Shown piece by piece: positions 1 to 36,400 of a stretch of 36,400 nt of DNA (position 1 is the first letter of the stretch; every line of letters begins with the position of its first letter). The notes under the pieces are model-generated. The model saw nothing but the letters and a program-made list of their open reading frames with translations, was not told where the DNA came from and searched no databases. A program made the position numbers and the translations under genes. The DNA comes from a virus: positions 1-36,400 of IMG/VR virus record IMGVR_UViG_3300045988_172432. The stretch is one strand, 5' to 3'.

Positions 1-49
1 TGTCGGGGCGACGGGATTCGAACCCACGACCCCCTGCTCCCAAAACAGG
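1..49 (-). tRNA. Partial tRNA-Pro(UGG), 3' portion only (anticodon arm to acceptor 3' strand); left att core copy
   Basis: Minus strand reads CCTGT-TTTGGGA-GCAGG, GGGTC, GTGGG-TTCGAAT-CCCGT, CGCCCCG-A. The sequence past 50 does not form a D arm. Confidence 0.7.
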
Positions 50-109
50 GGAAATAGGAGGCCTAAATCGTTGATATACAATAGGTTGAGCGGGTGACTG
101 AACGTGAGT

Positions 110-128
110 GCTCACAATATGCTCACAA
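110..128 (+). repeat. Two direct GCTCACAA copies (11-bp period); candidate integrase arm-type sites, left arm
   Basis: GCTCACAATATGCTCACAA. The same motif occurs three times at 36199-36228 next to the integrase gene. Confidence 0.6.
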
Positions 129-130
129 AA

Positions 131-170
131 AGGTGCTTGTGGTGCGCGTATAAGGTGCTTGTGGTGCGCG
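131..170 (+). repeat. Two 18-bp direct repeats AGGTGCTTGTGGTGCGCG with a 22-bp period
   Basis: Exact copies at 131-148 and 153-170, between the att core and the tail operon terminator. Confidence 0.8.
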
Positions 171-192
171 CATAAACACTACAAGCGTATGC

Positions 193-223
193 AAAAAAAC
201 TGGCCACGTGAATGCGTGGCCAG
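193..223 (-). terminator. Rho-independent terminator ending the tail operon
   Basis: 9-bp stem CTGGCCACG/CGTGGCCAG (200-208, 215-223). A7 on the plus strand (193-199) gives a U-tract on the minus strand. Confidence 0.7.
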
Positions 224-352
224 GTGGGTGCGCCTGTCAGCCGCAGGCGGCTTGTGTCAAAGGGGAAACGTATGAAAGTAAAACCCCGGCTGATGTATGT
301 GGTGTGGCTGTTGTGCCGCTCATTGTGGGCTGGCCGATGTGTGGCGGCGTTG

Positions 353-2293
353 TCATTGTATTTCGTAGAGGTAGGCTTGCTTGAGTGGTTGTATGCCGTT
401 TTGGTCGATGGTGATTTCGAGGCGGGCGCAGGCGTAGCGCCGTGAGCCTATGAGGTAGGGTTGTGTGGGGTCGGGGTTGATTTGGTCGGTAAATTGTGCT
501 TGTAGTTCGATGCGTGTGTCGATGGTGTGGGCTGTGGTGAGTAGTTGGCCTATGTTGCCGTAGGTGGCGCTGGGGGTGGTGGGGCCTTTGGTGGTGAGGG
601 CGAAGGGGCCTTCGGGTGTGGGGAAGGTGTATGCCTTTGTGTGGAGTGTTGCGGGTATGTGTCGGGGCCCGTGGGAGGAGGTGGTGTAGGGTATGGCGAT
701 GGGGCAGAGTGAGTGGTAGTAGAATTTGAGGGTGGGGGTGTCTCTGGCTTCGTGGTAGTAGGTGTCGTTTTCGCCGTTGTACCATGCGATGTCTATGTGG
801 TCTTTGGCTTCGGTGGTGGTGTTGGTGGTGTCGGTGTCGGGTGGGTTGATGGCGTTGTTGACGGAGTAGATGTTGCTTTTGGTGAGTATGGTGTCGGCCA
901 CGGCTATGATGGGGTAGAGGCCCTTTTCGGGTTTGTCATCTTTGAATTGCCCGTTGTTGGTTGCGATGAGTGGGCTGGTGATGAGCATGTTGGCTGGTGT
1001 GATGCGCAGTTTGGTCATTTGCTCGCGGTCGGTGGTGCGCATTAGTGGGGGGTATTGGTCTACCTCGCTGAGTATTGGTGTGTCGAATTCGTCGATGAGT
1101 ATGGCGTATGTGCGGTTGGTGGGTGTGACGGTGTAGAGGTTGGGGCTTTGTTTCTTGTAGTAGGTGGTTAGTTTGTTGTAGTGGTTTAGTGCTTCTTCGT
1201 ATGTGGCGGTGGGCAGTATGGTGGCGTTTTGCCATACTTCGTCGGGCAGGCGCAGCATGGGGCTGATGTCGGGGTAGTCGTAGTCGACATTGCCGTTGGC
1301 TGTGGTTTCGACTTCGGGGTCGGTTGATATGTTGATGGTGTGTGTGTCGGATACTTGTGTGATAGTGATGGGTCGGCGGTTTTCGGTGTAGTAGTCTTTG
1401 CGGGTGTACATGTCGACGTATCGTCCGCTGAAGGTGAACACGCAGCCGAGGAGGTTTTGCAGTTCATTGATGTATTCTTTCACTGTCCAGTGCGGGAGGA
1501 TTTTGGCCCGTTGCAGAGTTTGCCGTGTGTTGGCTATGTAGATGGCGCGTGTGAGGGGGTTTTCGGTGTATTTGCTCCAGTTGCGAGGGGTGAAGCCGAG
1601 GCACTTGAATATGCGCGCGGTGATGTCGAGCAGGTAGGGGCAGGGTGCGAGTGTGATGTCGTCGATGCTGTCGCCGTCCAGCCCTGGTGTGGTGGTTATC
1701 ATGTCCATGGGGTTGGCTATGATGTCGTCGGTGGTGCTGTATATGGGCAGACATATTGCGTCGGTTTGTCCGTAGGTGCCGTAGGCTGCTTGCCGCACGG
1801 GCGTGGTGGTACGCAGGAATTTTTGGCCGATGCAGCTGCTGAATATTTTTATTTGCGTGCGCACATCGGTTCCGCTTTTTAGTACTTCAGAGTTGGAGTA
1901 TTGCACGGAGCCGAAGCCGTCCCACGCGTTGCCGAGTGGTAGCTCGTCTATATAGGTGGTGTCGTTGTTGAGTGGTGATGCTTTGAAGCCGGCTTTTAGT
2001 TGCACTTTTACTTCGGCCTCGGTGATAGAGGTGACGGTGGCGGTGCCTTCGAGCTGCAGCGGTGGTGCGATGAGCTGCATGGTGTATTGTTCGCCTATGT
2101 GGGGGTATTGCGCCAGGGCGGGGTGGTTGCGTGGTCCGAATATGGCGAGGTTAGTAGGGCAGCCCCTCAAGGGCAACTGCACCTCGAGGGTGTAGTCGCC
2201 TTGGTCGGCAAAGTAGGGGTTGACGCGTGTGAACTTGATGGTGGTGCCCTTTTTTATTTCGGCTGTTTGGTTGTTGATGATGAGTTGCATCAT
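353..2293 (-). CDS. Tail-tip / distal tail structural protein (hypothetical, 646 aa)
   Basis: Long ORF whose ATGATG start overlaps the tape-measure stop (ATGATGA at 2288-2293 region). It is the last gene of the tail operon. I recognise no named motif. Confidence 0.6.
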   Translation of the reverse strand: MMQLIINNQTAEIKKGTTIKFTRVNPYFADQGDYTLEVQLPLRGCPTNLAIFGPRNHPALAQYPHIGEQYTMQLIAPPLQLEGTATVTSITEAEVKVQLKAGFKASPLNNDTTYIDELPLGNAWDGFGSVQYSNSEVLKSGTDVRTQIKIFSSCIGQKFLRTTTPVRQAAYGTYGQTDAICLPIYSTTDDIIANPMDMITTTPGLDGDSIDDITLAPCPYLLDITARIFKCLGFTPRNWSKYTENPLTRAIYIANTRQTLQRAKILPHWTVKEYINELQNLLGCVFTFSGRYVDMYTRKDYYTENRRPITITQVSDTHTINISTDPEVETTANGNVDYDYPDISPMLRLPDEVWQNATILPTATYEEALNHYNKLTTYYKKQSPNLYTVTPTNRTYAILIDEFDTPILSEVDQYPPLMRTTDREQMTKLRITPANMLITSPLIATNNGQFKDDKPEKGLYPIIAVADTILTKSNIYSVNNAINPPDTDTTNTTTEAKDHIDIAWYNGENDTYYHEARDTPTLKFYYHSLCPIAIPYTTSSHGPRHIPATLHTKAYTFPTPEGPFALTTKGPTTPSATYGNIGQLLTTAHTIDTRIELQAQFTDQINPDPTQPYLIGSRRYACARLEITIDQNGIQPLKQAYLYEIQ

Positions 2294-5200
2294 GGGTTGG
2301 TGAGTTTTTTGTAGTGAGTAAATTGTTGGTCGAGTCCGTCGGGTCCGCTCATTACGACGTATGCTTTGATGCCTTTTTGCAGTTGTTGGTTGAGCAGGTT
2401 AATGGCTTTGGTTTGTGCCGGTGTGGCGGTGTCAATTACTTGCAGTGAGGGTGCGTTGTTGGCAGCGGTGGCGGCAGTGGTGATGGCTTGTCCTGCGAGG
2501 CTGGCAGTGGTTTGTGGTGCAGTGATGACGCGGCTCACGTCGTCGGCGGAGAGTCGTGCCACGGTGTTGGTGCGTTGTGCGTGGTCGATGAGTTGGAGTA
2601 CGGGCATGAGGTTGGGGTTGTTGACGGCCTGGTGGTTGGCCACGAACTCACCCTCGTGCACGATGCCAGCCTGCCGGCGGTACTGCTTGCCGCCTGTAAA
2701 GCCACCGAGGTAGTAGCCCTCGGCTTCGGCCTGGTGTTGTTTTTTGATGGCGGCAATCTGTATGGCACCGGCTGCGACGGCTGCTGCAGCGGCTATGGGT
2801 GCCATGATGGGGCCCACGACGGGAATGTTCACCACTGAGCCGTATGCCATGATGGCATTCATGGCGGTTTGTGCCACGGCCTGTGCCAGTTGCACCTTCA
2901 TTTGCTTGCGGTTGTACTTGTTTTTGATTTTGGCGAGTTCGGCCTGCTTCTGTTCCTCAAGTTTTTTGGTACGTTTGGTGTTTTTGCCGGCAGCCTTGAT
3001 TTGTGCGTCGTATTTTTTTGTTACTTCGGCCTGTTCGAGCTGGCTTTGTGCCTGGAACAGTTGCGTGGCTTGGCTCATGGTGGCCATAATCATGCTCATG
3101 GCCGCAATGCCCACCGCGGCATAGTCTTGCCATTGCGCTTTGCCGTCTTTGAGTTTTTGAGAGAGGTTGGAGAGGTTTTGCGCCAGATTGATGACGCCTT
3201 GGCTCATGGCGTCGGTGGGCTGTCCGAGGTTGGTGTCTTTATCTTTGTATTTTTCCTCTATTTCTTTTTTAGCCTTTTGATATTCCTCCTCGGTCAGAAT
3301 GCTTTTTTTGTGTAGTTCCTCTGCAAATTTGAGTTCGTCAGCCTTTTGTTCGTCGGCCGATTTTTTGAACCACTCTTTGCGCGCCTGGTCAACGCGTTGC
3401 CAAAATTCCTTTTGCCGTTGCAGTTTGTCGTTATCCGTTTCGGTGTCATATTGCTGCTGGTACTTTTTGGCCTCCTCGTCTTGTCCGTAGAGTTTGCTCA
3501 GGTTGGCGCGTCGTTTGAGGTATCTGAGCCTTATCTCTGTTTTGTTGCTTTGATATTGTTTCTCGTTGGTGATGCCGTCCAGGTAGTTTTGTTTTTCGGT
3601 GTTGAGTTCGTCCTGCTCCTCGATGTCGAGTTCGTGTATGCTCCATGCGTGGTTGTTCTTTCGCACGGCCGCTGTGGCGTCTAAGCGTTTTAGTTCGAGC
3701 TTCACCCATTCGGGCGAGTTCTCGGTGTAGAGGTCTCGTTGGTCGGTGTATAGTTTTTGGTCGATATCGAGCAGTTGTGCCGAGTATTCTCGGTGGTCGA
3801 TAATGCCGTTCTCGTAGTTGGCGCGTGCTATGAGCCGTTGTTGGCTGGCAGCGTCCTCCAGTGCTTTGAGTTGTGCCTTTACGGGGTCGGTGGTGTCTTT
3901 GGTGGTGTGGCCCCCGCTGTTCCCGCCGCTGTTCCCTCCGCTGTTGCTGGAGGTAGTGGTTACAGGCGTGATGGCTGGTGTGGTGGGTGTGGTTCCTCCG
4001 TTAGTTATTATTTTGGCCAGTTCGCCTTGTGCTCCGTGGCTTTTGGCGTAGTCGAATATGAATTGCTTTTCCTTTTTGTTGAGCTTGTCTTGTTGCTGCC
4101 ACCAATATAGGCGCGCCTTGTTGTGTCGTTGTATGTTTTGGTCGTTGATGCGTGTTTCGTTGGTTTCGATTACGGTTGTGCGCATGGTTGGGTCGTCGGT
4201 GGCAGTATTCACATGCACTGAAGGCTGGCTCAAGTGTCCGTCCTTCTGCATCTGTCGGTCGCGGTAGGCCACAGCGTTTTGCCATGATTTGATGGCGCGG
4301 TCGATGTCGAATTGCTTCTCGGCGTTCTCCTGTATTTTTTTGAAGAGTGCTTGAGCCAGCGCCAGTTTGTCAAGTTGTTCGATATACTTGCCTATGGCCT
4401 CGGTGTTCTTTTCGACGAGTGTGCCGCTCGACGAGAGCGAGGCATGGTAGCCCGGCACGATGCTTTGCAGTTTGGCAATGGCTTTACGTCGGGAGTCGAT
4501 GCTTGCCGAGTTGTCGTGAATGACGTTGGTGAGCATTTCTATTTGTGCGCGTTCGGCCTTGGCGTTGTCGGCCGAGTCCTGCTGTATGCTTTTGAGCAAT
4601 TTTTGTTTCCGTCGTTGTTCATCGCTGGCCTGTGCGTTATCCTTCTTGGCCTTGGTGTTGGCTTTTGTGGCTTCGGTGTCGGAGTCGGTCATCATCAGCC
4701 ATGTGCCGAGTGCTGCCACGGCTGAGAGAATGAGCGAAATGATGGCGCTGAAGCCGTTGCTTTTCACTGCCGCGTTAAATGCCGTCATGGCCGCGGTGGC
4801 GGCAGTGGTCACGGTGGTATAGGCCGCCTTTGCGGCAGAGAGTGCCGCGGTGGCGGTGGCGCATATTTTGGTCCAGTACACTTGCAGCGTGAGCGCGGTG
4901 GTGAACACCCCTATGGCCACGGCCGCGGTGGTGATAGCCTTGGCGTGTGATGCCACAAAGCTGATGGCAGTGCGTGTGGCTCCCACAAAGTTGAGCACGC
5001 CGTTGGTGGCGGCGGTGTAGATGGGGTAGAGGCGTTCACCCAGTTCTACACGCAAGTCCTTCATGCGTTTTTGCGCCTTTTCGAGTTCCGCCTGTGCTGT
5101 GTGGTTGGCCTGGTTAGCCTCGTTGGTGCATGAGGTGCCTTGGTTAAAGGCCACGGCGGCTTGCTCTTGCGCGCTTTTCACGTCAGAGAGTTTGCCGGCC

Positions 5201-6444
5201 AGCGTGGCGAGCGTTTGCGTGACGCCTGCGCCGCTAAGGTTCATTTCGTCAAGCAGCGGTGCGAGTTTGTCCATTCCCCCCGCCTGGTTCAGCGCGCCGA
5301 GGAACTGTAGCAGGGCGGCATTGGCATCGGTAGAGAGCAGTTCGGTGAACTGTTTCACCTCCAGCCCCGCGGCCTTGGCCATTTTTTCGGGTTCAGCAAA
5401 CAGGGCCGTGAGCACGTTTTGCAAGGCTGTGGCCCCCTTCTCCACGTTCACTTGGTTCTGGTCCATGACAGAAGCCATGCCCATGAGTTGAGCCTGCGTC
5501 ATGCCCGCCTGATTGCCAACACCCGCCAGTCGGTTGGTGAATTCCATTATATAGCCCTCGCTTGCCGACGAGCTTTGTGCCAGTTCGTTAATGACTGAGG
5601 CCGTCGAGAGCATGGCCTGCTTGAGTCCCATGCTCTTGTCGGTGCCAAACATTTGCGCCAGTTTGCCGATGTTCTTTACAGCGTCCTCGCCAAGGTCCTC
5701 GCCAAGTGCGGTGTTTATTTGGTCGGCAGCCTCCACAAAGTCGAGCACAGCGTCGCGGCTCTGAATGCCCAGACGCCCCGCATCGGCTGCCAGGTCGTTG
5801 AGTTTTTCTCGCGATGTGCGTGTGTCCATCTGCTTGAAGCTCTCGTTGAGCGCGTCCACCTCCTCCTTTGCCAGCCCCGTATACTTCTTCACCCCGCTCA
5901 TGTGTTCGGCCATGTCGGCATACTCGTTCACGTATTCGGCCATGGCCTGCTTGAGGGCGCTGAATTTGCTCGCGATACTGTCGAACACTACGGCCACGCC
6001 CGACCACGTTTGGCCAATTTTGGTTATAAAGGAACTGCTGCTTGCCGCGTTTTGTTCTTTCTTAATCTTTTGGAGTTCCTCGTTGGCGGTTTGCAGCGAG
6101 CGTGTGAGCGCCTGCCATTGCTCCGAGCCGCGCTCCACGTTGCCGCTATTCAGCTCGCGGTTTATTTCCTTAATGGTGGCTTTAAGTTCCTTTGGCGTGG
6201 CCGAGTCGAGTGAGCGCAGCACCTTCTCCACTGTCTGAGCGCGCGAAGTGAGCCTTGTGGCTTGCGTCTCGAGGCTTTTAATCTCCTTGGCGTAGGCTTG
6301 CAGCGCCTTGCCGTCGCCGCGTTCAAAGGCCTCATGCCGTTTGAGGCGTGTCTGCTCCAGCCGGCGGTTGATGTCGTCGAGCTTGCGTTGTGCCTGCTCC
6401 GAGTTGATGGTGAGGGTTACGGTCTTGATGTCGTTGTTATTCAT
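2290..6444 (-). CDS. Tail tape measure protein (1384 aa)
   Basis: Very long ORF with coiled-coil A/Q/K/E-rich segments, central hydrophobic helices and a GGNSGGNSGG repeat. Start refined to ATG 6442-6444, because the track's upstream codons start at a GTG and lie inside a terminator hairpin. Confidence 0.85.
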   Translation of the reverse strand: MNNNDIKTVTLTINSEQAQRKLDDINRRLEQTRLKRHEAFERGDGKALQAYAKEIKSLETQATRLTSRAQTVEKVLRSLDSATPKELKATIKEINRELNSGNVERGSEQWQALTRSLQTANEELQKIKKEQNAASSSSFITKIGQTWSGVAVVFDSIASKFSALKQAMAEYVNEYADMAEHMSGVKKYTGLAKEEVDALNESFKQMDTRTSREKLNDLAADAGRLGIQSRDAVLDFVEAADQINTALGEDLGEDAVKNIGKLAQMFGTDKSMGLKQAMLSTASVINELAQSSSASEGYIMEFTNRLAGVGNQAGMTQAQLMGMASVMDQNQVNVEKGATALQNVLTALFAEPEKMAKAAGLEVKQFTELLSTDANAALLQFLGALNQAGGMDKLAPLLDEMNLSGAGVTQTLATLAGKLSDVKSAQEQAAVAFNQGTSCTNEANQANHTAQAELEKAQKRMKDLRVELGERLYPIYTAATNGVLNFVGATRTAISFVASHAKAITTAAVAIGVFTTALTLQVYWTKICATATAALSAAKAAYTTVTTAATAAMTAFNAAVKSNGFSAIISLILSAVAALGTWLMMTDSDTEATKANTKAKKDNAQASDEQRRKQKLLKSIQQDSADNAKAERAQIEMLTNVIHDNSASIDSRRKAIAKLQSIVPGYHASLSSSGTLVEKNTEAIGKYIEQLDKLALAQALFKKIQENAEKQFDIDRAIKSWQNAVAYRDRQMQKDGHLSQPSVHVNTATDDPTMRTTVIETNETRINDQNIQRHNKARLYWWQQQDKLNKKEKQFIFDYAKSHGAQGELAKIITNGGTTPTTPAITPVTTTSSNSGGNSGGNSGGHTTKDTTDPVKAQLKALEDAASQQRLIARANYENGIIDHREYSAQLLDIDQKLYTDQRDLYTENSPEWVKLELKRLDATAAVRKNNHAWSIHELDIEEQDELNTEKQNYLDGITNEKQYQSNKTEIRLRYLKRRANLSKLYGQDEEAKKYQQQYDTETDNDKLQRQKEFWQRVDQARKEWFKKSADEQKADELKFAEELHKKSILTEEEYQKAKKEIEEKYKDKDTNLGQPTDAMSQGVINLAQNLSNLSQKLKDGKAQWQDYAAVGIAAMSMIMATMSQATQLFQAQSQLEQAEVTKKYDAQIKAAGKNTKRTKKLEEQKQAELAKIKNKYNRKQMKVQLAQAVAQTAMNAIMAYGSVVNIPVVGPIMAPIAAAAAVAAGAIQIAAIKKQHQAEAEGYYLGGFTGGKQYRRQAGIVHEGEFVANHQAVNNPNLMPVLQLIDHAQRTNTVARLSADDVSRVITAPQTTASLAGQAITTAATAANNAPSLQVIDTATPAQTKAINLLNQQLQKGIKAYVVMSGPDGLDQQFTHYKKLTNP

Positions 6445-6490
6445 AAAAAAGCGTGTTACTTTTGGTGTGTGATGTTCCAAAAGTAACACG
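6445..6490 (-). terminator. Rho-independent terminator abutting the tape-measure start codon
   Basis: 14-bp stem (6452-6465 / 6477-6490) with an 11-nt loop. A6 on plus (6445-6450) gives a U6 that runs directly into the AUG at 6444. Confidence 0.75.
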
Positions 6491-6523
6491 GCTTAACCGG
6501 GTGTTAAAAGACACGCGGGACGG

Positions 6524-6784
6524 TTAGAGGTGCTTGTCTATGTATTTCTTTCTTTTGTCGTAGTTAAAACCAAACAGCCCGGGGTATTTCTCATAGGCTC
6601 GGCTTTCAATGCTCCTATATAGCCGTTTGCGCTCCTTCTTTTGCTTTTTCTCCATCCGGTAGTTCTCCAAGAGTTCTTTCTGCTCCTCGGGAGTCAGACG
6701 GAAAGCTTTGACTATACCTGTGACGATGGCACTGAGATAAAACAAGACTATAGCTGATAAAATTATGACAAAGAGTGTGAGCAT
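6524..6784 (-). CDS. Small N-terminally anchored membrane protein (86 aa), moron-like
   Basis: N-terminal hydrophobic helix followed by a Lys/Arg/Glu-rich tail. GC is about 42% by my count, against about 60% in sampled flanking lines. It has its own promoter-like motif and terminator. Confidence 0.6.
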   Translation of the reverse strand: MLTLFVIILSAIVLFYLSAIVTGIVKAFRLTPEEQKELLENYRMEKKQKKERKRLYRSIESRAYEKYPGLFGFNYDKRKKYIDKHL

Positions 6785-6809
6785 GCTGCGTAGTGTGTAT
6801 ATTTTTTCG

Positions 6810-6844
6810 CAAAGATATGGCTTTAATCACTACCGCGCAACAAA
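6810..6844 (-). promoter_or_regulatory. Candidate Bacteroides-type promoter for the 86-aa gene
   Basis: Minus strand TATCTTTG (-7 box TAnnTTTG, plus 6810-6817), with TTTG/TTG 20-23 nt upstream (plus 6838-6844). Confidence 0.4.
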
Positions 6845-6869
6845 CAGAGGGCTTAAAGTGCCCAAAGGT

Positions 6870-7298
6870 TCACCCCCTCTCGCGCTCCGTCAGCGTGTCG
6901 AAGGCACCGCCGAACTCGTCGCCCATGATGCGCGCCATGTGGTCTTTGAGCACCTCGATGCTGATGTACCACGACTTGTTGAACCACGGGCGGCGCTTCC
7001 GCGGTTCGCCAAGGTGGTGCAACTTGCGGTATGCCTTGCCAAGGAAGTGCAGGTCGCCCCCATTGCCCGGGCGGTAACCGTTGCCTACCCCGAGGTCCAC
7101 ATAAATGCCATACTCCAGATAGTTGAAGGCCATCACAGCCTCGCGCCCCGCTATTGATGCCGCACCCGCCTTGACCGAGCGGCGCAGCGCCCCCGTGTGG
7201 TGAATGCCCATGAGGTCGAGCCTGTCCTGCCATATCTGCACCATCTTGGCCCGCCATGCGCGCAGGTATTGCTCGCGGTCGTTGCTGTTATTACTCAT
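6870..7298 (-). CDS. Hypothetical tail-module protein (142 aa)
   Basis: ORF in frame-consistent operon context upstream of the tape measure gene. It overlaps the upstream gene by 8 nt. Confidence 0.6.
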   Translation of the reverse strand: MSNNSNDREQYLRAWRAKMVQIWQDRLDLMGIHHTGALRRSVKAGAASIAGREAVMAFNYLEYGIYVDLGVGNGYRPGNGGDLHFLGKAYRKLHHLGEPRKRRPWFNKSWYISIEVLKDHMARIMGDEFGGAFDTLTERERG

Positions 7299-7794
7299 GG
7301 TCGGTAGTGTTGTCGGCCCATAGGTCGGGGTTGTAGGTAAGGTCGGTTGGTTCGTCCATGCCCACCATCAGGTAGAGGCCCGTGCAGCCGTTAAGGAATA
7401 TGCCGCCCAACTCGGAGCACTTTATGTTGTCGGTGTCGAGGTAGAGCATTTCGGTTTGCAGTTGCAGCGAGTCGTGCAGCATGCGTGCGGTGAATTGGCG
7501 GGCGAGTTCGCGGCAGCGGTCCATCTTGACGGCGTAGTCGGCCTGGTTGCCATACTCGTAGCGGGCGAGTATGAAGATGGTGTACACCCGCCGTTTGAAC
7601 CACCCGCCGCTCTGTGCGTAGAGGCTCTCCTGGCACACGTCGGAGGTGCACACAAAGTTGGCGGTGCTCTGGTATTGCTCGAGCATGCCCTCAAGGTAGC
7701 CAAGGCCCGAACAGGTGGTGTGCTCAAACTGCCATGCGCGGGCCATGTTGTTCTGCCCGGTGAGCTGGCTCATGTAGTTGGTGAAGTCGAACAT
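7291..7794 (-). CDS. Hypothetical tail-module protein (167 aa)
   Basis: ATG at 7792-7794 immediately follows PME copy A. Operon context with tail genes. Confidence 0.6.
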   Translation of the reverse strand: MFDFTNYMSQLTGQNNMARAWQFEHTTCSGLGYLEGMLEQYQSTANFVCTSDVCQESLYAQSGGWFKRRVYTIFILARYEYGNQADYAVKMDRCRELARQFTARMLHDSLQLQTEMLYLDTDNIKCSELGGIFLNGCTGLYLMVGMDEPTDLTYNPDLWADNTTDHE

Positions 7795-7796
7795 TG

Positions 7797-7947
7797 TAAA
7801 GTTGATAAGTTTAGGAGTTTAAGAGTTAAGAGGTCGCTTTTAAGAGTTGATAAGTTTATAAGTTGAAAGTTAAGAGGTCGCTTTTAAGAGTTGGGCAAGC
7901 AGAGGTAACCTCTTAACTTTTCAACTCCTAAACTTTTCAACTCATAA
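7797..7947. repeat. PME copy A (nested-palindrome mosaic element)
   Basis: Two left cores GTTAAGAGGTCGCTTTTAAGAGTT (7825, 7869), then GGGCAAGCAGAGGTAACCTCTTAAC (to 7917). Flanked by 8-bp TTNANNAG / CTNNTNAA arms. Confidence 0.9.
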
Positions 7948-7950
7948 AGA

Positions 7951-7982
7951 TTTGCATAATAAAGATATGTTTATTACCTTTG
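7951..7982 (+). promoter_or_regulatory. Candidate Bacteroides-type promoter for the plus-strand island
   Basis: TTTG (7951-7954), N20, TACCTTTG (7975-7982). The ATG at 8006 lies 24 nt downstream. Confidence 0.5.
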
Positions 7983-8005
7983 CGGTGTCTAATAACACAT
8001 AGACA

Positions 8006-8182
8006 ATGGATTTCACCGACGACAGTCTAAAGGACTGGGAGGAAACGCTGAAGCCCTTCAGGTTCCTCTTCCGCAATGAGGAAAGGCTCCTTAAATCGGG
8101 TCGCCTTACTGAGTCGGAATTTCTTGAAGACTTCTTTGATGCGGTGCTTGACGCCTGCGCCATGTTGTACGACAAGAAATGA
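8006..8182 (+). CDS. Small acidic protein (58 aa), below the ORF-track length cutoff
   Basis: ATG..TGA ORF MDFTDDSLKDWEETLKPFRFLFRNEERLLKSGRLTESEFLEDFFDAVLDACAMLYDKK, directly downstream of the promoter motif and co-oriented with the next gene. Confidence 0.5.
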   Translation: MDFTDDSLKDWEETLKPFRFLFRNEERLLKSGRLTESEFLEDFFDAVLDACAMLYDKK

Positions 8183-8310
8183 ATGCAACAGGCTGGCCTG
8201 CCTTGCCGCGTCAAGGAGCGTGCTGCAGGCGGGCGGCCTTTTGCTCGTCGGTGGGGCTGTCAGCCGGCATCAATCCATTCATGTGTCACACTTCATAAAA
8301 TTTTGTAGCT

Positions 8311-8724
8311 ATGAACGATAAAATCCGTCGCAAACTTGAGGCGAGCTATGCTGCCACCAACGACAATGACAGCGAGCTGTCGGGCCGCTTGCTCGACGAG
8401 GCCTTTGCCCTGTGCACCACTCCCGCCGAGGAGCGTGAGGCAGCGCAGTATGTGCGTGCCATGCTTGGGCGCGGGCGCAAGCGCACCGATGTGTGTGCCG
8501 CAGAGCTGCTTGGCGATGTAAGGCCCGCCCTGTCGCTGGCCTGGCTGAGCAAGCGCTACTTTAGCAAGGGCACCTCGTGGCTGCACCAGCGCATCAACGA
8601 GAACGTGGTGAACGGCAAGCCCGCCGCCTTTACCACCGAGGAACTTGGCGTGCTGTCGGCTGCATTGAACGACCTCGGGCAGCGTTTGCTTGCCGCGTCT
8701 GCCGACATCAGGGCACGCATCTGA
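8311..8724 (+). CDS. DUF5053-like protein (137 aa)
   Basis: C-terminal SWLHQRINENVVNGKPAAFTTEELGVLSAALNDLGQRL resembles the Bacteroidales phage-associated DUF5053 family (from memory). A paralog lies at 22625-22924. Confidence 0.65.
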   Translation: MNDKIRRKLEASYAATNDNDSELSGRLLDEAFALCTTPAEEREAAQYVRAMLGRGRKRTDVCAAELLGDVRPALSLAWLSKRYFSKGTSWLHQRINENVVNGKPAAFTTEELGVLSAALNDLGQRLLAASADIRARI

Positions 8725-8732
8725 GAGATTTC

Positions 8733-8925
8733 TTAAGTTGATGAGTTGATGAGTTTAAGAGTTAAGAGGGCGGTTTTATAAGTTGAGAAGTTTATAAGTT
8801 GAAAGTTAAGCGGTCGCTTTTAAGAGTTGGGCAAGCAGAGGTATCTTCTTAACTTTTCAACTCATAAACTCATCAACTTAAGAGTAACTTCTAAACTTTT
8901 CAACTTCTAAACTTTTCAACTTGAA
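8733..8925. repeat. PME copy B
   Basis: GTTAAGAGGGCGG..., then GTTAAGCGGTCGCTTTTAAGAGTTGGGCAAGCAGAGGTATCTTCTTAAC, with long 8-bp-unit arms. Confidence 0.9.
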
Positions 8926-8930
8926 AGTAA

Positions 8931-9029
8931 TAACTAAGTGCCGCACACAATAAGGGCGAAATCCATTACCGGGCATTTGGCACTTGTGCCTGTAAGCCTC
9001 CCACGAGTTGGGGGGCTTTTTTTGTTTTT
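8931..9029 (+). ncRNA. Candidate small structured RNA ending in an intrinsic terminator
   Basis: Unique ~100-nt segment between PME B and C. It has an inverted repeat AAGTGCC (8936-8942) / GGCACTT (8979-8985) and a terminal terminator hairpin. Confidence 0.25.
8996..9029 (+). terminator. Rho-independent terminator, plus strand
   Basis: GCCTCCC...GGGGGGC stem (8996-9016) followed by TTTTTTTGTTTTT. Confidence 0.65.
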
Positions 9030-9030
9030 A

Positions 9031-9146
9031 GAGTTGAAGGGGAGTAAAGTTGAAAAGTTGAGGAGTTGAGAAGTTAAGAGGAATGTTTTAGCGGTTGAAC
9101 TCGCAGAGGTAACCTCTTAACTTTTCAACTCCTAAACTTCTCAACT
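9031..9146. repeat. PME copy C
   Basis: GTTAAGAGGAATGTTTTAGCGGTTGAACTCGCAGAGGTAACCTCTTAAC with 8-bp-unit arms. Confidence 0.9.
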
Positions 9147-9155
9147 ATGAAAGCT

Positions 9156-9887
9156 TCAAAGCTTCAAAGCTTTCATCTCTTCTGCCTTGGCGTCGAGTTC
9201 GGTCAGCGCGTCGAGGGTGGGCGTGCTGAGCACGGCCGGTTGCTTGGTGATGTCGCCGCCTGTCAGAGCGCGCAGACAAGTAATCATCACCGCGCGCGGG
9301 TCGGGCGGCGTGCTGTCGGGGTCGGCCGAGCCGGGCGCGCCGAACAGGTGGGGGAACAGGCCCGTATACTGCGCCTTGAGCCCCACGAGCCACATGAGCA
9401 GCATCACGCGGTGCGCGTTGTCAAAGTCCGCCCCCGTGGTGCCGGGGTAGAGCGCCATGCCTATGGCGTCGAGAGCTTCGGGGCTTTGCACCTTGAGGTA
9501 GCCCTGGTAGTAGTTCTCCACCTCAAGGTAGGTGCGGAATGGCACCCCGTCGAGCATGGCGTCCACCGCGGCATGGCCTGCAATGTGGCTCATGCGCGAC
9601 GGTTCGGCGGGCGGCTGGGCTATAAAGTCCACCAGGGGCATGAGTTCTGCAATGTCGCCCTTAAGCTGGAGCAACACGCGGTGGCTCTGGCCGATGATGC
9701 GTGCCAGGAACAAGGCCTGCATCTCGTCGGGTGTCCATTCGCCTTGAGCCATCAGCGCACACAGGTAGTGGCGTTGCTCGTTGGTAAGGGCCAGCCACGA
9801 CTGCGGAATGTGAGCCTTAATAGAGGACTTCACCCTTTTAGCCGGATTATCCGAAAAAGAAGGAGGGGTCGGTTTGCTTGTTTTCAT
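9156..9887 (-). CDS. Hypothetical virion-module protein (243 aa)
   Basis: ORF in an operon with the putative portal. Its stop lies within the palindrome ATGAAAGCTT...AAGCTTTCAT (9147-9176). Confidence 0.6.
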   Translation of the reverse strand: MKTSKPTPPSFSDNPAKRVKSSIKAHIPQSWLALTNEQRHYLCALMAQGEWTPDEMQALFLARIIGQSHRVLLQLKGDIAELMPLVDFIAQPPAEPSRMSHIAGHAAVDAMLDGVPFRTYLEVENYYQGYLKVQSPEALDAIGMALYPGTTGADFDNAHRVMLLMWLVGLKAQYTGLFPHLFGAPGSADPDSTPPDPRAVMITCLRALTGGDITKQPAVLSTPTLDALTELDAKAEEMKALKL

Positions 9888-10701
9888 ACTGTGTGGTGTG
9901 TCGTGCTTGGTAAGTGGGGCTCAGCCTGTACTCGTCCAGCTGGTCGGCGTGCGCCTCAATAAAGTTGATGATGTGGCGTGTGTGGGTGGCCATGCCCGGC
10001 CCTTGCATCACGTGCGCCGCCATGAGCCTGCGTGCCATGGTCAGTGCCTCGGCGTAGGCCGCGGGCGTGGTGTCGGGCGTGAGGTCGGCGTCGGCCTCAT
10101 ACTGGTGGCCCACAAGTGCGGCATAGAGTTCGGGCGAGATGGCGTCCACCACACGGGCCGAAGCCGCGTGCAGCGCGGTGGCCATGGCTTCGAACTCCTC
10201 GCGCAGCACCTCGCGGCCGTCGGGGGTGCGTATGCCGTAGAGGGTGCACAGCGTGGGCGTCCAGAGCAGGGAGTCGGCCCGCGAGCGGCGCATGGTCATG
10301 AGGTTGTGGGCCGCCAGGTAGCTGAGCACGCCGTCCTCAAGCCGGCAAGCATCGCGGCGCAGCTGCAGGCGCAGGGCGTCCACACGCTCGCGGCTGGCGG
10401 GGGCGGTGTTCTGGTTGCTCACAATGCCAAAGCCTGTGGGCGTGAGCACGAGGTCCATTTGCGGCACGGCATCATAGGCCGCGCGCAGGCAGATGGCCGT
10501 GACAAGGCTGGCGGCCACATGGTCGGGCAGCGTGGCGTCGGTGGTGATGAGGGCCTGCCAGCTATCGGTGCAGCCCTGCACATAGCGCTGCACCTTGTTC
10601 CACACCTCGGGCGTGGGCGAGCGGAAGGCCGGCACGGCGCGCTCAAAGTCGGTGCGTTCAATTATTATCTCCATTGGCTGTAACTTTTTTCGCGTCGGCA
10701 T
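9847..10701 (-). CDS. Hypothetical virion-module protein (284 aa; alternative start ATG 10674)
   Basis: ORF overlapping the end of the putative portal gene. Both ATG 10701 and ATG 10674 are possible starts. Confidence 0.6.
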   Translation of the reverse strand: MPTRKKLQPMEIIIERTDFERAVPAFRSPTPEVWNKVQRYVQGCTDSWQALITTDATLPDHVAASLVTAICLRAAYDAVPQMDLVLTPTGFGIVSNQNTAPASRERVDALRLQLRRDACRLEDGVLSYLAAHNLMTMRRSRADSLLWTPTLCTLYGIRTPDGREVLREEFEAMATALHAASARVVDAISPELYAALVGHQYEADADLTPDTTPAAYAEALTMARRLMAAHVMQGPGMATHTRHIINFIEAHADQLDEYRLSPTYQARHTTQYENKQTDPSFFFG

Positions 10702-12001
10702 GTTCGTCGAGCGTGGTGAGTTGTATCATCGGGATTGTTGGCTCAATGTGCCCCCACTGGTTGTACCACAACACCATGTTTATAGGCGTGAGCAGCATGT
10801 CGTGGAAGGCTATCTCGAGAGCCTGCTTCATGGTAAAGAGTTCGCGTTTGTCGGAGCCCGAGTTGTTAGTCTGCGTTTTGCCCGGCACAGCCCCCACCAG
10901 GTTGGGGTGCACATTGTCGGCATAGCAAATGGTGTTGGCAGCGGCCTGCACGTCCTCGTTCCAGTCGCCGCCCTCCTTGGCCCCCTCTATGTTGACGATG
11001 CGAATGTCGCGCACCTCATGGCCGTCGGGGTTCACATAGTAGCCGCTAATCCACGCCTTGCCAGAGTTCTCCACACCGCACAGAAAGTCCTTGATGTTCT
11101 GCTTCTCGCGTGTGACGCGTTTCTGCATCTCCACGGGGTCGGTAATGTTCTCCTCCATGCAGATGCGCTGCCAGTAGGAGCGTTCAATCTCAATTTGGTA
11201 CTTCACGCTTGTGGTGTTGCGCAGTTTGGCCCGCTTGCCGGTGCTTATGAGGCGTTTCTCGTCGTAGGAGCCGCCGCGCAGCACGGCACTCCAGTAGGGC
11301 ACGGGGTAGTACTGCGCGCCCGCTGTGGGGAAACGCATGACCACGGCAAACTTGCGCGTGCGTGTTGGCGTGCGGCCTGTGGGCTGGTGCGTGTCGGGGT
11401 CGATGGCAAGGCGGCGGCACAAGTCGGCGTAGGGGTCGGCGAGCGATAGCAACTCTATGCGTTCCACGCCGTTGATGCCCTCCTGCCAGTCCTGCCAGTT
11501 GGCGTAGTACAGGTGGTTGATGCGTCCGCGGCGGTCGGCCTTTTCGAGGCGGCAGTGGCAAGCCTCCTTGTGCACAAGGCGGTTGATGCGGCGGCCGTCG
11601 CGTGAGAGTATGATGACGGCCACGGAGAAGTAAAAGTACTTCATGTCCGTCATTTGGTCGAGCATGTAGGCCGGCATGTTCTGCCTTCTGAGCCATGCGC
11701 GCACCTCGGGGTCGGTGGTGGGTTCATGGGTGGTGGAGTCGGTGAGCCTGAGTCCTGCGCCGTAGCATGTGAGCACGTTAAAGAGTTTGTTCTGTGCCGT
11801 CACCTCGTCTGATGCCACAAGGCGCACAAGGTCGTAGGGCAGCTGGTTGTCGGAGCCGTAGGGCACGTAAGCCTCATTGGGGTATCCCGGCACGGGGCGT
11901 GTGACGATGGTGCCGCCCGGGGTGTCGAACACGGAGGTGGTGTCCTCCACCTCGGCCATGACGGCGGCAAATTGGGTTTGGGGAATGGCGAAGAATTCCA
12001 T
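10658..12001 (-). CDS. Putative portal protein (447 aa)
   Basis: The size and the N-terminal YGSDNQLPYDLVRLVASDEVTAQNKLF...GAG segment resemble portal proteins of Bacteroidota phages as I recall them. No other portal-sized candidate exists. Confidence 0.5.
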   Translation of the reverse strand: MEFFAIPQTQFAAVMAEVEDTTSVFDTPGGTIVTRPVPGYPNEAYVPYGSDNQLPYDLVRLVASDEVTAQNKLFNVLTCYGAGLRLTDSTTHEPTTDPEVRAWLRRQNMPAYMLDQMTDMKYFYFSVAVIILSRDGRRINRLVHKEACHCRLEKADRRGRINHLYYANWQDWQEGINGVERIELLSLADPYADLCRRLAIDPDTHQPTGRTPTRTRKFAVVMRFPTAGAQYYPVPYWSAVLRGGSYDEKRLISTGKRAKLRNTTSVKYQIEIERSYWQRICMEENITDPVEMQKRVTREKQNIKDFLCGVENSGKAWISGYYVNPDGHEVRDIRIVNIEGAKEGGDWNEDVQAAANTICYADNVHPNLVGAVPGKTQTNNSGSDKRELFTMKQALEIAFHDMLLTPINMVLWYNQWGHIEPTIPMIQLTTLDEHADAKKVTANGDNN

Positions 12002-12015
12002 GGGAGGGAGGGGGG

Positions 12016-12172
12016 TTAAGTTTATAAGTTGAAGAGTTGAAAAGTTAAGAGGAATGTCAAGGGCGGGGGAAGGTTTATAAGTTGAGGAGTTGAAAAGTTA
12101 AGAGGTCGCTTTTAAGAGTCGAACTCGCAGAGGTGTCTTCTTAACTTCTCAACTCTTAAACTCATCAACTTA
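12016..12172. repeat. PME copy D
   Basis: Outer GTTAAGAGGAATGTC variant plus GTTAAGAGGTCGCTTTTAAGAGTCGAACTCGCAGAGGTGTCTTCTTAAC. It abuts the stop of the upstream gene. Confidence 0.9.
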
Positions 12173-13255
12173 TAAAAACGTTTCGTCAAACGTGAGGTCG
12201 AACGTGCGCACGGACAGCGGCGTGAGCACCGACATCCCGCTCTGGCTCTCGCGCCATGTCAGCGTGGCCGAGTCGGCCGTGTTGTAGGCATTCGAGCCCT
12301 TCACCTCGGCGGCGGTTATGGTTACGGCCGAGTCGTCGTGCCACACATAACGCGCCGTGGCCACGTCCTTGAGCAGTGCCACATCGGCCGCGCTGAGTGC
12401 GCCCGTGGTAGCCTTGAACTCTGCCTGCGCCTCCACGTTGGCATTGTAGGCCGAGCCGCCCACCACCACCTGCGTGTAGGTGGGCTTCAGCGTTTCCTCC
12501 ACCTCGCCATATATATATAAGGTGTCGTTCAGGCCAAACACGTTGGTAAAGTCGAGCGTGGTGACGGGTGCGGCGTCCATGTCCCATGGGGCGAGGCGGT
12601 AGTGCATGGTGCGCTGGCCCACCGTCACGTCGTAGCCCACGGGCTGGCTTGTGCGGCCCGTGAGCGGGCCGAATTGCTCGAGGGCCACAATGTAGCCGGG
12701 CGATGTGTTGTAGCAGAGCAATTCGTCGTTGTACTCCTCGGCCCTGAACTCGGAGCCGATGCGGCTCGTCTCGCCCGTGGTGAGGTCCATATATGTGACG
12801 CGCACGCTCACGGGCCGCTCCAGCTTCCGCTCCTCGTCGGTCGGCAGCCACACGAGCCGCTCCTTGGCCAGCTTCGGCACCACCTTGCAGCCGCCGCCCG
12901 CCAGGGTGAGGAAGGAGCGCTGCACAAAGTCGGCCCCGTTGATGTAGAGCCGCTGGCGCAGTGGCATGATGCTCACGGTGGCCAGCAGCTGGCCGTCGGC
13001 CTCTATGCGCAGGCTGTTGAGCCATTTGCCTTGCTCCGCCCGGGCTGTGGCGTGTGTGCTGATCAGCCAGCCAAGGTCGTGCAGGGCAAAGTGGCCGCGG
13101 GTGTCGGGTGTGAGGCTGGTGTCGAGCACCTCGGCCGTGCCGAGCGTGAGCCTTATGCGGCAGGGTGTGCCGGAAGTGCCGCCGAGGAACTCGAGGTTCT
13201 GTATCTCGGTGGCAAATGCCAGGGTGGGCAGCGTGGTGGTGAGGCTGATGGGCAT
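12170..13255 (-). CDS. Hypothetical structural protein (361 aa)
   Basis: Long ORF bounded by PME copies on both sides. No recognisable motif. Confidence 0.6.
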   Translation of the reverse strand: MPISLTTTLPTLAFATEIQNLEFLGGTSGTPCRIRLTLGTAEVLDTSLTPDTRGHFALHDLGWLISTHATARAEQGKWLNSLRIEADGQLLATVSIMPLRQRLYINGADFVQRSFLTLAGGGCKVVPKLAKERLVWLPTDEERKLERPVSVRVTYMDLTTGETSRIGSEFRAEEYNDELLCYNTSPGYIVALEQFGPLTGRTSQPVGYDVTVGQRTMHYRLAPWDMDAAPVTTLDFTNVFGLNDTLYIYGEVEETLKPTYTQVVVGGSAYNANVEAQAEFKATTGALSAADVALLKDVATARYVWHDDSAVTITAAEVKGSNAYNTADSATLTWRESQSGMSVLTPLSVRTFDLTFDETFL

Positions 13256-13269
13256 GGGGGTGGGGGGAT

Positions 13270-13312
13270 TTTAAGTTTATGAGTTGAAAAGTTGAAAAGT
13301 TAAGAGGAATGC
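13270..13312. repeat. PME copy E (left-arm-only half element)
   Basis: TTAAGTTTATGAGTTGAAAAGTTGAAAAGTTAAGAGGAATG. It is followed by an unrelated inverted repeat (13314-13364). Confidence 0.8.
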
Positions 13313-13404
13313 CAAAGTTTCAAATTTCGGATTTAGCAAGGGCGGGCAGAAGGCCCGAAACTTTCCAAACCTTAAAAGAGTGGAAAGTTTTCCCGTTACC
13401 CCCT

Positions 13405-13872
13405 TTAGTGGTAGCGTTTCTTCACATACACGCAAAGCAACACGAGCGCTGCCAGCACGATGAGCAGCTTGAGGGGGAAATTCGACCGATTTTGTCGAAT
13501 TTGGGCCTTGGCGGGCTTGTCGGTTGTGACGATGGTGTCGTGCCTAATGGCAGTGCGCCACAGCGTGTCGTGCTGCAGAATTACGCGGTTACGAATTATG
13601 TGGCGCGTTTTTTCGACATATACGGTGTCGCCCCGCTGCCACCTGGTGAGGCTCACCGAGTCGGCCACCACAACAGAGTCGAGCCTCACGTGCCAGCGCT
13701 CCACCGTGTCGGTGGTGTGGGTGGTGCGGTTGGTGGTGATGTAGTGCACCTGCCTGCAGCTTGTGGCCGTTATGGCAAGCAGGGCGAGCAGTGCCGCCAT
13801 GAGGGCCATGCGGCCAAGGGCCACGAGAGTGAGCCGCCTTAATGGGTTACGGTGTGGGGTGTGGGGTGTCAT
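13405..13872 (-). CDS. Candidate unimolecular spanin-like lysis protein (155 aa)
   Basis: Start ATG 13870-13872 overlaps the amidase stop (ATGA). N-terminal signal with lipobox-like LLAITATSC. C-terminal hydrophobic helix LLIVLAALVLLCVYV. Confidence 0.45.
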   Translation of the reverse strand: MTPHTPHRNPLRRLTLVALGRMALMAALLALLAITATSCRQVHYITTNRTTHTTDTVERWHVRLDSVVVADSVSLTRWQRGDTVYVEKTRHIIRNRVILQHDTLWRTAIRHDTIVTTDKPAKAQIRQNRSNFPLKLLIVLAALVLLCVYVKKRYH

Positions 13873-14297
13873 AGGTCGGCATATTCGGCCCTGGCGTCGA
13901 ACGATGGGCACGCCTTGCCGGGGTTAAGGTTGTGGTGGCCCACGATGCGGGCCTTGGGGTACTTGCGGCGCAGGCGGTGGAGCAGTGCGCCAAGGGCGGC
14001 CACTTGTGCCGTGGTGCGCGTGTCCTCGGGGCGGCGGCCTTGGGCGTCGAGCCCTCCCACGTAGCACACGCCCAGGCTCTGGTGGTTGTAGCCCTTGCAG
14101 TGTGCGCCCTGTACGGTTTCGGGGCGGCCCGTCTCGATGGTGCCGTCGAGGCGCACAAGGTAGTGGTAGCCTATCATGTCCCAGCCCTGCTGGCGGTGCC
14201 AGTGGTCCACGTCGGCGGCGGTGAAGTCCTTGCCGCGGGCGGTGGCCGTGCAGTGTACTATGAGGTACTTGATGTTTCGGGGGAAAAGTGTTGCCAT
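13869..14297 (-). CDS. N-acetylmuramoyl-L-alanine amidase endolysin (Amidase_2/PGRP type, 142 aa)
   Basis: IVHCTAT...DVDHWHRQQGW..IGYHYLV..DGTIETGRP...GAHCKGYN..SLGVCYVGG motif pattern, typical of T7-lysozyme-like amidases. Confidence 0.85.
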   Translation of the reverse strand: MATLFPRNIKYLIVHCTATARGKDFTAADVDHWHRQQGWDMIGYHYLVRLDGTIETGRPETVQGAHCKGYNHQSLGVCYVGGLDAQGRRPEDTRTTAQVAALGALLHRLRRKYPKARIVGHHNLNPGKACPSFDARAEYADL

Positions 14298-14299
14298 GA

Positions 14300-14546
14300 T
14301 GTTGAGTTTAGAAGTTGAGAAGTTGAGAAGTTAAGAGGAATGTCGGGCTTGGAGGGATTTAAGTTGAGAAGTTGAAGAGTTGAAAAGTTAAGAGGGCACT
14401 TTTAAGAGTTGAGGAGTTGAGAAGTTGAGAAGTTAAGAGGGCACTTTTAAGAGTTGGGCATGCAGAGGTGACCTCTTAACTTTTCAACTCTTAAACTTTT
14501 CAACTTAGCATTCCTCTTAACTTTTCAACTCATAAACTTTTCAACT
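14300..14546. repeat. PME copy F (largest, doubly nested)
   Basis: The outer pair AAGTTAAGAGGAATG (14329-14343) / CATTCCTCTTAACTT (14508-14522) encloses two GTTAAGAGGGCACTTTTAAGAGTT cores and GCAGAGGTGACCTCTTAAC. Confidence 0.9.
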
Positions 14547-14778
14547 AACTTCGCTTGTTGATTTCTTCTTTCAGTTCGGTGAACTTGCTTTGCACGTAGA
14601 TGCTCACGCCGAATATGGAGCCGGCATAAATGAGGCATTGGGCAAAGAACCACAGCACCGAGTCGCTGATTTCGCCCACCGGGGGCACCAGGAACCCCGC
14701 CACGCTCAGTGCCACACCCGCCAGGAGCATGGCCAGCGCCGAGTAAACTTGGTATTTCGTACGGTCTTCTTTGGTCAT
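14545..14778 (-). CDS. Holin-like small membrane protein (77 aa, two predicted TM helices)
   Basis: Two hydrophobic segments and a charged C-terminus. One PME away from the amidase gene. Confidence 0.45.
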   Translation of the reverse strand: MTKEDRTKYQVYSALAMLLAGVALSVAGFLVPPVGEISDSVLWFFAQCLIYAGSIFGVSIYVQSKFTELKEEINKRS

Positions 14779-14786
14779 AGGGAATA

Positions 14787-14926
14787 AAAGTTGAGGAGTT
14801 GAAAAGTTGAGAAGTTAAGAGGGCGCTTTTAAGAGTTGAGAAGTTGAGAAGTTAAGAGGGCGCTTTTAAGAGTCGAACTCGTAGAGGTGACTTCTTAACT
14901 TTTCAACTTTTCAACTTTTCAACTTA
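14787..14926. repeat. PME copy G
   Basis: Two GTTAAGAGGGCGCTTTTAAGAGT cores, then CGAACTCGTAGAGGTGACTTCTTAAC, then TTTTCAAC x3. Confidence 0.9.
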
Positions 14927-14959
14927 AAAGCCCAACTTCAGGAACTGAAGTTGGCTTTT
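14926..14959 (-). terminator. Intrinsic terminator-like hairpin embedding the stop codon of the 457-aa gene
   Basis: 11-bp stem with one bulge (14930-14941 / 14945-14955). On the minus strand it is followed by UUUUAAGUU. Confidence 0.55.
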
Positions 14960-16311
14960 ATCTTGTCCAGCATCGCCTTGTCGTCGGTGCTCATGATGTA
15001 GGGCGCGGTACTCATGAGTGTCGTGAGGCCGCCCGAGCCTTTGTAGGCAATGGCATAGCCCTTGGTCAGAGTCCAGAAGTGCATCGCGGTGCCCTGTTGC
15101 ACTCTGTTGTACAACGCGAGCGGCTCCATGCCGGCAATGGTCTTGAAGTCGTAGCGCTGCAGTGCGCCGTTAGAGCTGCTGCCGCTCTTGATGCGTCGGC
15201 CGAACCATATAATGAACTTTTGCGCGGGCACACCGTAGGCACCCTGCGTTTGGTACACCTCGATAGGGTCGCCCGCCTGGTAGGTGGTGAGTCCGGCGTT
15301 GTTAAAGTCGGCGAGGCTCACCTCCTCGCCCATTACGTCGGAGAGCGTTTCCAACACCTTTTCGCCCCCGAGGGTGCGGAACTCCCACTTTTTGCCGCCG
15401 TTCAGGCTCTCTTGCTTTATGCCTTTGTTCAGCGCGGCAAGCTGCGTGGCCTGTGCGGCTGTCATGACGCCCGCCTTGGCGCTTGTGGCCTGTGAGATTC
15501 TGAGCTCTCTCGTGCCGCCCGTGGTAAATATGGGGGTCACAATCTTAACCTCTGTGGCGGTGGAGTTCTGTTCGAACAGGTTGAAACTGTCGAGCCTCTT
15601 GTAAATGTCGTAGCGCAAGAGCCCCGTGGCGCCCGTCCATGCGTTGGGCAGCTGCACCTGGCTGTAGGCAGTCTCTGAGGTGTCGTTGGTGGCCCCCCAG
15701 TGCTTGAAGCGCAGGAACTGGTTGCGGTCGCCATGCTGGTATATCCAAAGTTTGCTGCTGAGTATGGTGCGCGTGTTGTTGGTCGTGCCCTCAGAGTACA
15801 CATAGGTGCCGGCGTGGCCCGAGTATGACGTTTGCCGCTGCGGCTGCAGGGGCTGCCATGGCTGCCACTTGGTGCCGTTAAAGTAGCGCACTATCACGTT
15901 GCGCGTCGAAGCCGTGTCGTTGATTGAGGCCAGCGCGGTGCCCTGGGTGTTGAGGGTGAAAGCCCCCACCGCTATCTGCACATAGCGCTTGGTGTCCTTC
16001 ACGAGCACGCCAAAGTAGGTGAGCACCGGTATGCCGAAGCACTTGAATCTGTGCAGGCCCTGCGGGGAGTCCGCGTTCATGCCGTCGAGCGCGGCGTTGA
16101 GTGCGTCGAGGGTGGTCAGGGTGTCGTGGGTGGTGAGCCACTGGTTCAGGCTCTGCGCTATGGGGTTGGCGGCGCTGGCTGTGGCGTCGGTGTCGGCCAT
16201 GGCCAGGCACATGTTGTAAAGCAGTGTGCCCACACGGTTGGCGGTGTTGGCGTAGCGTGCCTTTTCGTCGCGTATGCTGGCGGCCGTGGAGCTTAGTTGG
16301 TCGAAGTTCAT
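14938..16311 (-). CDS. Fiber-like / receptor-binding-like structural protein (457 aa)
   Basis: Beta-rich, Thr/Gly/Asn-rich sequence. The motifs AGVMTAAQATQLAAL and MSTDDKAMLDKI resemble the G-x-M-S/T-x-x-D/Q-K-x-x-L motif seen in phage fiber proteins (from memory). Confidence 0.45.
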   Translation of the reverse strand: MNFDQLSSTAASIRDEKARYANTANRVGTLLYNMCLAMADTDATASAANPIAQSLNQWLTTHDTLTTLDALNAALDGMNADSPQGLHRFKCFGIPVLTYFGVLVKDTKRYVQIAVGAFTLNTQGTALASINDTASTRNVIVRYFNGTKWQPWQPLQPQRQTSYSGHAGTYVYSEGTTNNTRTILSSKLWIYQHGDRNQFLRFKHWGATNDTSETAYSQVQLPNAWTGATGLLRYDIYKRLDSFNLFEQNSTATEVKIVTPIFTTGGTRELRISQATSAKAGVMTAAQATQLAALNKGIKQESLNGGKKWEFRTLGGEKVLETLSDVMGEEVSLADFNNAGLTTYQAGDPIEVYQTQGAYGVPAQKFIIWFGRRIKSGSSSNGALQRYDFKTIAGMEPLALYNRVQQGTAMHFWTLTKGYAIAYKGSGGLTTLMSTAPYIMSTDDKAMLDKIKANFSS

Positions 16312-16312
16312 G

Positions 16313-16426
16313 TTTAGGAGTTTATAATTATAAAGTTGATGAGTTGAAAAGTTAAGAGGTCGGTTTTATGAGTTGGGCAAGCAGTGGTAACCTCTGAACT
16401 TTTCAACTCTTAAACTTTTAGACTTT
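16313..16426. repeat. PME copy H
   Basis: GTTAAGAGGTCGGTTTTATGAGTTGGGCAAGCAGTGGTAACCTCTGAAC with arms. Confidence 0.9.
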
Positions 16427-16488
16427 ACAACATAGGGGGATAGTTTTAACGACATAGGGGGATAGTTTTTTCTTGCGCCCTATGTTGT
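16427..16488. repeat. Short iteron block: 2 x ACATAGGGGGATAGTTTT plus an inverted CCCTATGTTGT
   Basis: Near-identical (~55 bp) to 28374-28430 inside the large iteron array. T-tracts at 16444 and 16466 give a 22-bp period. Confidence 0.85.
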
Positions 16489-16493
16489 TTTAG

Positions 16494-16904
16494 CTATGGC
16501 TCGGGCGTGGCTGCTTTGCCGAACGTCATGCTGCGTGTGCGTGCATCGGCCGTGCCGAGCTTTTGCTGCATGGCGGCCGAGGGAGTGAAGCGCACACGCA
16601 GTTTTTTCACCTGCTTGGCGGTGACGAGTTCGGGGGCGTCCTCGCCATGGGTGGTGGTGCATGTGAGGCTGAATGAACCGAGGTCGCCCAGGCGCACGGA
16701 GTGGCCTGAGGTGAGGGCGTCGCCCACGGTTTGCTCCAGTGCCGAGAGCACGGCCTTGATGTCGGCGGCGTGCATGGTTGAGCGCTTGGCTATGCGGCTG
16801 GCCACCTCGCTGAGGGTAAGTGTGCCGCTCTGTACGATGACGGGGAAGTATACCTTTAACCCCGTTTTGGGGCTTTTGACTGATGATATTTTGTATTTTA
16901 TCAT
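16494..16904 (-). CDS. HU-like DNA-binding protein, Bacteroidota type (136 aa)
   Basis: LSEVASRIAKRSTMHAADIKAVLSALEQTVGDALTSGHSVRLGDLGSF fits the HU/IHF fold pattern with a Bacteroidota-type N-terminal extension. Paralog of the next gene. Confidence 0.7.
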   Translation of the reverse strand: MIKYKISSVKSPKTGLKVYFPVIVQSGTLTLSEVASRIAKRSTMHAADIKAVLSALEQTVGDALTSGHSVRLGDLGSFSLTCTTTHGEDAPELVTAKQVKKLRVRFTPSAAMQQKLGTADARTRSMTFGKAATPEP

Positions 16905-16916
16905 GGGGGTGGCGTT

Positions 16917-17309
16917 TTAGGCTTTTGGACGTTTGAGGCTGAGTTGTAATTTGCTTGGGAGCAGACGGCGCGTGAGTGCTGCCGATGGTCTGAAGCGCAC
17001 GCGCACGGCCTTGATGTCGTCGGCCGACACGTCCTCCTGCTTTTCGCGCGACTTGACTGCGCTGATTGTGGGACGGAATGAACCGAGGTCGCCAAGGCGC
17101 ACAGAGTAGCCATCGGCCATGGCTTCGAGCACCACTTCTTGCAGGGCGTCGAGCACGCCCTTGATGTCGGCCAGGCTCACGGTGCTTTGTTTCTCAATTT
17201 GTGCGGCCACATCGTTAAGGCCGATGGGGGTGGTGGGGGCCACCTGCGGGTAGTACTGCTTTTTGTCGAGCTTGAAGTTTTTCAAGCCTCTTACTTTGAG
17301 GGTGATCAT
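16917..17309 (-). CDS. HU-like DNA-binding protein, Bacteroidota type (130 aa)
   Basis: LNDVAAQIEKQSTVSLADIKGVLDALQEVVLEAMADGYSVRLGDLGSFRPT. Tandem paralog separated by 12 nt. Confidence 0.7.
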   Translation of the reverse strand: MITLKVRGLKNFKLDKKQYYPQVAPTTPIGLNDVAAQIEKQSTVSLADIKGVLDALQEVVLEAMADGYSVRLGDLGSFRPTISAVKSREKQEDVSADDIKAVRVRFRPSAALTRRLLPSKLQLSLKRPKA

Positions 17310-17316
17310 GGAGATT

Positions 17317-17421
17317 TTTAAGTTTATAAGTTTAGAAGTTGAGGAGTTAAGAGGGCGCTTTTAAGAGTTGAACTCGCAGAGGTGACTTCTTAACTTTTCA
17401 ACTCTTAAACTTTTCAACTCA
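17317..17421. repeat. PME copy I
   Basis: GTTAAGAGGGCGCTTTTAAGAGTTGAACTCGCAGAGGTGACTTCTTAAC with arms. Confidence 0.9.
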
Positions 17422-17832
17422 TTACCTATTCATCAAGGCCAGCGGCCTTGATGAGTAGGTAATGGTGAGCGTTTGCGCCGAGCGTTCGGCCGCCTTGTCG
17501 GGCAGCGTGTCGGCCAGTGTGACGGCGGGCATGGGCCTTTCGCCCGTGCCAAGGAGCAGGCGTGTGCCGTCGGCACAGGTGAGCAGCACGGCCACAGGGC
17601 CGGCCATGGGGGTGTAGCGGCCGCACAGCGTGGCGGTGAGCTTGGCCGAGCATGTGTGGCGGCCGTCGGCCACCTCGTCGTTCACCTCCATGGCCGCAAG
17701 TCCCGTGGTGGGCACGGTGTGCCACTGTGCGCCCTTGGTGTTGAGGGCTGCCGAAAGCCCGTCGGGGGCGAGGGTGAGCTGGCCCATGCTGGCGGCGGGG
17801 GCAAGGTTTATGTGGGTGATGTAGCGTGTCAT
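17422..17832 (-). CDS. Hypothetical virion-module protein (136 aa)
   Basis: ORF overlapping the upstream gene by 4 nt. Its last 14 codons form a 21-bp hairpin. Confidence 0.55.
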   Translation of the reverse strand: MTRYITHINLAPAASMGQLTLAPDGLSAALNTKGAQWHTVPTTGLAAMEVNDEVADGRHTCSAKLTATLCGRYTPMAGPVAVLLTCADGTRLLLGTGERPMPAVTLADTLPDKAAERSAQTLTITYSSRPLALMNR

Positions 17833-18398
17833 GGTGTGGGTGTGGTGTGGTTGTCAACCTCTTCAAACTCCTGCACGTAGCGCGCCTCGAGCTTCTTCGC
17901 CTTCTCGATGATGCCGGGCACCACCTTGAAGCCAGCCACGGCGGGGTCGGCGCTGATGACGAACTGCTGCGGGGTGATGCTCGAATAGTCGGGGGCGGCA
18001 GAGTCCTCCTTGTCGAGCTGCGTGCCCTTGAGGTAGGTGGCCGTGACGGCGGCAAAGGCTTTGGCGTCGCCCGCCTCGCGTGCCATCTGCCAGCCCTCCT
18101 CGCACCGTTCGCGGAAGAGCCATCGGTCGTAGTCCTTGGTGATGCGCCCGAGGTTGCCCAGGCATATCTTGATGCAGCGCACGTCCTCATAGGCTTGCGA
18201 AAGGCCCAGCCCGTACTTCTGGCGCAGCACGCCCACAATGTCCTTGTCCACCATGCGGGGGTTCTGCAGCCAGTAGGCGTACATCTCCCTGAGGCGGAGC
18301 AGGCGGGCCTGCATGTATTGGGGCAGGCCGGCCTTCTGCATCTCTTCGGCCGAGGCCATGAGGTAGCGTTGCGCGCGGTCGGCGAGGTTGTCGGTCAT
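17829..18398 (-). CDS. Hypothetical protein (189 aa)
   Basis: ATG 18396-18398 follows PME J. Helical, charged protein with no secure motif. Confidence 0.6.
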   Translation of the reverse strand: MTDNLADRAQRYLMASAEEMQKAGLPQYMQARLLRLREMYAYWLQNPRMVDKDIVGVLRQKYGLGLSQAYEDVRCIKICLGNLGRITKDYDRWLFRERCEEGWQMAREAGDAKAFAAVTATYLKGTQLDKEDSAAPDYSSITPQQFVISADPAVAGFKVVPGIIEKAKKLEARYVQEFEEVDNHTTPTP

Positions 18399-18403
18399 TT
18401 TAA

Positions 18404-18610
18404 TAAGTTGAGAAGTTGAAAAGTTTAGAAGTTAAGAGGAATGTCGGGCTTGGAGGGGGGGGAAAGTTGAAAGGTTTAAGAGTTGAAAAGTTAAGAGGGC
18501 ACTTTTAAGAGTTGATGAGTTTAGGAGTTGAAAAGTTAAGAGGTCGGTTTGAGTGGTTGAACTCGCAGAGGCGACTTCTTAACTCTTAAACTCTTAAACT
18601 TTTCAACTTT
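18404..18610. repeat. PME copy J
   Basis: GTTAAGAGGAATGTC variant, a G8 run, GTTAAGAGGGCACTTTTAAGAGTT, then GTTAAGAGGTCGGTTTGAGTGGTTGAACTCGCAGAGGCGACTTCTTAAC. Confidence 0.9.
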
Positions 18611-19151
18611 CAAACGAGTCGTATGCCTCCCAATTCAGCCTGTACCTCTCATCAGCCTTTTTAAGCAGTTTGAGCAGTTCGTAGCGGTCGCACGGTTCCT
18701 TGTCGGCCATAGTCTTGAGCGTTTCGAAGGTTTGCTTCATCTTGAAGTAAAGCTCGCCGTTGTCGTCGTACAGCTTCTTTATGTGGTCGGGCAGCTTGTC
18801 GTGGTCGGGGCGGCGGCCGCGGTACTGGCCCTTGGGGTGGTCGGCGTCGGTGCTGATGACGGGCGCGCCCTGGTCGAGCGTTTGCTCAATGCGCGGCAGC
18901 GCCTCTTGCTCCATGGTGGCCACGTCCTGCCGCGTCAGTCCGTCGAGGCGTATGCGCAGATGCTTGTTCAGTTCGTAGGCTATGGTGTCGGCGTAGCGCG
19001 CGGGGGCGGCACAGGCACAGGCGTAGAGGTAGCGGTTGGAGTTGATGCGTAACAAGAGCAGGGCCCCTTGCCTCACGTCGCGTTCATCTGACGGCTTGGC
19101 AAGGTAGACCTGCAGTTGTTGGGTAAATTCGGGGTCGAGGGAATTTTTCAA
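18603..19151 (-). CDS. Hypothetical protein (182 aa); the start is a TTG lying inside PME K, so it is uncertain
   Basis: Open frame between two PME copies. There is no in-frame ATG near the 5' end. The stop (AGTTGA) lies inside the arm of PME J. Confidence 0.45.
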   Translation of the reverse strand: MKNSLDPEFTQQLQVYLAKPSDERDVRQGALLLLRINSNRYLYACACAAPARYADTIAYELNKHLRIRLDGLTRQDVATMEQEALPRIEQTLDQGAPVISTDADHPKGQYRGRRPDHDKLPDHIKKLYDDNGELYFKMKQTFETLKTMADKEPCDRYELLKLLKKADERYRLNWEAYDSFES

Positions 19152-19279
19152 GTTGATAAGTTTAGGAGTTGGGAGTTTTAAGTTGAAGAGTTTATAAGTT
19201 GAAAAGTTTAGTGGTCGCTTTTAAGAGTTGGGCAAGCAGAGGTGACTTCTAAACTTTTCAACTCATCAACTTTTCAACT
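19150..19279. repeat. PME copy K
   Basis: GTTTAGTGGTCGCTTTTAAGAGTTGGGCAAGCAGAGGTGACTTCTAAAC with arms (a degenerate core). Confidence 0.85.
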
Positions 19280-19292
19280 GGCAAGCCTGCGG

Positions 19293-19913
19293 CTACGACG
19301 CCACTGGCTTTCCCGTGGCGCCGCTAATCTTGCCGTCGTCGGCGGTGTCGATTTCGCCGGGGTAGAAGGGAGCGGGCACCACGTCGGTGGCTTCGATTTC
19401 GATGTCGGTGCTGGCGTTGGTGCTTGTGCCCTCGCCGAGCGAGCCTTTGGGCTTCACCACCGTCTCGAACATTTCGTTGCCCAGCACGCGGAACTTGCCG
19501 TCGCGCTGCTGCACCAGGAACACGAGGTCGGCGTTCTGTGCCACCGAGCAAAAGCCTGCTGCCTCCTCGGCCGTGCCGGGGTGGCTGGCTGTGAGCTTGT
19601 TGAGGAAAGTGCACGAGGGACGCTCTCCCTGAGTTTCCCATTCAACGTTGCCCTTGTTCGTGACGAGGTCAATGCGCTGCCACTTCTTGTCGGCCTTGAG
19701 CGTGAAGTTGCCGTCGTAGGTGGCGAGTTTGGCCAGTGTCACGTCCTTGTCGGAGGGCTGTGGCAGGGTGGGCCATGCCGTGATGTTTTCCTTTGCTGTG
19801 TAGTATACCGCGGTGCGAATGCCGGGTATAACGCGCTGGCCGGCGCAGAAGCGCAGACTGCTGAAGGGTGCGCCGCTGGCGCAGGGGGTGGTTGTTGGGG
19901 GTTGTACTGCCAT
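19293..19913 (-). CDS. Hypothetical structural protein (206 aa) downstream of the capsid gene
   Basis: ATG 19911-19913. Beta-rich composition. The position suggests a head decoration or tail tube protein, but I cannot tell which. Confidence 0.55.
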   Translation of the reverse strand: MAVQPPTTTPCASGAPFSSLRFCAGQRVIPGIRTAVYYTAKENITAWPTLPQPSDKDVTLAKLATYDGNFTLKADKKWQRIDLVTNKGNVEWETQGERPSCTFLNKLTASHPGTAEEAAGFCSVAQNADLVFLVQQRDGKFRVLGNEMFETVVKPKGSLGEGTSTNASTDIEIEATDVVPAPFYPGEIDTADDGKISGATGKPVAS

Positions 19914-19919
19914 AAGTGG

Positions 19920-20104
19920 GGAGTTTAGAAGTTTAAGAGTTTAGAAGTTGAGAGTTTAAGTTGATAAGTTTATGAGTTGAAGAGTTAAGAGGGCAGTTTA
20001 AGTGGTTGAACTCGCAGGGGTGACTTCATAAGCTTTTCAACTCATGAACTTTTCAACTCTTAAAAGTGACCTCTTAACTTTTCAACTTATAAACTTTTCA
20101 ACTC
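19920..20104. repeat. PME copy L
   Basis: GTTAAGAGGGCAGTTTAAGTGGTTGAACTCGCAGGGGTGACTTCATAAGC plus a right-arm copy of AACTCTTAAAAGTGACCTCTTAAC. Confidence 0.9.
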
Positions 20105-20115
20105 AAGCCCAAGGG

Positions 20116-21078
20116 CTACTCGCCCTTGAGTTTAGCCACCATGAGCATTTCGGGGCTAAGGCTGCGGAACTGCACGCCAAAGGCCATTGCAGCCTCGAGG
20201 GTGATTTTCCACGATGAGTACTTCTCGATGGCCAGACGCTCGCCGGGGTTGTCGCCTGCGCCGTAGCCGTACACCATGTTGCTCTGCGGGGCAATGTGTA
20301 TGTACTGCGAGCCCTTCTTTGAGGCCAGGGGGCAGAATTCCCACTGGTTGTCGGTGCCCTCGAGGAAAGTTTTCTTGAACTCCGTGTTGTAAGGCAGCGA
20401 GCCGTGCAGCAACTGGTAGTTAATATTGTAAGCGTTGTAAATGTCCTTCGACACATAGATTTTTGCCTTCTGGCCCTGCAGCTCATCGTCGGCGGCGGCG
20501 TAGATGGCGTTGAAGGTGTCGATGGCGTTCGTCTTGTCGATGGCGGCCGTCAGCTCCATGTAGTTGCCCTTGGCTGTGGCAATGTTGCCCGCAGTGGCCT
20601 CGGTGGCGGTGATGGTGTCGAAGCCGTTGAAGAGGTCCTTCGTGGTGTCGCCCTCGGCGTTGCGCTTGGCGTTCCAGATGGCCATGTTGAGCTTGCGGCC
20701 AAGTTTGCCGGCCACAAACATCAGAATGTACTTGTTCACGTCCACCGTCTTGAGAGACTCACCTTGGGCCACAAGCGAGCCGTAGATGGTGCCCCACACG
20801 TCGTTGGGGTCGAAGCCGTAGGCACAGTTGCCCAGGAAGAGCTCAAGCTCGCGCGGGGTGATGGTAAAGTCGCCGTCGTCCGAGCGTGTGCTCTTGTACG
20901 GGCCAAGTTCGGCATCGCCGTCAAGCTGGCCGAGCACCACGTTGCCAAGCAGACCGGGCATGCCCGTCATGTGCTGCAGCGTGGCCGAGGCCGATGTGGC
21001 CGGCATGATGAGGAGTTCCTTCTCGTAGCGGGTGGCACTCTTTTGCAGTGCCTCGAGGGTGGTGATAGTTTTAGCCAT
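20116..21078 (-). CDS. Major capsid protein (320 aa)
   Basis: Sits immediately downstream of the protease-scaffold gene. Its size and composition are typical of HK97-fold capsid proteins. A hairpin follows its stop. Confidence 0.7.
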   Translation of the reverse strand: MAKTITTLEALQKSATRYEKELLIMPATSASATLQHMTGMPGLLGNVVLGQLDGDAELGPYKSTRSDDGDFTITPRELELFLGNCAYGFDPNDVWGTIYGSLVAQGESLKTVDVNKYILMFVAGKLGRKLNMAIWNAKRNAEGDTTKDLFNGFDTITATEATAGNIATAKGNYMELTAAIDKTNAIDTFNAIYAAADDELQGQKAKIYVSKDIYNAYNINYQLLHGSLPYNTEFKKTFLEGTDNQWEFCPLASKKGSQYIHIAPQSNMVYGYGAGDNPGERLAIEKYSSWKITLEAAMAFGVQFRSLSPEMLMVAKLKGE

Positions 21079-21089
21079 TGTGTAGAGTA

Positions 21090-21118
21090 GAGTTTAGAAG
21101 TTTAAGAGTTGATGAGTT
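21090..21118. repeat. PME copy M (short left-arm-only fragment)
   Basis: GAGTTTAGAAGTTTAAGAGTTGATGAGTT between the protease stop and the capsid start. Confidence 0.7.
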
Positions 21119-21120
21119 GG

Positions 21121-22248
21121 TTAAATGAGGGAGCCGTATTTGCGGTAAAAGTCGCATGCCTCGGCGCCCGGCAGCGCTGTGCCTTCGTCGGCTTCGGTGC
21201 TTGGCTTGGCAGAGCCCGTAGTGTCGCCGTCGGCGGCGTTGAGCTTGGCTTCGGCCTCATTCTTTTCATCGTCCAGAGCCTTGATCACCTTTTCGAGCGC
21301 TTCAATATGCTCGGTGGTGAATGTCACCTTGCCGTCGGTGGCGGTGATGTGTGCCACGCCGAGCTTGGCGCACAGGGTGGCGGGGGTGAGAGTTTGTGTG
21401 TTCATTATGGGGGTGTTTGTGTTATGTGGTTTGTCATCGGCGGTGGCAGCGGCCGCGCCCTGCGGCTTGGCGGCGCAAGATGGCTTGGCGGCGCGCGCAA
21501 AAATGGTTTCAAAAAAATCGCGCACCGCCTCGCCTATCGACTTACGCATTTGCTGTTCGGTGGCAGTGGCCGTGGTGGTGATGGTGGCGGCAGTGCCCTC
21601 AGTGCTTGCAGCCGCCATGCTTTCAGCCGCCATGCCGAATGTGGGCACAGGCAGCCCACATGCCACAATGTGCTCGCGCTGTGCGTCGGTCATGGGCTCC
21701 TTGGCGGGGTCGGGCTGCTCTTCGTCGGGGTCAATCTCGTCAATGAGGCCAAGGCGCAGCGCCTCCTCGGCACCTATCCATCGCGCCTCATGCATGAGGG
21801 CCGCCATGCTGTCGGCATTGCTGTCGCCCACCTTGGCGGCATATATCGAGGCCACCACGCGGTCGAGCGTCTTGAGGTCGGCCTGAGTCTTGCGCAGCCC
21901 TTCAATGGCCTTGGCCAGCTCCTCCTTGTTATAGTAGCCCCAAGTGCTCACCCCGGCCGAGCAGGGGTGCACAAGCATCAGCGCGTAGCGGCTCATTACC
22001 ACCTTGCGCGCACCCATGGCCAGAATGGTGGCCGCGCTGGCCGTCATGCCTATGATGTAGGCGGTTACTTGGCCGTGGTCAATGAATTGTTGTCTGATGT
22101 CGAGGGCCGTCTGCACGTCGCCCCCGTAGGAGTTGATGCGCACGGTGCAGGGTTTGCCCTTCATGGGCTGCAGCTTGCTCTTGACGTACCCCTTGCTTAT
22201 GGGGTAGCCAATATAGCTGTCGATGTCGATGTGATAAGTGCGTGGCAT
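21121..22248 (-). CDS. ClpP-family prohead protease fused to a scaffold-like C-terminal domain (375 aa)
   Basis: SYGGDVQTALDIRQQFIDHGQVTAYIIGMTASAATILAMGA...LMLVHPCS matches the ClpP/S14 pattern. The C-terminus is coiled-coil and acidic. Start refined to ATG 22246-22248. Confidence 0.8.
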   Translation of the reverse strand: MPRTYHIDIDSYIGYPISKGYVKSKLQPMKGKPCTVRINSYGGDVQTALDIRQQFIDHGQVTAYIIGMTASAATILAMGARKVVMSRYALMLVHPCSAGVSTWGYYNKEELAKAIEGLRKTQADLKTLDRVVASIYAAKVGDSNADSMAALMHEARWIGAEEALRLGLIDEIDPDEEQPDPAKEPMTDAQREHIVACGLPVPTFGMAAESMAAASTEGTAATITTTATATEQQMRKSIGEAVRDFFETIFARAAKPSCAAKPQGAAAATADDKPHNTNTPIMNTQTLTPATLCAKLGVAHITATDGKVTFTTEHIEALEKVIKALDDEKNEAEAKLNAADGDTTGSAKPSTEADEGTALPGAEACDFYRKYGSLI

Positions 22249-22284
22249 AAGTAGCGTGTGTGTTAAATGGTTAAAAGTTGTGGG

Positions 22285-22292
22285 CAAATGTA
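22285..22292 (-). promoter_or_regulatory. Candidate -7 box (TACATTTG) upstream of the protease-capsid genes
   Basis: Minus-strand TACATTTG matches TAnnTTTG, 37 nt upstream of ATG 22248. The -33 region is only TTTT-like. Confidence 0.3.
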
Positions 22293-22538
22293 CAGCTATA
22301 TATATAGACTCGTAAAAGACACCCGCCCGCCTTTGGCCCGCCCCTTGCGCGGTTGCGGCACGCGGGGCGGCAGTTTGTCCCATTTTAGTGGGCATCAGGG
22401 CCGGGCGGCCTCTGAAATAGTGCGCTTTGTCAGTTTTTCGACCCCCCAATGCCCTACGCCCCGCGCCCGGCTGACGGGGGGGAGCGCGGGCGGTATATGC
22501 CGCGAAAGTGTGGCGCGGTGGCGGCGCGGCGAAAGGAC

Positions 22539-22577
22539 AAAAAAAAGCCCGCCGGCCTCGGGGTGAGGCTGGCGGGC
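22539..22577 (-). terminator. Rho-independent terminator after the DUF5053-like paralog
   Basis: 11-bp GC-rich stem (22547-22557 / 22567-22577, one mismatch). A8 on plus (22539-22546) gives U8 on minus. Confidence 0.75.
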
Positions 22578-22624
22578 TGGGGGTGTAATAAAAACAAATG
22601 AGTGGGGGTGTGAATGACTAAGAG

Positions 22625-22924
22625 TTAAGAGTTGTGTGTGGCCTTGTCTATGTTGTCGGCCGAGGTGGTGAGCACTTGGGCCATGTGGCGCAGGGCCTGG
22701 CTGAGTTGTTGCAGCTCTGAGGGCTTGAAGGTGGCGGGCTTGCCGTTAACCTTGTACCCGTGCAAGCGCTGTTGCAGCCAGTTGCCCGAGCGGTCGAAGT
22801 ATTTGCGGGCCACGCCCGACAGGTTGAGGAACTCACTCGTGTCTATCATGGCGAGCCATACTGCGCCCTCGCTTTCGGTGGATAGTAGCTGGCGCGCTTT
22901 GTCTGTTGCTTCGGTGTGTGTCAT
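22625..22924 (-). CDS. DUF5053-like protein, paralog 2 (99 aa)
   Basis: NWLQQRLHGYKVNGKPATFKPSELQQLSQALRHMAQVL aligns with the C-terminus of the 8311-8724 product. The upstream gap is AT-rich and contains TATCTTTG (plus 22932-22939). Confidence 0.65.
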   Translation of the reverse strand: MTHTEATDKARQLLSTESEGAVWLAMIDTSEFLNLSGVARKYFDRSGNWLQQRLHGYKVNGKPATFKPSELQQLSQALRHMAQVLTTSADNIDKATHNS

Positions 22925-22998
22925 AACACTGCAAAGATAATAATATTATACTTATTGATAAAGGAAACAATAAGCCTTTTTGTATTATTTGATTGGCA

Positions 22999-24621
22999 TC
23001 AGCCGCCGCCAGTGACGACGAGTTGCACGGGCTGCTGCGGGAAACGTTCGCAACCTATATATAAGGTGTCGAAAGCGTCGGAGCCGTCGGTGCGGCTTTC
23101 GAGGCGGTCCTCGTCGGTCTCGGCCAGCTTTTCGCGTCGCTTGTCCTTCTTGCCGTTGTACACGCCGGCAGTCTGTACGGAGATGAGCAGGTCGGGGTTG
23201 TTGGGTTCGTTAAAGAATGGCATGAGCCGGGCCTTGCCGTCGAAGCCGCGGTTGATGAGTTGGTACTTCTCAAGATGCTTCATGGGGGTGCCTATGTAAA
23301 CGGGGCGCACGCGCCAGCCGTGCAGCTGCAGCTCGTGGGTGATAACCCAGCGAAAGTCCTGATCGTTGACGGCGTAGTTGGAGCCGAGGGCGGTGGCGTC
23401 GTAGTAGAACACGACCTCGTGCATGGGCAGCGGGTCGTAGTACTGGCAGAAGTCGGCTATGAGGGCGGGCAGCTTGCGCTCATACTTTACGTAGAATGAC
23501 TTTAGCACATTGAGGCGGCGGCGGTCCTCGTCGGGCTGGCCTGCCACGAGCCAGTTGATGTTGTTGTTATAATCGAAGGCTATGCACAGTGGGTGGCCGC
23601 GGTTGATGTCGGCATCGGCCTTGCATGTGCCGGCCATCTTGCTGAGTGCCTTGAAGTCGTAGCCCAGGGCGTCGACCACATGGTAGTCGGTGGAGGTGTA
23701 GCGGTGCGAGGGGCGCATTGATGAGTAGAAGCCGTCCTTGAGCACCTCGATGGGGCGGCACAGTATGGAGGTGCGGAACACCATGGGGGTGAGGTCGCGC
23801 CGCATTTGGCGCACCCATGCCTCGCCCAGCACTTCGATGTTGGTCAGGCTGGAGTAGGTGCGGTAGAGTGTGGCGCGGCGGCGGAGCGAGGCGAGCAGGC
23901 TTTGTGCCTGCCTGATGCGTTCGGGCAGGTAGGGGGTGGTGTCGCCATGGGCCATGCGCTGCAGGGTTTGTTGCTCGTCGGCCACGAGTGCCTCGATGGT
24001 GCTGATGAGTTCAGCATCGCACTGGTCGGCGTAGCGCATGAACCATGAGCCGCGGCGGCTTATGGGCATGTCGGAGGTGATGAGCATGCCGTGGTGGAAG
24101 GGCAGGTCGCCAAACTCGCGCTGCTGCCCGCGGTTGGCGGGAAAGGTTTCGTCCTTCAGCCGTTCGTAGTCTACAAACTTGGCTTCGTCTATGTCTATGT
24201 AGTCAAAGCTCTTCGAGTTGGAGTTGCCCACGCGGTCCTGGCTCACTATCTGGCCTATTGCGCCGTTGTAGAAGGTGATGATGTTCTCCCAGTTTTCGGG
24301 GGTGACAAGTGGTGCGGGCCAGTCGAGCGCGCGTGGCGGGCGGTGGCCTATGTCCCAGTGCAGGCCGCGGCGGTAGCCCCATTTCTCCCAGTGCTCGAAC
24401 ATTGAGGGCAGTGTGTTGGTCTTTGCCCTGATGGCTGTGGGGCACACAAAGGCGGTGGTGCTGCGTGGCATGGCCTGCATGTTGCGCAGGTTTATCCAGG
24501 CGTGCAGCATGCTCTTGCCTGTGCCTCGGCCGGCCACAATGACGTTGGTGTGGGCGTCGATGGCGCACACTTCGCGCTGCATGCGGTTCATGTATATTTG
24601 TGGGGGTGTGGGGGTGCTCAT
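22999..24621 (-). CDS. terL: Terminase large subunit (540 aa)
   Basis: Walker A VAGRGTGKS, Walker B-like FDYIDIDEAKF, and a C-terminal nuclease-like region. Typical size. Confidence 0.9.
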   Translation of the reverse strand: MSTPTPPQIYMNRMQREVCAIDAHTNVIVAGRGTGKSMLHAWINLRNMQAMPRSTTAFVCPTAIRAKTNTLPSMFEHWEKWGYRRGLHWDIGHRPPRALDWPAPLVTPENWENIITFYNGAIGQIVSQDRVGNSNSKSFDYIDIDEAKFVDYERLKDETFPANRGQQREFGDLPFHHGMLITSDMPISRRGSWFMRYADQCDAELISTIEALVADEQQTLQRMAHGDTTPYLPERIRQAQSLLASLRRRATLYRTYSSLTNIEVLGEAWVRQMRRDLTPMVFRTSILCRPIEVLKDGFYSSMRPSHRYTSTDYHVVDALGYDFKALSKMAGTCKADADINRGHPLCIAFDYNNNINWLVAGQPDEDRRRLNVLKSFYVKYERKLPALIADFCQYYDPLPMHEVVFYYDATALGSNYAVNDQDFRWVITHELQLHGWRVRPVYIGTPMKHLEKYQLINRGFDGKARLMPFFNEPNNPDLLISVQTAGVYNGKKDKRREKLAETDEDRLESRTDGSDAFDTLYIGCERFPQQPVQLVVTGGG

Positions 24622-25127
24622 GGGTGGTGGTGTGTGTGATTATTGCCACTTGCGTGGGCATATTTTTTGCCTAAAATTACGCCGGCCTGCGCATAGAGGC
24701 GCCGCATACGGTAAAACTTTTGCCTTACGCCCTCGCGGTAGATGAGTGCGATGCCGTTGGCCTGGCACCATTGGTCGATGCCGCGGTTGAGTGTGCCGCT
24801 GTGTATGAGGCTCACGCACTCGCTCCACAGGGCGATGCTGAAGAGGTTGGCCACGGCGCGTGCCATTTCGCCCTGTGCCCTGCGTGAGAGGTGGCACCAG
24901 TATTCGGGCCGCCGCAGGGCGTGGTCGGTTATGACTATTGCCACGCTGTCGGGCGGACAGGTTGGCCCCGTGGCGGCGGTGGCTCCTGCTGCGGGGCGTG
25001 AGAGCAGGCGGTGTAGGAGCATGTTCTCGTAGGAGCGTGAGGGGAAGCGCACGGGGGTGCCAAAGTGGTGGGTGAGCCATTGGCGCAGGTATGGCTCAAG
25101 GCGCAGGTACACGGTGAGGTCTTTCAT
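24618..25127 (-). CDS. Possible terminase small subunit, by position only (169 aa)
   Basis: Its stop overlaps the TerL start by 4 nt. It is the first gene of the packaging operon. No motif recognised. Confidence 0.35.
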   Translation of the reverse strand: MKDLTVYLRLEPYLRQWLTHHFGTPVRFPSRSYENMLLHRLLSRPAAGATAATGPTCPPDSVAIVITDHALRRPEYWCHLSRRAQGEMARAVANLFSIALWSECVSLIHSGTLNRGIDQWCQANGIALIYREGVRQKFYRMRRLYAQAGVILGKKYAHASGNNHTHHHP

Positions 25128-25147
25128 GTGGGGGGAGGGGGGAAAAT

Positions 25148-25312
25148 TAAAGTTGATGAGTTGAAAAGTTTAGAAGTTAAGAGGAATGTCGGGCTTGGAG
25201 CTTTTTAAGTTTAGAAGTTCATAAGTTGAGAAGTTAAGAGGTCGCTTTAAGAGTTGGACAAGCAGAGGTAACCTCTTAACTTTTCAACTTATAAACTCAT
25301 CAACTTAGAACT
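25148..25312. repeat. PME copy O
   Basis: GTTAAGAGGAATGTCGGGCTTGGAG variant plus GTTAAGAGGTCGCTTTAAGAGTTGGACAAGCAGAGGTAACCTCTTAAC. Confidence 0.9.
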
Positions 25313-25410
25313 TGTTCTTTTTGTCGTTTTTTGTGCTTAGTTTGTGGCGTGGTGTGTGTGGTGTGTTTTTCCTGTAATCTGGCTGAGGTCGAATTTCGTA
25401 CTTTTTTTCT

Positions 25411-25674
25411 GTAATTTTGTATCAGCGTAATTTTGTATCGTAACTCTCTGATTTTCAAGTGATACATTTTTCTTCTTTGGCTGATACATTTTTGTGTCGG
25501 GCAAAATGAAATTGTATCAGGGGGGCGGGGGCTGATACAAAATGGGGGGGTGATACATTTCGGAAAAAAATTGTATCAGAATTGTATCGGGTTTTGTATC
25601 GCCTTTTTTCCTTACTTATTTTATTGATATTCAATACTTTTCTTTGCTTGATACAAAGTGTGATACAAAATTAC
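25411..25674. repeat. Array of 12 TGTATC-core heptamers (6 TTGTATC, 6 GATACAA/GATACAT) bracketed by inverted GTAATTTTGTATCA 14-mers
   Basis: Forward copies at 25417, 25433, 25512, 25571, 25582, 25594. Reverse copies at 25461, 25483, 25534, 25552, 25650, 25662. 14-mers at 25411, 25427 and (inverted) 25661. Confidence 0.85.
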
Positions 25675-25774
25675 AAAAAAAAGTACTATTTTATGGGGTG
25701 TGGTAAAACCTTTCTGCCCGCTCAGTGGTTCGGGATTGGTCTATTTCACTGATTAGGGGCGGCATGCGGGCACG

Positions 25775-25807
25775 AAAAAGCCCGGCACGTGGGGTGACGT
25801 GCCGGGC
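25775..25807 (-). terminator. Rho-independent terminator ending the accessory cassette
   Basis: Perfect 11-bp stem GCCCGGCACGT/ACGTGCCGGGC (25780-25790 / 25797-25807). A5 on plus gives U5 on minus. Confidence 0.75.
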
Positions 25808-25831
25808 GGTGTGAAATGGAATGTGAGGGAA

Positions 25832-26245
25832 CTAAAGCAACTTTGTGCTGATGAGGTCGGAGCCCAACTTGTGCAGCCCGTCCTCGATTTTTTGCAGTTG
25901 GGTGTCTGATATGTAGGTGCCTCCCTTTTTGTATTGGCGCATGAGTGTTTCGTTAATGCCTAAGTATCGTGCGAAGGCGCTCACGTTGAGCATGTTGTAG
26001 TAGTCGAAGAGGGTTGACACGTCAAACTTGTACACGGGTTCGGCCTTGAGTATGGGGGCTGCTTTGCCGTTGCGCTGTTCTTCGTTGGCTCTTGCTTCGG
26101 CCATGGAGTTGGCGAAGTCGGCTTTTGCCTCTTTTACCGTGTGGCCGCGCCCTATGAGTGTGTATGGGCTGTTGTCGGTGTTGTAGGCTAAGAAGGTGCC
26201 GTCGGTGTCCTTTTCGATTGTTACTGTAAAGTGTGCTTTTTCCAT
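25832..26245 (-). CDS. HicB-like N-terminal domain fused to a C-terminal HTH-like module (137 aa)
   Basis: FTVTIEKDTDGTFLAYNTDNSPYTLIGRGHTVKEAKADFANSMAEA has the HicB-like fold pattern. The C-terminus ARYLGINETLMRQYKKGGTYISDTQLQKIEDGLHKLGSDL is shared with two other proteins here. Confidence 0.6.
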   Translation of the reverse strand: MEKAHFTVTIEKDTDGTFLAYNTDNSPYTLIGRGHTVKEAKADFANSMAEARANEEQRNGKAAPILKAEPVYKFDVSTLFDYYNMLNVSAFARYLGINETLMRQYKKGGTYISDTQLQKIEDGLHKLGSDLISTKLL

Positions 26246-26316
26246 TTGTTTGTACCTTTCTTTTGTAATGTGGCAGGCAGGGGAGGGTGGGGGGCGGTAG
26301 TGGGTGCTGGTGGGGG

Positions 26317-26724
26317 TCAGAACTTTGTTTGCTGCAAGTTCCGCCCTATGTTGTGAATGATGTTGAGCAGTTGGGCCTTGCGCTCGGCTGAGGGGTTCTT
26401 GGTGCCTTTGACGTATTGTGCCAGCAGGCTTTGGCTTATGCCGGCCTTGCGTGCTACGGCTGATGCGTTGATTTCATCGTGCATGAGGAAGAAGCGTGAG
26501 AGGCTTGTGGGCTCGGGGTTGTCGTACTCAAAGCTGTCGAAGCTCATGTCCTCGTCGAGGTTGTCCCACCTTATGCCAAATGCGTTGATGGTGTATTGGT
26601 TGCGCTGCTCGGGTGTGGCGTGGTAGAGCCTTGGGTAGTATAGCAGAGACTGCCGCAGCTCGCGGCCGTCGTCGGTGGTGCCGATGATGTGGGCGGTGTC
26701 GAATTTTATTTTAACTATTTTCAT
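26317..26724 (-). CDS. DUF2442-like domain fused to a C-terminal HTH-like module (135 aa)
   Basis: YPRLYHATPEQRNQYTINAFGIRWDNLDEDMSFDSF resembles DUF2442. The C-terminus is ARKAGISQSLLAQYVKGTKNPSAERKAQLLNIIHNIGRNL. Confidence 0.6.
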   Translation of the reverse strand: MKIVKIKFDTAHIIGTTDDGRELRQSLLYYPRLYHATPEQRNQYTINAFGIRWDNLDEDMSFDSFEYDNPEPTSLSRFFLMHDEINASAVARKAGISQSLLAQYVKGTKNPSAERKAQLLNIIHNIGRNLQQTKF

Positions 26725-26759
26725 GGCTCGGTGTGTGTTGGTTTTATGTATGTGTGTGG

Positions 26760-27005
26760 TTAATCGTCAATGCGGCCGTGTATCTTTACCCAGTTGCTTA
26801 TGACGAGGTCTTTGTTCTCTTCGAGTATGGCTTCGGCCAGTCGTATGTCCTTGTTCTTCATTCCGCAGTTTTTTTCGAGTTCGATGGTGGCTCCCACTAT
26901 GAACTTTGCTTCGCCGTCGGCGTTGCGCACGTGTACATGGGGTGGTTGGTGGTCGCGGGTGTAGATGCTGAATATGAGGCCGAAGAGTCTGAGTATTTCT
27001 GGCAT
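26760..27005 (-). CDS. DUF4160 family protein (81 aa)
   Basis: MPEILRLFGLIFSIYTRDHQPPHVHVRNADGEAKF is the characteristic DUF4160 N-terminus (H-x-P-P-H-x-H). Confidence 0.75.
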   Translation of the reverse strand: MPEILRLFGLIFSIYTRDHQPPHVHVRNADGEAKFIVGATIELEKNCGMKNKDIRLAEAILEENKDLVISNWVKIHGRIDD

Positions 27006-27052
27006 GGTGTGTGGTGTTATGTGTATATGTGTGTGTTTGTTTTGCTATGTGG

Positions 27053-27084
27053 CAAAGGTAGGGTTATTTTTTTATTACCGCAAG
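27053..27084 (-). promoter_or_regulatory. Candidate Bacteroides-type promoter for the DUF4160 cassette
   Basis: Minus strand CTTG, N20, TACCTTTG (plus 27053-27060 and 27081-27084). An A/C-rich ~40-nt leader runs to ATG 27005. Confidence 0.45.
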
Positions 27085-27105
27085 TGTTTGAGGTGTGGTT
27101 TTTTG

Positions 27106-27474
27106 TCAGTCGTTGTGGTGTCCGTACATGCGGCGTGTGGCTTGGCTGATGGTGGCTGTGGGTCGGTAGTGTGTGCTGGGTGGTGTGGTGTGTGGGTGTG
27201 GTGTGCGGTGTCGGCGTATGGTTATGCGGTCGTCCATGAGGTCGTAGTGTAGCCAGTGGTCGGCGGTGAGCAGGAATAGGGCGGCGGTGCGCACGCACCA
27301 TTCGAGCTTTGGCGAGCCTTGGTAGCGACGGAATGTGACGCTGCGGCCGGGGTGCATTGTTTCGAGGTAGTCGTACACTTGGCGGGCGAAGGTGCGGAAT
27401 GTTTCGCCGCCCTCGCGGTAGAGGCGGCTGAAGCCTTGGGGGGTGAGCCATTCGTCGGGGATTGTGGTGGCCAT
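27106..27474 (-). CDS. Hypothetical early protein (122 aa)
   Basis: ATG 27472-27474 directly follows PME Q. No motif recognised. Confidence 0.55.
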   Translation of the reverse strand: MATTIPDEWLTPQGFSRLYREGGETFRTFARQVYDYLETMHPGRSVTFRRYQGSPKLEWCVRTAALFLLTADHWLHYDLMDDRITIRRHRTPHPHTTPPSTHYRPTATISQATRRMYGHHND

Positions 27475-27478
27475 GGTG

Positions 27479-27617
27479 TTTAAGTTTATAAGTTTAAGAG
27501 TTGAAAAGTTTAGAGGAATGTCAAGTTGAGAAGTTGAAGAGTTAAGAGGCTACCTCTGCTTACCAAACTCTTAAAAGCGACCTCTTAACTTCTCAACTTT
27601 TCAACTCCTCAACTTTT
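27479..27617. repeat. PME copy Q, core in inverted orientation relative to all other copies
   Basis: GTTAAGAGGCTACCTCTGCTTACCAAACTCTTAAAAGCGACCTCTTAAC (27541-27589) is the reverse complement of the usual core arrangement. Confidence 0.9.
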
Positions 27618-27621
27618 CGCC

Positions 27622-27873
27622 TTACCAATATACGCTCATGTGGTCAATTTCAAAGAGTGTGCAGTCGCGGAACTCGCGAATGAGTGCCGACTGCGGGAGC
27701 CTGATGCGGTGTGTGCCGCGTCGCTTGTGTCCGCCTATGCAGCGTGCGCCCTCGTAGGTGAGTATGTCGCCTGTTGAGAGTTTCCACACGCGCAGGCGGT
27801 GCGGTTCCCCGTCTTCGAGCAGGCGCAGGGCGTCGTGCTGGCTGATGCTGGAGTGTAGTTTGGGTGTGTTCAT
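27622..27873 (-). CDS. Hypothetical early protein (83 aa)
   Basis: ORF coupled by a 4-nt overlap to the upstream membrane-protein gene. Confidence 0.55.
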   Translation of the reverse strand: MNTPKLHSSISQHDALRLLEDGEPHRLRVWKLSTGDILTYEGARCIGGHKRRGTHRIRLPQSALIREFRDCTLFEIDHMSVYW

Positions 27874-28175
27874 TGGCGTGGGTTTTTGAGGTTTCGTGCT
27901 ATTTCGGCTTCTATTACTTGCTGGTTGTGGTGTGTGGCGGCTTCGTAGCGGCGGCCGTCGCCGAAGCCTTCTTCCTTTCCGGCTTTGTGTCCGTCGTCGT
28001 AGCCCCTGGTGTAGCCTTCGTCGTAGGCTGCGAGGCGGGTGTTGCTTGTGACTTGGCGCAGCTGGTCGTCGGCTGTGGCCTGTGTGCGGCGGCAGCCGTA
28101 GTGGTAGGCTGCGGCGGTGGCGATGATGAGGGCCAGAAGGCCGAGGGGCAGGAGGGTGATGGTGAGTAGTGTCAT
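27870..28175 (-). CDS. Small membrane-anchored protein (101 aa)
   Basis: N-terminal hydrophobic helix LLTITLLPLGLLALIIATAAA. ATG 28173-28175. Confidence 0.55.
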   Translation of the reverse strand: MTLLTITLLPLGLLALIIATAAAYHYGCRRTQATADDQLRQVTSNTRLAAYDEGYTRGYDDGHKAGKEEGFGDGRRYEAATHHNQQVIEAEIARNLKNPRQ

Positions 28176-28180
28176 GGGGA

Positions 28181-28304
28181 GAAGTTTTTTTAGTTTATAA
28201 GTTTGAGAGTAAAGTTGAAGAGTTGAAGAGTTAAGAGGTCGGCTTAAGTGGCTGAACTCGCTGAGGTAACCTCATAAGCTTCCCAACTTATAAACTTTTC
28301 AACT
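28181..28304. repeat. PME copy R
   Basis: GTTAAGAGGTCGGCTTAAGTGGCTGAACTCGCTGAGGTAACCTCATAAGC with arms. It abuts the iteron array. Confidence 0.85.
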
Positions 28305-28459
28305 TTACGACATAGGCGACGCGTTTTTTCTCTCCGCCTATACAGTTTTTTCTCTCAGTCGATATCGTTTTTACTACATAGGGGGATAGTTTTAACGACA
28401 TAGGGGGATAGTTTTTTCTATCGCCCTATATCGTTTTTTCTCTCCCCCTATGTCGTAAA
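28304..28459. repeat. Iteron array (about 7 units, exact 22-bp phasing); candidate replication origin
   Basis: T-tracts start at 28324, 28346, 28368, 28390, 28412 and 28434. Units resemble CATAGGGGGATAGTTTTTTCT. Bounded by the inverted repeats CTTTACGACATAGG / CCTATGTCGTAAAG. Confidence 0.6.
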
Positions 28460-28623
28460 GTTGGAAAGTTTAAGAGTTGAGGGGGGAGTTGAAAAGTTGA
28501 AGAGTTAAGAGGGCGGTTTTTAGAGTTGATAAGTTGAAAAGTTTAAGAGTTAAGAGGTCGGTTTAAGTGGTTGAACTCGTAGAGGCAACCTCTTAACTTT
28601 TCAACTTATAAACTTTTCAACTT
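28458..28623. repeat. PME copy S
   Basis: GTTAAGAGGGCGGTTTTTAGAGTT, then GTTAAGAGGTCGGTTTAAGTGGTTGAACTCGTAGAGGCAACCTCTTAAC. It lies between the iterons and the primase-helicase stop. Confidence 0.9.
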
Positions 28624-28628
28624 CACAC

Positions 28629-31541
28629 TCAGCTTCCCCATTCCTCGTCCGGCACAAATCCCGCCTCGGGGTCGAGGTGCGCCCCCGTGTCGAGTTGTTC
28701 GCGGTTCGCCTGGCTCTTGGTGGAGCGCAGGTATATCATGTCCTCGCTCTTGCCGTCGATGCGGCGCGATATGCGGCCCTGCGAGTTGAGCAAGTCGGCG
28801 GGGTTGTAGTCGTACACGTAGGGGCAGAGGGCGGCAAAGGAGCGCAGCGCCTTGGTAAACTTGTTCATGGTGTAAAAGTTCTTGTTCACCTTTGCCTCGT
28901 CAATAAAGGCATCGTAGGCCTCGCGGCGCACGATGAAGGTGTCGAGGTTGTCGCCCTCCTCGGCAAAGTACACGTTGGCCCATTCTTCGAAGTTGGTGCC
29001 CATGTCGGCCTTGAACTTGCGCTTCAAGATGTTGCCCATGGGCGGCATGGGCTTGACGCTCTCCTGACACATCGACAGGTAGAACTGGCAGCACTGCATA
29101 AAGAAGTTGATGTCGGCGTTCCAATTCTCCTCCTTGTATGAGGAGCTTATGAGGTCGCGCCCGAAGTCGTCGCGAATGCTGCGGCTCTCAAGGTAGTCGT
29201 TGCCCTCGGTGCGCTGGTGGTAGTAGTCGCTGAACACGAGGTAAAGCAGGCGCGCCTCGGTGCTGGGGCTGAAGTCGCGCGGCACATAGTTGGTTGTAAA
29301 GCCAAACTTGGGGCTTTGTTCAAAGGGTATGGTGTAGCTCTGGTTGTTCTTGGGGTTGACCGTCATGTCCGAGGTGATGAGGTCATAAAAGGCCCCCGTA
29401 TCAAGGTGGCGGTCGCAGTCGTCAACGAGCACAAAGTCGGTGTGCTGCGTCACTTGGTCGAACACGTGCGGGTTGTCCATCAGCTTGGCGTTGCGCCCGC
29501 TCAGCTTCACCGTTTTCATGAAGAGGCTGAGGGCCTTGAACAGGAACGACTTGCCGCTTCGGCCGTTGCACTCGCCGTCCTCGCCTATCTTGTTGTCCAT
29601 GGCCATGGGTGCCCACGCCCTCGAGGGGCTTTTGTAGCGGTGCAGCATGTAGCCTATGGCAAAGAGCTTCGACACAAGGTTCTGCTCCTGCTCATGCTGC
29701 TCGTCGGGCGTGAGGCCCTCGCCGTCGATGCAGAACTTGTGGGCGCGGTGGTAGGCTTCGGCCTCCGAGGCATCGCGCTCGGCAAAGTTGTACTCCAGCT
29801 CCTTGCGCCAGTGCACGCGGCTCGTGTTGATTACGTAGCCAAACAGGGGGCTGCTCTCGGCGTCCTTCACCTTCACCCCGAAGCGCGCCTCGCCCGTGGG
29901 TGTCACGCTGCGCTCCACCTCAAACATGGGGGGCATGAGTGTGACGCGGTGGTCCAGCACATTCTCCTGCCACACATAGCGGTCGAGCCCGTCGCCCCCG
30001 GCGTGCTCCACAAGGCCCGTGGGGGTGGCCTCAATCGTCTTGCCGGGGAAAAAGAATAGCTGCGTGGTGGGCGTGTAGTTGGTAAAGTCGAGCGTCACCT
30101 CGCGCATGTTGTCGAGTGCCGAGTCGCTCAGACGGGGCGAGTTGTGTATGAGGTTGCGCACAGGCCGCGGCAGGCACCGCTCCTCGGCCCACTCGCTTAT
30201 GAAGCGGCGCAGGTCCTTGGCCTTCACCTCGCGCACAATGTTGCCCTGCACGTGTATGTAGCGCGCCTCCTTTATGTTGTCGTCGTGCAGGGTGTAAAAG
30301 CCGTTCAGCCGCAGGAAGTTGTACAGGCATTCCGTGTCGATGTCATACGTCACGGCCCCCGTCTTGCGGTTGGTGCGCTCCGTCCAGAACTTGGCCGGCA
30401 TGGCCAGCGCCATCAAGCCCGCAAAGTCGCTCCGCCTGTCGCGCAGCTCCTGCCAGTCGCGCAGGTCCTTGCGCGGGCGGCCGCGGTTGTCGCGGTACTG
30501 CGTGAGCGTCTGCGGCAGCCATATGGTGTGAATGTCTATGAAGCGCAGGGCCAGCTCGCGCCCCTTGCGCTCGCCCGTGCTGTCGAGGTCGGGAATGTTG
30601 TAGAGCACCTCCACATACTTCATCACCTCCTTGTACTCTGCCTCGCTCAGGCGGTACGTCTCGCTGTTGAACCACAGCGGGCTGTAGCCCATGGAGTGGC
30701 AGCACAGCGAGTCGCGCTCGCCCGAGCATATGAAGGCCTCCTTTAGCTTTTGCTCCCGGTAGGGCTTGTCCTCGTTGGCAGGGTCGCGGTAAAAGGCTGC
30801 CTCCTCCTCGGCGTTCATCTTGCGCCACAGGGCTTTCAGCTCGTGCAGCCCGTTGATGTAGGCCTTGGGCTTGCCACCCGCGGGGTGGTAGCTGAAGCGG
30901 AAGCCCTTGTCGGGGTTGAGCGGCTCATATATTTTGTAAAACTTTACTTCGGCCTTTTCGCCGCCGCCCTCCTCCACCACGCACTCGCGCATGAATATGG
31001 GGTAGTTCTCGGTGGAGTACTTGAGCGTCACCTCGCGGTTCTTAACATAGCCCACATACTCCGCCTCGTACCAGTGCAACGCGTCGGTGTCGGCGTGCGT
31101 CACCCGCGGGCCAAGCACCTTGAGGTGGGCCTCGGGTATGCGCTCGAGCAGGGCAAAGATGCGTGTGCCGTCCTTCTCGTCGGCCGTGGCGGGGCGGTGC
31201 TTGATGTCGGGCTTGTTCACGGTGCGGTTCAGCTCGTCACGCACGTCGAACATGGCGGCCAGCTTGAGCACTGCCTCGTAGGGGCGGTCAATGCCCTCCT
31301 CCTTCATGCAGATGTCGAGCGGGCTTTGGGCGTGGCCCTCGTCGCCGAAGTCGGTCACCTTCCACACGCCCTCGCCCCCCTGTGTGTGGCACAGGTAGAG
31401 GCAGGCCGAGGGCGTTTTGTCGGAGGGGCGCACCCTGAACTTGTTTTTGGTGCCCACCACCTCGCGGGCCTGCGGGTAGTAGTGCAGTATGATATCGAGC
31501 CCCTCGTTGGTGGCACGATATAGGTTTTCTATTCTTATCAT
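28629..31541 (-). CDS. Bifunctional DNA primase-helicase (Toprim-like region plus D5/P4-type SF3 NTPase, 970 aa)
   Basis: Toprim-like FICSGERDSLC and IPDLDSTGERKG. Walker A NGRSGKSFLFKAL. Walker B FVLVDDCD. Confidence 0.8.
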   Translation of the reverse strand: MIRIENLYRATNEGLDIILHYYPQAREVVGTKNKFRVRPSDKTPSACLYLCHTQGGEGVWKVTDFGDEGHAQSPLDICMKEEGIDRPYEAVLKLAAMFDVRDELNRTVNKPDIKHRPATADEKDGTRIFALLERIPEAHLKVLGPRVTHADTDALHWYEAEYVGYVKNREVTLKYSTENYPIFMRECVVEEGGGEKAEVKFYKIYEPLNPDKGFRFSYHPAGGKPKAYINGLHELKALWRKMNAEEEAAFYRDPANEDKPYREQKLKEAFICSGERDSLCCHSMGYSPLWFNSETYRLSEAEYKEVMKYVEVLYNIPDLDSTGERKGRELALRFIDIHTIWLPQTLTQYRDNRGRPRKDLRDWQELRDRRSDFAGLMALAMPAKFWTERTNRKTGAVTYDIDTECLYNFLRLNGFYTLHDDNIKEARYIHVQGNIVREVKAKDLRRFISEWAEERCLPRPVRNLIHNSPRLSDSALDNMREVTLDFTNYTPTTQLFFFPGKTIEATPTGLVEHAGGDGLDRYVWQENVLDHRVTLMPPMFEVERSVTPTGEARFGVKVKDAESSPLFGYVINTSRVHWRKELEYNFAERDASEAEAYHRAHKFCIDGEGLTPDEQHEQEQNLVSKLFAIGYMLHRYKSPSRAWAPMAMDNKIGEDGECNGRSGKSFLFKALSLFMKTVKLSGRNAKLMDNPHVFDQVTQHTDFVLVDDCDRHLDTGAFYDLITSDMTVNPKNNQSYTIPFEQSPKFGFTTNYVPRDFSPSTEARLLYLVFSDYYHQRTEGNDYLESRSIRDDFGRDLISSSYKEENWNADINFFMQCCQFYLSMCQESVKPMPPMGNILKRKFKADMGTNFEEWANVYFAEEGDNLDTFIVRREAYDAFIDEAKVNKNFYTMNKFTKALRSFAALCPYVYDYNPADLLNSQGRISRRIDGKSEDMIYLRSTKSQANREQLDTGAHLDPEAGFVPDEEWGS

Positions 31542-31544
31542 AGG

Positions 31545-31680
31545 GTTTGGAGTTAGAGTCGGAGTTTGGAGTTTTTCAAGTTGAAAAGTTGAAGAGTTGA
31601 AAAGTTAAGCGGTCGCTTTTAAGAGTTCGAACTCGCAGAGGTAACCTCTTAACTTTTCAACTCATAAACTCATCAACTTG
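31545..31680. repeat. PME copy T
   Basis: GTTAAGCGGTCGCTTTTAAGAGTTCGAACTCGCAGAGGTAACCTCTTAAC with arms. Confidence 0.9.
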
Positions 31681-31701
31681 AACCCAACCTTAAAAGCTTC
31701 G

Positions 31702-31809
31702 TGCAGGCGGCGGGAGTCGAACCCGCTAATGTTCCTATCTTTACAACACACTGGCAGTGCATCTAACATTTACACATGCCGCCTATCCGTTTAGCGGCCT
31801 ATCGCCTGC
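31702..31809 (-). ncRNA. tRNA-like structured RNA (108 nt), not a canonical tRNA
   Basis: Perfect T arm GCGGG-TTCGACT-CCCGC. 7-bp acceptor pairing GCAGGCG (31809-31803) / CGCCTGC (31709-31703). D-like hairpin GCCGC-N11-GCGGC. The third arm is AATGTT-N31-AACATT instead of a 5-bp/7-nt anticodon arm. Confidence 0.35.
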
Positions 31810-31851
31810 GGGGTGGCTGCCGCTATCCGTCGCGGACCGCAGCAGCCTGAT

Positions 31852-31918
31852 GATGGCCGGGGGCACTGCAAAAACCAAAACAAAGCGAGGAATATACACG
31901 TCAAGCCCCCCGGCCATC
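31852..31918. repeat. 12-bp perfect inverted repeat GATGGCCGGGGG / CCCCCGGCCATC with a 43-nt spacer
   Basis: Read directly. It lies between the 103-aa gene and the tRNA-like RNA. Confidence 0.8.
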
Positions 31919-31978
31919 GTGTGTGATTTCTAACTCCTATCTATATATCGCGTGTGTGCGGGGTGACGGGTTAACCAT

Positions 31979-32290
31979 TCACCCGTCAACTATCGTGTCG
32001 GCATACACCGCCTCGATGCGCTTCAACACCCCGGACGCAGGCATGCCCTCTGGTATGGGGCCTTTAATGATGCAGCCACCGCGGCCGTCCTTGGTTATTA
32101 CCTCAAAGGGCAGAGCGCGGTCGAGCGCATCGACAAACTCGCGCTGCTCAAGCGGCACAAAGTTGGCCTCCAGCGTCCACGCCCCGCCGCCCTTGGCGAA
32201 CGACACCGACACCTCGGCAGAGCTCTCGTCCGTCGTCAGCCGGTACTTGGGTCTTATTCTAAATCCCTGTTCCAAATTCACGCTTTTCAT
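31979..32290 (-). CDS. Hypothetical early protein (103 aa)
   Basis: ORF with compatible codon composition in the early minus-strand operon. Confidence 0.5.
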   Translation of the reverse strand: MKSVNLEQGFRIRPKYRLTTDESSAEVSVSFAKGGGAWTLEANFVPLEQREFVDALDRALPFEVITKDGRGGCIIKGPIPEGMPASGVLKRIEAVYADTIVDG

Positions 32291-32326
32291 ATTGTTGCTT
32301 TTTTTGTATGATTAGTTGAATATTCC

Positions 32327-32542
32327 TCATTTGTAGTGCTCCACATAGTAGTGCACCAGGTCGGCGTCAGAGTATTCGGGGAAACGCTCGCTCTGCGCAT
32401 AGTACGTGCCGTTGTTTTTCATTTCCACCACAGTGGAGTCTACAAAGTCGCTCTTGCCAGCCCAGGCAAAGGCTGCAAACAGTGCCGCGCCCGCCAAGGC
32501 ACACTTCGTAAGGGTCATGAGTCGTATAACAGTCTTTTTCAT
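32327..32542 (-). CDS. Small secreted or membrane-anchored protein (71 aa)
   Basis: N-terminal signal/anchor MKKTVIRLMTLTKCALAGAALFAAFAWA. Confidence 0.5.
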   Translation of the reverse strand: MKKTVIRLMTLTKCALAGAALFAAFAWAGKSDFVDSTVVEMKNNGTYYAQSERFPEYSDADLVHYYVEHYK

Positions 32543-32835
32543 AATTGTATGCTTTTTCGTTAGTGCGCACAGCCGCAGGCGTCCGGTGCCGCAGCGTGCA
32601 TGGGTTGTTGTTAATATGAGTTATTGTTGTGCTATAAGCCTTCTTTGCAGCTCCCGCCTTGCGTGAGCCATGTGTGAGCCGTTGTGTGTGAGCAACACTG
32701 CATAGTAGTTACCTATATATATGGCGCAAACCGCTCGCGCCGCCCGCATGTGCCGCCGCACACACACCACATGGTCCCTCGGGGCCTCGTGTCACTCTCT
32801 CTCACCGTTGCCGCCCCGTGTGTGTGCAATGGCAC

Positions 32836-33036
32836 TTAATAGTACTCACGCCACACGCGTTTAATCTCGGCACCGGTTATGAACTTTCTGCAGTTCACCT
32901 TGCTCCAGCCGCAGGTTATGCGCCCGCTCGTCACCCATCGCTTGATGGTGGAGCGCGACACGCCGAGCAGCTCTGCCGCGCGCCCCACGGGGTAACGCCC
33001 CGTGTCGGCCACCTGGGGTTCAGTCTCCGTCATCAT
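32836..33036 (-). CDS. xis: Excisionase/AlpA-type HTH protein (HTH_17-like, 66 aa)
   Basis: YPVGRAAELLGVSRSTIKRWVTSGRI...KFITGAEIKRVW. Start refined to ATGATG 33031-33036, which overlaps the upstream stop. Confidence 0.65.
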   Translation of the reverse strand: MMTETEPQVADTGRYPVGRAAELLGVSRSTIKRWVTSGRITCGWSKVNCRKFITGAEIKRVWREYY

Positions 33037-33347
33037 GGTTGCTGTCCTCCTGCTGTTTGTTGTTGTGGGTTGTTGCCCGTTGTTGGTTGTGGGTTGTTGC
33101 CCGTTGTCACTTCGCCCTGCCCGCCCTGCGCGCGCTCCACCAGGTAGCACTTGCCGCGTGCGGCGTCCTTCTTCACTCTCACTTGCCACTCGTTGCGCCC
33201 GCTCTGGCGGTTCAACCTGGCTTTTGCCATAATCAGCGCCGAAAAACTCATTGCACTGCAAGGTATTTCAATGCCGCTGCCCGGCTTCATTGAGCGCAGC
33301 GTGGCCGTCGGGCTGATGCTGCGCAGTATCCTGTTTTTTGCTTCCAT
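33033..33347 (-). CDS. Hypothetical first gene of the leftward early operon (104 aa) with a repetitive C-terminus
   Basis: Start refined to ATG 33345-33347. The C-terminal GNNPQPTTGNNPQQQT is encoded by a 24-bp tandem repeat (33064-33107). Confidence 0.5.
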   Translation of the reverse strand: MEAKNRILRSISPTATLRSMKPGSGIEIPCSAMSFSALIMAKARLNRQSGRNEWQVRVKKDAARGKCYLVERAQGGQGEVTTGNNPQPTTGNNPQQQTAGGQQP

Positions 33348-33350
33348 TTG

Positions 33351-33452
33351 CTTGTAAACATAACATGTATTCTTTACATTTGTATGCGTAACGCGGTTAC
33401 GTAACATCGTTATGTGGTGCAAATATAGCAAATTCAATATAATTACAACAAA
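33351..33452. promoter_or_regulatory. Candidate lysis-lysogeny switch: face-to-face promoter motifs with palindromic operators
   Basis: Plus strand: CTTG, N20, TACATTTG (33375-33382). Minus strand: TTTG (plus 33449-33452), N21, TATATTTG (plus 33420-33427). Palindrome CGTAAC-GCG-GTTACG at 33387-33401. Outer inverted repeat ACATAAC/GTTATGT at 33358/33409. Confidence 0.45.
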
Positions 33453-33508
33453 TGGAATAATACAAAATATCGCAATCGTTATAAAATTAGGATATATAGA
33501 ACAATAAC

Positions 33509-33921
33509 ATGAAAGATATAGGACAATTAGAACAGCTCATTATAGCTTTGCAAAAGGAAATCAGTCGAAATTCGCAAAAGCTATGAATACAAGTCAGGGT
33601 ACAATAGGCACTTGGATATCCCGCAAGACCTTCGACCCCGAACGCATAAAGCGTGCATTTCCCCAAGTCGACGGCAACTGGCTCCTTACATTCGAAGGCG
33701 AAATGCTCCTACCCGACGACCAAGGCACAATACAAGTAGGCGGCCACCACAACACCACGAAAATAAACTCCACAGGCAATATAGAGACAGCCCAAAGCAG
33801 TGATAATGAGGTGATAACACTACAACACGCCATCGAACTCCTGCAAAAAGATAATGCCGCCTTGCACGCCCTCCTCGACGAAAAAGAACGCCTCATTAAG
33901 GTTCTGCTCGACAAAGGCTGA
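33509..33921 (+). pseudogene. XRE/cI-like HTH repressor candidate split by a 1-nt frameshift near an A4 run (33552-33555)
   Basis: ATG 33509 gives MKDIGQLEQLIIALQKE... and stops at 33584-33586. The next frame reads KGNQSKFAKAMNTSQGTIGTWISRKTF...NWLLTFEGEML through to 33921. The track ORF (33583-33921) starts inside helix 2 of the HTH. Confidence 0.5.
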
Positions 33922-33955
33922 AACGAATACATGATATGTTTAATACGCACGCGCA

Positions 33956-33994
33956 TTTACGCCCCTTTTGCCACAACCGCAAAAGGGGCGTAAA
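33956..33994. terminator. Perfect 16-bp hairpin between convergent genes (candidate bidirectional terminator)
   Basis: TTTACGCCCCTTTTGC (33956-33971), 7-nt loop, GCAAAAGGGGCGTAAA (33979-33994). The U-tracts are weak on both strands. Confidence 0.5.
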
Positions 33995-34107
33995 CGCTTT
34001 ATAAACACACAAAAAAAGGGCCTCCCCCCATAACAGAGGAAAGCCCCATAATGCTGCCCGCAGACCCCGGGCAGCAGTCAAAACAAAGAGACGGCCCGCG
34101 AATGTGC

Positions 34108-34509
34108 CTACCGCATGCCAGCCAAAGCTTCGCCAATAGCGTGCAAGGCATCAACTATGCGCGCCCGCTGCCCGTCGCGCGGCACTTTAAGCCCCGTGGC
34201 ATAATGAGTCAGCAAAGCCTGGTTGATACCCGACACACGAGATATGATTTTAAGCGACGTATAATTCTCGGCCAAACGAATGAGGGCCGCCGCACCCAAT
34301 TCCACGTCCAACCCATACTCGCCAGCCTTGACCCACGGCGCAACCTCCTCCATGTCGCCCGCATGCTCGGTTATGGCACGGCGCACTTCAACAAGCAACT
34401 CGTCGTAACTCCCGGCAGTGGCAACCACCACACCATGCAAGCGCTCATCATCAGACACCGCAGCATAATTCTTGTCACACCAATTCACCTTAATCTTAAT
34501 CTGTTCCAT
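34108..34509 (-). CDS. hicB: HicB-family antitoxin with a C-terminal HTH-like module (133 aa)
   Basis: Sits directly downstream of hicA. N-terminal HicB-like fold pattern. The C-terminus is SRVSGINQALLTHYATGLKVPRDGQRARIVDALHAIGEAL. Start refined to ATG 34507-34509. Confidence 0.7.
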   Translation of the reverse strand: MEQIKIKVNWCDKNYAAVSDDERLHGVVVATAGSYDELLVEVRRAITEHAGDMEEVAPWVKAGEYGLDVELGAAALIRLAENYTSLKIISRVSGINQALLTHYATGLKVPRDGQRARIVDALHAIGEALAGMR

Positions 34510-34576
34510 ATTATATCTCTGTATTATATTGTACATGTCTCAGAGTAAGGCTTTCAATCCTTACTCCAAAACTAAC

Positions 34577-34774
34577 CTAACGCCAACGGGCTTGTTTCCA
34601 AATACTCAGTAACAGGAAATCATCTAAAGTGTCACTCATCTTGCCCCTCACTGTTACCTTGCCACTCTTTGTGGGGTGCTTGAACTGTCGGTGGTCGCCG
34701 TTGTTGGCCTTAACTCTGTACCAGCCGTCCTTTTCAAGCAATTTTATAACTTCTCTTACTTTTAATTTCTTCAT
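34577..34774 (-). CDS. hicA: HicA-family mRNA interferase toxin (65 aa)
   Basis: KVREVIKLLEKDGWYRVKANNGDHRQFKHPTKSGKVTVRG is the classic HicA motif. Start refined to ATG 34772-34774. Confidence 0.8.
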   Translation of the reverse strand: MKKLKVREVIKLLEKDGWYRVKANNGDHRQFKHPTKSGKVTVRGKMSDTLDDFLLLSIWKQARWR

Positions 34775-34868
34775 AGGCTTTCTCTTTGTGTTTGACAATG
34801 TAAAGGTATAAAATAATATACTTCTAACCAAGCTTTTTCTCGTAAAAAAAGTATATTATATTTCACCC

Positions 34869-36161
34869 TTAATACGCGCCACCCCCGCCTTTCACATACT
34901 CAATCACCCGCCTCACCGCCTCGTCCACCTTGCGCGCATCACGCCTTATGTATATATCCGCCATTCTGCACGGCGATTTGTGCCCCAGCGCAGCATCAAT
35001 CACCGCGTCAGGCACATCAATCTCAGCCGCCAGCGTAGCCCACGTGTGCCGCGCCCAGTACGACGTCAGCTCCGGAAACAAAGCATTATACACCTTCACC
35101 CGCTGCTTGCCGCCACACTGCCCCCGTCGGCGCACATACATATAACCCGACGGCCCCACCTTCTGCAGCCCCTCGTTAAACCTGTGCAGCCAGTCATGCC
35201 ACCCCTCCGCGCCAGGCTTCAGCCGCTCCCCAAACCACAGCAAATGCCGCTCCCCCCTGTAACGCTCAATAATAGCCCGGGCCTCAGGCGGCACCGACAG
35301 CTGGCACAACACCCCCGTCTTGCTCCTCCTGTACCTTATGACACCGTCCGCCCCCAACGGCGGCAGCCCCATCAAGTCCACCAGGTTAATACCCGCCAAA
35401 TAAAACGACAGCATAAACACATCAACATACTTCCGCTGCCACCCCTCACACGGGTAATCCCTCAGCCGCCTCAAGTCACCCACCGAAAGCGACCGCTTCA
35501 TCGTATCCTCCTTCTTGATCTTAAACCGTCTGAAAGGGTACAAGTCAGCCGGCGCCACCCCCTCATCAATAGCCGCATTCATCACCGCGCGAATATTGCG
35601 CAAGTGAATGCCCCGCGTGTTCACGCTGCAAGTCGTTCCCAGCCACTGCTCAAAGTCGCGCAGCCACCCCACACTGATGTCGGCAAACCTCAGGCGCCCC
35701 ACATCACAGTATCCCCCCATCTTGCGCAGCGTCATCTCATACACCTGCCTTGTTTTCTCCTTGTCCCTTCGGGCTATAAACTTCTCGGCAAACGTGCCAA
35801 ACGCCGCCTCATTCCCGGTCCCGTTCCCTTCGCCGTTCCCTTCCTCGCCATCATTCCCGTGTTTAGCCAGCACAGCCTTTTTAATCTCTGCCGCCTTCAT
35901 CTTGTCCACCTCGTACCCGTTGCAGGCAAGTTCTTCAATGTCAAGCTGCAGCTTAGCCCTTTTAATGCCAAGCATCTGCGTCAGTTTCCCGGCCATAGGC
36001 ACGCCCACCACCTTGCCGGCTTCAAATTCATTCTTATGCAGCATCAGCCCGGTGGCAATTTGAGCCGCCGTGCCATTGTTGTATATCACCATGTACAGCC
36101 GCCCTTTGCCCTCATCGCTTGTGCGTCTCAAATCCAGATACCATTTTATTTTGTATGCCAT
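34869..36161 (-). CDS. int: Tyrosine site-specific integrase (430 aa)
   Basis: The C-terminal ARHTWATLA...ALGHKS...ADIYIRRD fits the R-H-R-Y catalytic pattern. It has a Bacteroidota-type N-terminal arm-binding-like domain and lies adjacent to att. Confidence 0.9.
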   Translation of the reverse strand: MAYKIKWYLDLRRTSDEGKGRLYMVIYNNGTAAQIATGLMLHKNEFEAGKVVGVPMAGKLTQMLGIKRAKLQLDIEELACNGYEVDKMKAAEIKKAVLAKHGNDGEEGNGEGNGTGNEAAFGTFAEKFIARRDKEKTRQVYEMTLRKMGGYCDVGRLRFADISVGWLRDFEQWLGTTCSVNTRGIHLRNIRAVMNAAIDEGVAPADLYPFRRFKIKKEDTMKRSLSVGDLRRLRDYPCEGWQRKYVDVFMLSFYLAGINLVDLMGLPPLGADGVIRYRRSKTGVLCQLSVPPEARAIIERYRGERHLLWFGERLKPGAEGWHDWLHRFNEGLQKVGPSGYMYVRRRGQCGGKQRVKVYNALFPELTSYWARHTWATLAAEIDVPDAVIDAALGHKSPCRMADIYIRRDARKVDEAVRRVIEYVKGGGGAY

Positions 36162-36198
36162 TTTTTGTTCCTATTGCATTTCTTCCCGCAGTCCGATT

Positions 36199-36228
36199 GC
36201 TCACAATATGCTCACAATATGCTCACAA
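36199..36228 (+). repeat. Three direct GCTCACAA copies (11-bp period); candidate integrase arm-type sites, right arm
   Basis: GCTCACAATATGCTCACAATATGCTCACAA, 38 nt upstream of the integrase ATG. Same motif and orientation as 110-128. Confidence 0.6.
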
Positions 36229-36302
36229 AATTGCGCCAAAATATCGCAAAATAGGCCCAAATGAGCCATAAAAAAGACTTGTACAACAGTGCTAACACAA
36301 CG

Positions 36303-36348
36303 AAAAAACCGCCGATTATCAAGTTTAATTACCTGATAATCAGCGGTT
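36303..36348 (-). terminator. Rho-independent terminator supplied by phage DNA just downstream of the tRNA-Pro 3' end
   Basis: 15-bp stem (36307-36321 / 36334-36348, one G-U pair). A6 on plus (36303-36308) gives a U-tract on minus. Confidence 0.7.
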
Positions 36349-36356
36349 TAAGTAAA

Positions 36357-36400
36357 TGTCGGGGCGACGGGATTCGAACCCACGACCCCCTGCTCCCAAA
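36357..36400 (-). tRNA. 3' portion of tRNA-Pro(UGG), right att core copy; probably the intact gene continuing past the window edge
   Basis: Identical to 1-44. The window ends inside the anticodon loop, so completeness cannot be seen. Confidence 0.6.

Follow-up and report, generated by a model that had tools for sequence, protein, structure and literature searches.

Hairpins between the cistrons of long phage transcripts are known from T7, where RNase III sites separate the messages and shape their 5' and 3' ends; these sites are few, have a characteristic internal loop and each have a sequence of their own. The REP and BIME sequences of enterobacteria and pseudomonads are intergenic palindromic mosaics whose units occur in either orientation; they often separate co-directional genes of an operon and vary between strains, and mRNA stabilisation and binding of HU or IHF have been proposed as their roles. 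The PeSL cassettes of T4-type phages, repeated intergenic stem-loops, are defined by a strong host-type early promoter and a terminator stem-loop, flank variable or accessory genes and are tied to cassette insertion, deletion and shuffling (PMC2839356, PMC4122927). In Cluster K mycobacteriophages, SAS repeats (a 13-bp asymmetric motif including an SD-like sequence) are located at the translation starts of a subset of genes, to which ESAS adds imperfect inverted repeats with 17-bp arms and a variable spacer; they are conserved at orthologous genes and suspected of a translational role (PMC3203893). The 23S rRNA intervening sequences (IVS) of Coxiella, Leptospira and Salmonella have terminal inverted repeats, a long stem and a variable loop that may hold a PF05635 gene, and are inserted in a transcribed region without disrupting host function. 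Their 5' side is AG-rich and their short tandem repeats vary in number between strains; in Coxiella, RNase III cuts the 28-bp terminal stem (PMC4990558).

The window analysed here, the whole 36,400-nt stretch of a Prevotella-type prophage, contains 18 copies of an AT-rich repeat, 16 with a loop and two with arms only (Table 1), the same tally as in the preliminary description. The copies are 105–250 nt long, and together the delimited spans make up some 2.6 kb, about 7% of the window (about 2.5 kb had been estimated). Read in mRNA sense, each copy runs from the stop codon through a purine arm, a 31-nt loop and one to three pyrimidine arms to the start codon. The purine arm is made up of 8-nt units AGTTNANN. 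In the arms, AGTT/AACT is invariant and recurs every 8 bp; four to five positions per unit are invariant, and the remaining ones do not co-vary. The strict unit pattern finds 83 purine-type and 61 pyrimidine-type 8-mers, all inside 7.8–31.7 kb. The GTTAAGAGG core has 33 occurrences in the window, where 0.16 would be expected. A repeat search of the window also recovered the arm, core and loop families (D1–D7). The anatomy first described, nested mosaic palindromes of 8-nt units at gene junctions with C-free purine arms and G-free pyrimidine arms, is confirmed, and the core quoted then is present exactly at 7869–7917. The two proposed loop subfamilies are a TTGGGCAAGC type (seven copies) and a TTGAACTCGC type (nine copies). 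The outer variant GTTAAGAGGAATG, said to be start-proximal in at least six copies, is found at 9073, 12044, 13299, 14330, 18431 and 25176, with a near copy at about 27508, and is the array closest to the start codon everywhere except at 9073. The composite at 8730–8925 is 89% identical to the copy at 7794–7942. A distinct hairpin (14932–14954) is located just after the element at 14785–14928, and a second repeat family (16424–16491) flanks the element at 16318–16425.

Table 1. Repeat copies and the HU-HIG genes in the window. Core start is given for loop-bearing copies; for the inverted copy the core span is given, and for half copies the arm. Arms and loops are described in mRNA sense unless the plus strand is named.
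Feature	Position	Strand	Core or arm	Location and remarks
Element	7797..7945	-	7869	Between gene 7291-7794 start and plus-strand moron; 1 purine arm, type A loop, 2 pyrimidine arms
Composite element	8730..8925	-	8805	Downstream end of DUF5053 moron
Element	9030..9150	-	9073	Adjoins stop of gene 9156-9887; AATG-type core, type B loop
Element	12015..12175	-	12097	Gene 12170-13255 stop / gene 10658-12001 start; AATGTC outer variant start-proximal
Half copy	13268..13312	-	13276-13299	Upstream of gene 12170-13255; start-proximal (pyrimidine) arm only
Largest nested composite	14297..14548	-	14432	Between holin-like and amidase genes; plus strand: 3 purine arrays, 2 pyrimidine arrays
Element	14785..14928	-	14851	Between 457-aa gene and holin-like gene
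Element	16318..16425	-	16351	Upstream of 457-aa gene
Two adjacent HU-HIG genes (PF18291)	16494..17309	-
Simple element	17312..17425	-	17346	Upstream of HU-HIG gene pair; one arm pair
Composite element	18400..18612	-	18535	Plus strand: 3 purine arrays, 1 pyrimidine array
Element	19148..19282	-	19206	Type A loop
Composite element	19918..20108	-	19984	Between 320-aa and 206-aa genes
Half copy	21088..21118	-	21093-21116	Upstream of gene 20116-21078; start-proximal arm only
Element	25145..25312	-	25233	5' end of packaging/head operon, upstream of gene 24618-25127
Inverted element	27478..27620	+	27541-27597	Sole copy with core and loop inverted relative to transcription
Element	28188..28305	-	28230	Upstream of gene 27870-28175
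Composite element	28455..28628	-	28549	Adjoins stop of 970-aa gene
Element	31570..31685	-	31604	Most upstream copy; upstream of 970-aa gene

The claim that almost every junction carries a copy was overstated: of 33 minus-strand junctions, 15 contain an element, 11 join genes that overlap or have no more than 12 nt between them, and seven are element-free gaps. Elements therefore occupy 15 of the 22 non-overlapping minus-strand junctions, or 15 of about 20 within 7.8–31.7 kb. As noted before, they are absent from 353–7794, from 9156–12001 and past 31.7 kb; the region 21121–25127 is empty too. The arms are located -7 to +15 nt from the stop codon and 1–39 nt from the start codon, and core orientation relative to transcription is identical in 15 of the 16 loop-bearing copies. 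In all 15 gaps plus-strand purine arrays at least equal the pyrimidine arrays in number, and in 11 they are in excess.

In the chromosomal nuo operon of Prevotella, nearly all junctions have the same units and GTTAAGAGG core, again placed from stop to start, and such elements also occur between other Prevotella housekeeping genes, so the earlier view, which tied the repeat to phages and their lytic transcription unit, fails. Arrays number 9–19 per 10 kb locally at the chromosomal sites; the prophage has 13.8 per 10 kb and unrelated DNA 0.04. An even spread through host chromosomes had been named as the pattern of an ordinary host repeat; the elements do occur outside prophages, but clustered in certain operons, and the 16.8 kb of host DNA flanking the prophage contain zero copies. 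A gene for PF05635 (S23p, the 23S-rRNA intervening-sequence protein; E = 1e-36) is bracketed by same-type arms in locus L063 and its homologues; around a Prevotella gene of this kind, the arms consist of exactly the units and core seen in the phage copies. In other taxa PF05635 genes are located co-directionally at trpG/trpD, gatC/pyrG and fadB-like/thiolase junctions, five of seven such contexts having strong periodic inverted arms, and similar purine/pyrimidine arms surround PF05635 genes in other phyla. Because some chromosomal members hold a PF05635 gene in the loop, the family has the architecture of the classical rRNA IVS; the link to PF05635 elements is based on shared arms and layout, not on demonstrated derivation. 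The elements share with the IVS the inverted repeats with a long stem and variable loop, the AG-rich 5' side, the variable number of short tandem repeats and the position in a transcribed region whose function is not disrupted, the gene in the loop being shared by chromosomal members. Unlike IVS, they are located between mRNA cistrons (in phage, nuo, trp and other operons) and not in 23S helices, and their arms are tandem 8-nt units, often nested or multiplied. The phage copies are ORF-less versions with a common 31-nt loop, which is the only phage-restricted part and is conserved across at least three phage lineages.

The copies fold into long hairpins (z-scores between -5 and -10). The summed fold energy is -714 kcal/mol in mRNA sense versus -913 kcal/mol in antisense, the sense hairpin being the weaker in 15 of the 16 window copies; among chromosomal copies the difference is mixed, and it is probably compositional. 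Pairing of arms with their own partners (445) does not exceed that of permuted arms (447.8 ± 4.7, p = 0.76): an arm pairs equally well with the arm of another copy, so the arms are interchangeable. Of the mutually exclusive CCTCT folds proposed earlier, both pairings are indeed available in about 85–87% of cells, but neither is supported by covariation, nor is any other core pairing. Since arm and core pairings alike show no covariation, structure is not demonstrably selected beyond the shared unit consensus. As the preliminary description had suspected, nothing describing the element was found in Rfam or the searchable literature, and sub-threshold Rfam matches are without exception pre-miRNA-like long hairpins.

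In our preferred reading, to which we give about an even chance of being correct, the elements are IVS-like hairpins without an ORF, located between cistrons and probably cleaved by RNase III, which are tolerated or co-opted as cistron spacers and incidentally provide homology for recombination. They would be transcribed inside polycistronic phage mRNAs and form self-contained stems of about 26–45 bp, which, judging from stem length and the analogy with IVS, host RNase III would likely cut. Each cut would separate neighbouring cistrons and leave, ahead of the downstream start codon, a pyrimidine leader free of G and of structure. RNA-level indications for this reading are the stable hairpins, the closeness of the arms to stop and start codons, the nearly uniform core orientation, the surplus of plus-strand purine arrays, the start-side arm of both half copies and, as detailed below, the G-poor leaders, the open start region and the missing promoters. 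The predicted cleavage products recall those at T7 sites, although the elements form a dispersed repeat family. We infer that a processing or stabilising hairpin is the best-fitting of the roles proposed earlier.

The pyrimidine leader could also be the purpose of the elements. They would then serve as modules for initiating translation in a host that lacks Shine-Dalgarno sequences, the start-side pyrimidine arm giving internal cistrons an open, G-free leader that the purine arm and stem merely sequester and insulate from GC-rich coding RNA; alternatively, the stem would bring the stop codon of one gene close to the start codon of the next, so that terminating ribosomes could re-initiate. Bacteroidetes mRNAs have no SD sequences and rely on A-rich leaders (PMC7366714). 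Both half copies have kept the start-side arm, extra arms are invariably start-side (L097 has three tandem pyrimidine modules ahead of the ATG), and each minus-strand junction is either overlapping, promoter- or terminator-bearing, or element-bearing. Leaders (-40 to -1) contain 1% G with an element versus 14% without, yet those of element-free genes are likewise G-poor and CA-rich, and the C-rich tract directly 5' of the ATG is present with or without an element. The region from -20 to +10 downstream of elements is predicted to be unpaired (mean probability 0.68), but start-region accessibility does not differ significantly from that of element-free genes (p = 0.19), and similar arrays are present in SD-using phyla. 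We consider this account unlikely. Like SAS and ESAS, the elements are repeats placed at the starts of some phage genes and kept at orthologous positions, but they are far longer (see above), periodic, G-free beside the start codon and not phage-restricted. Rather doubtful is a role as DNA-level binding arrays, in which the 8-bp AGTT/AACT repeats and/or the 31-nt loop would be bound by a phage protein, with the HU-HIG pair as candidate, to organise, compact or regulate phage DNA as HU does on REP-derived structures. The pattern of invariant and non-covarying unit positions is what a sequence motif, rather than a stem, would be expected to show, and the loop is conserved within phages; a 31-nt central spacer, however, is unfavourable for cruciform extrusion. 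Among three element-dense phage lineages that have otherwise diverged, the best-conserved common genes are the element-flanked HU-HIG pair (83–90% amino-acid identity) and a portion of the 457-aa gene. In another phage, whose HU-HIG is 53% identical, the gene is flanked by arrays of a different kind with a 9-nt period, though these are confined to the HU gene area and not genome-wide. Since Bacteroidales mobile elements commonly have HU-HIG genes, the co-occurrence with the repeats may merely reflect phylogeny, and chromosomal copies are located in operons with no HU-HIG gene nearby. The case for HU-protein binding is circumstantial, being one of co-occurrence.

Comparison with relatives bears on the mobile and recombinational roles proposed in the preliminary description. 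In eight related contigs the element is retained at every orthologous junction recovered, with one near-exception and with two junctions unrecoverable in all relatives; flanks are 93–97% identical but elements only 40–85%, making the element sequence hypervariable. Relatives lack the DUF5053 moron that two elements enclose here, or have something else in its place. Across three phage lineages the HU pair, 457-aa gene, holin and amidase occur in permuted order, each junction between these cassettes holding an element, and an element separates HU1 and HU2 in one lineage only. That the elements exist to promote cassette exchange between phages, in the manner of T4-type PeSLs or integron attC sites, is nevertheless improbable: jumps in identity between relatives show no enrichment at the repeats (p = 0.36), the sole integrase is of the Phage_int_SAM_5 type at the att end and not of the integron type, and the same elements sit stably in the nuo operon, whose gene order is unchanged. 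Like PeSLs, the elements are repeated intergenic stem-loops beside variable genes whose cassettes are shuffled, but they differ from PeSLs in their location inside operons, in being shared with the host chromosome and in having neither a host-type promoter nor a canonical terminator (PMC2839356); Bacteroidota-type promoter motifs were found in element-free gaps but in no element. A by-product of dispersed homology is the simpler account of the shuffling. Long hairpins at gene ends, with a local AGAGGTAACCTCT hairpin and T-rich tail flagged on the plus strand in six copies, might suggest bidirectional terminators needing phage antitermination, and repetitiveness and palindromy actively transposing MITEs; both are very improbable. 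The terminator role is unsupported because on the mRNA strand the AT-rich stems lack a U-tract at their 3' side, the terminator scan shows no enrichment relative to shuffled sequence (19 vs 19.7 and 25 vs 20.2 sites), and copies are located inside the essential, co-expressed nuo operon. Against active MITEs, close relatives showed neither gain nor loss of an element, the single filled-versus-empty junction has no target-site duplication, and no transposase or RAYT gene was identified among the larger ORFs of the window (Pfam and PHROGs scan). The GTAG/CGTC tag of classical REPs (PMC3733652) is absent as well, and the elements, although similarly intergenic, palindromic and mosaic, further differ from REP/BIME in being AT-rich rather than GC-rich, in their 8-nt periodic arms and in being far denser in the phage than in the adjacent chromosome.

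To return to the IVS-like hairpin reading, a pure spacer model leaves the 31-nt loop unexplained, since the loop is both conserved and phage-restricted, which hints at sequence-specific recognition. Comparison of relatives shows that the interchangeable arms undergo rapid gain and loss of units and provide homology for cassette insertion, deletion and permutation. By units, core and placement, the elements are a phage-borne subfamily of a wider group of Prevotellaceae intercistronic palindromic repeats, whose members have a variable loop between complementary purine-rich and pyrimidine-rich arms, with look-alikes in other phyla. Their persistence at junctions of non-overlapping genes may reflect tolerance, perhaps with co-option as spacers.

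The window corresponds to a complete prophage, with an exact 44-nt direct repeat, presumably attL and attR, at its two ends. Nearly all phage genes are located on the minus strand, including those for the tape-measure protein, an amidase, two HU-HIG proteins, a ClpP-like protease and the large terminase. The G+C content is about 57% in the window, versus 50-51% in the host flanks. DUF5053, the HU-HIG proteins and the integrase type together point to the Bacteroidales, and all genomes carrying clustered elements belong to the Prevotellaceae. The 44-nt repeat is similar to the 3' end of a tRNA gene. A tRNA-Gly(GCC) is called by ARAGORN next to the most upstream element; as no part of the window reaches the Rfam gathering threshold for a tRNA, the gene is either atypical or doubtfully called.

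Sixteen loop-bearing and two arm-only copies of the element are present in 15 intergenic gaps, and their spans, as delimited by us, sum to about 2.6 kb. The arm, core and loop families are recovered by a repeat finder, and GTTAAGAGG occurs 33 times in the window, versus 0.16 times expected. The core sequence quoted in the preliminary description is confirmed, as are its two loop subfamilies, with 7 and 9 copies, and its outer variant containing AATG. The statement that nearly every gap carries an element holds for most gaps between non-overlapping genes, but seven gaps are element-free: of 33 minus-strand junctions, 11 are between genes that overlap or are no more than 12 nt apart, 15 contain an element and 7 are gaps without one. 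Promoter-like TAnnTTTG motifs and two good terminators are located in element-free gaps (see the table).

On the plus strand, 1-39 nt separate the start of the purine array from the start codon of the minus-strand gene downstream, while the pyrimidine array ends between -7 and +15 nt from the stop codon of the upstream gene, with one exception, where another repeat lies in between. The order in the mRNA sense is therefore stop codon, purine arm, loop, pyrimidine arm or arms, AUG. Three asymmetries run with transcription. Loop orientation is uniform in 15 of the 16 copies; there are 31 plus-strand purine arrays versus 19 pyrimidine arrays, the former equalling or exceeding the latter in all 15 gaps and exceeding them in 11, so that the extra pyrimidine arms of the mRNA adjoin the AUG; and both half copies consist of the arm proximal to the start codon. 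The elements are intra-operonic and occupy the stretch between stop and start codons. A second repeat family, ACGACATAGGGGGATAG-TTTTTT-CTATCGCCCTAT..., is found downstream of the second HU-HIG gene (HU2) and of the gene for a 970-residue protein, each time beside an element. It forms GC-rich hairpins with T runs, which could be terminators, operators or origin-like iterons.

Location of features in the prophage
Feature	Position	Strand	Remarks
Direct repeat, 44 nt	1-44 and 36357-36400		exact; presumably attL/attR
Integrase, Phage_int_SAM_5	34869-36161		domain match; adjoins att
DUF5053 moron	~7951-9030	+	between two elements
Moron promoter	7951-7982	+	Bacteroidota-type TTTG...TAccTTTG
DUF5053 gene	8311-8724	+	moron also has a 58-aa ORF
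Moron intrinsic terminator	8994-9018	+
Second repeat family	16424-16491 and 28304-28459
tRNA-Gly(GCC), ARAGORN call	31703-31793	-	91 nt
Promoter-like TAnnTTTG motifs	about 25666, 22932 and 6810		in element-free gaps
Terminators	25807-25780 and 22559-22544		in element-free gaps
Element-free gap	22925-22998		74 nt, versus 289-290 nt in three close relatives; promoter-like TAtcTTTG on the minus strand
Sub-threshold BTnc231 match	14766-14961	+	24.6 bits, versus a gathering score of 80.4; covers an element and the following hairpin
Hairpin	14932-14954		terminator-like on both strands
C-rich tracts immediately 5' of AUG	start codons 12001, 13255, 16904 and 25127		e.g. CCCCCCUCCCUCCC

The hairpins are long, with folding z-scores of -5 to -10, and Watson-Crick complementarity between the arms is 82% (34 positions). 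Invariant positions follow the pattern AGTT.A.. / ..T.AACT every 8 nt, with the remaining positions of the units varying independently. The arms of a copy do not pair better with their own partner than with those of other copies (445 versus 447.8 +/- 4.7 permuted, p = 0.76), and for 28 copies of the 49-nt core from four phage lineages RNAalifold gives no consensus structure, whichever strand is used. Each of the two alternative pairings proposed for CCTCT is possible in about 85-87% of cells, but they do not covary; variation at these sites breaks pairs instead of compensating.

The plus strand, antisense to the genes, folds better than the mRNA sense in 15 of the 16 window copies, with summed energies of -913 versus -714 kcal/mol and 122 versus 34 G.U pairs. 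This could be taken as a sign of an antisense RNA. However, the bias is weaker and mixed in chromosomal and other-phage copies, where it favours the antisense strand in 11 of 16 overall and in four of the seven copies from the nuo operon; it tracks the G-poor composition of the sense strand, and plus-strand promoter motifs within elements are limited to one chance TAnnTTTG. On these grounds the strand bias is rejected as evidence for an antisense RNA, and we read it as compositional.

The elements contain no promoter. Neither TAnnTTTG nor TTTG-N17-23-TAnnTTTG is present on the mRNA strand of any element, and sigma-70-type promoters are not enriched in them. Their stem-loop has no U-tract, and terminator-like sites are not enriched. 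At gathering thresholds, no Rfam family matches the elements; a permissive search gives generic pre-miRNA-like hairpins and one weak match to the Bacteroides sRNA BTnc231. Kinship to BTnc231 is set aside, as the latter is an independent sRNA with its own transcription start site and terminator.

Leaders are CA-rich and G-poor throughout the phage, and the 40 nt preceding the AUG contain 1% G behind elements versus 14% in other genes. The predicted hairpins end before the initiation region, and the predicted unpaired probability from -20 to +10 is 0.68 for genes preceded by an element, compared with 0.58 for the others, a difference that is not significant; this accessibility rules out occlusion of the start codon. 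C-rich tracts are observed directly before several start codons (see the table), and the one at the HU2 start is present with or without an element upstream. Bacteroidota do not use Shine-Dalgarno sequences (PMC7366714), and the G-free arms proximal to start codons would fit a translational role in such a phylum.

Eight contigs in IMG/VR share 83-94% identity with the window. At orthologous junctions that can be recovered in them (those at 16312 and 28176 are recovered in no relative), the element is retained, with one near-exception at the 19152 gap of one relative (L117). Orthologous elements are 40-85% identical and 92-261 nt long, compared with 93-97% identity for the flanking 200 nt, and the two directly comparable element-free gaps, at 22450 and 25635, are 90-95% identical. 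The presence of an element at a junction is thus conserved, and its content turns over fast by gain and loss of units. The suggestion that the elements are MITE-like is not borne out: no gain or loss is seen at junctions recoverable in the eight relatives, and a comparison of the filled and empty junction between the two HU-HIG genes (HU1|HU2) reveals no target-site duplication.

The elements had also been proposed as sites of recombination and module shuffling, and cassettes are indeed inserted, deleted and permuted at them. Three relatives lack the DUF5053 moron and retain a single element at the site; in a fourth, the moron is replaced. However, jumps in identity between relatives are not significantly associated with elements (p = 0.36), and the shuffling of cassettes is most readily regarded as a by-product of dispersed homology.

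Two further lineages are dense in elements, a Prevotellamassilia timonensis prophage (L025, L043, L085) and IMG/VR contig 175129. They share with the window the HU-HIG pair (83-90% amino-acid identity), part of the 457-residue protein and little else. The order of the cassettes is permuted among the three, with an element at each boundary: HU1-HU2, 457-residue protein, holin and amidase in the window; 457-residue protein, HU1-HU2 and amidase in the P. timonensis prophage; and 457-residue protein, HU1, element, HU2 and amidase in contig 175129. Taking both subfamilies together, the 31-nt loop has 16 matches in the window, 50 in close relatives, 21 in contig 175129 and 19 in the P. timonensis prophage. 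On other viral contigs it occurs once per subfamily, and it is never found in about 90 kb of array-bearing Prevotella chromosome. Since the arms are also present in the host and the loop in phages only, the arms represent a host-shared family and the loop marks a phage-borne subfamily. The GCAGAGG sequence of the loop is 98-100% conserved in 64 distinct copies, and the conserved loop is the least explained feature of the elements. Together with the co-occurrence of the HU-HIG pair, it leaves room for a phage protein partner. The HU-HIG protein of IMG/VR contig 170189 (L124) is only 53% identical to HU1, and the 8-nt units are absent from this phage. Its HU gene is flanked by direct arrays of 9-nt units, GGCATAATA / GGCTCATTA, at 7496-7683 and 9093-9321 of the contig; these arrays are local to the HU gene, and a genome-wide 9-nt system is thereby dismissed.

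Specificity for phages is not supported, as the same arm units and core are present between nuo and other housekeeping genes; the elements are a repeat family common to phage and host. An 18-mer spanning arm and core was found at 73 loci when 185,579 species genomes were scanned. Many of these are single matches in unrelated phyla, of which about 25 still lie within an 8-nt periodic purine array, often with the pyrimidine complement next to it. This repeat pattern suggests that periodic purine/pyrimidine hairpins may constitute a cross-phylum class. Purine arrays of the type ([GA]AGA[AG]G[TG]T)n, with the same 8-nt period, are observed at loci L029, L038, L040, L045, L049, L051-L053, L057 and L059, and likewise at L062, L073, L080, L083 and L084, in Nitrospirota, Nitrospinota, Acidobacteriota, Desulfobacterota and other phyla; several directly precede a complementary pyrimidine array. 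In a Nitrospirae MAG (L066, 4769-4870), such a hairpin array is apparently in-frame inside a BioA-like aminotransferase ORF, recalling the palindromic elements of Rickettsia, which become inserted in coding sequence.

In an uncultured Prevotella MAG, four contigs have matches, which lie in the gaps between ordinary genes (ABC transporter, Fe-S assembly protein, RadC, glycosyltransferase, QueG, M16 peptidase and flippase). At the Prevotella chromosomal locus L063 (3113-3590), the arms bracket an ORF of the 23S-rRNA intervening-sequence protein family (S23p, PF05635; E = 1e-36). Homologues of this ORF, 62-95% identical and some found on more than 100 contigs, are always located between nuoCD and nuoH and are co-directional with them. 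The next nuo junctions, H-I, I-J and J-K, contain ORF-less elements with purine arm, loop and pyrimidine arm, abutting stop and start codons; one has an AGAGG-TAT-CCTCT mini-hairpin. These nuo elements vary by strain, with lengths of 94 and 272 nt at the same junction. The chromosomal distribution is clustered, not even: array densities per 10 kb are 9-19 in the nuo loci, 13.8 in the whole prophage and 20.5 in its reported span, versus 0 in 16.8 kb of host DNA flanking the prophage and 0.04 in unrelated viral DNA. More distant PF05635 genes occupy the trpG|trpD (two Flavobacteriia), gatC|pyrG and fadB-like|thiolase junctions, and five of seven distant contexts have strong periodic inverted arms. 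Across the Prevotella metagenome contigs L163-L171 and the loci L172, L173, L174 and L175, co-directional PF05635 ("four helix bundle") genes are observed between cistrons of conserved operons, at nuoCD|nuoH, gatC|pyrG, trpG|trpD (two genomes) and fadB-like|thiolase; most of them are bracketed by periodic purine/pyrimidine inverted arms. No rRNA gene is present at the PF05635 elements or in the window, and neither the window nor viral and phage collections yielded a PF05635 homologue.

Several known systems resemble the elements in part. The core sites of attC, R''/L''-L'/R', have the form RYYYAAC ... GTTRRRY, a consensus that the GTTAAGA and TCTTAAC of the elements only approximate; attC sites are rejected, as there is no IntI and the only integrase is of the Phage_int_SAM_5 type next to att. 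REP sequences and BIMEs are dispersed in extragenic space of the host, often within operons, and so are the elements described here, although they are clustered. Classical REPs have a conserved GTAG or CGTC tag in a short GC-rich palindrome (PMC3733652), whereas the consensus of the elements lacks either tag and is AT-rich, which rules them out; no RAYT (TnpA-REP) gene was found among the larger ORFs of the window scanned against Pfam and PHROGs. PeSLs of T4-type phages contain a strong host-type promoter within the motif and are ruled out because the elements have none (PMC2839356). PeSLs also have a terminator or attenuator stem-loop and mediate modular shuffling of the genes they flank; the elements do contain a stem-loop. 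The elements were also judged not to be of the SAS/ESAS type (PMC3203893).

The 23S rRNA intervening sequences (IVSs) are inserted in helix 9, 25 or 45, and many known ones do not contain a PF05635 ORF. Their long terminal inverted repeats form an enclosing stem, as do the 82% complementary arms here, and the S23p-carrying element of Prevotella has the same arm units and core as the phage elements. IVSs reside in 23S rRNA, however, while the elements lie between protein-coding cistrons of mRNAs. The classical IVS is a selfish stem-loop insertion whose loop may hold an S23p ORF, with an AG-rich 5' part and tandem heptamers that vary in number between strains; for the Coxiella IVS, excision from the transcript by RNase III cleavage in the stem is documented (PMC4990558). 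Overall, the elements would work most like IVSs and REP/BIMEs. Because of the IVS architecture and the arms shared with the Prevotella S23p-carrying element, we regard them as probable ORF-less, IVS-like intercistronic hairpins. Such hairpins would be RNase III substrates, and owing to cleavage or self-containment they may do no harm, or may serve usefully as cistron spacers. No description of such elements was found in Rfam or the searchable literature, including publications on PF05635/four-helix-bundle genes, the motifs, Prevotella prophage stem-loops and Bacteroidetes REPs. Among deposited records, no similar phage was found for the coding region or the element, one plasmid match being spurious.

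The elements are IVS- or REP-like intercistronic palindromes, of which a group of Prevotellaceae prophages carries unusually many. A far-reaching and rather improbable proposal is that IVS-type elements are widespread, undescribed "operon spacers" across phyla, neutralised or used via RNase III excision, of which temperate Prevotella phages have amplified one subfamily, its loop being read by a phage factor (with the HU-HIG pair as candidates) that coordinates processing or translation of nearly every non-overlapping cistron. In practical terms, the arms indicate the limits of cistrons in Prevotella phages and operons, an aid to gene calling and the choice of start codons, and the loop, being restricted to phages, offers a short sequence tag for a group of gut Prevotellaceae prophages. 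The elements account for local assembly breaks and hypervariability at gene junctions and supply, in concrete form, the short stretches of shared homology through which cassettes can be shuffled. If the RNA-level reading is true, they would reveal the way in which long operons are divided, and their internal cistrons stay translatable, in bacteria without Shine-Dalgarno sequences, such as Bacteroidota, and the S23p/IVS element, whose biology has been puzzling since about 1990, would extend from rRNA to ordinary operons and phages.
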